DNA of 63,756 bases, the filler included, from Reclinomonas americana ATCC 50394 (Eukaryota): NCBI GenBank assembly GCA_048213135.1. It is 4 parts of 3 records of this genome, joined end to end, with 100 filler letters (N's around TTAATTAATTAA, not from the genome) between each part and the next. Parts side by side here need not be neighbours in the genome. Positions count along the whole stretch, not along the records: positions 1 to 28,911 come from PS015115.1; 3 more parts are not named here. One strand, given 5' to 3'. The notes under the pieces are model-generated. The model saw only the letters and a list, made by a program, of their open reading frames with translations, was not told the DNA's origin and made no database searches. Position numbers and translations under genes: made by a program. This document shows positions 1 through 63,756 of the stretch, one piece after another; the first letter of the stretch is position 1; every line of letters starts with the position of its first letter.

Positions 1-94
1 TTCGTTCGGTACGGTAGGTAGGTACGTACGTACGTACCGTACCGTAACCGTAACCGTAACCGTACCGTACCGTACGTACGTACTATTCTTACTT

Positions 95-184
<90 letters not shown>

Positions 185-441
185 CTCGCTCTCTGACTCT
201 CACTCTCTGCCTTTGTCACAGACGAGAATCTCTCTTTTTCCCTCCCCCTCCGTCCCCTTCCCTCCCTTCTTCCCCTTCCATCACCCCTTCTCATTATCTT
301 GTTCCTTTCCGTTCTCCCTCCAACCCTCCAACCCTCCCTCCCTCCCTTCCCCTTCCTTCTCCCCTTACTTCTCCCCTTCCTTCTCCCCCTCCATCTCCCT
401 TCCTCCCTCTCACTCACTCTACCTCCCTTTACCACCTTCAG

Positions 442-3400
442 GGCTTCAACGCATTCTATCCTCCCGTCGCCGGCGAGGCCACCGCCAAGTTTTACATCAA
501 GGTACGACGCATGCAAGTTTTGGGCGCGTTGCTGACACTTCTGTAGCTGACTGAATCCGCTGGCAGCTCTTCCAAATCGCGCTCTTTGAAAAGAACTGGA
601 CAAAAGAGGCAAAGCCTGTCAAGTACGGTGGCGCCACTTGTGCCCTTGGCAAGGAGCATTCACCGGATGTTGCGTTGATGTGCAGGGTCGCCGATGCAGC
701 GCCCAGCCGCTCACTATATTATATTCTGTGCAGGACATTATTGCCTCGGAGAAGGTGGCCAAGCAATTCGAGTTGCGCATCCCATTATGGTGTGAGGGTG
801 AAAATTGAGTTGCTAACTCGCGGCTGCTGTGACACACAGATTCACCATGCGTTTTTGCTACTGTTCAGTGCCGATTTCCAAGTCAATCTCTTTTATTCTT
901 TCTCCGTCGTCGCTCACAATCTGTTGTGTACCTGCAGTGGGCATCTTTTGTGTAAGTGGAACGGTTGGCATTGCGGGTGAGTGTTATACGTGACGGCTTG
1001 TTGTGTTCTATCGCCTGTCTCACATGTGTACGCTGCAGGATCTCTCACGGGCGCCGTCCTGTTGGCTCCATTTGAGTGCTCAAAGCCAGCGGTATGTGGG
1101 ACTCATTTCCACCCTTTTTCGTCCATTGGCGCACGCAGTCTCATCTCTGTCGATGCTCGCAGCTGACGGTGGGAGGCATGGTCACACCCAAGATGGTGGT
1201 GTTTGGCAAGATTGGAGTTGGACTGCCTAGTTTCGTGACACGAACTCCGTTGTTGTTTGTTGGTGTTTGTTAGCCGCTCACTCTTCATTTCAGTCATCAT
1301 GGGCGGAGTCGGCATTGCGGTGAGTTAGACGCGCCAGTTTGCATCGCCGGTGCACTTGACTCATAGCGTGTCGTTCTGCAACACACACAGGTCGAACTTA
1401 TCTCTGTTGACATTCCGGCCATTGTGCGCCCGCGCATCGACGATCATTATTGCATTCGGGTGCGCAGCGCACCGCCTTGCTCTGTTGTCGTAAATTTTCT
1501 TCTCACCGACACGCAACATTGGCGCAGGTGGACCTCATCATGCGCAAGTGCGTTACCGCGCTTCACCGACATGCCCCCCCCCCCCCCCATTTCATCTCAC
1601 ATTTCCATCTTTTCTCACTTGAACAGCGGTGACGGTCGCGTATTCTTGTGGTGGCGTGCATTTTGGGCGACGAGTGGACCATCGTACGCCATTCTCGGCT
1701 TTGCCGAGGACATGTCATTGGTGTCTGTCGAGCCGTCCAAGATTCACGTGCAGTTGCCGTCGACGCCGTACGCGCTCCCATCTATGCACGCTTTTGTTAC
1801 GGCTGCCTCGGCTCCGCTTCTTGCGCTCTCTTCATCGTCGTCGTCGTCGGCATCCCCCTCCTCTGCCCTCGTTCCGTGGGGCGATGCGAGCGGCCTGGTG
1901 TCGATGCTGGAGAGGGCGCGCGAGTTTGACGAGTTGACGTCGTTTGAGGGCACGGCGCTGGTGCAGGCGCAGTGGGGTGTATTCAAGGCGATTGGTAATG
2001 CGGTGAAGGGGGCGGTGAAGGGTGAGTGGGGGGACAAGGGGGAAGGGTGGAGGGACGGGAAGGGAAGGAGGAGGGGAAAGGGGAGGGGAAGGGAAGGAAG
2101 AGGGGAAAGGGGAGAGGAATGGATTGGAAAAGAGGGAGGAAGGGGGAAGGGGAGGGAAAGGGGATGAGTCGAGACGATGGGGCAGGGAGGGGAGAAGTGA
2201 ATGAGGTGGTAGTAGTGAGAGAGAGAGAGGGAGAGAGAGAGTGGAGAGGGAGGGAGAGGACGGAAAGGGAATCGGATTCAGAAGGAGAGAAGTGGAGANN
2301 NNNNNNNNNNNNNNNNNNNNNNNNNNNNNNNNNNNNNNNNNNNNNNNNNNNNNNNNNNNNNNNNNNNNNNNNNNNNNNNNNNNNNNNNNNNNNNNNNNNN
2401 NNNNNNNNNNNNNNNNNNNNNNNNNNNNNNNNNNNNNNNNNNNNNNNNNNNNNNNNNNNNNNNNNNNNNNNNNNNNNNNNNNNNNNNNNNNNNNNNNNNN
2501 NNNNNNNNNNNNNNNNNNNNNNNNNNNNNNNNNNNNNNNNNNNNNNNNNNNNNNNNNNNNNNNNNNNNNNNNNNNNNNNNNNNNNNNNNNNNNNNNNNNN
2601 NNNNNNNNNNNNNNNNNNNNNNNNNNNNNNNNNNNNNNNNNNNNNNNNNNNNNNNNNNNNNNNNNNNNNNNNNNNNNNNNNNNNNNNNNNNNNNNNNNNN
2701 NNNNNNNNNNNNNNNNNNNNNNNNNNNNNNNNNNNNNNNNNNNNNNNGTGGGGAAAGGAAGAGGAGCACGGGAAGAGTATATTCATTGATAAAGAGAGAA
2801 AGGAAGAAGATTAGAGATTGGAGACAAAGGAGGGAATGTAGAAGAAAGAAACTGATTGCAGGCAAGAATAGCGGAGAGTACGGGGAAATGCGCACGGTGG
2901 CGAGAGGAGGATAATGGAGAGAAGAAGAAAAAAGAAGAAGAAGAAGAAGAAGAGATTGCAGGGAAGGGGACGTTACGCGTGCGTGATTGAAGAGCATATT
3001 AGTGAGACGAGGCGAAAGAGCGGTGATCTATAGTGCACTAAAGAAGACATATTGATGCTGCGAGTGTCTTTTGTACGATGCTCATCGATCCTTGTCATCC
3101 CACAGCTGTGGGAGGCTTCGTGAAGGCCGCGGTGGCGGTCGTTGGTAAGATATTTTCCGCAATCACCTCATTCATCATGAAAGCACTATCAGCAGTTGCG
3201 TGGCCACTGGAGGCAAGGCTTCTCGCACATTCGCAGTGCTGATATTTGCAACACAGGTGTGGAGTGTGCTCGGAAAGATTCTCGATGCCCTGCTCAAGGG
3301 CTGGGGCGAGGTGAGCATAGTGCGGTGGGCTTCGTCGGCTGTGCTTTACCTCATTCCTGTTTGTCGCAGTACACAATGTTCACGTGGAAGGGCATAAAGA

Positions 3401-3533
3401 ACAAGTTTCGTGAGCCAAGTCTCCGGCACGCCACTGCAAGGTGAACATTTTGTTGAAGTGCATGTGGTTGTGTCAATGCAGGTGGAACTTGTTCAAGAAA
3501 GAGGGATTCCCGGGCGACTGCGCCGAGCAGTAA
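442..3533 (+). CDS. C-terminal part of an LLTP/vitellogenin-like secreted protein, paralog 1 (5'-truncated, about 15 exons)
   Basis: Spliced exons read GFNAFYPPVAGEATAKFYIK|LFQIALFEKNWTKEAKPVKYGGATCALGKEHSPD|...|VRPRIDDHYCIR|...DGRVFLWWRAFW...|WNLFKKEGFPGDCAEQ* (TAA 3531-3533). They are collinear exon by exon with 9674-12402. The family label is borrowed from paralog 2. Confidence 0.85.
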
Positions 3534-4034
3534 ACATAATGTTTAATATTTTGTGACGAGCTTTGAGAGACGAGTGTTGTCTGTCGAGATGATGCTGCCG
3601 TGATTGCAGCTGCTCAAGTGCTCGGTCGTATATGGAGTTATTGTCAATCATCATTCCAGCACCAGATAGAGTGATCAATATCTTTTTGTCTTCTCGGTTG
3701 GTGGCGCGAGTGTCGTTTCCTTCGCGTACGGCACAACGGCCGCTGCCATTAGCCCAGTTCCTCGATGGCACCCTCGACCTCTGTGTTGTCTGCTGCCAAG
3801 TTTGTGGTGGCCGTCCGCATCAACGCTGCTGCTACTGTTGCTGCCACCCGTCTTCTGGTACCGGTGGTCACTGCTGACGAAGTCTTCTTCCTGGCCTGGG
3901 CGGCTGTGTGTCCTGAATAGGGCTTTATTCTCAACATCGGCAACACACTTTAAACAGTTTTAGTTGTAGAAGGAAAGCACACGAGACTTGTTGGCGATCA
4001 CTGGTAGATGCTCATTGTTGTGTATGTCCCAGTG

Positions 4035-4194
4035 ACAACAACAAAACACTTCACTCACCACATTCCAATAATGCGACAAATGTCCACAAATCCCTTGCCG
4101 ACGATGACCATTGGCACACCAACAATATACAACACATAGATAAAGCTTCTCCAACAGTCATCTTCCCTTTCAGGAGACAAAGCCAATCAAACGC
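4035..4194 (-). repeat. Dispersed intergenic element, copy 1
   Basis: The reverse complement reads TTTGATTGGCTTTGTCTCCTGAAAGGGAAGATGACTGTT...ATGGTCATCGTCGGCAAGGGATTTGTGGACATTTGTCGCATT, matching 30928-31075 and 12487-12560. Confidence 0.85.
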
Positions 4195-4633
4195 GTGTTG
4201 TGAAGTTCGTGAGTTGCTGTTTAGTATACTTAGGTTTCTGGAAGAGAAGAATTCGCTGCGCATGCGTACGGAGCAGTCACAACCGTAATCCGATTGTATC
4301 TATCCGTTAACGTACGCGTTCTTCTCTTGTTTGCATTCACTGGAAAGAGTGATTGCAAATGAAAATGTTGTGACTGCTGTTCCTCTAGATCTGGATCCGG
4401 AAGAAATATTACTACATAATTATAATGAGATCCGAACAATTGCAAAGAGACTTGCATGACTGGTCTTGGAGAACAATCGCAAATGACGATGTATGTTCTC
4501 TGACACTTCCTCTCTCCGCCTTCTTTCTTTCCACACACCTCCACTTCTCTCCTCACATCCATGAAAGAAAGTGACAATCTGCGCGCGAGCAAGTCGGATA
4601 TCTCTGCCACATTTGTCCCTGCTTGCACACATT

Positions 4634-7600
4634 ATGCGACGGAGAAGGCACTCCCTGTCTCGGTGTTCCTCACGAGCGACACTGATTGTGTGTGCACTGC
4701 TTGTGTTGTTGCCACTGGTGCTGGCACAAGTTGACTTTGCGGGGGAGCCAGAGTTGGAGGAGGTGTGTGTGTGTGTGAGAGAGAGGCAAAGGAGAAAGTG
4801 TTTTGTTTGAGTGTGCGTGTGTGACTTCTTTGTTGGTGTGTGTGGGATGCGTGTACGTGTGTGTGTTGGCGCTCGCATGCTGGCACTCTGACATTGTTGT
4901 ACACATTGACACATTGAAACTTCTCTTGCTTACTCTCACGCTCTCACGCTCTCACACATACACACATCCATGCAGTGATTCGCTCGCTCCCTCCCTCATT
5001 CCCTCACTCCCTCACTCCCTCACGCCTCACGCCCTCACTCACTCACTCATTTCCTTCACTCCCTCACTCCTTGCCTCCCTCACTCCCTCACTCCCTCACT
5101 CCCTCACTCCCTCACTCCCTCACCCCTCACCCCTCACTCCCTCCCCCACACATACACACACACAGAAGCACACTCTCAGCCGTTCACGGTCACTCTCCAT
5201 AATTTCCGTTCCTCCGTTCCTCTTCTCCCTCTCACTCTGCCTCACTCTGCACACTGCCCTCTGTCCTCTCCCTCTCCCTCTCCGTCCCTTTCCCCCTCTT
5301 CCCTCCGCCTGTCCCTCTCACCACCTTCTCCTTTACCCTCTCCCTCCCTCTCTCCCTTCCTCACCACTACAGCCCTGGCAACGAACCAGCAACTACCCCG
5401 TGCGAACCTCCCGCGCACTGTTGTGCCAACCCGGCTTCCGCTGTGTGGTTTGTCGGCCGCCCTCTCCCTTTTCTCTCTTCTCTCCTCCCTCTCTTCTCAA
5501 CCCCGTTTCCCCTCCCCACAGTACCGCGGTCAGCTGACCACCAGCGACCGCCCCGTAAATCACTCGGAGAAAAAGGAGAAGGCTGGCGATCCGTGCCTGC
5601 AGCAGCGTGTCGTCAACGCGGTGTGGACTGTCACGCATGAGCCGACTGGGGTGCGTGCTCTCTCGTGTGTTATTCCACTACCCTTGCGCCTCTCTCACTT
5701 CTTCCTCCCCAGTCCCGCTCTCACGTGCCTCCCGACGCCGACCTGTTCGCCATTCGCTTCATCCAAGCCTGGCAATTCGACAAGTGCAAGCTGTCGCCCG
5801 ATGTCAGCAAGCTGGTGACGGCGCAGTTGACGCAGTTCACGACGCACGTCATCCAGACGCATGTGAGTGTCGCCGACTGAATGGGGGATTTTCACCATCT
5901 CTCTCACCCCTCTCTCCCACGGCAGAGCGGCAAAGTCCTGCAAGTGTACGAACACATTCGCGAGTCGAGCAATGCCGCCACCATCAAGCGTTTGTTCATG
6001 AAGGCTCTCAACTCCAAAGTGCCCAAGGCAGACTCCACCGCGCCGCCGCCCGCTGGAGAGGCGCTGGTGTTCTTCGATGAGCACACGCACTCGGGACCGA
6101 TCATGGGAACGTTGCGTGACACGCGCACTTTCAATGGCGGTTCGTTTTGCCGACTCACCCGTGTCGCAGGTCCACCATCTTGCATACAACTCCCAACTCC
6201 ATTCTCTTTGAGGAGGCCATGGTTGCCGTGGAGAGCACTGCCACGGTGCAGTTGTCGCCGAGCGAGTGGGCATCGCGGCGACGTGCGAATCTCGTGGGCT
6301 TCATTCCGATCAAGCAGCGTCCGCGACTGCCCGACGTGAAGACCAAGATGCCCAACACGACATTCAGCACGAAAGTGCAGGCCACGTCGCAGGTCTTTGG
6401 TGTGGTGTTGACGATGGATGTGATGGGCTTCTCACTTTTTGTTGGTGTTAGGCTCGTGCCAAGACCCTGGTGAAGAACGGCATCACCACCGCCTCGCAGC
6501 ACAATGTCGGGGTGGAGTTCGGCGACTCGAATGCGGAAGGCACCGTGGGCAAGAAGCACGTGCCGCCGGTGAAGAAGGGCTCCCCGGCGCACAGTTTCGT
6601 CGCTGCTTATAAAAGAAGGTTGGCGCCTGCGACTGATGAATGTTCGCAGGTGGCAAGGAGGACAAGAATGTGGCGGATGGCATGACTGGTGATCAGGTTT
6701 GTGCGAGACTGTGACAAGAGGGGAGAGGTGGACGAGAATGAGTGAGAAGCACGGAGATTGATGATATTCTGAGTGAGCTGTGTGATGAGTTTCTGCTCCT
6801 CTTGCACTGTTCTTCACCGGAGAAAGCAAACATCGACATGCTGAGATGACGAGCCGATCAGAGAAGGGTTGGGAGAAGACCATGGTGCGAGATGATTCGC
6901 TCCTGCTTTTTGCTCTGGAGAATGAGCGAGACATCTCCTCCCTCCTGTTCTCTTCTCTCTCCCTTCCTCTCATCCCCTTTCCCTTTTCCCCCATTTTTAC
7001 CATTGCTTTCTTCTCCCTTTCCCTCACCTCCCCTTCCCTCACCTACCCCTTCCCTCACCTCGCCTTCCCCCTTCTCCCCCATCCACAGCCCAGCGGCATG
7101 TCATCCAAAAACGGCACCGTGGTCAAAGTCGCGCTCGTCACCAGCGTCCGTGTCCAACCTCGCACCGCGCCACCTACCGACTCCGCCGCAGCGGGCATGA
7201 TGTTTACAGAGGTGCCGACGGAGGAGCCACTGGCCTTTGTGAAGCACCCGGAGCACTATCGTGTGGATGTTGCGTTTGTTGAATCTCTGTCTTGTCTTCT
7301 GGCGCCGACACTCACCACTTGAATGACACAGAATTCTTTCTACGGCACCTTTTTCACTCCGCGCCAATCGCTGCAAATGAGCTTTCCCACGCACACTTTC
7401 GACACGGGCGAGAAGCTGATTCGCGGGTGAGTGATGTGTGTGCTTTTCCGGAAGACCCTAAGAGTGACTAAATTCTCCATTTTCTTCTGCAGTGCCTGCT
7501 CCGGTGCCGTGGAGCCAATGCTGCTGCAGCGAGAGCTCTCCAAGAGCACCATCAACGAGGAATTTGTGCATCACATGATGGCAGTCGTGCAGCAAGTGAT

Positions 7601-10600
7601 GGCCGATTGCCAGCCTTCTGCGTTGCAAGTGGTGCGGCGCGCAATCGATGCCATCCTTTCTCATTGCGTTTGCTGACGCCTCTCTGTCTGTCTGTCTCTC
7701 TGTCTCTCTGTCTCCCTCTCCCTCTCCCCCCTCTCTCTGTCTCTCTCTCAATCTCTCTCTCCCTCCCCCTCTCTTCCTTTTCGCAGATCCTGGCCTCTCT
7801 CAACACGTACAACATGCCAGCAACACAGCACTTCTTGCTGTCGCTGGCCGAATCGCATTCCGTGGACCATCCGACGCGCAACAGTGCACTCATTGGATTG
7901 GTGCACCCGCGAAACGGATACACTGACGGTCAGCTTGATTTGCACACTCACGACACGGTGACGCGACTTCACCAGTTGTGGAACGAGGACAGCGATGGGC
8001 AGGTGGGCGAAGACGGAAGGGACACGAGTCAACTCGCATGTCTTGCTCACTCTTTTGTTGTACCGCGCAGGCACTCCTGGTCCTCGCTGGTGTGCTCGGA
8101 TCGCTGAATGTTGTGCGCCCGGTCGAGGTGGAGGATCCGTACGAGCACATTGTGGCGGCCGTGGAGGAGGAGCTGCTGGAGGTGTTCCAAGCGGATGCTG
8201 ACCGGAGGAGTTTGAACCATGCGACCATGCTTCTACACACGCTCGGCAATGCGCAGTACTCGCGCTCACTACGTCATTTGCGGCATTTCGCCACTCGCCA
8301 CCGTGACCTGTCGGTGGCGCGCCTGGCGGTGGAGACCATGGCCGGCTTCGAGTCAGACGAGGGTACGCAGACGCTGGTGGAGGTGATGCGTGACGTGTAT
8401 GCCAAGCCGCAAGTTCGCTTGGCAGCAGCGGCAGCCCTGTCCAGCAAGTTTCGTTCACTGTTGCGACTTCAGTTAATGTTGGTTGGCTGCTTACCGACCT
8501 TGATTTGCGTGCAGGACTCTCTCGCCACGGCAATCGTCGGTCCTCAATGCATTTGTCGCTGCCAGCGTCTCTACCAGTGCGCGAAGCACGGAAGACAACG
8601 GGGGAGAAGGTACCAGTGCTGACGACACCAGTGATCAGGAGCGTCAGCAGCAAGAGGAGCGCAAGAATCGACCGCAGGAGCAAGAAGAGCAACAAAAGGA
8701 GGAGCAGCCGCAGAAGGAGGAGCCGCCAAAGGAGGAGCCGCAAAAGGAGGAGCCGAAAAAAGAAGAACAGCAGCAAGAGGACGACGACCCGGGCAAGGTC
8801 ACGCATGAGAGGACGTGGGAAAAGGTGCGTGTCGAGGAGATCGCCGGTGGCTGTGAGATCGTCGACTCACTTGCATTTTTTACAGATCTATGAGCAAACT
8901 CCAGGCTTTGGCAATGTTGCGTGTCGGTGGAGGGCGTAGTGATGTCGAAGAGAAAGGGAGACGGGCCGTCAGAAGCGCCTCTCATCTGACAGGGACAGTG
9001 GTTGACAGAAGGGACTCAATCTGAAAGAGATTGTGGTTGACAGAAAAGTCTCAACTATTTCCTCTTTCTCGAAGCGAATTGCTTTGCTGCAAGTATCAGT
9101 GCTCACACAACTCGCTCTCGCAGAGTTTTGTCGGTGGACGATTCGAGGCTGGTGCCGTTGCGTCATTACTTCTCTTTGCCAACATAAAGTTTGCCGCTAT
9201 CCTAATCTCCGCGTTCACATGTCGCAGATATTGCAACTCAAGGCCTAGTTCTGTCGCCGCAATGTTGCTTTTGGTGCTTTTCTCTCGATCCACTCACGTT
9301 TGCTTTGTTGTTCACAGCGAGAAGATGACTCTCGAAGCAAGTGAGTCTGTCTGCATTGTGGTTCACTCGCTCCTCTTCTTGCACTGACATTTGGTGACCA
9401 TTTTTGTGTTGCAGAGGGCGATGCTTATGCAAGGTGCGTGCAGATGCTTCTGTTGTAGGGAATTCATGTGCTTATGTGCACTAATTCGCTGTTCTGCTGG
9501 CAGATGCCCCGTGCACGTCTGGGTGCGTTGCATAGTGGTCATCGCGGTGTGTTGTTTATCACTCCTCACTCTGAATTTCCTGCAGAAACTCAAATTCAAG
9601 ATCTTCGAAGTGGTGAGTGCTCGTGACCGTGCACGTATGTTGGTGGTGTTCATGCTGCTAACTCGACTGAGCAGGGCTTCAATGCGCACTATCCTCCCGT
9701 GCACGGCGAGGCGCAGGCCAAGTTTTTCATCAAGGTTGGCGTGTGTGAGAAGGGGGAAAGACTTGGAGAGAGAGAGAGAGAGGAGACGGAGAGAAAGAAA
9801 GAAAGAGAGAGTGCGTGAGAGAGAGAGAGAGCACACTAAGGAACAGGAGATTTCCCTTGTCGAAGAATAAGAGGGCCTTCGAAAAAGACAGAATACGGAA
9901 CTATATGATTTCGTTCCGCCTCTCTCCCATTTGTTGTCGTACTATCCTCCTGCTTCCCGCGTCCTCACGCTCTTTTCCTAGTTGTTCGGCCTGTCACTCT
10001 TTGACAAGGAGTGGACGAAGGAGGCCAAGCCAATCAAATTCGGTGGTGCCACGTGCGCGCTGGGCAAGGAATACTCTCCCAATGTTGCGTTGTTGTATGC
10101 AGGAAGATGTGAGGTATGTGCTCACCTTTCCTTGTACAGGACGTCATTGCCTCGGAGAAGATCGCCAAGCAATTCGAGTTGCGTTCGAACAGGCGTATGT
10201 GACGGCTGTGGTTGTGCATCTCACAGATTCGTGTGTCACAGGTACACCATGCGCTTCTGCTACCGTTGTGTCAACATTTTCCTGTCTTCTGGTCGCACGG
10301 TGCTGCCACTGACGGTGATTGTGTGTTTTCGCAGTGGGCATCTTTTGTGTCAGCGGCACTGTCGGGTTTGCCGGTGAGTGGCGAATAGGGAGGGCATAGG
10401 AAGAGAGGGAAGTGACAGGGAAAGTTGGGAGGCGAGGAAATGCGTGTAAAGCGAGATGGTGATTGACGTAGAAGATTTTTGGGTGACGAGAGGAAGGGAG
10501 GAGGATGAGTAGAATGGGATGCAGGAAGATGAAATGAGGGGAGGCAGGGTGAGAAAACGAGAAGTGGAGGGACGCAGGTTCACGCGCAGAGCAAGAATGA

Positions 10601-12402
10601 GAGGAAGAAGAAGAGAGAAATAGATGCAGAAGAGGAAAGAGGAAGGGAGAAGAATGAGGAGGAGAGGAAAGGAAGAAGAGAATGAAGAGAAGGGATGTAG
10701 AAGACGATATGTTGGAAGGGGGAGCATGAAGAGAAGGTGATGTGAGAAGAGGAAATGAGGGGAGGCAGAGAGAAAACGAGAAGTGGAAAGAAGGAGGAAG
10801 AAGCACAGAGCAAGAGTGAGAGAGAAAGAAGAGGAGGAGAGGAAGGGAGGAGGAAGACGAGGAGAAGGGGGTGTATGAGGATGAGGAGAGACCAACAATG
10901 CACAGCCGCTGTCGTCGTCACTTGTTCAGCAGTAGAGTGTGTGATGCCCTTGCACTGATTTCCATTGTGTGAACTCGCAGGTTCGCTGACTGGCTCCGTG
11001 TTGCTGGCGCCCTTTGAGTGCTCCAAGCCAGCGGTAAGTAAATTCAGTTCCGTCCATGTCTTCCTTTGCTCGTCTCATATTGCCATGTTGTGCAGATGAC
11101 GGTGGGTGGCATGGTCTCGCCAAAGATTGTCGTGTTTGCCAAGATTGGAGTGGGTCTGCCAAGTTGCGTCGTGTCGCCTTCCCGCTCATCCGTTTTGTGT
11201 CCCCACTGCTTAAACAACCTCTGCACTCTCATGTGAACCCACAGTCATCATGGGTGGCGTCGGCATTGCGGTGCGTCGTTGTGAATCGAGTGATCGCTAA
11301 CTGCCACTCTCTGACCAGTGTGTATGTGCAGGTCGAAATCGTGTCAATTGACATTCCGCTGGTGGTGCGACCGCGCATCGACGATCACTACTGCATTCGG
11401 GTGTGTTGCCGCCGCTGCTGCATTTGTCACTCTGCAACTCTGTACTGACTCGCCTCTCTCTCGCTCAGGCCGATCTCATTATGCGCAAGTGCGTATTCCC
11501 CTTGCATCTCGTCTCTCCCTCCCACTCGCTAACAGTGTCGTGTCAATAATGGCAGTGGTGACGGCAAGGTGTTCCTGTGGTGGCGTGCATTCTGGGCGCG
11601 CGGAGGACCGTCGTATGCCATTCTCGGCTTTGCCGAAGACATGATGGTGTTTATCGGCGACGCGGGACCACTCGGCACCTCCAAGATCAGCCAACTCGCG
11701 CTGCCGTCGCCGCGCCCGCCCCTCCATGCGTTCCTGGCCTCGGCGATTGGCCCAGCCATGTCGTCGTCATCGACGGCAATCGCTGTGGTGACACCAAAAG
11801 TCGGTGGCGTGGTGGCGCAGCTCGAGTCGGCGCGGGACGCCGATGCTGTGGTCCCGTTTGAGGACTCGACGCTCCAGCTGGCCGAGTGGGGCTTCTTCAG
11901 ACGACTGGTCAGGTCGATTGGAAACTTCTTCAAGAAGGTGGCAAATGCCATTGTGAAGGCCGTGAAGGGTGAGTCAGAGTGGGAAAGGAGGGGGGAGAAG
12001 GCACGGCAGGAGGGTGTTCGCTGACGCGCTGCGTACGTAATGCAGCCGTCGTCAACTTCGTCGTGAAGATCGCTGTTGCCATTGGCAAGGCGTTTATCGC
12101 GCTGGGCAAGCTGATTGTCAAGGCCCTTATCGCTGTTGCGTGGGCGCGGAACGGCACTGGTGGAAGTGAGGCGCTTCTCGCTCACTCGTTTCTCGCAGGT
12201 GTGGAAGGTACTCGGCGACATCCTCGATGCGCTGCTCAAGGGCTGGGGCGAGTATACGATGTTCAAGTGGGCCGGTGTGAAGAATAAGTTGCGTGCGCAC
12301 GCAATGGCAGTGACGGGAGGTGGTGCACTCATGTGACTGGTGCGGCGCAGGTGGAACTTGTTTAAGAAGGAGGCGTTCCCGGGTGACTGTGCAGAGGTGT
12401 GA
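4634..12402 (+). CDS. Large secreted protein with a vitellogenin/large-lipid-transfer-protein-like helical domain, paralog 2 (about 35 exons)
   Basis: Signal peptide (LIVCALLVLLPLVLA-Q) from ATG 4634. The region 8071-8447 (LLHTLGNAQYSRSLRHLRHF...ARLAVETMAGF...LVEVMRDVYAKPQVRLAAAAAL) resembles the LLTP alpha-helical repeats. An acidic Q/E/K linker follows, then a beta-rich C-terminal region ending FPGDCAEV* (TGA 12400-12402). The coding call is solid; the family call is by motif recognition only. Confidence 0.75.
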
Positions 12403-12486
12403 GAGAGTGTAATGAAGTAATCGAATTGCAAGCAAAAGGAGAAGGGAGGGAGACGAGGGAGAGGAAGGGATAGGTGGGAGAAACAA

Positions 12487-12560
12487 GCGTTTGATTGGCT
12501 TTGCCTCCTGAAAGGGAAGATGACTGTCGCAGAACAGTAATTGTATGTTTTGTAGTCATG
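12487..12560 (+). repeat. Dispersed intergenic element, copy 2 (partial)
   Basis: GCGTTTGATTGGCTTTGCCTCCTGAAAGGGAAGATGACTGT is nearly identical to the reverse complement of 4155-4194. Confidence 0.85.
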
Positions 12561-12755
12561 CAATGTGATCGTTTGTTTTCAAGGGCCCGACGTCGCAGCA
12601 GTTCTCCCCGCGTCGATTGCGACGTTGAGTGAAGTCGCGATCTACTCTTCTCTTGCTTGTTGTATGACTTTACATCTGCAGTGCTCTCTTGCCAAACATC
12701 GACGTCGCCGGCCGATGTCCTATCGAAAACTGTGCGAAAACTTCTCACATCAACA

Positions 12756-15402
12756 ATGCCCGAGCACACCATCACCACCTCGCCCTCCTCCGTCAACGGC
12801 ACACCAACCGCCTCGCCGACCTCGGCCACGCCCGCCGCCGCCGCCGACAAGAAGAACGCGCGCGCACCGCGGTTGACACTGTCGGCACTGACGGCCTTTG
12901 TCACCACTCTCTCGCTGGTGGCCTACATTAGCATCCGCGCATTCGCCTCGCGCTTCCCCGACCTGGCCAACCTGCGATGGGATCAAGCGCCGATCCTGCG
13001 CACGCCCNNNNNNNNNNNNNNNNNNNNNNNNNNNNNNNNNNNNNNNNNNNNNNNNNNNNNNNNNNNNNNNNNNNNNNNNNNNNCCTACTCTCTCTTCTTT
13101 CTTCTCCCTCTTCCTCCGTCTTCCTCTGATCGCCTCTCGCTCGCTCGTTGCGCTTGGTGCGTGAGTTTTTGTAATTGGAAATGCCCACCATGTCCACGTG
13201 TTTTTCGTTCGCCCACTGCTGCAGGTGGTGGCACGCGCGTCGTATGCGTCAGGACCCGTCGCCTACACGTGGCACGCTCAACTTGCGCGCGCTTTTGCCG
13301 GCTTGGAACCTGTTCCTGACGGTGCTGTCGGCGTACATGTTTGTCGGCATGAGCGTTCCGAACACGACGTTTTTGCTGGAGAGTGCCGAGGGAAGCCTGG
13401 CGCGTGGTCTGTACGAGTCGCTGTGTGATCCGCAGGCGCGTCACTGGGAGTACGATGGCATGGCCAACTGGGCGCTGCTGGCGTTTGCGCTCAGCAAGTT
13501 TGCCGAGCTTGGCGATACTGTGTTTCATGGTGTGCGCATAGATTTGCATTATTATGTACTCCATATATTTGCTATTGGTGAGTATTTTGTTTCTCATTGG
13601 TGTGTGTTTTTTGCTGGCGTAGTGGCGCACAAGAAGGAGATCTCGGTGCTGCATGGATGGCATCACACCAGCGTGCTGCTGTTCACGTGGTGAGTGGATT
13701 GGGAGGGAAATGGGGGAAATGGAGAGGGTGAGGGGTAGAGAGCCAAGGAGTGGGGAAGGGGGAGAGGAGTGGCGGGGAAGGGATGAAGAGACAGGGTAGG
13801 GAGAGGGTGAGGGGAAGTGGGAAGATTGCGGGAAGGACCAAGGAGGAGGGTGAGGGTGAAAGGTGGAAAGAAGAGATAGCTACAGGGCAGGAAGGAGGGT
13901 TGACGAGAAGGAGAGACAGGACCAATGAGGTGCAGAGGCTGAGAGGTGAAGATTAGCAGAGACAGAGCCAAGGAGGCAGATAGGGTGAGGGGAAGGGATG
14001 AAGAAAAGCAGAGATAAGGCCAAGGAGGAGGGAAGAGTGAGGGTTGAAGTGAAGCAGAGATAAGGCCAAGAAGGAGGAGAGAGTGAGGGTGAAATCTGAA
14101 GAAACAGGATGCAGGCTTGCGGTTGCGGTGGAAAGAAACAACTCTGAGAGTGATAAGAGATGAGAAAAGGCGAGGGAGGAACTCAGTGGTATCAACTCCA
14201 CCTTTGATAATCGTCACAGACTCCATCTCTTTCGCCGTGACTGACTGCTCTCGCGCAGGTACTCGTGCTACGTGTACTTCTCCCCGGGCTGGCTGTTTGC
14301 CGCCCTGAACAGCTTTGTGCACCTGTTCATGTTGCGTGAGAAAGCAGGTCGTCTCCCTCTCTCCCCGCCCACTCTCACTTGTGCGCGTGTGCAGGTACGG
14401 CTTGTGGTTCTTCATGAGCATCGGCTATACCGCCTCGTTCGCCAAGAAGATCACCACGCTGCAAATCACGCAAATGATCATTGGCCTGCTGTGGACGGCG
14501 GCGTTGCGTACCACCGCCAATAGTTTCCTTCTGTCGCCTTTTTCTCCTTTCCCTATCTTTTCTTTTCCCTCCTCTTCAATCGCCATCTCATTCCCTCTCT
14601 CCTTCGTTAGTGTTGACTTGTTTGTGCAAGTGCGCTGTTGTGTACCGTTCTCTTCTTCTTTTCTCCCTCCTCTCTTCTCCTCTTTTTCTCATCCGTTCTC
14701 TCTCCTCGTGGGTGCTGACTTGTTTCCAAGTGTGCTGTGATGCAACCTTCTCTTCTTTTCTCCCTCGTCTCTTCGTCTCTCTTTTTCTGATCCCTTCTCT
14801 CTTTTCCTCGTGGGTGCTGATTTGTTTCTGCAAGTGGTTGTGATGCAACCTTCTCTTCTTTTCTCCCTCCTCCCTCTCCTCTTCTCTCTTTTTCTCATCC
14901 CTTCTCTCTCCTCGTGGGCGCTGACTTGTTTCTGCAGCATTTCTTCCTTCTTCATCCTCTTTCCCTTCTGTCTTGTCCTCTCTGTCTCATAATTCGCTCT
15001 CCTTCTCGTTGGCGTTGACTTGTTCTGCAAGTGGACTGTGAAGCAACTTATCCATTCTTTTCTCTCCGTTCTCTCTCCTTGCGTTGGTGTTGACTTGAAA
15101 CTTTTCTTCTTTTTCTCTCCCTTCTCTCCTTTTCTCGTCTTTTTCGTTGTTTGCATTGCAGGTGGGCGGTGATGCACCTCATCAACCCAAGCGCGTGCCC
15201 CGTGCACGGACCATCGTGGCCCATCATGGCGGCCTCGGCCATTGTCTACGGGTGAGTGCTCGGTTGTCGCACCACCCTCCCCGCTCGCTCGTGCCCTCAC
15301 TTTTTTTCTTCGGTCGTCGCCCACAGCTCATACCTCATCCTGTTCCTTAACTTTTACCGCCAGCGCTACAACGAGTCCGGCAGCAAGACCAAGGCGGAGT
15401 AA
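12756..15402 (+). CDS. GNS1/SUR4 (ELO) family fatty-acid elongase
   Basis: Motifs WNLFLTVLS, SKFAELGDTVF, the histidine box LHGWHH, NSFVHLFMY, ITTLQITQM and SYLILFLNFY, plus a C-terminal KxKxx ER-retrieval signal (KTKAE*). A small N gap lies at 13008-13083. Confidence 0.93.
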
Positions 15403-15586
15403 CGCGGCGTGTCGCTCGCAGTTTTGGGGGCGAGAGAAACCAGCAACACAACATCGTCTCTCGCTCTTCATCCTTTCGATTTATCTCGCATTGTCCCTTC
15501 TTCCCTCCTCTTCTCAACTAGAAATCGGTCGACACACAAATTCTCCTTTCCTGTTCGCCTCGCACACAATCACACAAGTGTGTCTC

Positions 15587-15696
15587 CTACATAAAATCGT
15601 CGTCGTCGATGCCAGCGGCACCCGCCTCAGCTGCTCCACCAAAGTCCTTGAGGTCGTCGACGGCGTCGGCGGCCAGGTTCGGTCGCTTGACGGCGG
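15587..15696 (-). CDS. Terminal exon, probably translation initiation factor eIF3 subunit J (Hcr1)
   Basis: An acceptor is followed by AVKRPNLAADAVDDLKDFGGAAEAGAAGIDDDDFM*. A C-terminal DDDFM is characteristic of eIF3j/Hcr1. Upstream exons were not found and may lie in the gap 16933-17550. Confidence 0.45.
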
Positions 15697-16105
15697 CTGT
15701 GAAGAGAGGGGAAAGGGGGCAAGGGGGAAGAGAGATGAGGCAAGGGAGGGAGAAGGGAAATGAAGAGAGCGACAGGTGGGAATGCTGAAGGAATAGAGCG
15801 GAAGAGGGGAGAGCGACAGGTGAGAATACAGAAGGAATAAGAGCAACGGTGTGAGGATGAGTAGGCAGTGCAAGGGTTGAGATAGAGACGAAGGGTGCTG
15901 AAGAAGACTGTGTGTGTGATAGAGAGAGAGAGAGACAAAGGGGAAGGGGAAACGAGGACGATGGCTTGTAGTACCCACTGCTACATAACCAGAGACACGT
16001 GCGTGATTCACGAACTACTGTGCAATCGTGGAATAACTGCACGATCGCCTGAGGCTAACTGAGTTGAACCATGTCCTCTGCATTCTCGCTCTCTCGGCAA
16101 GTGAA

Positions 16106-16137
<32 letters not shown>

Positions 16138-16484
16138 GCGAATAAGCAAGGGAAAGGGGAAACGAGAATGATGGCCGTACGCCTGCTTCAAGGACCAGAG
16201 ACACATGGCAATTCACACATTCTGATGCAACTGAGGAGAATGGCGAGTGCTAAGAGACATAAACAATCTCTCTTTCTCTCTTTCTCTCTCTCTCTCCGTA
16301 ACACGAGGTCCGCACACGCTGCTGCACATCCTCATTTTCCATCTCCTCCCCGTCCCTTCCCCCTCCGTCTNNNNNNNNNNNNNNNNNNNNGGGGAAAGGG
16401 AGGGAGAGAGAGCGGAACGAGAAGAAGGAAGTGACGGCGATCGGAGGAAGAAAGGCAGATCAGAAGAGCGGAATGTGCGGAAGG

Positions 16485-16932
16485 AGGGAGAAAGAGAGAG
16501 AGCGAGAGCGAGAGAGAGCAGAGCGAGAGAGAGAGAGAGAGCAGAGCAAGAGAGACAGCAGAGCGAGAGAGAGCAGAGCGAGAGAAAGAGCAGAGCGAGA
16601 GAAAGAGCAGAGCGAGAGAAAGAGCAGAGCAAGAGAGAGAGCAGAGCGAGAGAGAGAGAAAGAGCAGAGCGAGAGAAAGAGCAGAGCAAGAGAGAGAGCA
16701 GAGCGAGAGAGAGAGCAGAGCGAGAGAGAGAGAGAGCAGAGCGAGAGAGAGAGCAGAGCGAGAGCAGAGCAAGAGAGACAGCAGAGCGAGAGAGAGCAGA
16801 GCGAGAGAGAGCAGAGCGAGAGAGAGCAGAGCGAGAGAGAGCAGAGCGAGAGAGAGCAGAGCGAGAGAGAGCAGAGCGAGAGAGAGCAGAGCGAGAGAGA
16901 CAGCAGAGAGCGAGAGAGCACAGGGAGAGAGA
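16485..16932. repeat. Minisatellite of about 15 bp (GAGAGAGCAGAGCGA)n
   Basis: Tandem array read directly from the sequence, running into an N gap. Confidence 0.9.
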
Positions 16933-17639
16933 NNNNNNNNNNNNNNNNNNNNNNNNNNNNNNNNNNNNNNNNNNNNNNNNNNNNNNNNNNNNNNNNNNNN
17001 NNNNNNNNNNNNNNNNNNNNNNNNNNNNNNNNNNNNNNNNNNNNNNNNNNNNNNNNNNNNNNNNNNNNNNNNNNNNNNNNNNNNNNNNNNNNNNNNNNNN
17101 NNNNNNNNNNNNNNNNNNNNNNNNNNNNNNNNNNNNNNNNNNNNNNNNNNNNNNNNNNNNNNNNNNNNNNNNNNNNNNNNNNNNNNNNNNNNNNNNNNNN
17201 NNNNNNNNNNNNNNNNNNNNNNNNNNNNNNNNNNNNNNNNNNNNNNNNNNNNNNNNNNNNNNNNNNNNNNNNNNNNNNNNNNNNNNNNNNNNNNNNNNNN
17301 NNNNNNNNNNNNNNNNNNNNNNNNNNNNNNNNNNNNNNNNNNNNNNNNNNNNNNNNNNNNNNNNNNNNNNNNNNNNNNNNNNNNNNNNNNNNNNNNNNNN
17401 NNNNNNNNNNNNNNNNNNNNNNNNNNNNNNNNNNNNNNNNNNNNNNNNNNNNNNNNNNNNNNNNNNNNNNNNNNNNNNNNNNNNNNNNNNNNNNNNNNNN
17501 NNNNNNNNNNNNNNNNNNNNNNNNNNNNNNNNNNNNNNNNNNNNNNNNNNAGAGAGAGAGAGAGAGAGGGAGAGAGAGCGTGCACAGAATTCGCCTCACC
17601 CCAGCTGTCGGCCATTTTGCGAGAAAAGTGGGGAAAATC

Positions 17640-18150
17640 ACAGGTAATTTCACAGTAACCCTTCACTTTGTGCTCAGCGACGCCTGCAGCAAGCAAACCT
17701 TCACTCTGGAATACGCGCTCGTCTTTGTGCAAAACACGAAGGAATTCACGGGTTACACCGCGCATTCGCGAGATTTCCACGCGGTAACCCTGCAGTTTGA
17801 GCACAGCGACACCTGCACACTCGTACCGCGAACAGCAGAAAGTATAACTCCACACTTCTCGAATACGCGCTCGTTGTTGTGCACAACAGGAAGGAATTCA
17901 CGGGTCACCATCTCAAACGCAGCGCGCAATTGATCGAGGGGCGTATACCCTACAGACTGATAGGACTTTTCAATGAGGACAATGAAACCAGCTCGTAATG
18001 GTCATCTGTGAGGATCCACAAGTCCCCTTGGGGCGTGCTTAGGTGCATTCTGTCCGATAAGACCCGATTACAGGCTGGTTACATGACTCATCACGTGTGT
18101 GTAGGGTAATACTGGAATTTCCCCACGGTAACCCTGCAGTTTGAGCACGA
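17640..18150. repeat. Degenerate direct repeats with internal inverted motifs (GTAACCC / GGGTTAC)
   Basis: The GTAACCCTGCAGTTTGAGCAC-like motif occurs at about 17655, 17784 and 18128. GAATACGCGCTCGT...GAAGGAATTCACGGGT occurs at about 17710 and 17861. Confidence 0.7.
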
Positions 18151-18479
18151 AAAAAACGCGACGCACACAGCGCGCTCTTCCCTTTCTCTCTCCACTCACT
18201 CACTCACTCACTCACTCCATATCGCGACGCACACACATCGCGCGCGCGCCTCCTTTTTTTGATTTTTCTTTTTCTTTTTTATTCTCTCTTTGTTTGAAGA
18301 TGGGCTCGTGCCGATCGGTTCCCTTTGTGCAATCATCGTCGTCGCAAAAGTCGACCATGACAACGTCGCTGACTCCAGTGACAACAACAACAACAACAAC
18401 AATGAGAGGAGGAGTGGTGCATCCGTTTGCGGAGAGTTGCGTGTGTGTGAGAGTGAGAGTGAGTGTGAGTGAGAGAGTG

Positions 18480-18632
18480 GTTGTTCAGTCGACTGTCAAT
18501 CATGACCATTGGTGGTGGTCGAGGGTGAGGGTGACGAGTGGGCAGGCGAGTGTGTGCTTGTGTAGATGTGTGTGACGGGCGAGAGCGTGACGAGCAGGCG
18601 ACTCGGGCGCACTTTCATTGCGAACTCGGTCA

Positions 18633-18673
<41 letters not shown>

Positions 18674-19084
18674 ACGCTCGCTCGCTCACTTTCTCGCTCT
18701 CTCTCTCTCTCTCTCTTTGTCTGTCTGTGACTGTGCTCGTTCATTAGTTGTTGTGATGACTTGGTGGTGGTCGTGTGGCAGCGAGTGAGGGTGGCGGGCG
18801 AGTGAGTGCTTGTGTCGATGTGTAAGGGAGAGAGCTTGACGAGCTGACTCGGTCGCTTACTCACTCTCTCTCTCATTCACTCCTCACACACACTCGCTCA
18901 CTTTCTCGCTCTCTCTCTCTCTCTCTCTCTCTGTGACCGTGCTCGTTCATTAGTTGTTGTGATGACTTGGTGGTCGAGGGTGAGAGTGGCAGGCGTGTGT
19001 GCTTATGTCGATGTGCACGGGAGAGAGCTTGACGAGCTGACTCGGGCACTCTTTCTTTTCGAACTTGTTCATTGTCTCCTCACT

Positions 19085-19134
<50 letters not shown>

Positions 19135-19215
19135 CGTTCACACCATCTCACTCGCTTCGTGTGTATGTGTGTGTGTATATGTGCGCTTGACGATCTTGCG
19201 ACTCGGGCACAAACT
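18480..19215. repeat. Three tandem units of about 210-260 bp containing microsatellites
   Basis: The unit TGGTGGTCG...GTGCTT.TGT.GATGTG...GAGAGC.TGACGAGC...GACTCGG recurs at about 18515, 18765 and 18970. Confidence 0.8.
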
Positions 19216-19645
19216 CAATGTCATTTACTCTCTCTCTCTGCTCTCTATGTCTCCCGGAGAGTGCGATTACTTGGCTCTTTGGTTGTTCTTTTGGTCACTA
19301 TGATTGCTGGAGAACAGCACCTCTTCTGGTGTCCTTCCTTGTGTGTATCCGAGAGAGTTGTGCTTTCCGATCTGCCGAAGAGAGTCAGTGTGCATTCATT
19401 GGTTGCAGTCATCCTCTCTTACCCGCACTTGCCAGTCGCTACTGCTCTCACTCGGCGCGCCTCCCTCCTCTCTCTCTCCCTCTCTCTCCTTCTCTCTCCC
19501 TCACCCACCTTCTCTCTCCCCCTTCGCCCCCTTCTCCCCTTCTCCCCCTTCCCTTCTCCTCCCTTCTCTTTCTCCCCCTTCTCCCCCTTCCCTTCTCCTC
19601 CTTCTCCCTTTTCCTCACCTCCCCTTCTTCCCCCCTCCCCCACAG

Positions 19646-22600
19646 GCCCCTCTCACCGCCCCCGCACCACGCCCTCCCGCCTCCCCGCACACCGCACGCC
19701 CACCGCCTTTGCACCACCACCTCAACTGGAGGACAAGACCTCGGCGGCCTACTACGCCGGCGCCGTGACCACCGACGACGATGGTGAGGAAGGGGAGGAG
19801 GAGGAGGACGACGTGTTTCTGTTCGCCGAGGCCGAAGTCAAGGAGCTGGAGCGGAGGCGAGCGATCGCACAGAATGACGACGACGATGATGTGGATGACG
19901 ACGACGATGATGATGATGATGATGACGACGAAGATGAGGCGATGGCAGAGTTGATTCGTGCCGGCATGTCGCGACGCAGTCACATGAATGCGGCGTTGCG
20001 AAAGGGTGTGCTGGAGGCACCGGTGGCGATGCCGACTGCGGCGCAGGTGGACGTGTTTGCTGGCGAGATGCGCACACCGCCGGCGAATCGTCGAGGACGT
20101 CGAAAGTTCAACGCAGCCTCGCCCGCAGGTGTGGCGACGACGACCACCACCACCACCACGACAACTGTCGCCGCTGCAATGTCGGCTGCAGGTGTGCCCT
20201 CCTCACGCCGGCGGCATCCCTTCAATGTGGGTGCTGGCGGTGCGGCGGCAGGTGCCATTCGTGTGGGTCGTGGCGGCGGCGGCGAGGCATCGTCGTCCGA
20301 TGCCGACGATGAGGAGAGCTCTCGACGGGAGTCGCTGGGCACGATTATCAGCGACAGTGAGGAGGGTGACGGCGGCAGCCGTGGCTCGGTGATTGACGAC
20401 GAGCTGAGTTTGAACATTCCGGCGTCGGCCGAGGGCACCACGACCGACGACGACGTCGAAGAAGAAGACGACGACGATGATGACGAGAGCGACGGATTCG
20501 GCTACGGTGGTGGTGGTGGTGTTGCTGTTGGCGGCGGTGTTGTCAAGGGCAGTGGTCTCCGTGGTCGCCGCGATTATTTCACCCTGGATAGGCGGTTGCG
20601 CGATTTTGTGGGCCGACCGCGTGAGCCGGAAGACGCTGACGGTGGCGTTGGTGGTGGTGGTGGTGGTGGTGGGAACGACGAGGATGCCGTCAGCCACGAA
20701 GACGACAACTCGCAGCTGGAGGAGGAGGACGAGGTGGGCGAGGAGGTGGAGGACGACAAGGACGACAGCCGTGGCGGCAAGCAACCGCGCGGCCCGAAGT
20801 GGCAGCACGACGCGTCGCCGCGTGCGGTCAGCTCGACACGCGCACAGCAGGCACGTAGGACCCGTCGGATGCAGTCACACAGTCGGCGCAACTCTGCCGT
20901 GTTTGCCGATCGATTGCAGCAGGTGGGCGAGTCGATTCATGAGGAGGTGAGTTGGGGAAAAGGGGAGGGGGATAGGGGAAGGAGGAGGGAGACGGAAATG
21001 AGGAAGGAGGGAGAGGAGCCCAAGCATAATGANNNNNNNNNNNNNNNNNNNNAACGACACGACCCCGCCGACTCGTCGCTGCTGGCGGGTGTGGAGCATC
21101 CGGAGGCGTTTGAGCGGTCACCCTCGCAGTCGTCCATGTTCCCGCCTTCGGTGGCCGCCGCCTCCAATTCGCCCGACTCGGAGCGCGCACTGTCTGCGTT
21201 CCGTCGCCAACTCTCCGAGACCTCGTCGCATGGCGGCGCCGCGTGGGTGCTGGAAGAGGCGCTGATTCCGCCCATGAAGTCCACCGACACGGTCAGGGTG
21301 CTCAAGCAGAACGGCTACAAGACGGTGAACGAGTACGTGTTGCTGCACCGACTCGGTCGCGGCGCCTACGGCAAGGTGTCGCTGGCCCTCAACAGTGTGA
21401 CTCGCCAGAAATTCGTTGCGTCTTTTTTCTACACCACCACCGCCCCTCGCTCTTGCCAAGTCTCTTACGTTTGTATGCAGGCCATCAAAGTGTGCTCAAA
21501 GCACCTGCTGCGCACGGCCAAGTTCGGCCACAGCACCGAAGAGGCAATGGATGCGCTGCTGCAAGAGATGACGATTATGAAGAATCTGCAGCATCCGAAT
21601 GTGGTCAAGCTGTTCGAGACAATCAACTCTCCCACGCACGACAAGCTGTTCCTGGGTGAGTGTGTGCGCCCCCGATGTGGAGAGTGTAGTATAATCTCCA
21701 TCGGCTCATCGTACACACAGTGATGGAGTTTGTGGAGCGCGGACCGGTGATGCGACTCAAGCCGTCCCTGGACTCGGACGATCCGCCGATTCACGAGGAC
21801 CTGGCGCGCAAGTACATGATTGATCTGATCGAGGGCGTCTCCTTCCTGCACGAGCACGGCATTGTGCATCGCGACATCAAGCCCGACAATCTGCTCATTT
21901 CGGACCAGAATGTGCTGAAGATCTCCGATTTCGGTGTCAGTGTGTCGTATGGGTTGTCCGATGTGACGAGCGTGCAGGCGGGGACCTCGGCGTTTTTGTC
22001 CCCGGAGGCGTTGCACAGTTGAGTGCGGAAGGGGGAAGGGGGGGCAAGGGGAAGAGATTGAGAAAGGGGGAGGATAGGGGAAGGGAAGGATCTCTCAGAA
22101 GAGTGTGGTGAGAGAGAGAGAGGGAGAGCATTACTCGAATGGAGATCTAGAAATGCTTGATCTGTATTTTTGACGTGCAGAAGCACGGAGGCATGTGTGT
22201 GTGAGAGAGAGATGGGGGAAGGAGAAGATGAGTGTTTGGGTTTGACGACGGGTTAGTTACTCCTTCTCTCAGAAGGAAACAGAGGTATGAGAGAGAATAC
22301 GAAACACAGGAATGGAGAAATCCTGTGCATTCGACTTCTACAGGAGATGAAGAAAATACTTGTTCTATCTTCCATCGCGCAGGTGAGAACAGGAGGCGTA
22401 TACTGAGAGAGAGTGAGAGAGAGGGAAGGAGAGGATGAGCTCGGGATTGACGATTGCAACTTTCTCTCGAAAGAAGACGAAGAATGCTCTGTCTTTCTTT
22501 TTCACATCAAGCAGGAGAGGAAGAACAGAAGCCGTGTATGTTTGTGTGTGAGAGAGAAGGAGAGACGATACTTTCTTTCGTGTGTGTACCTGTGGTTCAT

Positions 22601-24581
22601 GCTTCGTTAAAAGAAAGCGATAGTGGGTAGTGATTGTGCAAGATCTGGGAGGTTCCGTGTAACAAGTTTGACTCTAAGACCTTGGCAGCCTTGTTGATAT
22701 CTATTGCTTCGTATTCCTGTGGCAGCAGACTTTTTGCATACTTTGATTTCGCACCCTCGGGCTTTCTTCTGTCCTGTCCTTCTCAAGTCGTACCATCGTG
22801 TTTCAATGTGTCTTCCCGCTTGGCTGTCCCCTTCGATTCCAGCATTTGCTTTTCTTCCTTCCTATCTTCCCCCCTTCGCTTCCCCTTTTGCTTCCCCCCT
22901 TTGCTTCCCCCTTTCGCTCTCCCCCTTTTGCTCTCCCCCTTCGCTTCCCCCCTTCGCTTCCCCCCTTCGCTTCCCCCCTTCGCTTCCCCCCTTCGCTTNN
23001 NNNNNNNNNNNNNNNNNNNNNNNNNNNNNNNNNNNNNNNNNNNNNNNNNNNNNNNNNNNNNNNNNNNNNNNNNNNNNNNNNNNNNNNNNNNNNNNNNNNN
23101 NNNNNNNNNNNNNNNNNNNNNNNNNNNNNNNNNNNNNNNNNNNNNNNNNNNNNNNNNNNNNNNNNNNNNNNNNNNNNNNNNNNNNNNNNNNNNNNNNNNN
23201 NNNNNNNNNNNNNNNNNNNNNNNNNNNNNNNNNNNNNNNNNNNNNNNNNNNNNNNNNNNNNNNNNNNNNNNNNNNNNNNNNNNNNNNNNNNNNNNNNNNN
23301 NNNNNNNNNNNNNNNNNNNNNNNNNNNNNNNNNNNNNNNNNNNNNNNNNNNNNNNNNNNNNNNNNNNNNNNNNNNNNNNNNNNNNNNNNNNNNNNNNNNN
23401 NNNNNNNNNNNNNNNNNNNNNNNNNNNNNNNNNNNNNNNNNNNNNNNNNNNNNNNNNNNNNNNNNNNNNNNNNNNNNNNNNNNNNNNNNNNNNNNNNNNN
23501 NNNNNCCCCCTTCGCTTCCCCCTTCACTTCCCCCTTCTCTTCCCCCTCCTCTTCCTCCTCCTCTTCCCCCCTTCTCTTCCCCCGTTCGCTTCCCCCTTTG
23601 CCTCCCCCCTTTGCTTCCCCCCCTTTGCTTCCCCTTTCTCCTTCCCCTTTCCCCTTCCCCTTCCCTCGTTCCCCCCTTTCTCCTTTCCTTTGCTAATTTC
23701 CCTTTCCCTTGTGGGCAGGTGGCCAACCCTACTCCACCGTCAAGGCCGATATTTGGGCAATGGGCGTCAGCCTCTTTGTCATGCTGTTCGGGCGGTGCCC
23801 GTTTGTGGGCAAGACGGAGCACCTGACGCATCGCGCCATCAAGCAGTGCCAAGTCAAGTACCCCGTCGGCCTGGTGACCGACATTTGTGTCGATTTCATG
23901 TCGGGCATTCTCACCCCCGATGTCGAGCGTCGCCTGTCGCTAGACGACATGCGGCGGCATCCGTGGATCTCCGGTTATGTGGCCGTGGACTTTGGTTTGG
24001 CGGATCCGCTGCCGGACATGCCGTGGGGACCCGTGGAGGAGTTGGAGTTGGAGCCGAGCACATGGGTGAGTGGTGTGGGAGAAAGGGTGAGGAGTGTTGA
24101 AGTCTTTTTCTCATCAACCTCGTGCAGCAACAAGCGCACGAAAAGCTGCTGGCGCGCATTGAGGCCACGCGCGACTACTACATGGATCGGCGCACCCGTG
24201 CGGCTGCGGATGCCACCGAGGGCGGCAACTTGTCGTCGACATCGGCATCGTCACGCCAGTCTCCTGGCCCGAGCGCACGTGGTGTTCTAGGCCGCGCCGT
24301 GTCGCGCAGTTTGTCGCGCACCCCGCCGCAGCGACGAGCCTCGGCCACCGCTGCCGTGGGACGACCGTCGCCCTACCACCATCAGCACCACCATTATCAG
24401 TACCAGCAGTACCCGCCGCCGCCAATGCTGTTGCAGTACGGCGATGCCGCCACGACGCCGTCCATGTCGCCGCGCTCCACCTCCACCACGCCACCAGCTG
24501 GTGCCCTGCCGTCGTCGGCCATCATGAACCGCCAGCGATCGGACTCGTTGGGTGGACCGGCGCAGGCGCTGCATCACGACG
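19646..24581 (+). CDS. CAMKK-family (CaMKK/GRIK/SAK1-like) Ser/Thr kinase with a long acidic disordered N-terminus; true start upstream, 3' end in the inverted block
   Basis: VNEYVLLHRLGRGAYGKV...KF|AIKV...QHPNVVKLFETINSPTHDKLFL|VMEFVERGPVM...HRDIKPDNLL...KISDFGVS...GTSAFLSPE...ADIWAMGVSLF...HPWI. Confidence 0.92.
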
Positions 24582-25195
24582 NNNNNNNNNNNNNNNNNNN
24601 NNNNNNNNNNNNNNNNNNNNNNNNNNNNNNNNNNNNNNNNNNNNNNNNNNNNNNNNNNNNNNNNNNNNNNNNNNNNNNNNNNNNNNNNNNNNNNNNNNNN
24701 NNNNNNNNNNNNNNNNNNNNNNNNNNNNNNNNNNNNNNNNNNNNNNNNNNNNNNNNNNNNNNNNNNNNNNNNNNNNNNNNNNNNNNNNNNNNNNNNNNNN
24801 NNNNNNNNNNNNNNNNNNNNNNNNNNNNNNNNNNNNNNNNNNNNNNNNNNNNNNNNNNNNNNNNNNNNNNNNNNNNNNNNNNNNNNNNNNNNNNNNNNNN
24901 NNNNNNNNNNNNNNNNNNNNNNNNNNNNNNNNNNNNNNNNNNNNNNNNNNNNNNNNNNNNNNNNNNNNNNNNNNNNNNNNNNNNNNNNNNNNNNNNNNNN
25001 NNNNNNNNNNNNNNNNNNNNNNNNNNNNNNNNNNNNNNNNNNNNNNNNNNNNNNNNNNNNNNNNNNNNNNNNNNNNNNNNNNNNNNNNNNNNNNNNNNNN
25101 NNNNNNNNNNNNNNNNNNNNNNNNNNNNNNNNNNNNNNNNNNNNNNNNNNNNNNNNNNNNNNNNNNNNNNNNNNNNNNNNNNNNNNNNNNNNNNN

Positions 25196-25676
25196 AGTCG
25201 TCCGCCGTGCCCCACCGCCGCGCCGAGCAGTACGCCACAATATGCTCCGGATCGAGGTGCTTCGACACCAATTCAATGTCGGCGTCCCACACGGCACGCA
25301 CCACCACTTGCTCGTAATGCTCCGGTCGCAACTCCGCCGGCACTCGCGTGCCACAAAATCCCACAAACCACTGTTCTTGTTGCTGTTCGTCCTTGGCAGA
25401 CAAGTGTCGCGCTGCGGCCTCGGCGCCTCCAGGAAAGATCACACGTGCAGCATCGCCGGCGATCGCACTCTCCGTGTCGGCGGCATAGGTGGCATCGCCG
25501 TGCAGCACGCGATCGCGCGTGAGTTGCCAGTGCGCCACATCCGTATGTTCGGAGGTGCCGGATTGGAGGAGGGCTGTCGCGCGGACGTAATCGAGAATGG
25601 CTTGCAGGAAGAGCACGTCGTTGGCCACGGCGTCGGGTGCGAGAGGGTACGAAGAGGAAGAGGACGAGACATCCAT
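25196..25676 (-). CDS. N-terminal part of an intronless hypothetical protein of about 236 aa, in a mis-oriented block
   Basis: The ORF MDVSSS...WFVGFCGTR...VWDADIELV...IVAYCSARRWGTADD ends in a T at the gap edge, which completes TGG with bases 26239-26240. Confidence 0.8.
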
Positions 25677-25749
25677 GGCGCGCGCTTGCGTGAGTTGTTG
25701 GAGAGAGGACGAGGACAACTATTGCAAGCTTCAATAAAGAGTAAAACTG

Positions 25750-26093
25750 TCACAGCAGCAACGAGCCCATTGACTCGCTGCCGCTGGTCTGGAAAAGAGA
25801 GGGTGGTGGTGGGGGGAGACCGCGTCGAGAGGACGGGAAACCGCGTCCGCTCTTGCTGGAACGTCGCGAAGTGCTGCTGCCGCTGCTCGAGCCCGACGGA
25901 CTCGGTGCGTCGCCCACCGAGGATGGTGCGGCCGGTGGTGGGGCCATGGCGAGAGGCAGAGGCGGAGGCATGAGAATGGCGTCGGCAGCATTGGTGTTGG
26001 CCGATGGCAGACTGCCGAGGGAGGTGTTGTTGCTGAGAATGGCGGTGCAGCTGCGATAGCGGGTCGGGTGCGGAGGATGCATGGCGGCGAGGG
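25750..26093 (-). CDS. Pro/Ser-rich C-terminal tail of the CAMKK kinase, in a mis-oriented block
   Basis: Joining 24581 to the reverse complement from 26093 gives GAC G|CC CTC GCC GCC ATG CAT (HHDALAAMHPPH...), which stays open to the stop at 25750. Confidence 0.8.
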
Positions 26094-26238
26094 NNNNNNN
26101 NNNNNNNNNNNNNNNNNNNNNNNNNNNNNNNNNNNNNNNNNNNNNNNNNNNNNNNNNNNNNNNNNNNNNNNNNNNNNNNNNNNNNNNNNNNNNNNNNNNN
26201 NNNNNNNNNNNNNNNNNNNNNNNNNNNNNNNNNNNNNN

Positions 26239-26468
26239 GGTCTAACTTGGTGGTGCTGCGTGGCGGGCAGGAGAGCATCGAGACGTGGGCGCGCACGCCG
26301 GCACACATGGATGTGGTCACACAGTGGGCGCCGCAGTTCTATCACTCGGTGCGCCTGCATCGGCTGTGTGGCGACGCCGCAGATGCCAGTGCGTTGCATG
26401 TGCGTCGCACGTTGCAGCTCGAGTATCGGGCCGGCGAGATTGCGCACCGACAGGTGCATCTGTGGTGA
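26239..26468 (+). CDS. C-terminal part of the same intronless hypothetical protein
   Basis: (W)SNLVVLRGGQESIETWARTPAHMDVVTQWAPQFYHSVRLHRL...VHLW*. Confidence 0.8.
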
Positions 26469-26545
26469 GACGCGCCACCACCACCACCACCGCCACACAA
26501 CAAAGTGTACATGTAATAATCTTGCGTGCACCACACAAATGCCCT

Positions 26546-28911
26546 TCAATCGTCGTCCTCGTCGTCCACAAACTGTGCGGCTGCGTCGCGCGCGGCGGCG
26601 GCTTGCATGTCAGCTGCGGCTTGCATGTCGGCCGCCGTGGGGCCGGCCATGACAATCGAGGTGCGCATCATGTCGGGGCGCGAGCCGCTGCCAATGGGAA
26701 CGCCGACCTCGGCGTCCGGCACCGCGTGCAGCTGGTACTCGAGGCGGCCGGGGTTGAGTCTGGCCAGGGCGTGGTTCATGTGCATGCATTCGAAGAGCAC
26801 CTCGATCCACTCCTCCAGTTCCTCCTCGGTGGGGTGGTAGAGGTAGTAGGTGCGGGTGGGGGTGGTGAACTGTAAAGAGGGGAAGGGGGAGGGATGAGAA
26901 GGGGAAGGGGGAGGGAAAAGGGGGAGGGGGGAGGGGAGAAGGGATGAGAAGGGCAAGGAGAAGGGGGAAGGGGAAGGGATGAGAGCGCAGGAATGGAGCG
27001 CAGTGCGAGAGAGGAATGGAGCGCAGAGCGAGAGAGCAAGGGAGCGCAGAGCGAGAGAGGAATGGAGCGCAGAGCGCGAGAGGAATGGAGCGTAGAGCGC
27101 GAGAGGAATGGAGCGTAGAGCGCGAGAGGAATGGAGCGTAGAGCGCGAGAGGAATGGAGCGTAGAGCGCGAGAGGAATGGAGCGTAGAGCGCGAGAGGAA
27201 TGGAGCGTAGAGTGCGAGAGGAATGGAGCGTAGAGCGCGAGAGGAATGGAGCGCAGAGCGAGAGAGGAATGGAGCGCAGAGCGAGAGAGAGGAATGGAGC
27301 ACAGAGCGAGAGAGGAATGCAGCGCAGAGCGAGAGAGGAATGGAGCGCAGAGCGCGAGAGAGGAATGGAGCGCAGAGCGCGAGAGAGGAATGGAGCGCAG
27401 AGCGAGAGAGGAATGGAGCGCAGAGCGAGAGAGGAATGGAGCGCAGAGCGAGAGAGGAATGGAGCGCAGAGCGAGAGAGGAATGGAGCGCAAGAGGAATG
27501 GAGCGCAGAGCGCGAGAAGAATGGAGCGCAGAGTGAGAGAGGAATGCAGCTTAGAGCGAGAGAGCAAGGGAGCGAAGAGCGTGAGAGGAGTGCAGCGTTG
27601 AGCGAGAGAGGAACGGAGAGCAGAGCAACGAAAGGATAAACCCATTTCCTTGCCCATTCCAACCACTCACCTGCACACCCAGTGGACTGAGAATCTTCTC
27701 CTCCGTCTCGAACAGATCCACATTCATCACATCACGCATCGGCACGTCGCCCTTGAAGGTCTTGTCCATCGGGTTTTTTCTGTACGTCAGGTGGTTGTCC
27801 TTGAGGATAAAGTAGCGCTTCTTCCAGTTCTTGACGACGCCGCCCTTCTTCCACAAGTAGCCTGTTAGATTGGGCATGTGTGGTAGCTGAAAGGGAAGAC
27901 AAGAGTGAGACAGAGGAGGGAAAGAGTGTCAGGCACACCAGTCAATCGTACCTTGGTGAAGCGGATTGGAATGTCGAGATACGCCACACGCATCTCGCGC
28001 AGCATTTGCACCCAGCTCTCCGTCTCCTCCACGCTCTCGTGATAGAAATGCATGGAGCGTGTTGGCGTGATTACTTCAATCACTTGTGCGTCGTCCGCAA
28101 TGCCGCCATTTGGCTGCGGTAGGGGGAAAGATGAGAGGTGAGCTCAATGGGGAAGAGATGGACAGCGGCGACAAAGCGAGAGAGCGACAAGCAAAGAGCG
28201 ACAAGCAAAGAGCGACAAAGCGAGAGAGCGACCAGCGAGAGAGCGACCAGCGAGAGAGCGACCAGCGAGAGAGCGACCAGCGAGAGAGCGACAAGCGAAA
28301 GCGACAGCGAAAGCGACAGCGAGAGCAACAACAGCTCTGCTGTCTCCAATCCTCGATTACAAGCACTCCGCCACTCCCTCGCCTACCCTCCCGCCTCTTC
28401 CTTCTCCTTCTCTCTCCTTCCTTCTCCTTCATAGCCTCCCCTCCCTCCCTCTCCCTTTCTTCACGCAACATGGAACGAGTTGCCCGACACGACCCGAATT
28501 CCGTCCTCCACCACCTCCTTGAGAAACACCGTACCAAGGGGTTCTCTCGACTGCAAAAGGCAGTCAGCAGCAGCGGCAAAGCATCACAATACACTTCTCT
28601 TCCCCCCTTCGACTCACCATGGTCTGGAAGTAGAACTTGATCTGACCCTCCTTGGCCACCAGCTGAATAATGCGCCACTTTGGTACCATCTCTCCCAGCT
28701 TCCTCAGTGTGCCACTCTTGAATGGTCTTGACAGGAGGCTGGCCGGTGAGATGCCGCCGACGTAGGACACGGCGCGAGCGAGCGATGAGGAGGGTGAGCT
28801 GGCATCGACGGCAAAGTAGTTGTCGTAGATCTAAGGCAAGGGTGGATGAGAGACATATAATGAGAGAGAGAGGGGTGGAGTGCGCGCGGGCACCTTGAAA
28901 TCAGCAGCTGG
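26546..28911 (-). CDS. Tandem PH-domain protein (5'-truncated at a gap)
   Basis: PH1 reads KSGTLRKLGEMVPKWR...IEVITPTRSMHFYHESVEETESWVQML. PH2 reads GYLWKKGGVVKNWKKRYFILKDNHLTY...FTTPTRTYYLYHPTEEELEEWIEVL. The GT-AG introns keep the frame. Confidence 0.9.
26985..27600. repeat. Intronic minisatellite of about 23 bp (GAGAGGAATGGAGCGCAGAGCGC)n
   Basis: Tandem array inside the last intron of the PH gene. Confidence 0.92.
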
Positions 28912-28955
28912 NNNNNNNNNNNNNNNNNNNNNNNNNNNNNNNNNNNNNNNNNNNN

Positions 28956-28967
28956 TTAATTAATTAA
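28956..28967. other. Artificial scaffold spacer TTAATTAATTAA within Ns (also 40592-40603 and 61882-61893)
   Basis: An identical 12-mer with stops in all six frames, each time centred in N runs. Confidence 0.95.
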
Positions 28968-29011
28968 NNNNNNNNNNNNNNNNNNNNNNNNNNNNNNNNN
29001 NNNNNNNNNNN

Positions 29012-30658
29012 TGCATTCAATCGATGTTGAGCCTTCACTCTGTTCGTCGATTGCTCACTTTGTTTGTAGAGAGCGGTCAACCCGAGTCACTGGATCGGCG
29101 ATTCGTCACACAGCAGCTGCATGTGTCGGAGACGCAGCGTTCGGGCTCTGTGTTGCGTGCTCACTCTGGTGTGTTTAAGTTGGCGAGCTTCCCAGTCTTA
29201 CATCGCGTGTATCAGGCCGCTGCTGTATGGTATTGTCAACATGCTGAAGGAGGCGCGTGGTGGTGGCCAGCGAGGTGGCGCCAGTGGGGCGAGGAGAGCG
29301 CCGGGGTCGATTGGCGGGCATGGTGAGAGGAGGGGCGAGGGGGAGGGAGGATGGGCGAGGAGAGCAAGAGAGAGAAAAACACACACACACATACATGCAG
29401 CGCGGGAGGGAGCGAGGGGATGGGGAGAGAAAGATGAAGAGAGAGAAAGGAAGCTCGAGAGGAACGAGCTGTGGAATATCTGAAGACCGCAGTGATCGGA
29501 GATAGAGTGCGAGAGATGAAGACTACTTTGCATGAGCAGCACTTGCCATGCCTCTCTCTAACCGTTCTTCTCTCATGCACACCTGTACGCCCGAAACAGA
29601 ATACTTGCTCGCAGTCAAGGCTGTCGTTCTCTCCCTTTTTCGACCTCTCTCCATCTCCAGGTCACACGCACGCGGCGCGGGAGGGAACGAGGGGAGGGCG
29701 ATGTTGGGCGACGAGAGAAAGATGAAGAGAGAGAGAGAGAAAGGAAGCTCGAGAGGGAACAAACTGTGGAATATCTGAGGTGTACTTGCAGTGATCAGAG
29801 ATAGATGATGAGAGAAAGACTGCTTNNNNNNNNNNNNNNNNNNNNNNNNNNNNNNNNNNNNNNNNNNNNNNNNNNNNNNNNNNNNNNNNNNNNNNNNNNN
29901 NNNNNNNNNNNNNNNNNNNNNNNNNNNNNNNNNNNNNNNNNNNNNNNNNNNNNNNNNNNNNNNNNNNNNNNNNNNNNNNNNNNNNNNNNNNNNNNNNNNN
30001 NNNNNNNNNNNNNNNNNNNNNNNNNNNNNNNNNNNNNNNNNNNNNNNNNNNNNNNNNNNNNNNNNNNNNNNNNNNNNNNNNNNNNNNNNNNNNNTGCATG
30101 AGCAGCACTTGCCATGCCTCTCTGTAATCGTTCCTCCCTCACACGCATACCTGTACGCCCGAAACAGAACGCTTGCTCGCAGTCAAGGCTGTCGTTCTCC
30201 CTTTTCGATCTCTCTCGGCGTCCTGCTCACTAACGAGAGCGCAATGTTCTGAAACATGGTGCACGTTCTCTCTCTCTCACACACACACACACTCTGTTCT
30301 CTTCGTCCCTCAATCCATCTTGTTCTCTCTCCTTCTCACCAACGAGAATACATTCTACGAAAAGAACACAAGGAGTGATCACTCTGTCTCCCTCATTCTC
30401 CTATCTCTCTCTCTCTCTCTCTCGCTCTCTCTCTCGCTCTCTCTCTGCCTTTTCTCACATAGTCCCTCTGAACCCACAGACGATGGCAGCGAGTCACGAG
30501 GCGCGAGCTACTCCACCGGCCCCAGCGCCGTCTCCTCCGTGACACCTCCGGCTGGTGCTGCGGCCGGAGGAGACGGTGGCGGCTCCAAGTTCCACGTGAT
30601 TCGCGGAGCGCAAGTGTCGCACGGTTTGTACTTCTCGACTCGGCAGCAACGTGCTTGA
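29012..30658 (+). CDS. 3' fragment of a hypothetical spliced gene
   Basis: The exon WRASQSYIACIRPLLYGIVNMLKEARG...H G| splices in frame to the exon at about 30480 (DDGSESRG...HGLYFSTRQQRA*). No recognisable domain. Confidence 0.4.
29370..30210. repeat. Tandem duplications of about 300 bp inside a probable intron
   Basis: GAAAGGAAGCTCGAG...CTGTGGAATATCTGA occurs at about 29445 and 29740. TGCATGAGCAGCACTTGCCATGCCTCTC...CCTGTACGCCCGAAACAGAA occurs at about 29529 and 30095. Confidence 0.8.
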
Positions 30659-30927
30659 ATCTCACTCCGCGCGACAGAGGGCTCACTGGTGTCGGGATCG
30701 ACTGCCAACACCGATCACCCGTACATGGGCCTGCACGCTCGACCACTGGAGTTTCAAAAATGAAACAAAGGGCTCGAGCTCACTACTGTCACAGCTGCAA
30801 CAATTCATTCACCGACAAGCATGATGACCAAGTCCATTCTCAGCATCACTAGATTATGGGGACCTCTGGAGCATTTTAACATTTATTTAAAATGTCCTTA
30901 TAGTGTACATGCTAGCATGCGCACGGA

Positions 30928-31075
30928 TTGCTTGGCTTCGCCTCCTGAACGGGAAGATGACTGTTTAGAGAAGATTATAGTTTGTGCCATGGTCATTGTC
31001 GGCAAGGGATATGTGGACATTTGTCGCATTGCAATGTGGTGAATGGAGTGTTTTGTTGTGGCAACAACTGGTCTT
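30928..31075 (+). repeat. Dispersed intergenic element, copy 3
   Basis: TTGGCTTCGCCTCCTGAACGGGAAGATGACTGTT...ATGGTCATTGTCGGCAAGGGATATGTGGACATTTGTCGCATT...AATGTGGTGA...GTGTTTTGTTGT matches the reverse complement of 4035-4194. Confidence 0.85.
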
Positions 31076-31122
31076 ACATTTTGGCGCCAAAAAAACAGAG
31101 TTTCAACCGTTTTCTCGTGACC

Positions 31123-32053
31123 ATGCGCGCCACTCGTCGCTCTCGTTGTCGGCGCGCTGACGTGCGCGCGCACTTTGCTGTCGCACTCGTCGTCCTCTTC
31201 TCACTCGCTCTCACTGCCAGCTGCGTTCCTCTTGATCTCGCGCGCGCGCGAGTGTGTTTGCTGAACATGTCTCGCTCAATCCTATATCCCACCCTGTTAC
31301 AGCCGCCCAGACAGTGACCACCGCCGTCGCCAACAACATCACTGGCACGTCCGTCACGCTGAATGCGTGGGTCAACCCCAACAACGTCGCCGGCGGCACC
31401 ACCAACTCCTTCGAGTGGTCGACTTATGCTGCCGCCTTGGGTGTCTCCTCGGCCACAGTCTCCACCTTTGTGGGCACAGCAGGCACCTCGGGAACGACGG
31501 ACGGCGTTGGAGCAAGTGCATTGTTGTATCGTCCAGTGGTGTGTGCGCATGCATCGAAGAGTTGTTTTGCTGAGTGTGCACAAACGTGCTGACGCTGCGA
31601 GTGTTCTCTCTCACCAGGGACTGGCCTTTGATGCCTCGGGCAACCTGTACGTGGGCGATTACGGGTTTGTCATGCACTTGTCTGTCCTCGTTGCGGTTCG
31701 TCGCTGCTCACTCTCTGCACGTGATGATGATGATGATGATGATGACAGCAACTGTCGCATTCGACGCGTCACACCTGCAGCAACAGTGACCACGTTTGCG
31801 GGAAGCACCTGTGGCTTTGCGAACGGCACAGGGGTGGCAGCGCAGTTCACCAAGTGCGTTCTTGCTCTCTCTCTCTCTCTCTCTCNNNNNNNNNNNNNNN
31901 NNNNNNNNNNNNNNNNNNCGTACGTACGTACGTACGTACGTACGTACGTACGTACGTACGTACGTACGTACGTACGTACGTACGTACGTACGTACGTCGT
32001 ACGTACGTACGTCGTCGTACGTCGTACGTACGTCGTACGTCGTCGTCGTCGTC

Positions 32054-32142
<89 letters not shown>

Positions 32143-34769
32143 GCACTCTCCATCCCTTCCTTTCTTCACACTTACAGCCATTCCGCTCTCGTCGTCGACC
32201 AAACCACGGGAACGATGTATGTCGCCGATGTGAGTGTGTGGTCTGCCATGCAAGATCACAGCTTGACGCATTTTGCTCACTCTGACACGCGTGTCTGTGT
32301 GCATCTCTCACAGTTGGGGAATAATGCCATTCGTGCTGTCACCCCAGCGGCCGTGGTCACCACGCTGGCGGGCAGTGGAGCGGCTGGAAGTGCCAATGGC
32401 ACGGGTGCAGCAGCCTCCTTCTATTGGCCTGGGGGAGTGGCGGTGGATTCCGCGAACCAGGTGGTGTATGTGGGCGACTGGAACAATTACCTCATTCGGC
32501 GAGTGACCTATGCCGGTGCGGTGACGACTTTCTGTGGCTCCGCTGGCATGAGTGGCACTGCCGATGGTGCGTGTGCGGGAGCGGCGCGATTTGGTGGTCC
32601 ATACGGCGTGCTGCTCGTCGGAACCACGCTCTATGTTGGTGAGCGCTGTGTGGAGCGAGAGTGTTGTCTTCCTCCTTTCTCATCTGCGTCTTCTGCTTGT
32701 GTTTGCGAGCGCAGTCGATCGCAATAACAACTCCATACGAGCCATTGACACGGTGGCAATGACGGTGACGACGGTGGCTGGTTCGACGAGTGGCACATCT
32801 GGATCCACGGATGCCACTGGTGAGTCCACCGTGCACCCCAGTGTGATCCTTTTCATTCGTGCTGAATGATGTCATCAGGAACGGCTGCCCGCTTCAACAC
32901 GCCGATCGGACTGGCATACGATGCTGGGAACAACATCATCTATGTTGGCGACGTTGAGTACTCCACACTGGGATGTCTTTCGCTTCTTGATGTTGACTGC
33001 CTGAGCTCCGCAGGCTGGCAACAGAACGGTACGAAGCATCCGCGTATCCGACTCGTCTGTATCGACGATTGCTGGCGCGGCAGGCATGAGTGGCTCAGCC
33101 AACGGCAGCGCACTGACTGTGGCGCGCTTCAACTCGGCTCAATTTCTTGCATTCGACGCATCAACGGCATCTGTGTTGGCTGCCGATTTCAGCAATCACA
33201 CCATCCGTCGCCTCTCGCTTGCATCGCAATCTGCGTCGGCCACGCCTGCGACCGCCACTGGCTCCTTCGCGACCTCCATCACCGCTTCGCTGACTGGATT
33301 GGCGAGCAACTGGACGTACTACTATCGCGCGGTCGGCATCACCTCCACACCCAGCACCATCAATGGCACCACCGTGTCATTCACCACCTCCGCCAATGTG
33401 GCTCCGACCGACATTAGCTGCTCGTCGACGACGTATGTGTCGCCTTCGGTGGCGAATCAAGTCGTGTGTGCGCTGCAGACGACGGACGCAAATGCGGGTC
33501 AGTCGTTCACGTACTCGATTGTCGGCGGCGCCAATAGCGGGGTGTTTTCGATCAGCGGGCAGTCGCTGGTGATTGTGGCCGCAGGGCAGGCTGGAAGCTC
33601 GCTGGCGGTGACGATCCGGTCGACGGACAATGGATCGCCGCCGCTATTCTTCGACAAGGCATTCACCATCACCACAGGTGAGACGAATGGGGTGCTGCGC
33701 TGTCGCTATGTATGCAAATTTCTTCTTCTTCCTCTTCTTTCTCTTCTTTCTTTCTTGTACTTGTTCTTCTAGTTCTTGTTCTTCTTCTTCCTCCTCCTCC
33801 ATCGTCTTTCTCACCTCTTCCTCTTCTTCTTCTTCCAGTTCCTTCTCCTCCTCCCCTCCCCCCTCCCCTTCTTCTTCTTCTTCTCCTCCCTCTCCTTCTT
33901 TTTCTTCTTTTCTTTTTCTTCTTCTTCTTCTTCTCCTCCTCCTCCTCCTCCTCCTCCCCTTTTCTTCTTCTCCTCTGATGCTTTCCCTTCCTTGTGGCGC
34001 AGCCACCCAGTCACTGGCCACGCTGGTGGCCAGCAGTGTGACAACGTTGTCGGCGACATTGAATGCCGTGGTTGGCAACTCTGTGGCGGCCTCGACAATG
34101 AGCAACTCGTTTGAGTGGGCACCGACATCGGCTGCTCTTGGATTGACACCAGCGGTGTCGACGTGGTTGGGTACGGCGGGCATGCAGGGCTCGACAGAGG
34201 GCACTGGCACAGCTGCTCGTCTCAACGATGCGACGGTTAGTATGTCGCGCCGTGAGTGCACACATTGTCAAAGTACCATGTTTCACAATGTGCATTTCAC
34301 TTGTGTAGTGCATTGATTTTGATGCGACCGGCACTGCATACATATGTGACTCGAGTAATCAGACAATTCGGCGTGCGACAAGTGCTGGTGTGACGTCCAC
34401 ATTTCTGGGAACCGCGGGAGGGGGAGGCTTTCAAGACGGAGTCGGCACTGCGGCACGATTTTTCGTGCCCACTGACTTGTCGATTGACCTCGCCACCGGG
34501 TATTTGTACATTACTGATGTTGCGTTGGCTGCACAACGGATGAAAGAGGGTATTGTGTCGCTCATTCCTATACGCTTTCCAGCAAGGAAATCACGCGATT
34601 CGTGTAAGTACTCCTTCCGGCTCGGTGTCGACACTGGCTGGCAACGGATCGTCCGGCACTGCGAATGGAACCGGATCGAATGCGAGATTTAATGCTCCAC
34701 ACGGCATTGTCGTCGACCCGGTGAACAAGGTGATGTATGTTGGTGAACCTGGTAACTCTGTTGTCCGGA

Positions 34770-34828
<59 letters not shown>

Positions 34829-37800
34829 GNNNNNNNNNNNNNNNNNNNNNNNNNNNNNNNNNNNNNNNNNNNNNNNNNNNNNNNNNNNNNNNNNNNNNNN
34901 NNNNNNNNNNNNNNNNNNNNNNNNNNNNNNNNNNNNNNNNNNNNNNNNNNNNNNNNNNNNNNNNNNNNNNNNNNNNNNNNNNNNNNNNNNNNNNNNNNNN
35001 NNNNNNNNNNNNNNNNNNNNNNNNNNNNNNNNNNNNNNNNNNNNNNNNNNNNNNNNNNNNNNNNNNNNNNNNNNNNNNNNNNNNNNNNNNNNNNNNNNNN
35101 NNNNNNNNNNNNNNNNNNNNNNNNNNNNNNNNNNNNNNNNNNNNNNNNNNNNNNNNNNNNNNNNNNNNNNNNNNNNNNNNNNNNNNNNNNNNNNNNNNNN
35201 NNNNNNNNNNNNNNNNNNNNNNNNNNCAATCGCCAATCGGCTGTATGTCGGTGCGTGTATGCGTGCGTGCGCGCATGCGATCGGTTTTCTGGGAATCCCT
35301 GCGGCCAAGGACGGGTTCTCATATGTTGGGAGATAATTGTAGCGGCTCGAGGTGGACATTCTGTTCGTGTGATCGACATGCTGGCAATGACGGTGTCGAC
35401 TCTGGCTGGCTCCCTAACCGCGGTAGCAGGATCGACGGATGCCACTGGCACTGCTGCTCGATTCAACCAACCTGTTGGTATCTTGCTAGATCGAGGGCGA
35501 GGCGTCCTCTACGTCTCTGAAGTTGCGCATTCCACTGAATTCGCCGCTTTCTGCGTTCCACTCATCACTCGCGACACACTTAGGCGGTCAACCACACGAT
35601 TCGCCAAATCGTCATCAGCACTGGTGCTGTCACAACCATCGCGGGTGCTGCTGGGTCTACGGGATCGGCTGACGGGAGCCCGCTCACTGTTTCTCGGTTC
35701 AATCAGCCGGTTCGCGCTATTGTTTCTGTTCAAAGGAAGCGCTGCTTGAGCTTAATTGCATTGTATTGGACGCAGCATTACATGGCCTACAATGCCGCGA
35801 CATCTTCCCTATTCATCGCAGGTACGAGATGGGTTGCAGAATGTGTGAGCGACGTGGTGCTAAACTCTTGTGCTCACAGAATACGGCAACTCCACGATCC
35901 GCCGACTCACGATCGGCTCCACCACCGTCTCGACCACTCCGGCCACCTCCGGCGTCGCCTCCAGCACCACCCTCACCGCCTCATTGACATCTCTCGCCGC
36001 CAGCTGGACGTACTACTTTCGTGCCATTTCCACGTCCACCGTGCCCAGCACGCTCACCGGCTCCACCATGTCATTCACCACCTCCAACTCGACGCCGACC
36101 GACATTGCTTGCTCTACCACCACTTATGTCGCCCCGTCGACGGCCAACATGTCCGTGTGTACGATGAGCACCAGCGACGATAACGTGGGACAGTCGTTTA
36201 CATACGCGGTCACCGGCGGAGCGAACGCAAGCACGTTTTCAACCAGTGGCGCTCAGTTGCAGATCACGTCGGCGGGCCAGTCGGGCAGTCCATTGGGTGT
36301 CACGATTCGCTCGTTTGACAATGGCACACCTCCGATGTTCTTCGACAAGTCATTCAGTGTGACGTCGGGTGAGTGGATGGTTGATTGAGAGTGGTGTTTG
36401 TTTCTCGGTGTGGATGCTTACCTTGCCGTCCCGCAGTGAATAATGCGCCGACGGCAGTGACACTGAGTGCGAGCTCTTACATTTCACCCAGTACGGTGGG
36501 ACAGGCGATCGGCACGATGAGCACGAGTGATGTGGATTCGCAGCAGTCGTTCACGTACTCGGTGGTGGGTGGTGCGAGCAGTGCACTGGTGACGATTGCG
36601 TCTGGCAACCAGCTGCAGTTTGCGAATACGGGCGTGACGACGTCGCTGGTGGTGATTGTGCGGACGACCGACAATGGCAATCCTGCCATGTCATTCGATC
36701 AGACCCTCAACATTGCTGGTTTGGTGTTATTGTGCACTACGATGCTGATTTGCTTTTGTCTCAATCATGCATGCAGCTCCTAATGTGACGTCGCTGTCGG
36801 CCACGTTTGTGTCGGCACTGGCTGGCCAGTTGATAACGTTGACGGGAACCGCGCTGGTGAATAACTCGGCCGACGCCTCGGCATATGTGGTGGCCACGCC
36901 CCTCTGCGGTGCCGCGACACCACCGACGGCCGTGGCCACCACCACCGTCAGCAGTGCTTTCGGAAGTGCGACCAGCATCACGCTGACGATTGGAGCGGCG
37001 GGTGCAGCTGTTGGCACGTACGAGCTGTGCACACGATGGGCGCCAAGCAAGACGTATCTGGCGGTGTCAGCATTTGCCATAGGTGAGGAATTGGGGGGAG
37101 AGCGCAGGGAACATTGTGCTGTTGTTTTCTTGTTTGTTTGTGTGTGGAGATGTATAGCTGTGCTTCATTTTCTTTCATGTTGTTCTTCTCTCTCTCTCTT
37201 CCTCTCCCTCTCTGTATATGTATGTCTGTGTGTATGCAAGCATGTGTTTTTATGCGAGTGTCAACTGACCATGGTGTGCAGGGAGCGTTGGCCCGAGCGA
37301 CATTCTACTGTCGGGTGCGCAGACATACTCGAGTGCGACGGTGCCATTCACCGTTGGGACACTGAGCATGGTGGATCTCAACACGGGACAGACGCCGACA
37401 TTCAGCATTGTCGGCGGTGTGCATGCGGCTCTGTTCAGTCTCGTGGGCGGTAATCAGCTGACGATATCGGTGGCGCCACCGCTGAGTCGTCGACTGCAAG
37501 TGTTTGTGCAAGTGAGCGATGGCACGCTGACGTACACCAAGCAGTTCACGATTGTCTATGGTGAGCAACGGGGAAGGGAGGGTAACCGGAAAGAAAGGGG
37601 AAGGAGAATGGAGGCAGCCGATCTGTATGAATGTCATCGCACTCTCCCTCTGCGACACAGCGCATGCAGAGAATGTGAATGGTGCTGACAATGGTTTGGT
37701 GCTTGTGCAGCTTGGGGCACTGGTTGTTCGACCTTGCAGAATGGAGTCGTGGCTCGTTGCGTTGTTATGTATCGCAGATGTGCCCACATATCGCCACCTC

Positions 37801-38479
37801 ACTCGCCATCGCATCGCGCTCGAACAGCGGCGTTGGAGGTGTGCCTGTTCGAGGCCGTGGATCGACCTGGTGGCACTATCCTCGCTGTAATGCCTGCCGT
37901 TGCAAGCGAAGTTGGATGCTGCGAGGCGTGCGACCGTTCCGCGCAGTGCCGATCGTGGACATTCCTGGATGCTGCTGCGGCGTCGAACTCGTCTGGCGCG
38001 AGTGTGTGTACGCTGAAGGTACGTAATCGGAGATCGAAGAAGGGGTTTGTGGGGAATTGAGCTCACTTCTTGTTTCTTTCAGAGCACCGTGCCTGCAACA
38101 GCAGCCAATGCAGAGACCAACAACGTGTGTGGCTCGCATTTCTGCTTGGTGTCGGGACGCAAGACGAGTGTGGCGGCGTACGACAGCAGCGGCTTCCAGA
38201 CAAGCACGGGTGAGTGAGAATGCTCTTTGTAGAGATGACAAAGACTGATCGTGGCTATGTGTGTGTGCAGACCGACCTGGTGGCGACCTCACGTGGGCCA
38301 TCAAGACGACGACCGGCCCACAAGCATGCTCACTGTGGTGCTCGCAGTTGACTGCCTGCGGCTCATGGACATTTACTGCGTCGACCAAGCAGTGTGTGCC
38401 AAAGAGCGGCGTGGTGGCCACGTCGACTGCGACCGCGTGTGCGACGAGCGGGGACTGCACGTCGGGGTTGAAGATTTGA
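31123..38479 (+). CDS. Large secreted protein: two (FN3-like domain + NHL beta-propeller + cadherin-like repeat) units, further cadherin/Ig-like repeats and two PAN/apple domains
   Basis: Signal peptide. NHL repeats (e.g. TTLAGSGAAGSANGTGAAASFYWPGGVAVD...VYVGDWNNYLIRRV). FN3 halves (SVTLNAWVNP...FEW and LTGLASNWTYYYRAV...SFTT). Cadherin-like APTDI...TTDANAGQSFTYSIVGG...TDNGSPP. PAN-like DRPGG...CC..C....C.SWTF. Stop at 38477-38479. Exon structure at 37660-37830 is uncertain. Confidence 0.88.
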
Positions 38480-39295
38480 AGTGACGAAGGATCGTGAACA
38501 AGAGAAATGCTGATCACTCATTGACTCGCCTGTTGGAGGTCTCAGAAATCGGAAGGCGCGGGTTGGACACAGGTTTCTCTCCAACAAAAAAATACGTATG
38601 CATGCTCAAACTCATCGCCATATTCGCACACGCGCACAGTCTCGCACACAATGCCCTCAAGAGAGTGAGCTAGCATCCAACGACAACAGTTCATTCACCA
38701 ACAAACAATTTGCAAGCAACTGACCTTCCACTTCCTCTTCAAGCGTGGAACTTCCTCCACATCCCTCATTACAACAATCAGCAGCATCTTCTTCAACATC
38801 AACTCAGATTACTTCCTCCGGAACCGCAGAGCTTGTCAGAGAGGAGAGTAGCGAACACTGTTACGTAATTAGTCGCGATATCGATCGAGGATACCCTGAT
38901 CATGACGATTGTGTCCTCTTCTTTCGGTTCGCTTCTGTTGGCTTCCTCTCTTCGGAGAGAAAGCCACCTGGTCGGTACTCAGCTGCGGTGATCACGGGGC
39001 TCTCTGAAGTCGTAGACGAAGAGTACATGTACACGAAGCGGACAAGTTCGCCAAATTGCAATCGATATTCCCGATATCGATATCTCAAGAAATCGAGCCT
39101 TGTAACGGACACCAAACGCCAAAGCGCTTTCCTGCACGTCTAATGCGCCATTCTAACCGGGGCTGGATAGAGAGGGCTTTCTGTCCACAAAATGCATGCA
39201 TGCGCAAATGTCCCAACTCGAATGACTCATCTCGCCAAATTCAACCGAACACACGCGCACGCACGCACGCACACTCTCACCGCAAGTGAGACACC

Positions 39296-39577
39296 ATGGG
39301 CTGCTCCGCGAGCACCCCGCTCTCTCGACGAGCCTCGCGCACACACCCTTCCTCTTCTGCTTCTTCAAGTTTGGAACCTCCTCCTCTTCCCTCATTACAG
39401 CAACAACAATCAACAGCAACTTTAACTTCAACAGCAAAGTCGTCATTGTTATCGACGAAGCGCGTGGCGAGTGCAAGGCGGCTTAATGGGAGTGAGCAGG
39501 GCGGAGATGAGTTGCAGGGGTTGCCGGTGTTGAGTGGTGAGTGTGTGTGTGAGAGAGAAGAAGAAGGGAGTGTGTGT

Positions 39578-39608
<31 letters not shown>

Positions 39609-39693
39609 GGAGAGAGAGTGTGTGTGTGTGTGTTCTTCTGAGATGAGAGAGATTGTTTGTGAGGAGATGAGACTTTGGAACACACACACTGAT

Positions 39694-39788
<95 letters not shown>

Positions 39789-42038
39789 AGAGAGAGNNNN
39801 NNNNNNNNNNNNNNNNNNNNNNNNNNNNNNNNNNNNNNNNNNNNNNNNNNNNNNNNNNNNNNNNNNNNNNNNNNNNNNNNNNNNNNNNNNNNNNNNNNNN
39901 NNNNNNNNNNNNNNNNNNNNNNNNNNNNNNNNNNNNNNNNNNNNNNNNNNNNNNNNNNNNNNNNNNNNNNNNNNNNNNNNNNNNNNNNNNNNNNNNNNNN
40001 NNNCTTCTCCCTTCCCCCTTCTCCCCTTCTCCCCTTTCACCTTCTCCCCTTCTGACCCCCCTTTGCCTCCCCACAGAATCCTCCAGCAAACTCGCCTGGC
40101 AAATCTCCTCGGACCCCGCACTCAAACTCCCTCACTTTCTCGGCGTCTCACCCTCCTCCACCACCACCGTCGTCCCAACGACCGCCGCACCGCCCGCGCC
40201 TCCACGACCATCCCTCCAACCTGGGCTGCGCAAACTGGCGCTGCCGAGCGGCCCGCCACCAGGGGCCATGCTGTCGCTTCGCGGCGGCGTGGTGGCGGCC
40301 ACCACACTCTCACCGCTGGTGCTGACGCCATCGACCATGGTGCAACTGGCCGGCCACACGCCAGTGGACTCGAGCGACATGATCACCGTGGACAGTGACG
40401 ACGACGACGAGGAGGAAGAGGAAGACGAGGACCCAGGCATCATGGAGGACGACGATGACTGCGCGAGTGATATGGCCATGAGCGGTCTCGCCACACTCTC
40501 GCCTCCGCCGCTGCAGCCACCACACGCCATGTCGCCGCCGCCGAGGCNNNNNNNNNNNNNNNNNNNNNNNNNNNNNNNNNNNNNNNNNNNNTTAATTAAT
40601 TAANNNNNNNNNNNNNNNNNNNNNNNNNNNNNNNNNNNNNNNNNNNNGCCTCCTCCACCACCTCCGTCCCGTCGGCCAAGAAGCGCACCTGTCGACCAGG
40701 TGATCGACTGCGTCCGCGTGGCGTGTTCTCGGCCGACACACCAGAGGAGGTGGGTCGCTTGCGAGGTGAGCCGTTGCCAATCAAGTTCGAGCGATACAGC
40801 TGGCGAGCCTCGACGGTGGCCGTGGCCCAGTTGGCCGGCAACCCCGCCCAATCCTTTTGCTGCACGGCGGCACTCTGTCCGCCACTCAATTTCGACGACG
40901 GCAACTTGGTGGTGCGCGTCGAGGCGTACGGCGAGCGGCTGGCGAGACCGATGGAAGGAGGAGGTGACTGTGAAGAGGACGGTGGTGGTGGCAGAGACGG
41001 CAATGGCGGCGGCTCCCATTCATCCTGGCGTTGGGGAGCGTCGACATAGGCCCGCTGCCGCACACCGGCCGTCGGTGGCGAGGAGGGTGGCAGCGGTGGG
41101 GGCGAGAGCGCTTGTANNNNNNNNNNNNNNNNNNNNNNNNNNNNNNNNNNNNNNNNNNNNNNNNNNNNNNNNNNNNNNNNNNNNNNNNNNNNNNNNNNNN
41201 NNNNNNNNNNNNNNNNNNNNNNNNNNNNNNNNNNNNNNNNNNNNNNNNNNNNNNNNNNNNNNNNNNNNNNNNNNNNNNNNNNNNNNNNNNNNNNNNNNNN
41301 NNNNNNNNNNNNNNNNNNNNNNNNNNNNNNNNNNNNNNNNNNNNNNNNNNNNNNNNNNNNNNNNNNNNNNNNNNNNNNNNNNNNNNNNNNNNNNNNNNNN
41401 NNNNNNNNNNNNNNNNNNNNNNNNNNNNNNNNNNNNNNNNNNNNNNNNNNNNNNNNNNNNNNNNNNNNNNNNNNNNNNNNNNNNNNNNNNNNNNNNNNNN
41501 NNGGCGGCGGCGGAGAAGAAGCGAGTCGATCCGACCCCACCGTCACCACTCGGATTACCGCCACTCCCACCACCGCTGCCTTCTGTCCCGTCGTCGTCGT
41601 CTTCAGCAGGAACACTCACTGGCGGCGCTGTGCGAGCGAGCGCGGCACGATACAACGGTCATCATGCGACTCCCGCTTCACCACAGCAGTCGGCACGCAG
41701 CGGCGACGATGCCAGTCGCACTCACGCAGCGGTTGCGGCCGAGGTGGAGCGCGCCATGCGATCACTCGTCGAATCCACCAGCATCTCCTCGGCAATGGCC
41801 ACTGCGGCAGCGGCGGCAGCGGCAGCGGCGGCCTCCGATTGGGATATGCCCGTGGGTGATGACGAGTTGAACGACGTGCCTCCGGAGGTTGTGCCGTCGG
41901 TTCGTGTCTGTGTGTGTGTGTGTGTGTTTATGTATCTCTCGCCGTAGACTCCCACCGTGACCCACCGATTATGTGTCTCGCTGCTTCCTCCTCATTTGTG
42001 GATCGAGAGGGGACCTTCCTCCCATCATCAGCTTACTT

Positions 42039-42123
<85 letters not shown>

Positions 42124-42198
42124 NNNNNNNNNNNNNNNNNNNNNNNNNNNNNNNNNNNNNNNNNNNNNNNNNNNNNNNNNNNNNNNNNNNNNNNNNNN

Positions 42199-42235
<37 letters not shown>

Positions 42236-43246
42236 GGCTGCTTGCCTCTCTATCTCCCTCGTCGCACAGACGCACGCACTCTCTCTCTCTCTCGTTCTCA
42301 CTTCCTCTCTCTCTCTCTCTGCCCCACGCTCTCTCTCTCTCTCTTTCCCTCTCTATTCTCCCACACTCATCCCCTTCTCTCCTCTCTCGCACAGGGCCAC
42401 GTCGGCCCCGCTCAAGCGCACCGCCAACAAGACCGGGTTTGGCGAGCTCGCTGCCGCTGTGCGTCGTTCGCCAGTGCCGCGCAAAGCCGCCCACCCGCCA
42501 TCCATGCAGCCGTCGACGCCGAGAAAGACCGTAATGTTGCGTTGTGATTGTCCTCATGAGCAAATGTGTGCTTCTGTGTAAGCTCACTTCGCGCCTCACC
42601 AGACCGTCGTCGATCAAGACCGTCGCTTCATCCACCGATAGCGACGCACCGCTGCGCAAGAGTAGCCTCAAGAAGACCAGGCAAGTCCTGCCGCCATGTT
42701 TTTCTTCTGTTGCATTCTTATTCGTTACTGACTCTCTCTCTCTCTCTCTTCTTCGCTTTTGTCTTTTCTTCTTCTCGCTTCTCCTCTCTTCCCCTTCTTA
42801 TCTGTTCTCTTGTCTTCACTTGGCTTCTCTTGTCATCACCTCTCTATCTCTCTCACACATCCCATCTTATCTTCACTCTCTCCTCTCGTCTCTTCCTCTC
42901 TCCCTTGTTCTTCTCTCTCCTCTTCTCGCCCCTTGTCTGTTCTTCTCTGTCCTGTTCTCATCTCATCTCTTCTCCTCTCTTCCTCTCTCCCTTGTTCTCT
43001 TCTCTTCCTCCCTTCTCCTTCTCCTCCCTTCTCCTTCTCCCCTCTCCTCTCCTCCCTTCTCCCTTCTCCTCTCTTCTCCTTCCCCTTCACCCGCACAGCC
43101 GCAAGGGATCGAGCTCCGTACGCTGGAACACCACCTCCGAGGTGGTCCTGTTTACGAATCTGTCTGCGCCCGACGCCCCCGCACAGATGGAGTTGTGGCC
43201 ACTGAACGATGCGGTCTTGTCGCTCCCGGCCGAGCCAGAGAGATGA
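39296..43246 (+). CDS. Low-complexity protein with an N-acylation signal (MGCSAS) and candidate PP1-docking motifs; includes inverted block 40648-41116
   Basis: ATG 39296 reads MGCSASTP. The frame is continuous once 40648-41116 is flipped. The C-terminus LRKSSLKKTS|RKGSSSVRWNTTSEVVLF is reached via a GC-AG intron at 42681-43098. The exon joins around 41900-42395 are unresolved. Confidence 0.6.
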
Positions 43247-43342
43247 TCGAACTTCTTTGTTGTGACGACAATGGACAGAGAGACATCGCTCATGTTATAT
43301 ATGTTCTTTTTAGTCTTCATTAGTCGTTTGTAGGAAAATGTT

Positions 43343-46300
43343 TCAGCCAGTGTTGAGCCGGCGGGGAGCCTGTCGTCTCCACGCCCGCTGCAGGACGTCG
43401 TCCAAACTGGAGGTGTCAACGGGCTTGATGAGGGTGACATCTACGAGTGACAAGTCGAGTCGATCGCTGCTGTCGACCTCGTTGTCTGGTCGTTGTTTGC
43501 CGAGTAGGTCGTCGCCGGACATCAGGGCCACCAGTGGCCACTGTAGGTGACTGTTGTACTCGACGCGCTGCTCAAACGTCGCGCGGGCCATGGCAATGGC
43601 CTGCGTGCCGTTCAGACGTTTCATGTGCTCGTCGGTGAGGATCAGGTCGGGCATTTCCGTGACGCCACCACTGCCGCTGCCGCCACTCGCGTCGCCAACA
43701 ATCGAGCGAATGTGCTCCACCAACTCGTCGCCGTCGCAGAGCACGTGTATTTGCAGGTCGAAGGTGCCGTGATTGGCAAGAACTCGATGCAGCAGGCGGC
43801 GAATCATCTGTGTGAGGAGCGGTGAGTGGTGGCTGGCAGGCGAAAATGGATGTTACTCCCTCACTAACACACCGCATTGTCCTCGACCAGGCACACAGAC
43901 AATCGCGGCCGCACAGTGTGGGCATGCGAACAATCGGCTGGTGCCGACAACGATCGCGCAAGGTCGTCGAGGCCACCGCGGTAGCGAGGTCTCGGGACCA
44001 CCGCCAGTCGCTCACCACGGCTGCGATGTCGGCGCAGTAGGTGCGGATGGCTGCGGTTGCTGTGGTGGCAGTGGGAGAGGTGCATCGGCAGGCGAAAGTG
44101 CCCGGCACTGAAAACCTCGTCCAGCGAGTGCATCGTGTACATCGTCTCGCTGGAGGCCACCATGGACAGAACTGGCGCCACATGCATTGTTGCTGCTGAC
44201 ACAGCAGAGGAGGCGGACGCGCCGGTCGGCGAACCCCTCTCCGACGCCGACGAGGCGCCGGAGTGTGACGAGTGCGAGTTGGACGAAAAACTCGTGTTCT
44301 CGGCCGACTTGGAGCGCACCAGATGCGGTTTGCGGAACGACTTGCTGGTCGTCGACCGCGCGACCACCGAAGGACTCCTCGGTTCGTCGGACTCGGCCGT
44401 GTATGGCACCGTGAAGCCGATTGTCGTGCCCTTGCCCAACTTGCTGGCGACCGACAGCCGTCCGTGCCACAAGCTGACAAATTGCTCCACCAGTCCGAGA
44501 CCTGCGTGCGTACTCATCAGTCGGACGAAGCGAAGAGGGCGGTGGAGAGGAGCAGGTCGAAAAAAAAGTACTCACCAATGCCGGTTCCCTGGTACTCGCG
44601 GTTGCTCGTGTTGCTGCCCTGGCGGAACGGTATGAACACCGTGTCGAGTTCACTTTGTGGGATGCCTCGGCCCTGCATCGCACATCAGCAACGGAGTCCG
44701 TCAACTTGAACCACTACTGCGTACTCACCGAATCCTCGACTTCGACCACCAACTCGTGAGTGTGCTTCGTGTTGCTGCTGTCGGCCTGCTCCCTTTGCAC
44801 ATGCGGGCGAATGCTGACGCGCACCTCCACGAATCCCTTGTCAGTGACTGTTCGGGAGAGGAGACAGAGGGATAAGCCCATTGCGCACGACGAATGCGGT
44901 GTGCGCAGGTCGGCGCCGGCAGAAAAAATGTGCGCAACATTTCAGCGCGTTCGACAACAGGTTGAGGAGGACTTGGCGCAACCGCAGCGAGTCGAGCATC
45001 ATCATGCGCGGCACGCTGTTGGCAATGTGGCAGCGCAGATGCAAGCCCTTGACTCGTGCCATGCCCTGCATGCACTCGATGCAGGAGCGCACATCGTCAC
45101 GGACCGATGTCAGCGTCTCGTGGAGGCCGGGTGTGCTCGAGCCGGTCTTGCTCTGTGACGCAAACACAGACTACTACTTAGTATCAATGCACAGATGCTC
45201 TTCACACGCATATTTCCTCGGCCCTTCTCACCTGCTTCATCAGCGACAGCAGGTCTGACACAATGTCCAGCATCTGCCGAAGAATGTGAGTTTGGCGACG
45301 AAACAGTCGCCTGCGAACTGCCGCGTTCACTCACCACCCGTGCACTGGACTTGATGTTGCGAAACATCTCGGCGTCGTCGGGCGACAGGCGGCACTCATC
45401 CAGCAAGTCCAATGAGGCCATGATTCCAAAAAGCGGATTTCGCAGCTCGTGCGACATGTGCGCCAGCAGCTCCTCCTGGCCGCGATTGGAGCGCAGCAGG
45501 TTGCCGACGGTGTCCTTGGTGAATGCCACACACGCCGAGTTGTAGATGCTCAACACGACAATGGTGACCAAAAGCGCCGCCGTCCACAGCTGTGTGTGTT
45601 TGTGCGACGACGATGATGAGGCGCAAAAAGCATGCAACTACGACAAGAAGCGGAAACGCACCATGTCTCCATGCAGTTGCACACAGACAGTGACGCCAGT
45701 GCTGAGAACGACGTAGGTGTGCACGAGTACAGAGGCGGCTCCACATCGCACCAGTGGTCCCAATTGGAGCATCAGGGGCAGGCTGAACACCCTACATAGT
45801 TGGAGGAGGAAAGAATGAGATGCTGGGTGATTCGGACATGTCCACATTTGCACTCACCAAACAGGAAATCCAGTGGGCACAAGCAGTCGCAGAGTGTGAG
45901 CCACCAACGCAGCGACCACAAGAATGAATGTGGAATGGCGTCGAAACCACTGCGCGACACCATCAGAGAGGAGGGTCAGGGTACAAAAACGGAAACAAGC
46001 ATGAGCAAGTTTTTGGAGGAACGAGAAGATGCGACGACAAACGGAACTGTGTGGGCGTGTATGATGCCTCTGGCGCAGGTGCGTGTGCAGCTGTTGGCAG
46101 CACACCGCAGCCCAGTTGCAGAGGAGGCAGTGGACACGAAGCTGCTCGCGGTGCTGCTGCTGTTTCCCGAGTACACAGAGGTACTCGTGCTCGCGGATCC
46201 AGCTACACTGCTGCCACAGCAGCTGGCGCTGGCCGAGGCCGTTGCCGAGACACTGGCGCTGCCACTGCCCATCGAGTCGGTCACTGACATGGATGATGCG

Positions 46301-47245
46301 GCGGAGGAGGAGGCCGCCTGCACCGACGGCGTCATCGTCAGCGGGTCGCTCATGGTACTACAGGTCGACATGGAGGCGGAGCTGAAAGAGCCCAGTGTGT
46401 CGGACCGCGCGATTGCGCTGGCACTGGCGCTGACTACGGTGGCGTTGACAGACTCCATGTCGACGAGGCTAGAGGCGGAAAGTGAAGCCGACGCCTCGGC
46501 ACAGGCGTGCACTGCGGCTCCAAGAGAATTCGAACTGTCTTGCCGGATTCTCTGGTTGCTGGCCGATCGTCGGCGACCTCCCTTGGCTCGGGAGGCTGAC
46601 GATCGCGAGTGTCTGCGTGCACGAGGGGTTAAGAAGCAGAGAGAGAGAGAGGGCAAGCGCTGTGTGGCCCCTACACACTCACCCGGCTTCGGGCGTGGTG
46701 GTGTCACTCGTTCGCGGGAGCAAATCCGGTGGCGGCAGCGAGGCGAGAATCCCAATGGTGACCATGGCCAGCAGCAGGCACCACACAACGTACGCCGCAG
46801 GGACGTAGAAAAACGCGTGAATGGCGAGGCTGGCACTGAGCAGCGGGAGCGCCATGGCGGAGAGGACTCTGTGGCAACTGATGAGCACCGATCCGAACAC
46901 AAAGGAACGGACAAACCAAATGAGGAGAGGCAACTCACCGCGTGATCTTGCACTGGGGGAGCAACTCAGTGGCGGGTTGAAGCATGGCGGCGGCCACCAC
47001 CGATGATTGCGATGCCGCCCTGTCCTCCATGATCCGCGGCTGTGCTTGTTGACGCTCTGGTGTGGCACGTGATGTTCGGCGCAGTCAGTTTTTTGATCAG
47101 TGAGAGAGTGGTCTCCGCGCGTCAAGAGTGTGTGAAAGATCAGTGTGAGCGTGTGTGTGTTTTTTGTGCGATCGAGGTTGCCGTATGAAGAAGAAAGGGA
47201 GAAACTTGTTTGCGCAACAAAGTTGCCTCGACAGGAATCATGCAT
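43343..47245 (-). CDS. Membrane-bound hybrid histidine kinase (TM segments, HisKA, HATPase_c, receiver); start uncertain
   Basis: H-box LAHMSHELRNPLFGI, N-box RLRQVLLNLLSNALK|FT, G1 VEDS|GRGI, F-box VFIPFRQ, G2 YQGTGIG|L and SKLGKGTTIGF. Receiver LVEDNA|MIR...PDLILTDEHM...LIKPV. Confidence 0.93.
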
Positions 47246-48032
47246 TTTTGTGGACCACCATGCCCACAATTATGTGCACGTGACCCCACGGTTGCCACTG
47301 TGGGATGCGATGCACTCCTTTCCCGTGTCAGACAAGAAGATGCACAGGGCGATGGTGGGGAGTGTGGTGGAGGAGAGGTGGGGAGAGAGAGAAAGAGAGA
47401 GTGTGCGTGTGAGTGTAGTTTGTGCGAAGCGCAGCACTGTAAAACACAGCGGACAACAACGGCAACCAACAGTGTGATGTTCGTTGCGAGTGTGCAAGAG
47501 AGAGTGCATTGTGAGTTGCGTGTGCAGGGGAGTGTACGGGCACGCAACGAGTCTGCTCTCGTCCAATCGATGTGAAGCAGAAAAACCGTTCTGCTACAAT
47601 TAATTGCCTAATTGAGCGTTGTTGATCGTCCTGCCGTCGTGTTGTCATGACGCGTGTGTGAGATGGTGACTTGGACCAGCGCACATGTGGTGGCCACCAT
47701 GGTGGGGGTCGCTGGTGGTGCGAGCGGGAGGACATCGCAGTTTGTTCATTTGTTGTGGGTTCCAATTCATTGTGCCTCGTTAATTCCAATTAAACAATGT
47801 TGTGCCTAATAAAGTCACAAAGAGAACAGCAATAACAGTTGACCTCCTGAACCAGGCAAGCATAGTCCACAGAGTAAAGAAGGCGCACCAGCGCCCCCTC
47901 TGGCTAGATTCGTGGTCGCGCGCAAGGCCGGCGAAGAATCATCGCGCACAACGTAATCTTTTGTGAAGGTGGGGCAAATTAGCACCCACCACCAATTATT
48001 AACCGACACCGACACCCACTCACCGACTCGTC

Positions 48033-50899
48033 TCACCGATCGGGGAACCGGTGCATGAACTGCTTGGCGTGCTGCAGTGTGTCCACACGATGCACGAGGA
48101 TGCTGTCGTCCGTCACCGACTCCTCGTACATGTGACCGGGGGCCTCGTGGAAGCGCAGATCGGGCACGAAACGCACAGGGATGTTGTTGGTCACCAGTTG
48201 GAACGGCAGCGTGCAGTCATCGTGCCCGGTGCGCTCCTCAAAGGGCACCGACAGTGCGGCCAGCCACTCCACCAGATCCCACGAGAGGAAGAGGCCCCAC
48301 CCCAGCACGTACTCGTACACCACGTGATGTCGCAGCGCCGTCCCATGTGCGCCCCACAACAGTCGCTGTGAAGGCAGCTCGGCCAGCGCACGCTCCATGG
48401 CGACGGTGCGCAGGAAAATGTCGGGATCGCACTTGGCCACCACCCGAATGGTGGAGCCGCGATAGTGCGTGGCGACCGCCGCAAACCAGTCAAAAATCTT
48501 GCCCGAGTTCACGTTCTCCCGCGTGTCCAAAAAGAGCAGACTGGCTCCGTCGTGCACCTCGTATTCCTCATGCAGTGCTCTCGCCTGCGCGCGTGTCACC
48601 GGCCGACCCAGCACGTACACGATTTGCACGGTGCCGCGAGGATTCTCCGTGGGGTGATACACGTTGGGGTAGCGCGCCCACGTCACGCGAATGCGATTGC
48701 GATCGGCGACTCGGTCGGCCACCGAGAACACACCGAGCAGAGTGCGCACGTGGGTGCCGGCTGCCGGTGGCGGATGCTGGCGGATAAAGTCGACGACTTG
48801 ATCGCGCGTGAGCAACTCGTCGGCGGTGGCCTGCACTCGCGCATCACGCTGCATGTCCAGACCGGGTGGACACGGCACGGCGTAGAAGCGTGGCAGTGAA
48901 AAGCGCGTGGCGTACTTGCGCCACGGAAAGGGGCCGGGTGGTGGTACGGCAGCTGTGTGCTCGGGTGCCAAATGCGCAGGCAGTGGTGGGGGAAGGCCGC
49001 CGCCCGCCGGTGGGTCCATCTGCCGTGAGAAGTGAGGGATGAAGGGGAGAGGGGGCGTGGAGACGGGGAGTCAACGCAACCCAAAAGAATGATGAGATCA
49101 ACTGCAGGGAGGGGGAAGGTGAGGAGAAAGAGAGAGAGGGATAGAGTGTGGAGAGAGACACACAGACCTCGGAGTGCTGATGAACCCACGCGGAAGCCGC
49201 CTGAAAGTACCTCTCGCGCTCCGGCTCCAGAGACCACCAGTCAAGGAGAGCGCGTGGTGAGACGTCCTCTGCTCACAATCAATGTCAGACGGGGGAGAAT
49301 ATGGGAAAGGAGGGAGAATAGGGGATTGAAGGGGAAAAGGGGGAGGGAGGAGGGAAGGGAGGGAAGGGGGTAAGAGGGAAGAGAGGCAGGGGGAGAGGGG
49401 AGGAGGGAGGTGGGAACGAGGGGAGGAGGGGAGGAGAGGTGGAGAGAAGGAGTGAGAAGGGAGAGGGAGGGAAGGAGGAGGGGAGGAGGGAAGGAAGGAG
49501 GGGAAAGAAGGGAGGGGAAGGAAGCAAGACAAAAGCGAAAAAGGGAACAACAGAAGGAGGGGTGACAATGGGATAAGAGTGAGAGAAAGAAAGGAAGGTA
49601 GAAGATGAATAGTTTGCTGTGTGAGAGGAAAAGCAGCCAGAGATAGACAGTCGGAGAGAGAGAGACTGAGAGGAAGAGGGGAAGAAGAAAGAAGAGAGTG
49701 AGAGAATGAAGGAAGACAACAACAGTGTGCGAACGAGATAACAGACAACGAGAACAGATAGAAACAGAGAGAGAATGCGAGAGATAGAAGGGAAGAGGTA
49801 ATGCGAGCGGATGGAAAATGTGGTTACGCAACTCAATTCCCGCACATGCACATCGCCCGGTCGCGCCATGAGCGGCACCAGTCCCTGATTGCTTGCCGCC
49901 GACTCATCGTCCTCGGCTGCGGGAAACCCCAGCAGCAGTCCCTTGCGAAGATACTCGGTGTCTCTGTCGCCCTCCGCCATGGACAACTGCGCAAGGAGGA
50001 GAAGATCAGCGCAAAGTGCATGGGAAGAACGGAAAGACAAAAGAGGCTGCACCTCTGGCACGCCCTCGACAAGCTGGTCGACAATGGCGCGGGCAATGGC
50101 GCGAGTGAATGAGAGTGGAATGCCGAGTTTCATGGCGAAGCGGACCGCTGGGCAACAAAGGGAAGCAAAGGGGGAAGGGGTGGGAAGGGGAAGGATGAGG
50201 AGAAGCGAGGGGGATGGGAGGCAGAATCGCAGGCAAGCTGAGCACCATGCGATCCCAGACAGAGAATGCGTGCAAGCGAGGATGGAGGGGAAAAGAGGGA
50301 GGGAATGAGGAGAGTGAGACTAACTGGAGAGAATACACAATGAGAGTGAACGCGGAAAGAATGAGAGACAAAAGGCAAACAAAGAACCACAAAAATGAGA
50401 GTTGAGATGCAGTGAGTGTGAGACAGAGAGAAGAGGAGAGAGAGAGAGACTGGAGGAGGGAGGGACTACAGAGATAATAAATGAAGAAGATTGACTTGAG
50501 AGAACGCACAGAGAGAGAGAGAGAGCGCGCGTTAAGGTGACGCCTAAAGACGCCTAAGGCGGCATGTACTGAGAGAATGCATGCATGCAACGTGTGTGTG
50601 TGTGTGTGAGAGTTGCAGTTTCTTATGTGTGTGTCTCTCTCTCTTTCCTCTCCACCCACTCACCCACAGCATTCGCATCAAAACCATCCTCTCGCACCGA
50701 CACACTATACACTTTGCCACCTGCAAAGAGCGACACAGCGCGTGTCTTTACTGCAGATTCCTGTGAGTGAGAGAGACAGAGTGAGAGACTGAGACACACA
50801 CTCAAAGGAGAGAGAAGAGCATTGACTCACTGTGGAACATGCGCCTGTGCAGATGAGACAGAGCAGCAGCACAAAAAGCAGCGATACTGCTCTCGACAT
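48033..50899 (-). CDS. GT31 (beta-1,3-galactosyltransferase-like) glycosyltransferase, copy A
   Basis: Hydrophobic N-terminus from ATG 50899 and four short exons. The large last exon contains LLGVFS...RNRIRVTW, ENVNSGKIFDWF, the DxD motif VAKCDPDIFL, LSWDLVEWL and GHDD. Confidence 0.85.
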
Positions 50900-50949
50900 T
50901 GAGAGAATATTCAAATCTCTTCTCTCTCATTGCAATTTCGTTGTTTTTT

Positions 50950-53674
50950 TTACAGCTCCTCCAAGGCGCGCACCAGCTCCTCCAACTCCATCGGTTCTCC
51001 CAGTGCACTCGCCTGCAGTCCATCAGTGAAGCGCTCCATCAGCTGCTGCGCGTGCTCCAGCGTGTCGACGCGGTGCACGAGAATGCTCTCGTCGGTCAGC
51101 GGTTCCTCGTACGTGTGGCCCTCGGCCTCGTGGAAGCGATAGTCGGGCACGAAGCGCAGTGGGATGTTGTTGGAGGCGAACCAGAAGGGCAGTGTGCAGT
51201 CGTCGTGTCCGCTGCGCTCGTCGAGTGGGGTGGTGGCCTGCGCCAGCCACTCGACGAGATCCCACGAGAGGAAGAGGCCCCAGCCGAGCACGTACTCGTA
51301 GACCATGTCGTTGCGCACGGCCGTGCCGTGGCCGCCCCACAGCAGGCGCCGTGAGGGCAGCTCGGCCAGGGCACGCTCCAGGGCTACAGTGCGCAGGAAA
51401 ATGTCGGGATCGCACTTGGCCACCACGCGAATGTTGGAGCCGCGGTACTGCTCGGCCACCGCTGCGAACCAATCAAAGATCTTGCCCGAGTTCACATTCT
51501 CGACAATGTCGAGGAAGAACAGGCTGCTGCCGGCGTACGTCTCGTACTCGTCGTGAAGGGCGCGGGCCGTCGACTGCGACATTGGCCGTGCCATCACAAA
51601 CACGATTTGCACAGTGCCGCGGGGATTCTCCGTCGGGTGGTACACGTTGGAGTAGCGCGCCCATGTCGCGCGAATCGTCGCTCGGCGCACCGTGTCGCTG
51701 GCCACTGAAAACACGCCAAGCAGCACGTGCACGTTGGGGCCGGCGGCGGGTGGCGGGTGTTGGCGCAGGAAGTCGAGTTGCGCATCGCGAAAGAGCGCGT
51801 CCTCCATTGGCACCGTCTCGCGCTTGTTCTTCCAGATGGCCACGTCGGAGATGCACGGCACCACGTAGTGGTGCGACAGCGAGTAATACGGCGCGTGCAG
51901 TCGCCACGGATGCCAGCCGGCCAGGCCAGCGGGGTCGGCGGGGTCCGGTTGCGTGGGGGGCGGTGGATTCGGGGCCACGCGCGCCAGGTGGGGCGGGAGG
52001 GGTGGGACGGGGGAGCCGGGCGGGTCGTTCTGGGAAAGGGGGGTGAGAGGGAAGGGAGGGAGGGCGGGTGGGTGGATGGATTGAGGACAAACCCAGAAGA
52101 AGCTGGAAATGATCTGGTGGTGGGGAAGGGATGAGTGTGGGAGAAGGTGTGGGTGGGAAGGAATGGAAGGGAAGCTCACCTCCGGCTGGTTGTGCACCTT
52201 CTCCGATCCCAAATCAAAGTAGATCATGTGATTGGCGTTGAGGGTCCACCAGGCTGACAGGTTGCGAGGGGGGGCGCCGGCTGCGGGAAGGGGGGAGGGG
52301 AATGAGGAAAGGGGACAAATGGGGAAGGGAGATGAGGAAGGGAAAGGGAGAAGGAAAGAAGGTTATGGAAGAGGAAAGAAAAAGAGAGATGTGGAAACGA
52401 GACGGAGGTGAGAGAGCAAGACGGAAAACGAGGACAGGCCCTTGATCATTGACATTCAACGCATGGGAGCAGCGCAACGAACGAAGAGGATGGAGACGAT
52501 TGAGATGGCGAGAGATGGCGAGCACAGACAGGCGATGCATGCAAAGCAATGAGGCCATTGAGATGAATGAGACTGAGAGACACAAGATAGGGAGAGAGAG
52601 AGCTGTGGAGGAGGAGAGCACAACAGATGACGATCGCAGGGACGGAGACATGCAAAGGAGAGCGAATATAGGTATGTCGGGGAATAGAAAAAACAGCCAA
52701 GCGTTCAACGTGGAGACGCATGAAGGAAGAGAACGAGAGGCAGAGAGAAAGAGTGAGACATCAGAGAGACAAAAGTGCAGAAGATTTGAAGTGGCGAGAA
52801 GAGAGCTAACATCCTCTTCTGTATCTGCCTTCTCTCTAATTCGCAACATAATCTCCGCATATCCATGTACCCGGGTCGCGCAATCAGCGGAACACCATTC
52901 GGCTCCTCCGGCACACGCACAATGAGCAGATAGCCCTTGGTGAGGTATTCGGTGTCGGCCAAATCGGGATCGGGTTCAGCAGGTGGCTGGGGTGGAGACG
53001 GGAGGGTGAGCGAAAAGTGGAGAAGTTAGGAGAGAGAGAGAGGAGGGATGCAAACCTCGGGAACATTCTCAGCCAGCTGGTCGACAATGGCGCGAGTGAT
53101 GGCGCGCTCAAACTCGAGAGAGATCTCCATGCGAGTGGCGAAGTCGTGGGCTGCGCGAGAAGAGGGGAAGTGAGGAAATGGATGCGGAATGAGGAAAGGC
53201 AAAGCGAGGGGAGAGGAAGAGAGCAGAACAGGGGGAAAGGGGAGAATGAAGAGGACAGCAGAGGATGAGAAGAATGAAGAGCGAGAGGCGACAGAGGACA
53301 GAGAAAGAAAGAGCTGCCAGTGACAACAAGAAGAGAAGCAGCAAAAGCAAGAGGAAGAGGCCCGGAAGACTGGGAGGAAAGATAAGACTTGCTTGTGCCA
53401 GTGACATGAGGACGCGGAAAGATGTGGAACAGAAAGGAGGAAGAGGAAGACACGCAATAGAGAAGGAGAAGAGCGAAAGAGGTGATAAGAGTGAGACGTA
53501 GTGGCCGTGAGTAAGAGGAGCAAGCAGTTTATGAGAGGCGAGAGGCAGAGAGAGGCAGAGAGAGGCAGTGAAGAAGAGAATGCACACCTCTCTCTTCCCC
53601 TCTCTCCCCTTCCCTCCAAGCAGTGAGAGATATGACAGAGGGAGAGGAAGAACAGAATGCAAACCTCTCTCTCG

Positions 53675-53711
<37 letters not shown>

Positions 53712-53987
53712 CACCAACTTGACTTGCATCACTCCCATCGCGCATCACATGCACAACATGTGACTTTCCGCCTGCAAACAAGCCGACTCTCCTTCTCTGC
53801 ACGCACACACGCACACACACACACAACACATACACACACACACACACAGATATGTGAGTGACCTCCCTCCTTCTCTCTCTGCGTGAGAGCAGTGTGCAGT
53901 CACCTCTATGTCACTGCAGTGAGAGAGCGTGCATTGCAGCACACAGAGGAGGAGAAATGCGCATGTGAGCGCACTGACTCCTCGCAT
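50950..53987 (-). CDS. GT31 glycosyltransferase, copy B (tandem paralog)
   Basis: Same motifs and intron positions as copy A. Hydrophobic N-terminus from ATG 53987. Confidence 0.85.
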
Positions 53988-54668
53988 GAGAAAACCAATG
54001 TGAAGGAGGACACATGCATGCCAAACATGACAAATGTTCCGAAGTTTGGTGCGCTGAAGCTCTTGATAGCAAGCCGAGGCTTTTCTCTCAAGGGAAAGTG
54101 CCAGGTATAGCAGGGAAAACCACCTTGCAGATTTTTCGAATTCGAATGGTCCTGTGCAACATTGTTCACTTAGAATTCAGTTCAAGAGCTGTCGAACCAC
54201 ATCCACAACACCAGTCTTGAGGGCAGCGGCAGGGTATCTTGTGTGTGATTCGCTCTCGATCTTCGAGCTATGAGAACTGCAATGGAGATCTGCATCGCAT
54301 AAAGCATACGAACGTCAAAGTTTCTTGCCGACGTCTACTGGGACTGTCATACCAGAGGCACAGCTTTCTGTGCAGGAGACACCGCCAATCAAGCACACTC
54401 GCCTATCCCGAGTTGATAATGCGCTCGTTGTTTGAGTGCAGGAAGCTGTCTGAGCACGCGTTCGCCACCTCCACGGTCACCACTCGTTCCCTGGCGCCCA
54501 GCTTGGAATTCTCGATGCGCTCCACCTCATGCACTGCTGGCGAGGCGAACAGGCGACCAACCGTGTGTCCGTGCTCCCACAATACTGCTGCCTGCCGTGC
54601 TTCCCTCACAACCCACGTGCCTTCTATCTTCCTCAACAAACCCACCCTTCACTCTTCTCTTCCACGTG

Positions 54669-56317
54669 CTACATAATTTGCCTCTCGCCCTTCATCCCCT
54701 CCTGATCACCCTCATCCTGCTCCGGTCTCGCCGCGTGAACCTCGGCATCCACCACCGCTGCATGCTCCTCCAGCTCATCGACAAACCTCTCCTGCACATG
54801 CACCACCGGCTGCTGCTGCTCCTCCCCTTGCTTCTTCGTCTCCGCCGGTTGCAGCTTGCGCACAAACAACGTGTCGACATCGGTTACCTCCGCCGCCTCC
54901 TCGTCCTCGTCGGCCTCGTCCACTTCGTCGGCGTGGGCCAGCAGCGACGAGTTCGGCGTCCCGGCGGCAGCGGGCTTGTACACCAGAGTCGGTCGGCTGC
55001 GCACGGTCTCCAACCGCGGCGCCGCCTGCTCCTGCGCCTGATACCGCTCGCGCAAATGCTCATGCGTCTCATCTCGATGATGGTGGCGATGGTGCTCGCG
55101 CTGGTGATGATGATGATGATGATGGTCGTGGCCGTCTGCTGGAGCCGCCGACTGGTGGAAGCCGGCAAACGAGTCAAAGGCGCTGTGGCGCTCGGTGACC
55201 ACAACGGTACCCGCTCGCTGCGCTCCCTGCAGACTGCTGCGCCGTCGCTTGAGAAAGTGGCTCATGTTGGCCGGCGACATGGCCTCGTAGCACGCCAGAT
55301 GTTCGTCCATGAACGGGTGCACGCGTTTTGAGCGAGATCTGCGAGGCCATGAAGATTAAACGCCGAGCAGAAGTCGGATGGCCGAAAAAGAACGCAACGC
55401 TCGACAGGCCATCGACACCGCCACCTCCACGGCCAAGTGGCTGTTGAATCGCTCGTCCAGAGCGCACTCCAAGAACGGCGCCATGAGCGCGTCGGCAAAA
55501 TCCTATTCACAAGATGATTCAGGAATGGCAGAGGACCATCTCCCAAGAGAACACGCACAAACCATGCCCTCTTCCACAGACACGGCACGCGCTTGTTCGC
55601 CTTCGTCACGGACAACGTCGAGCTTGTTTCCAATGACCACGTACCGTCCACCAGCGCCACCAAGCAGGAGATCGAGGTCGGTGGCGATCTGTAAGCATCA
55701 CACGACCATGTCAGGACCAGAGACAGACTCAACCCACAATGATCACCGCGCACCTTGTCGACAATGGCAAACGAGTGGCGATTGGTGATGCTGTACATCA
55801 ACACAAAGGCCATGTCGGGGCGGAAAGTGATGGTATTGGCACGCAGGCGCGCCTGCAGATAGTCGCTGTACGAGGCCGTGTCCAACCTTGTCGGCGTCCC
55901 CCACCACTCAGCAAACTCTCAATGGCAGTCAACTCTACTCCAGCAAACACACACACGCACCAATCCACCGACAGATCCATGTTGTGTGTGTTGAGATAGC
56001 CCTCCTACACATCGGGTCAGAGAGACCACGCGTTCAGATTCGAGCATCGCAAAAAAAACTCAACTCGGTAGGCGATCGGCTCCAGCTTGTCGATCGTCGA
56101 CATGGTACCACTGGTGACCAGCATGCCCGACATGCGCTGCGCCACCACCCACACAAGATCAGCACAGTTGTCTTGAAATGAAGAAAAAATACAATCACAA
56201 AAATCAAAGACTCACCGCAAACTCTCGAGTCAGTGCGCTCTTGCCGACATTGCGCTCGCCCAGAACGACCACTGTGACGGTCGGCTGCTCGGAGCAGCAC
56301 GACGTGAGAGAACCCAT
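54669..56317 (-). CDS. Atypical Ras-superfamily small GTPase with an N-terminal acylation motif and a long C-terminal tail
   Basis: MGSLTSCC start, G1 GERNVGKS, G3-like WLDTAS, AFVLMYSITNRHSF, G4 IGNKLD and APFLEC. Intron 55398-55339 joins ORF 54669-55322 in frame. The 3' end may extend to 54403. Confidence 0.8.
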
Positions 56318-56455
56318 GGCGTGTGTGCTCAACACGCGCACAGCAATCACAACAAAAAAGATTCTTCGGTCAGGCACCCGGAGAAACCCCACGCGTGGCG
56401 AAAGGAGAAATTCAATCTATTGAGATAAAGGGAGCGAGAGAAAGAGAGAGAGAGA

Positions 56456-57904
56456 CTATGGGTTATTGTTGTTGTTGTTTTTGTTGTCGTTGCTGTTATC
56501 CTGATCCTTGCCGGTGCCGTCGGCAGGAGGTTGTGGCGGCGCATCCGGCACCTCAATGGCCGTGTCGGAGCCGACACCACCGGGACCGGGACCGTTGGGC
56601 CCGTACCGAATGAGGTGCACGTAGTCCCACATCTCCAGTCGCTTCTTGGGAATGTCTTCCCATTTGGGGGCGAACGACGGCAGCAGTCCGCGCGCCTCCA
56701 GCCACTTGTAGATGTGCTGGCGCCACACCGTGTGCAACTCCTGCACGCGGTGCGTGTCCTCGATGGGGTAGCGCGTCGGTACGTTGCCGGCGTGGTTGTG
56801 AATGCGAATGCCGCGGTGCGACACGGCTGCCTCGAACACGGCGTAGGTGCTGCCAAGGGAGAGAAGGGAGTAAGAAGAGAGAAGGGAGTAAGAGGGAGTA
56901 AGAGAAAAGGGAGTAAGAGAAAGGGAGTAAGAGCAAGAAAGGGAGTAAGAGGGAAGGGAGTACGAGAGGGAAGGGAGTAAGAGAGAAGGGAGTAAGAGAA
57001 AAGGGAGTAAGAGGGAAGGGAGTAAGAGAGAAGGGAGTAAGAGAAGGGAGTAAGAGAAAAGGGAGTAAGGGAGAAGAGAGTAAGAGAGAGAAGAGAGTAA
57101 GAGAAAAGGGAGTGAGAGAGAAGGGAGCAAGAGAGAGAAGGGAGTAAGAGAAAAGGGAGTAAGACAGAAGAGAAGGGAGTAAGAGAGAAGGAATCTTAAT
57201 CATCTGACTTCAGTATCGCGGCAGGTTTCTGTCTTCTTGTCCCTCGCGAAAGAGAGGACACGAGGATGCGGGAAGTCCACAGAAAGCACAAGAAACACCA
57301 ACTTCTGCGCTTTTCTCTCTTCCTCTCACACACTCTTTCGTTCTCACTGTCTTGTCCCGCCTCTATTTGTGTTCATTTTCTGAGCTGTCCTCCCCGCATT
57401 CTCCTCGACCTCCCCTGGAGTGAGAGAGAAAGAAAGAAGAGAAATGAGTGAAAGAAATAGAGGACAAGATGCTACAGAGACAACATGAAGAGATAAACGC
57501 AAAGAGAGGCGAGCGACAGCCAGTTGGAGCGAGAGAACCGAAGAGAGATATCTTTCTCTCCCTCGCACTTCTTTGAGTCCATTTTGTGCTTGTTCTCTCT
57601 GTAGACTTCTCGTCCTCTTTTACAATCACGCACATCTCTCTCCCTCTCTCGTTCTCACTGTCTGTGTTGCCAATCTTCGTGTTCATCGTCATCTCGTACT
57701 CTGTTAGACTTCCAGTTTAGCTTTCCCGTCACTCATCTCTCAGCGCTTCTCTCTCGCTCTTTCTCTCGTTCCGCCTTCATGTCTCTCACTCCGCACTCAT
57801 CTTTCTCCTGTCTCTTGCCCCTCTTTGCGAACATCCTCTTCACGACCTCATTGTGAGCTTCTCACATTCTCCTCGTCGTCTTTCCTGTCGCCATCTCCCT
57901 CCCG

Positions 57905-57937
<33 letters not shown>

Positions 57938-58263
57938 ACTCTCTCTCACACACTCTCTCTCCCGCTCACTGTCATTCTCCCTGTTGTATCGCCTCTCTTT
58001 TTTCGTTCATCTTCTGAGTATCCCCTCTCGCATTCTCCTTGTCATCCTCCGCCCTCCCTTCCCCCATCTCTCGCAACTCAAAGATCCACGGATCGCAATG
58101 GCCGTGCAAATAATGCACCGGGTAGTACACCATGTCGAACACCTCCAGATGCGTACGATGCGTGAGGTGGAACGTCGGGTAGCCGCTGCCGGAGGAGCTG
58201 GAGAAGGCGACCACGCCGAAATTCTTGAAGACGCGATTGTCGAGCAGCTCCTGAATGGCCAGT
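56456..58263 (-). CDS. Last two exons of a probable GT-A/GT2-like glycosyltransferase (5' part lost in a gap)
   Basis: NFGVVAF...YPTFHLTHRTHLEVFDMVYYP...HCDPWIF(D)|TYAVFEAA...NHAGNVPTRY resembles the protist GT2-like HRTH..F....P......D.W...Y pattern. Confidence 0.6.
56860..57190. repeat. Intronic minisatellite (GAGAAGGGAGTAA-like)n
   Basis: Tandem array read directly from the sequence. Confidence 0.85.
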
Positions 58264-58314
58264 NNNNNNNNNNNNNNNNNNNNACGTACGTCGTCGTTCG
58301 TCGTCGTGTCGTGT

Positions 58315-58369
<55 letters not shown>

Positions 58370-58374
58370 TTCGA

Positions 58375-58565
58375 TGCGCCTGCTTGACGATCTCTTCGGT
58401 CTCACACCGCAACACAACAGCAACGGAGCTGTGTGGCATAATCAACGCCTGCTTGATGATCTCTTCAGTCTCACGCCACAGCACACCAGCAAGGGAGCTG
58501 AGTGGCATAATCAACGCCTGCTTGACGCAACACACTAGCAACGGAGCTGTGTGACAACCTGCTTG
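58375..58565. repeat. Tandem repeat of about 70 bp (2-3 copies)
   Basis: CGCCTGCTTGA.GATCTCTTC.GTCTCAC.CC...AGCAA.GGAGCTG.GTGGCATAATCAA is repeated. Confidence 0.8.
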
Positions 58566-60616
58566 TCAACGTGCAAAGACGCTCCTTCGCTCTTGCTCTC
58601 AAGAGACACCACAGGCAGTCGGTCTTCGTGACTCGAGCTCTCTATGTTGGAGAGTGAAGAGGAGGACTGGAAAGGAGAAGTCAGAGGAGGATGAGCGCAA
58701 GAGAAGGCGACAGAGGAGAGGGAGAGAGGGGTGACAGAGTTAACGCTCCCTGCGATTGAGGCACGGGAGGAGGGGCAGCGAATGAGGAAAGCAAGCAAGA
58801 CACTTGCTACTTCTCTCTGCAGCTCGATCGCACACTTCTCTCTCTCTCTCTCTCTCGCGTGCGCACTGCTTGTGCGTCGCAAAGGAGTGAGCAGTGGCAC
58901 AGTCAAACACTCACAGTTAGTGTGGCAAGTGTGGAGAGGGAAGGCGACAGAGGTACGGGAGAGAGGAGTGACAGAGTCAACTGAGGCGCGGGAGGAGGAG
59001 GAAAGCAAGCAACACACTTGCTACCTCTCTCTGCAGCTCGATCGCACACTCTCTCTCTCTCTCTCTCTCTCTCTCNNNNNNNNNNNNNNNNNNNNNNNNN
59101 NNNNNNNNNNNNNNNNNNNNNNNNNNNNNNNNNNNNNNNNNNNNNNNNNNNNNNNNNNNNNNNNNNNNNNNNNNNNNNNNNNNNNNNNNNNNNNNNNNNN
59201 NNNNNNNNNNNNNNNNNNNNNNNNNNNNNNNNNNNNNNNNNNNNNNNNNNNNNNNNNNNNNNNNNNNNNNNNNNNNNNNNNNNNNNNNNNNNNNNNNNNN
59301 NNNNNNNNNNNNNNNNNNNNNNNNNNNNNNNNNNNNNNNNNNNNNNNNNNNNNNNNNNNNNNNNNNNNNNNNNNNNNNNNNNNNNNNNNNNNNNNNNNNN
59401 NNNNNNNNNNNNNNNNNNNNNNNNNNNNNNNNNNNNNNNNNNNNNNNNNNNNNNNNNNNNNNNNNNNNNNNNNNNNNNNNNNNNNNNNNNNNNNNNNNNN
59501 NNNNNNNNNNNNNNNNNNNNNNNNNNNNNNNNNNNNNNNNNNNNNNNNNNNNNNNNNNNNNNNNNNNNNNNNNNNNNNNNNNNNNNNNNNNNNNNNNNNN
59601 NNNNNNNNNNNNNNNNNNNNNNNNNNNNNNNNNNNNNNNNNNNNNNNNNNNNNNNNNNNNNNNNNNNNNNNNNNNNNNNNNNNNNNNNNNNNNNNNNNNN
59701 NNNNNNNNNNNNNNNNNNNNNNNNNNNNNNNNNNNNNNNNNNNNNNNNNNNNNNNNNNNNNNNNNNNNNNNNNNNNNNNNNNNNNNNNNNNNNNNNNNNN
59801 NNNNNTCTTCTTCTTCTTCTTCTTCTTCTTCTTCTTCTTCTTTCTCCTTTCTTCTTCTCTCCTGCTCACACCCACAGCGATACGATACACAAAATACACT
59901 TCATTATCCACACATCAGAACCACTCGCCCGCCAAGTGACTGCTCGGGAACGTGCGCTCATTGTCATTGGCAAAGGCAGCCACGTCAGGCGAGGAGTCAA
60001 CAGACAGTCGAGATGAGTGTTCGAGATCGAGAGAGAGACCGCCGGCCGCGCGAGGCACCTCCTGAGGCTCAACAACAACAACAACAATGGGTGATCAACG
60101 AAACCCCGTTGTTGCAGTTGAAGAGCTCATTTGGGTCGCTGGCGAGGCGGTTCGCGCTGACGAAGAGGAGGCGCAGGTGGATGAGGCAGCAGCACTCATT
60201 GTTGTTTGGCAATCAAACACAAATTACACGCAGATGGAGAGGCAGGGCGGGCGGGCGATGTGCGGGGGGATAGCGCGCTCTCAACGGCAGTTGGAGGAGA
60301 GGGCGCAAGGTCCGAAAACGACGGGAACACGACCGGTCAGGGGCAATCCGGCAACGCACAAGAACCAGACAGCGTCGACTGTTGCTGCAAAATGTGTCAG
60401 ATGGCGTGGAACACGTGGACCAGGTGATGCAGCAGGCGAGTCATCCACCACAGCTGCGATCACAGCAGTCCCGCACCCGACAAATTCCCGAACATCACAA
60501 TCTTCCGCCGTGCTCTCGCTGGCCTCACACACATCATGGCCGCGACACTCATGGCAACGTCATTCAAATAGAGGGGTTACATTGCTCTCTCTCTCTCTTT
60601 TGTACATCGCACGACT

Positions 60617-61385
60617 ACGTATCCGCAAAGAAGAACTCGCCAGGCGTTGCGTCAGCGCCCAAATGGACGCTGACAGCGCCCGGCGGGAACGGGGTGTCGG
60701 TGGCGTATTCGGCGGTGAAGTCCGCAGGAGGGAGGCGCAGGAAACAAGTGGTCTCGGGAGCGATGGTGGCAGTCGACTCGAGAGGCTCACCAACGGGCTC
60801 ACCTAATCAAACGGCGTTGGCGATCTCGCAGGCACAGCAGCGCACATCTCTTTCAATCACGAAGAGAGAGAAGGGAGAGAAAAAGGGGGTGGCGGCAACC
60901 TCTCACTGGGGAGTGTTCAAGAATGCAGCAAGACTAAAAAAAGGCTTGTCGTGAATCCGGCAAAATCCGGCATCGGACATGCAAGGATCCAAGGTAGTCC
61001 ACTGATGCAGCTGAGCTTTCGGGCGCTTTGGCAACAAAAGTGGCTGCTGCTGGCACCGTCATCGTTGCGCAGCAAATGTTTGTTCGGGGCCAAAAAAAGG
61101 TGCTGTATACCTGTCGGCTTCTCTTGTCAGTTTCCCACCACTCCACCAACCTTCACACCTCTCCACCAACCTTCACTTCATCACACCTCTCCACCCACCA
61201 ACGCATCTCTAATCACGACGGTCCACCGCCGCCGCCGCCTCCATCTCCCGCAACCGCCGCCCCGTATCCTCACTCACCAAACGCAGTGCTCTGGACACAA
61301 GATCCACATCGACAGCATCGTCGATATCGGCCACCAGATCCAGCGCCAGCAACGTGTCGTGAACCTCCCGTCTCAACAGCAAGCC
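60617..61385 (-). CDS. Possible exons of a hypothetical gene
   Basis: Coding-like stretch LLRREVHDTLLALDLVADIDDAVDVDLVSRALRL followed by a GTGAGT donor, and GEPLESTATIAPETTCFLRL...FFFADT*. I could not join them reliably. Confidence 0.3.
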
Positions 61386-63756
61386 TGCGCGTGAACGCCA
61401 TATCGTGAGAAGGCACGAAGGATATTCGTCTCAGTTTCTGATATCCACTCCACTATTTGCACTCTCATGCTGTCTCACAGCTTTCTCTCTCTCTCATTCT
61501 CTTCTCCTCTCTCTCCTCTCGTCTTCTCCCTCCTCTCTTCCCTTCACTTCCCTTTTCTCTTCTCCTGTCTCTGTCGCTCCCCCCTCTCTGTTTCCACACC
61601 ACTGCGCATCAGTTTTCAAGTCTGCGAATATCGTGCGTCTCCCACTCCACTCTTTCACTTCGCACAAACTCATGCACATGTGCACACTCTTGCAGTCTTC
61701 TCTCTCTACCTCCCTCGGTATTCACATTGCACCGCGGTTTCTCACCTGTTTCTCTTTCTCGCCGCATTGCCCCTTCCCTTTCCCCCCTTCCCCCTCCTCC
61801 CCTCCCCCTTCACCCTCCCCCTTCCCTCCCCCTTCCCNNNNNNNNNNNNNNNNNNNNNNNNNNNNNNNNNNNNNNNNNNNNTTAATTAATTAANNNNNNN
61901 NNNNNNNNNNNNNNNNNNNNNNNNNNNNNNNNNNNNNGCAGAAAAAACACAAAGTGTGAGATGCACGACAATAGCAAGCACTGCATGATGATTAACGCGC
62001 GCGCGTGTGTGTGTGCACGCAAGAGTGCAAGTGTGGGACAACGCGATGGGCATGAGAATGAGAAATGATGCTGTATCCCACATACGAAAAGAATCAGGCG
62101 CCAAGCGGAGCGAGCATGCCAAACATGGGCAAACAAACACCGGCGTTTCCACCACATACACACACAAGCACGCGCGCGCGTATAAGAGTCGCCTCCTCCT
62201 CACAACACACAAAGAAAAAACCCCAACTCGAAAACACTCAACGGAGTATGTGCACAAGAAGGTTCGGCAGAAAAGGATATCCCCAGACTGCAATAACAAC
62301 CGACCGTTGCAAGAACGACGCGCGGGCGGGAAACGAGGAAAAGCAAAGAGCAAAGAGCAAAAGAGAAAGCGGAGTCACGCGGAGAGAGCGAGGAAAACAG
62401 GAAATGCGCGTGAGGGAAATTTCAGGAAAAGAACATTCTTTTTCCCAATGTCCGCACAATCGATATAGATGCCGCGTTCTCTCTCTCCCATTCTCACACA
62501 CACAACCGCCACACACACACACTCCTGTCACACACCTCTCACCACGCACACACACGCAGAGAGAGATAGGAGAAAGAGAGAGAGAGAGAGCACACAGAGT
62601 GAGAGATTGTCGAGATTCACGTGGCCAAAAAAAAGAATCCCATTTGAATGGGCGCTGACTTCTCTCTCTGCCTCCCTCCAATCATTGAATGTTCCTCTTC
62701 TCAGCGTTGTCTTCTTTCGCACACACACGCAGCAACAAACGGAGACAGAGAACACACACGCACACACACACGCACCGAGAGAAAAGAAAGACACACTTTT
62801 GCGACGAGGCCATGGCGGCCATTACAACTGTCGCACCTCACACAAAACGCATTCTCACACACGCGCTGTGCGTGTCTCTCTCTCTCTCTGTTTGCTGTCG
62901 CTCACCTCTCGGGGTCGCTCATGTGGGAGACACACACGCGTGTGCGCGCGCTTTCTGGGTCGCTGCGATTTTTGTGATGGGGGTCGCGAGCGGCTTTGTC
63001 TTTCGCTGTTTTGCTCGACTTTCTTTTCACCATGCAAAGAAAAACGACGCAAAACACGCCTCTCCCTCTGGTGCCACCTGCCTCTCGACACCATCTCACA
63101 CACACACACCCTGCCTTGGCGAGAGAGCAGCTGATAAATATGTACAAAATTTATACTATGTGATGTACATGTCCACACTCAATTGCCACGCGCCACTCTG
63201 TTTGTGGGTGTGTGTGTGTGTGTGCCACTGCCATGGGTTGTCACTTGCCGCTCGTCGCCATGAGCTCCGCCTCCGAGTGGCATGTCGCGAATGTTCTCGT
63301 CCCCCAATATTCTGCGAGTGACGCTTTGGGACGATTGGTGCATCTCCGTCGCCGCACCCTCTCCAACTGTGACGACAAGCGGAGGTGGTCCCCGGTTTGC
63401 TCCTCTCTACCTTCCCCGCCGGCGGTTCTCACCAGCCCACTCGATTTCTGCGAAAAACGTGCGGGCAAGCACTGAAGCGGACGCAAAAAGAATCTTGCCT
63501 TGTAATGAGAAGGGGCGAGTGCGCGCTCGCCGCCGAAGCGTGGAGCAGTGGCACCGCTGGCTCCGACACATTCACATGTGCGCAGTGCGGCTGGCGGAGG
63601 AGTGGGAGAGGAGAAAGCACATATACACTGACAGAAAATATATGGGCAAGAGAGAAAAGCGGGCACTGCCAAATTTGGCGGAGGTCGTTTTGCCCGCCCC
63701 ACCCTTTCCCCCTCCCCAGCTCACACTTCTTCCCTACGCATCTTCACTCGTCAATC

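Follow-up and report, generated by a model that had tools for sequence, protein, structure and literature searches.

A second class of 5' splice sites tied to the last exon base in a 64-kb window of the Reclinomonas americana genome

Genes and introns of the window

The window analyzed here is a stretch of 63,756 nucleotides, filler included, from Reclinomonas americana ATCC 50394 (GCA_048213135.1), in which four parts of three records are joined end to end. Our own gene finder followed by hand curation gave 15 gene models that preserve an open reading frame, with 99 introns; all junctions are computational, and the sample is this single 64-kb window. GT-AG borders are present in 99 of the 99 curated introns, which places them with the U2 type. 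Donors with a G at +5 (GTGAGT, GTGCGT) are called class C here, and donors that begin with GTT and have G at +6 and no G at +5 are called class S.

Gene B (5522–12402, plus strand) has HEAT similarity and a weak Vitellogenin_N match of 20.6 bits, under the 24-bit cut-off, so the "LLTP-like" label given to this gene pair in a preliminary description is weak. It is open for 1168 codons across 32 introns, and its donors are 13 class S, 18 class C, and one other. Class-S donors of gene B, all in the curated set, are GTTGCGT at 6111–6117 (exon end C), 7269–7275 (T), 8916–8922 (T), 9157–9163 (C), 10084–10090 (T), 10178–10184 (A), 11163–11169 (A), 12135–12141 (T), and 12288–12294 (A); GTTTCGT at 6594–6600 and 8448–8454 (both A); GTTCTGT at 9248–9254 (A); and GTTGTGT at 10265–10271 (C). 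Gene A (442–3533, plus strand) is the 3' part of a tandem paralog, and exon lengths of 60, 102, 38, 23, 39, 53, 67, 26, 69, and 20 are common to both genes. Its class-S donors are GTTGCGT at 669–675 (exon end T, paralogous to 10084), GTTGCGC at 772–778 (A, paralogous to 10178), GTTCAGT at 863–869 (T, paralogous to 10265), GTTTCGT at 1230–1236 (A, paralogous to 11163), GTTGCGT at 3195–3201 (A, paralogous to 12135), and GTTTCGT at 3405–3411 (A; intron 3405–3481, with the acceptor set by paralogy with 12288). Donor class is identical at 13 of 13 intron positions shared by the two genes, although the interiors of these introns have diverged so far that they are no more similar than expected by chance. 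An earlier, approximate manual tally for this pair counted shifted donors at 19 of 24 non-G and 0 of 24 G exon ends. It is right in its 19 shifted donors and in the absence of any after G; the denominators are corrected to 19/23 and 0/22.

Further class-S donors lie in other genes. On the plus strand, the ELO gene has GTTGCGT at 14331–14337 (exon end T, splitting the Met codon of HLF-M-Y) and at 14503–14509 (C, intron of 659 nt), and a kinase gene has GTTGCGT at 21415–21421 (C, junction KF|AIK). The kinase gene also carries a probable class-S donor, GTTGAGT at 22018–22024 (exon end A), whose context agrees with the kinase frame; its acceptor is not fixed, so it was left out of the 99 introns and all counts. 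An NHL-repeat gene contains GTTGAGT at 32953–32959 (C), GTTGCGT at 34519–34525 (T), and GTTGCGC at 35522–35528 (A, within the repeat at YVSE|AVNHTIRQI). GTTGCGT is also found at 37756–37762 (C) and at 42536–42542 (T; 563-nt intron, acceptor less certain). On the minus strand, a PH-domain gene has GTTGCGT at 28463–28469 (T), and the histidine kinase gene (43343–47030; 11 introns, nine class C, all after G, one class S, and one ambiguous) has GTTGCGC at 44932–44938 (T, junction NALK-F-T). The GalT-like genes on this strand have GTTGCGT at 49826–49832 (A, 564-nt intron, paralogous to 52847), GTTGCGA at 52841–52847 (T, 567-nt intron), and, at 49074–49080, G|GTTGCGT, the sole class-S donor after an exon-end G, its junction set by a paralog alignment with a 21-nt exon in both copies. 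A Ras-like gene has GTTGCGT at 55392–55398 (C) and GTTGAGT at 56058–56064 (A), and GTTGCGA at 58071–58077 (A) opens a long, repeat-filled intron with a less certain acceptor, all on the minus strand.

The preliminary description had listed 31 sites of this kind. All 31 have the motif at the position given, and 30 of them are donors in the curated set, the exception being 22018. The donors at 9157, 9248, 37756, 28469 (minus), and 49080 (minus) are additional to that list.

Two donor classes and their tie to the last exon base

The 99 introns fall into two donor classes, 60 class C and 35 class S, and the class is tied to the last base of the exon. The 59 donors after an exon-end G comprise 55 class C, one class S, one ambiguous, and two other, and the 40 donors after A, C, or T comprise 34 class S, five class C, and one ambiguous (Fisher p = 2.7e-19). 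The rule is one-directional, GTGAGT or GTGCGT being retained at the five non-G exon ends. Class S, which accounts for 35 of the 99 donors (about one third of introns) and for 34 of the 40 exon ends other than G, is dominant and not a rare minority. The preliminary description is borne out in its claims of two donor classes, of a conserved G and T that in the second class sit deeper in the intron by one base (+6/+7), of a one-way tie to the last exon base, and of a dominant mode. Unsupervised EM recovers both classes from donors chosen without a donor model.

Class S is the stricter of the two and carries more information than class C: GTTGCG makes up 26 of its 35 donors, GTTGCGT makes up 21, and +3 is T in 34 of the 34 class-S donors after non-G ends. 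An earlier description of it as the class-C motif lengthened by one T is too simple. Position +5 of class S is C in 30/35 donors, and the equivalent +4 of class C is A in 35/60 and C in only 14/60 (p = 2.6e-9). When the classes are aligned on the conserved GCGT, the difference is confined to one position, and one register, G-K-T-G-M-G-T, accommodates both.

The tie was also found without curation. In an uncurated parse of 98 introns, in which the donor score covered intron positions only, it holds at p = 4e-13. In a parse without a donor motif, which predicted 124 introns over the same gene spans and shared its donor with the curated set in 79, class C was 48 G/17 non-G and class S was 0 G/27 non-G (p = 5e-12). 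Decoy GTs within exons showed no tie to the preceding base (57/266 versus 4/22, p = 1.0). With no gene model used at all, the two strands of the window together contain 29 copies of GTTGCGT versus 8.18 +/- 2.68 in 100 shuffles (maximum 16), and the bases preceding these copies are A7 C8 G2 T12.

On the 3' side the classes are alike. The branch point CTNAY, at a median of 17–18 nt upstream of the AG, is common to both; the acceptor is CAG in both, with C at −3 in 56/60 class-C and 33/35 class-S introns; and median intron lengths are similar (66 versus 68 nt). U12-type introns have the donor consensus [AG]TATCCTT and the branch site TCCTTAAC. Class S was rejected as U12-type: 0/35 of its donors resemble the U12 donor, and its branch motif is CTNAY as in class C.

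Could class S arise from misplaced junctions (a true donor at a different GT, or a one-base slip of the borders to TT...GN), from copies of a mobile intron, or from chance? The junctions being computational, and the automatic parse having been wrong at several places that were corrected by hand, speak for such an artefact, which we nevertheless consider highly improbable. The junctions are anchored by the reading frames, by conserved motifs of the proteins, and by the equal exon lengths of tandem paralogs. Internal stops are absent from 14 of the 15 gene models, and the fifteenth (A3) is open up to its stop codon; the long open frame of gene B speaks against wrong borders. Most other choices disrupt the frames: the ORF is lost in 24/28 cases when the second GT of GTTGCGT is taken as the donor, in 29/32 when a class-S intron is retained, and in 84/96 when introns of all classes are retained singly. 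Conserved motifs (KF|AIK, HLF-M-Y, NALK-F-T) span class-S junctions. Borders slid to TT...GN would change the conserved F of NALKFT to C; they would also turn the split codons TTG (863) and CTG (paralogous 10265), Leu in both under GT-AG borders, into W versus R. Chance is countered by the motif excess (29 versus 8.2) and by the decoys. Introner-like mobile introns were rejected as well, the interiors of 81 short introns matching shuffled controls in their longest common substrings (mean for class S-S pairs 4.70 versus 4.62 shuffled); the interiors are unrelated and therefore not mobile-intron copies.

Register of recognition at class-S donors

Our preferred reading, which we put forward tentatively and at somewhat less than an even chance, is that these U2-type GT-AG introns are served by one spliceosome with two donor grammars, through shifted-register snRNA reading of a single frame. 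A seven-base recognition frame, G-(G/U)-U-G-(A/C)-G-U, would be common to both classes: an exon ending in G would be followed by the donor G|GUG(A/C)GU, and after an exon ending in A, C, or U the intron would provide the G itself, |GUUGCGU. For class S, the snRNA or snRNAs that recognize the 5' splice site would read the frame in a register one base downstream of the cut, with intron G+1 in the usual place of exon G-1, U+3 in that of U+2, and G+6/U+7 in those of G+5/U+6; the cut itself would be set later, at the first GU. It seems that the splicing machinery reads class-S sites with a one-base offset from the cut, and we infer shifted-register base pairing as the cause. The universal T at +3 after non-G ends fits, because the shift needs a U to pair at the usual U+2 place, which a bulge at +3 would not.

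The pairing itself was evaluated with ViennaRNA against the canonical U1 5' end, which may not be that of the host. By pair count, the class-S consensus makes five pairs in the shifted register versus three in the normal one (U1 as printed in PMC4856993, which may differ from the host's). Mean duplex energies with the canonical U1 5' end are −1.0 kcal/mol for class S, −8.9 kcal/mol for class C with −1G, and −5.4 kcal/mol for class C without it. Class-S nearest-neighbor energies are near zero whatever the register (again for a canonical U1 that may not be the host's), and G+1 is paired with C9 of the canonical U1 in the predicted optimum of only 4/35 class-S donors. Two further points stand against the shifted pairing: H|GUGCGU in the normal register has a pair count no worse than that of H|GUUGCGU in the shifted one, and therefore pairing alone does not account for class S at 34/40 non-G ends; and under a shared U1 reading the C at +5 of class S and the A at +4 of class C would face the same U1 base.

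The weak canonical-U1 pairing together with the C preference of class S makes a variant snRNA or a later splicing step possible. Class S could be read by an RNA complementary to GUUGCGU, be it a second or variant U1-like snRNA or a U1 with an altered 5' end, with canonical U1 reading class C; variant snRNAs were already an alternative in the preliminary description. The higher information content of class S, its C at +5, for which canonical U1 pairing gives no account, and its near-zero duplex energy with canonical U1 would all agree with such an RNA. The U1 5' end, however, is among the most conserved eukaryotic RNA sequences, which counts against an altered version, and no snRNA gene was found in the window. 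A variant U1 would not on its own explain the near-absence of class S after an exon-end G, and we regard it as rather unlikely.

Alternatively, selection could act at a later step. Without exon G-1, U5 loop 1 and Prp8 would hold the 5' exon weakly, and GUUGCGU would compensate within the tri-snRNP, U1 having no special role; one way would be for the ACAGA of U6 to pair with G+6/U+7, its register being displaced by +1. The tie is to a base that is contacted by U5 and not by U1 alone (PMC8283771), and the exon following a class-S intron more often begins with G (16/35 versus 14/60 after class C, p = 0.04). A one-base displacement of the U6 register, in the opposite direction, is described for STAT3 in PMC11162779, although the same account has the cut normally fixed five bases from the U6-paired G. 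By inspection, complementarity between GUUGCGU and ACAGAGA is not obvious beyond G+6/U+7. We consider this explanation unlikely.

In a bulged register, U1 (and U6) would pair G+1/U+2 normally, one U would bulge out, and G+4 to U+7 would pair as +3 to +6 usually do. The extra base is indeed always a U adjoining a U, as is typical of validated human bulge +2/+3 sites (described in PMC4856993). Exon G-1 would still help such a duplex, however, predicting class S at least as often after G, and it is seen at 1/59 G ends; only 1/35 class-S donors follows a G, opposite to the expected G-1 contribution, and membership of class S in this type was rejected. Class S occupies 34/40 non-G ends even though H|GUGCGU would always outpair H|GU(U)GCGU, and the duplex energies are no better than in the shifted register. 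The bulge, which the preliminary description had offered as a variant, is the poorest account of the tie to non-G ends, and we hold it to be improbable.

Comparison with known 5' splice sites

A report of such a donor class was not found in the literature that we searched. In the C. elegans unc-73(e936) mutant, a cryptic "-1" donor, |GUU, reportedly begins with the former exon-end G, with the surrounding consensus in the old register. Unlike this mutant cryptic site, what we propose, from one 64-kb window, would be a genome-wide class kept by selection. Work on LUC7 has reportedly been linked to the AG//GU and //GURAG classes. These are two major 5' splice site classes (bioRxiv 10.1101/2022.04.05.487178), and, as in that account of them, exon-side and intron-side donor strength trade off here. 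In AG//GU and //GURAG sites as described there, both halves keep one register, whereas in this window the intron half is displaced by one base, and C takes the place of A as the preferred base at the +4 equivalent.

Human 5' splice sites can pair with U1 in a +1 shifted register with the cut unchanged (Tan et al. 2016, PMC4856993, describing Roca and Krainer 2009), and, as in these, the conserved G here is at +6 instead of +5, the pairs would be displaced by one base, and the cut is at GU. In the description of PMC4856993, the validated non-canonical registers combined make up ~1.5% of human 5' splice sites and the +1 shifted ones only a handful, in contrast to 35/99 donors and 34/40 non-G ends here, with their own strict heptamer GUUGCGU. 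The human shifted example given there has six consecutive pairs at −6.5 kcal/mol, whereas GUUGCGU with the same U1 is at about −1 kcal/mol. Class S resembles bulge +2/+3 sites (Roca et al. 2012, cited in PMC4856993) in the extra U after GU and in a downstream consensus displaced by one base; it differs from them, as PMC4856993 presents them, in its near-absolute tie to non-G ends, the bulge model predicting no exclusive tie.

For U6, the comparison with the downstream donor of STAT3 exon 21 (PMC11162779) is made here from donor sequence alone. In both, the distance from the cut to the G/U that pairs, or here would pair, with U6 C42/A41 differs from the usual five bases. The STAT3 donor reported in PMC11162779 is one individual human site, its G lying at +4 and its register being −1; here G is at +6, the register would be +1, and a third of introns are concerned.

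Donor classes and the last exon base

Two classes of donor are found among the 99 curated introns of the window, and the class is tied to the last base of the preceding exon. We define class C by a G at +5 (GTGAGT, GTGCGT), class S by a T at +3 together with a G at +6 but not at +5 (mostly GTTGCG), and GTTNGG as ambiguous. Class C has 60 donors, 55 after an exon ending in G and 5 after A, C or T, and class S has 35, with a single one after G and 34 after the other bases (A 14, C 8, T 12); two more donors are ambiguous (one after G, one after A, C or T) and two are of other types, both after G. For C and S against G and non-G exon ends, this gives a Fisher p of 2.7e-19. The sole clear exception to the rule is 49080(-), G|GTTGCGT, which is fixed by a 21-nt exon common to the paralog; it was first revealed by the paralog alignment and then recovered by the retrained parser unaided. 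The donors at 36719 (+) and 45862 (-) have the sequence GTTTGGT, in which +5 and +6 are both G, and fit either class; one follows G and the other T. A preliminary description of this DNA had proposed a second, shifted donor class tied to the exon end, and for one window and inferred junctions this is confirmed and comes out stronger than its tally suggested: the motif is present at 31/31 of its sites, 30 of them within the curated set, and 9157, 9248, 37756, 28469(-) and 49080(-) are further class S donors.

Briefly, introns were called with a dynamic-programming exon/intron parser that scores codon usage, a branch-point and acceptor model, and intron length; all junctions are derived from the DNA of this single window. 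An early version, in which any GT was allowed as donor, predicted 301 introns on both strands, of which 119 were 44-110 nt long and had a good 3' signal, and the top donor heptamer among these 119 was GTTGCGT (13), the next being GTGAGTG (8). Unsupervised EM on the same donors returned GT-G-[A/C/T]-G-T (weight 0.40), GT-T-G-[C/A]-G-T (0.22) and noise (0.38), and this three-part split raised the log-likelihood from -1068 to -993. The mixture was then used as the donor score over intron positions +3 to +9 only; since no exon position enters the score, the last exon base is unable to bias the choice of donor.

We retained 15 gene models, with the strand chosen by Pfam or long ORFs, and all of them are open throughout; in gene B (5522-12402 (+)), 32 introns interrupt 1168 open codons. 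Gene A (442-3533 (+)), the 3' part of a tandem paralog of B, has exon lengths identical to those of the 3' part of B (60, 102, 38, 23, 39, 53, 67, 26, 69, 20) and differs in intron lengths. Seven donors or acceptors were corrected on evidence independent of the rule under test, i.e., the final parser was wrong at 3405, 6402, 9741, 44888, 52895, 55558 and 55733, and these were replaced via paralogy, protein motifs, or branch/acceptor signals with intron length. Paralogy was the ground for 3405, 9735 and 52847, protein motifs for the NALK-F-T junction of the histidine kinase and for the Ras-like NKLD frame. At 6393 the choice was made from the branch site, the acceptor and the length of the intron. 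The NHL-repeat donor at 35522 was added, and 34734-35880 combines a gap with weak signals, where the parser has no resolved structure. Left out of the 99 were 3906 (predicted intron beyond the stop codon), 50830 (14-nt first exon before the intron), 55954 (not separable from a G|GTGCGT that lies six bases upstream), 22018 (acceptor not fixed) and every single-exon and wrong-strand model.

The tie does not depend on curation: it is found in the uncurated parse of 98 introns (G/non-G 51/13 for class C and 1/29 for class S; p=4e-13) and in a donor-blind parse of the same gene spans, which gave 124 introns, 79 of them sharing the curated donor (48/17 and 0/27; p=5e-12). Decoy GTs within exons show no tie (57/266 and 4/22; p=1.0), and a composition artefact was rejected on this basis. 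With no gene model at all, GTTGCGT is 3.5x over-represented (29 copies against 8.18 in shuffles), and the base before it is G in 2/29 copies.

Junction placement and shared intron signals

If the donor is moved to the second GT of GTTGCGT, the ORF is broken in 24/28 cases, and this placement was rejected because the frames break; retention of the class S intron breaks the ORF in 29/32. Please note that borders slid by one base (TT...GN) leave the mRNA length unchanged, hence the frame is no discriminator for them. At the protein level, however, they would change the F of NALKFT to C, and at a position that both paralogs read as Leu with GT-AG borders (TTG at 863, CTG at 10265) they would yield W and R.

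Both classes have the branch motif CTNAY 17-18 nt before the AG, a C at acceptor position -3 (56/60 in class C, 33/35 in class S) and a short median length (68 nt and 66 nt, respectively), which fits one splicing machinery for both. U12-type introns were rejected from the list of class S donors and a branch motif as in class C. Intron interiors are no more similar than shuffled sequence, paralogous introns included, and mobile-intron copies were rejected at this shuffled level. Despite these unrelated interiors, the donor class is identical at 13/13 intron positions common to genes A and B, indicating that the motif is kept by selection and not by common intron descent. The exon after a class S intron starts with G in 16/35 cases vs 14/60 after class C, which is a weak difference (p=0.04).

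Donor recognition and placement of the cut

With GCGT as the anchor of the alignment, a single position separates class C (G-G-T-G-M-G-T) from class S (G-T-T-G-C-G-T). A recogniser in one fixed register would see both classes, and the cut would be placed before the first GT. This alignment is consistent with the accepted view, in which U1 marks the region and the cut itself is set by U5 and U6 (PMC11162779). It also corresponds to the +1 shifted U1 register that is known from a small number of sites in human (PMC4856993), where all non-canonical registers together are estimated at ~1.5% of sites. A simple bulge register, in which the exon G at -1 still helps, is improbable: class S is nearly absent after G, though such a G would still help there.

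With the canonical U1 5' end, the mean duplex energy is -8.9 kcal/mol for class C after G and -5.4 kcal/mol for class C after non-G; for class S it is -1.0 kcal/mol, which complicates a plain shifted or bulged pairing with an ordinary U1. The interpretation in the preliminary description is thus partly supported, namely in its two classes, their shift and the tie to the exon end. The shifted register is the predicted optimum, with the same U1 end, for 4/35 class S donors only. Position +5 of class S is C in 30/35, and the equivalent class C position is A in 35/60 and C in 14/60 (p=2.6e-9). Both the U1 energies and this base preference count against the shifted U1 register, which we keep as a candidate only, with somewhat less than an even chance. 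Weak U1 pairing and the C preference at +5 together suggest that the GUUGCGU heptamer is itself a target. Possible alternatives are a U1 whose 5' end differs from the canonical one, an additional U1-like RNA, or selection acting when U5 and U6 engage. That a third of the introns is read by a dedicated partner, either an additional U1-like snRNA with complementarity to GUUGCGU or a U6/5' splice-site helix routinely six, not five, bases from the cut, is a tentative proposal and on balance a doubtful one. No snRNA gene was found in the window at gathering score; the 28 RNA-model matches in the window at E<=1 are 25 miRNA-precursor and 3 snoRNA matches, all far below gathering scores, with no U1, U2, U4, U5 or U6 model among them.

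Non-canonical 5' splice-site registers are already known, and what is new here is a rule-like genome feature. The displaced U6 register of a single STAT3 donor (PMC11162779) goes in the direction opposite to class S, and the exon-side and intron-side donor classes of bioRxiv 10.1101/2022.04.05.487178 are in one register, unlike here. Our full-text search of the available literature matched primers, general surveys and work on human registers, PMC10599564 being without treatment of registers; neither a GUUGCGU-type donor class nor a rule that depends on the last exon base is reported in these papers.

If the dedicated-partner proposal is true, introns could follow any exon base, and recognition register and cleavage site would be separated naturally and genome-wide. 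Intron evolution is concerned as well, since introns would be freed from the usual requirement of a G at the exon end. What is known of how snRNA pairing positions the cut comes mostly from mutants and a small number of human sites; natural |GUUGCGU donors by the hundreds or thousands, each with its G|GUGMGU counterpart, would make an organism a ready test bed for it. Practically, about a third of the introns in this genome will be misplaced by any gene finder that uses only one donor matrix.

Gene content and unusual introns

The window is nuclear DNA of about 47-60% G+C over most of its length, lower towards the end, with three assembly gaps and dense genes interrupted by many short introns. 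Single open frames gave Pfam matches to ELO, protein kinase, HisKA/HATPase, PH, NHL, PAN and Galactosyl_T pieces, and a Vitellogenin_N/HEAT match below threshold in the large gene that spans 5.5-12.4 kb. The label "LLTP-like", given earlier to genes B and A, is weak: Vitellogenin_N scores 20.6 bits against a 24-bit cut-off with a HEAT_2 match beside it, and the ESM Atlas clusters nearest to these genes (5522-12402, 442-3533 (+)) are HEAT-repeat proteins. The C-terminal half common to both is without family match, and word-based protein searches were blank for one gene B exon and one GalT-like exon. The ESM Atlas search gave leads at family level only, and the one locus matched in a metagenome scan (L001), with 29% identity, is too far diverged for intron comparison. 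The GalT-like tandem paralogs (48033-53150 (-)) are 67% identical across the last exon; in a full HMMER search of 1.84 billion representative proteins their best relative is 37% identical, i.e., no close relative, and the four top matches are without accession or informative name, one of them being labelled only "hypothetical protein". Given this best match, sampling of the lineage seems to be poor.

At 3311-3369, a class C intron of 59 nt interrupts gene A (cgag|GTGAGCATA...CAG|tac), and in paralog B the same coding sequence is uninterrupted at 12222-12245; hence there was a gain or a loss of an intron after the duplication. Gene B also has five consecutive micro-exons of 20, 23, 19, 19 and 27 nt at 9228-9674 (+), flanked by introns of 62-74 nt. 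The long introns (150-1200 nt), which are a minority, are filled with purine-rich or GT microsatellites (13690-14258, 10374-10980, 22018 onward, 58077 downward); the three runs of N (2299-2747, 13008-13083, 34830-35226) lie inside microsatellite stretches, hence some long introns are incompletely assembled. In the 659-nt ELO intron at 14503-15161 (+), a unit of about 115 nt is repeated several times in tandem; every copy ends with a branch-site-like GCTGAC and CAAG or CAG, and these ends could serve as alternative acceptors.

Follow-up and report, generated by a model that had tools for sequence, protein, structure and literature searches.

A donor motif in two positions, apparently gated by the last exon base, in introns of Reclinomonas americana

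Introduction

For human cells, a few dozen unusual sites have served to study where a 5' splice site is cut relative to its pairing with U1, U6, and U5. Minor (U12-type) introns carry an RTATCCTT donor and a TCCTTAAC branch point.

PMC4856993 and PMC11162779 credit a +1 shifted U1 register at human sites to Roca and Krainer (2009); the former also describes 54 sites with a +2/+3 bulge register and puts validated noncanonical U1 registers at about 1.5% of human 5' splice sites. In Entamoeba and Mastigamoeba balamuthi, 10.1101/2022.06.08.495308 reports U1 arms that have changed along with atypical donors, the Mastigamoeba arm having G at position 5. PMC11732430 distinguishes two major 5' splice-site classes, AG//GUNNN and NN//GURAG, and links them to loop 1 of U5 and the ACAGA box of U6; PMC11162779 describes a tandem donor in STAT3 at which U6 pairs in a noncanonical register. 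Our literature search, supplements aside, found no paper on GTTGCG donors in spliceosomal introns or on shifted GUUAAGU splice sites with U6 snRNA. The introns described here resemble the human +1 shifted and bulge sites in that the intronic consensus lies one base downstream and the cut is still at GU.

Results

The window is a 63,756-nucleotide stretch of the intron-rich Reclinomonas americana genome, in which we curated 113 introns with junctions predicted from DNA, about eight of them of low confidence. We defined a shifted donor as GT-T-N-H-G, in which the usual signal lies one base further into the intron. Such donors open 37 of the 113 introns, about a third, and their occurrence follows the last exon base (−1): 37 of 45 donors after a non-G exon end are shifted versus 0 of 68 after G (Fisher P = 2.5e-22). 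After non-G, the eight ordinary donors invariably carry +3G, +5G, and +6T. Every G/GTT donor (8 of 8; the slash marks the exon end) keeps +5G, while non-G GTT donors have +6G in 37 of 37 cases and +5G in none. As in shifted-register (+1) 5' splice sites, the consensus is displaced by +1 and the predicted cleavage site is unchanged; both U6-type pairs are in the shifted register at 31 of the 37 sites, and either is in the ordinary register at 0 of 37. The motif is rigid, with +4G in 30, +5C in 30, and +7T in 31 of 37 donors, A depleted at +5 (4 of 37), and an entropy over +3..+7 of 2.6 bits compared to 6.2 for ordinary donors after G; the matching +4C occurs in 19 of 72 ordinary donors (P = 5e-8 against +5C). 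G-ended shifted sites were expected about 11 times from codon composition and about 21 times under a rough sequence-entropy model, and none was observed (P(0) = 9e-7 for codon composition); these expectations rule out a merely passive absence of shifted donors after G.

All 37 shifted introns have the U2-type YAG end and leave open frames once removed. With a loose CTVAY-type pattern, we found a branch motif in 28 of 37 shifted and 59 of 72 ordinary introns, at a median distance of 19 and 20 nt from the acceptor; the two donor classes do not differ in branch-point motif or acceptor, which are of U2 type in both. U12-type identity was rejected: the donor matrix is unlike RTATCCTT, and a U12-like branch point occurs in 0 of 37 shifted introns. 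An origin by intron sliding was also set aside, the excess of G-initial next exons (17 of 37 versus 19 of 72; P = 0.053) being too weak. A dedicated reader, either a second U1/U6 paralog or a protein, might nevertheless define a separate, minor-spliceosome-like intron class, and both the rigid motif and our pairing models point that way: a fully complementary modeled arm binds 36 of 37 shifted donors below −3 kcal/mol and ordinary G donors weakly. We consider such a reader unlikely, in view of the shared branch point and acceptor, the lack of U12-like branch points, the use of either donor form by one homologous intron (below), and the finding that a single modeled U1 suffices.

Deleting one T makes a shifted donor look ordinary, the assembly is interrupted by gaps and of low quality at its ends, and junctions were predicted from DNA alone, so that a homopolymer sequencing error or misannotated donors could mimic the class. 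This is scarcely credible: non-G-GTGCG words without the extra T occur in intact exonic frames (62 in 22,049 bases), by which we reject a sequencing artefact, and the extra T is present in both copies of 8 pairs. A donor-blind parse gave 21 shifted donors of 98, all after non-G, versus 62 of 2,422 background GTs, and for 14 of 37 shifted donors the interval −45..+30 contains no second GT in frame.

Donors were compared between paralogous genes:

442..3533, plus strand, gene A1 (3' part), encoding a large lipid-transfer-like protein, open 373-aa frame
5373..12402, plus strand, gene A2, paralog of A1, open 1182-aa frame
669..675, plus strand, shifted donor t/GTTGCGT, homologous to 10084 t/GTTGCGT
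772..778, plus strand, shifted donor a/GTTGCGC, homologous to 10178 a/GTTGCGT
863..869, plus strand, shifted donor t/GTTCAGT, homologous to 10265 c/GTTGTGT
1230..1236, plus strand, shifted donor a/GTTTCGT, homologous to 11163 a/GTTGCGT
1548..1554, plus strand, ordinary donor after non-G, a/GTGCGTT; partner 11489 a/GTGCGTA, also ordinary
3195..3201, plus strand, shifted donor a/GTTGCGT, homologous to 12135 t/GTTGCGT
3311..3369, plus strand, ordinary intron of A1 only, absent from A2
3405..3411, plus strand, shifted donor a/GTTTCGT, homologous to 12288 a/GTTGCGT
32953..32959, plus strand, shifted donor c/GTTGAGT, homologous to 35522 a/GTTGCGC
49826..49832, minus strand, shifted donor a/GTTGCGT of GT31-like copy 1, homologous to 52847
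52841..52847, minus strand, shifted donor t/GTTGCGA of GT31-like copy 2, homologous to 49832

A1 (15 exons seen, 14 introns, 6 of them shifted) and A2 (34 exons, 33 introns, 14 shifted) are 67.6% identical over 364 aa; the A1 intron at 2022 crosses an N gap, and A2 has weak Pfam matches to Vitellogenin_N and HEAT_2, under the curated cutoffs. Spliced models of both paralog pairs are open frames, with introns on aligned codons and in the same phase. A metagenome search for orthologues of gene A gave 565 pattern matches, 0 of which were confirmed. The ten donors quoted in the original prediction (eight on the plus strand and two, 49832 and 52847, on the minus) read as given and lie at homologous intron positions. 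Homologous introns share the shifted architecture, as predicted, but its letters do not always differ: 669/10084 and 3195/12135 are identical over +1..+9. At 3195/12135, the −1 base, a fourfold wobble position, has changed between A and T and not to G.

Donor class agrees in 21 of 22 paralogous pairs, whose intron bodies show near-random identity (0.27 to 0.29). The G or non-G status of −1 is kept in all 22 pairs (0 changes), and we take this upkeep of the exon end by the coding sequence as the likely reason that most paralogs share a class. Class might instead be inherited mainly with the intron, with any switch requiring an indel through a nonfunctional state and the exon end irrelevant; this corresponds to the title of the original prediction and can partly coexist with the explanation that we prefer. 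Without regard to −1, 9.1 discordant pairs are expected (P = 1.4e-4), as such inheritance would have it, and the rare ordinary donor after A is present in both copies at 1548/11489. Given −1, however, the 10 non-G pairs include 1 discordant pair versus 3.2 expected, which is not significant (P = 0.12), and that switch occurred despite an unchanged exon end. The claim that class is a conserved intron property beyond the exon end is not borne out in that form: by these comparisons, class agreement adds little to exon-end status, and we regard mainly inherited class as very improbable. Some inheritance is possible, given 1548/11489 and a discordance (1 of 10) below the 3.2 expected.

In the 10 pairs chosen solely by a non-G exon end, +3 is identical in 9 and +6 in 9, compared to an identity of 0.278 at +8..+30 (P = 7e-5 at the body rate; 0.005 to 0.012 at the fourfold-site rate). 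Since +3T and +6G are kept in introns whose bodies hardly exceed random identity, selection on these two positions, as first proposed, is upheld: they are more conserved than the neighboring intron. The accompanying statement that −1, +4, and +5 vary needs correction as to +4 and +5: these positions and +7 are constrained too, each being dominated by one letter (counts above), so that +3 and +6 are not the only ones that matter. Shifted pairs are identical at +4, +5, and +7 in 5, 6, and 5 of 8 cases, versus 0.64, 0.64, and 0.72 for unrelated shifted introns; they are no more alike there than unrelated shifted introns.

Further shifted donors were examined at their junctions:

9248..9254, plus strand, shifted donor a/GTTCTGT; a cut slid by one base would make an in-frame TAG
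14331..14337, plus strand, shifted donor of an elongase gene; 11 of 13 homologues cover the junction, which matches their VHxxMY motif in register
21415..21421, plus strand, shifted donor in a CaMKK-like kinase gene; junction F/AIK aligns with homologues (covered by 13 of 16)
44932..44938, minus strand, shifted donor t/GTTGCGC in a histidine kinase gene; junction compared with homologues

Three junction tests (863/10265, 9248, and 44938) back a cut at GT. The original argument from 863/10265 is correct: GT-AG cutting gives Leu in both copies, and cutting one base later gives Trp and Arg. At 44938, GT-AG cutting places Phe after NAxK, as in 5 of 5 homologues, and the slid cut Cys. Among the matches listed, identity reaches at most 35 to 55% for a kinase exon and 50 to 63% for the histidine kinase exon; for the elongase exon, one search gave no matches and another gave 21 distant ones.

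The sole discordant pair of the 22 lies in NHL modules, outside the range of the original prediction:

32230..32236, plus strand, ordinary donor t/GTGAGTG of NHL module 1, homologous to 34519
34519..34525, plus strand, shifted donor t/GTTGCGT of NHL module 2, homologous to 32230

Class has switched here with the exon end (GAT) and phase the same. The modules are 47.6% identical in amino acids, consistent with an old duplication; for this single pair, parallel intron gain at one site could be an alternative.

In an unmodified-RNA model, standard U1 pairs poorly with shifted donors in every register (about −0.4 to −0.5 kcal/mol). Reading by standard U1 in a +1 shifted or +2/+3 bulge register, which occurs at rare human sites, has points in its favor: of the three registers, the shifted one is best for 34 of 37 donors and raises Watson-Crick pairs from 3.1 to 5.0, and human cells are known to use both of these registers (PMC4856993). 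We nonetheless find this quite improbable, since the mean of about −0.4 kcal/mol compares with −8.6 for ordinary G donors (calculated without pseudouridine or protein help), 3 of 37 sites fall below −3 kcal/mol in the shifted register, the favored +5C mismatches the arm, and A is depleted at +5. The prediction that the recognition register moves and the cleavage site does not fits the GT cut and the offset motif, but a human-type U1 is too weak in any register; in these models the donor reader is probably altered, not merely shifted. G at U1 position 5 is the modeled change that helps shifted donors most, and a modeled U1 with G5 and C6 binds every donor group (−9.2, −6.4, and −5.4 kcal/mol); this fit is no test, because the variants were picked to match the motif. 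An Rfam scan of the window gave 0 matches, snRNA genes included. A pattern scan for U1 with the guessed arm gave at least 120 loci, at least 74 of them distinct, and 20 chosen by a stem/Sm heuristic gave 0 Rfam matches.

Discussion

We lean, somewhat beyond even confidence, toward major-spliceosome GT-AG introns with one donor motif in two positions, gated by the exon end. The motif, G-x-T-x-x-G-T, would begin either at the last exon base (G/GT.NG.) or at the first intron base (H/GTTGCGT). At the level of sequence, the comparisons above show the last exon base to gate the choice of register, the cut to stay at GT, and purifying selection to hold each donor. Class would be no fixed lineage, and a one-base indel plus point changes could turn one form into the other.

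An altered U1 arm with shifted U6 pairing is more likely because standard U1 pairs poorly in all registers. The U1 that reads the shifted form may carry G at position 5 of its 5' arm, and perhaps C at 6 as well, and either pair one base downstream or form a bulge; U6 would then pair with +6G/+7U instead of +5G/+6U, one base being looped out, while U5/Prp8 would still set the cut at GU. A −1G may lock U1 in the ordinary register, leaving no +5G to pass to U6, and we propose that −1G is excluded from shifted donors for this reason. A fuller reading, which we hold only tentatively, is a built-in two-register donor code in which the last exon base is the switch and both the ACAGA box of U6 and an altered U1 pair one base farther downstream than usual, with cleavage still at GU; it would cover about a third of introns, and introns could move between codes in evolution.

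Paralog conservation alone is expected of any functional splice site and adds modest information; more is learned from the within-gene switch and from the active exclusion of −1G. If this explanation is true, a genome in which a third of introns have the +5G/+6U signal at +6/+7, and never behind an exonic G, would provide thousands of natural cases, and the U6-register question would become testable through shifted introns. Shifted donors also matter for gene prediction in the Reclinomonas americana lineage.

Unlike human sites in validated noncanonical registers, which together make up about 1.5% of the total, those described here account for 37 of 113 introns, exclude −1G, and prefer a +5C that the standard U1 arm leaves unpaired. 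The G5 of Mastigamoeba U1 is the very change that best helps shifted donors in our models; however, Entamoeba and Mastigamoeba have a single donor consensus in the ordinary register, whereas here two registers coexist and the U1 arm is only inferred. As with AG//GUNNN and NN//GURAG sites, exon-side G and intron-side information are anticorrelated, and the eight ordinary non-G donors, with their invariant +3G, +5G, and +6T, fit that scheme; but those classes overlap in one register, whereas here the non-G class lies one base off and is absent after G. In STAT3, too, the GU that pairs with U6 C42/A41 is displaced from its usual place, but it lies one base upstream (+4/+5) in one gene, whereas in R. 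americana the prediction puts it at +6/+7, a base downstream, in roughly one intron in three.

Intron catalogue

The window is eukaryotic DNA with short introns and with gaps, and an Rfam scan of it returned 0 matches. Introns were first found by a parser without a donor model and then curated by hand, which gave 13 multi-exon models for 12 genes, containing 113 introns in total, with every frame open; splice junctions throughout are predictions from DNA. The catalogue omits donors 20947 and 34772, which extend into N gaps, the first exon of the NHL gene, and several unclear fragments around 15540-15700, 25196-26470, 29074-30852, 40004-42000, and 61000-63756. About eight of the introns kept are of low confidence: 5420, 6393, 8448 (or its tandem alternative, 8460), 13161, 28893, 37756, 50830, and 53903. 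Other observations made during curation were as follows.

8448 and 8460 (+): two shifted donors in one frame, separated by 12 nt, of which either could serve
42681-43098 (+): probable GC-AG intron, g/GCAAGTC
55887-55960 (−): intron of a Ras-like gene with an apparent AAG end
9228-9612 and 11245-11488 (+): micro-exon runs in gene A2, 19-27 nt each
56456-58263 (−): incomplete gene whose protein is rich in histidine and possibly binds metal; no Pfam match in two exons
1-90, 31919-32060, and 58284-58320: ACGT-type runs at piece ends, resembling pyrosequencing flow noise
28956, 40592, and 61882: N-flanked TTAATTAATTAA linkers, probably joining separate contigs

Shifted donors are excluded after G

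Donors whose usual motif lies one base further inwards were scored as shifted if they had +3T and +6G but not +5G; by this rule, 37 donors are shifted, 72 are +5G, and 4 are neither. The base preceding shifted donors is A (n = 16), T (n = 13), or C (n = 8), never G, whereas G precedes 68 of the 76 other donors (P = 2.5e-22). This split is not circular, because +3T donors alone (n = 45) divide by the last exon base (−1): the 8 after G are all +5G, and the 37 after non-G are all +6G, none +5G. Ordinary donors after non-G (n = 8) invariably carry +3G, +5G, and +6T. Beyond the defining positions, shifted donors favor +4G (30/37), +5C (30/37), and +7T (31/37); their introns resemble the others in branch motif, branch distance, acceptor, and length. 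A donor-blind re-parse yielded 98 donors, including 21 shifted ones, each after non-G, and recovered 21 of the 37 curated; the background of shifted-type words at nondonor GTs is 62 of 2,422. Codon composition predicts 11.4 shifted donors after G (P = 9e-7 for the 0 seen), and an approximate entropy-based estimate, made on small samples, gives ~21. Their absence after G is active exclusion, and the class is real at the DNA level, and unusual. A homopolymer artefact is an unlikely source of the extra T, because 62 non-G-GTGCG words stand in intact exons without it.

Cut position

Cutting one base later with the acceptor kept breaks the frame, so the sole competitor to a cut at GT is a slide of both ends. 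The slid message is identical in 17 of 37 shifted introns, where the next exon begins with G; the remaining 20 provide three informative tests, all for a cut at GT. The original prediction had argued that this cut gives Leu in both paralogs at 863/10265, versus Trp and Arg after a slide, and the argument holds. At 9248, the GT cut yields Tyr and the slid cut a TAG stop; at 44938, the GT cut places Phe after NAxK, as in 5/5 histidine kinase homologues, and the slid cut places Cys. Kinase junction 21415 agrees with the homologue alignment; junction 22018 falls in a variable loop. For 14 of 37 shifted donors, there is no other in-frame GT within −45 to +30. Six have an in-frame +5G alternative (11163, 12288, 32953, 14331, 9157, and 37756); those at 11163, 12288, and 32953 are disfavored by paralog alignment and that at 14331 by elongase homologues.

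Conservation in paralogous intron pairs

Protein alignment identified 22 homologous intron pairs.

Comparisons contributing intron pairs
A1 (442-3533, +) and A2 (5373-12402, +), lipid-transfer-like genes: 13 pairs; 67.6% amino acid identity
GT31-like copies (donors 49832 and 52847, −): 4 pairs; 61.4%; a fifth intron, unaligned, is uncounted
NHL gene, two tandem modules: 5 pairs; 47.6 and 54.6%

Other features of these genes:
31303-38479 (+): NHL-repeat surface-type protein with two tandem six-repeat modules, then Ser/Thr-rich beta-rich domains and PAN domains
1950-3530 (+) and 11850-12400 (+): A1 and A2 protein ends, a long basic helical stretch, apparently amphipathic, after a low-complexity linker
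11557-11967: A2 exon with no Pfam match
4030-4205 (+), 30920-31070 (−), and 12475-12600 (−): three copies (~70-150 bp) of a noncoding element with a strongly conserved ~40-bp core, two of them just beyond the A1 and A2 gene ends

All ten donors quoted in the original prediction read as it gave them. Fourfold sites are identical at 58/127, 88/174, 13/67, and 34/106 in the compared paralogs or modules. Identity over intron positions +8 to +30 is 0.27-0.29 in pairs versus 0.25-0.26 in unrelated introns; intron bodies have therefore largely diverged, as had been proposed, with residual similarity (z > 2) in 4 of 15 short pairs (the 7 long pairs lie outside this comparison). Of 10 pairs picked solely because their exons end in a base other than G, 9 share the letter at +3 and 9 share that at +6 (P = 7e-5 to 0.012, by the neutral rate chosen). 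These positions are more conserved than their neighbors, in line with the proposed selection on +3T/+6G; matches at +4, +5, and +7 in shifted pairs (5/8, 6/8, and 5/8) are like those among unrelated shifted introns (0.64, 0.64, and 0.72).

Donor class, claimed to be kept between paralogs, agrees in 21 of 22 pairs (8 shifted, 13 nonshifted, 1 mixed); a calculation that ignores −1 puts the expected number of mixed pairs at 9.1 (P = 1.4e-4). However, G/non-G status at −1 is unchanged in 22/22 pairs, and given a non-G exon end, 1 of 10 pairs is mixed versus 3.2 expected (P = 0.12), based on 20/25 unpaired non-G donors being shifted. Conservation between paralogs is thus mostly what donor selection plus a conserved exon end predicts: the original observation is confirmed, its interpretation supported in part. 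Pointing the other way, towards inherited class, both copies retain the rare ordinary donor after A at 1548/11489.

The mixed pair joins 32230 (gat/GTGAGTG; MYVAD/LGNNA) and 34519 (gat/GTTGCGT; LYITD/QGNHA), identical in exon end and phase; an in-frame shifted alternative was sought at 32230, and none was found. Since donors at this NHL repeat position are shifted in 3 of 4 cases (also at 32953 and 35522), the ordinary donor at 32230 is probably derived, although parallel intron gain, instead of a class switch, may account for the pair. Introns in only one paralog or module (31665, 31854, 32820, 35710, 35822, and 3311) show intron gain or loss after duplication.

Predicted pairing with U1 and U6

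We computed U1 pairing with the human arm as given in PMC4856993. Of the 37 shifted sites, 34 pair best in the shifted register, but weakly: the modeled mean energy is −0.4 kcal/mol, versus −8.6 for ordinary G donors. The counterpart of ordinary +4 is C in 30/37 shifted donors versus 19/72 (P = 5e-8), and the standard arm leaves this favored C unpaired. A modeled G5 arm would reach −3.8 on shifted sites while binding ordinary ones no less well, and a G5+C6 arm −5.4, with −9.2 and −6.4 for the two ordinary groups; both arms are predictions, because they were picked to fit the donors. A G5 arm is reported for Mastigamoeba (10.1101/2022.06.08.495308). U6 C42/A41 pair with donor +5G/+6U, according to PMC11162779; in shifted donors, both U6-type pairs could form at +6/+7 in 31/37 and none at the usual place. 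With −1 changed to G in shifted donors, the modeled energy of standard U1 in the ordinary register strengthens to −3.9; speculatively, such stronger binding might be a reason for G exclusion.

Comparison with known systems

A U12-type identity was rejected for the shifted introns, whose features are not U12-like. Roca and Krainer reportedly described, in 2009, human sites read by U1 in a +1 shifted register. Our literature search, with most subscription papers outside its reach, found no such donor class described in microbial eukaryotes. The shifted donors work like the human sites in the +1 shifted register or with a +2/+3 bulge, but their modeled pairing to standard U1 is not stable. They are also far more frequent, at ~33% of donors versus ~1.5% for all human noncanonical registers (PMC4856993 and PMC11162779). 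The two-class U5/U6 split (PMC11732430) shows a similar anticorrelation; the donors described here differ from it by their one-base offset.
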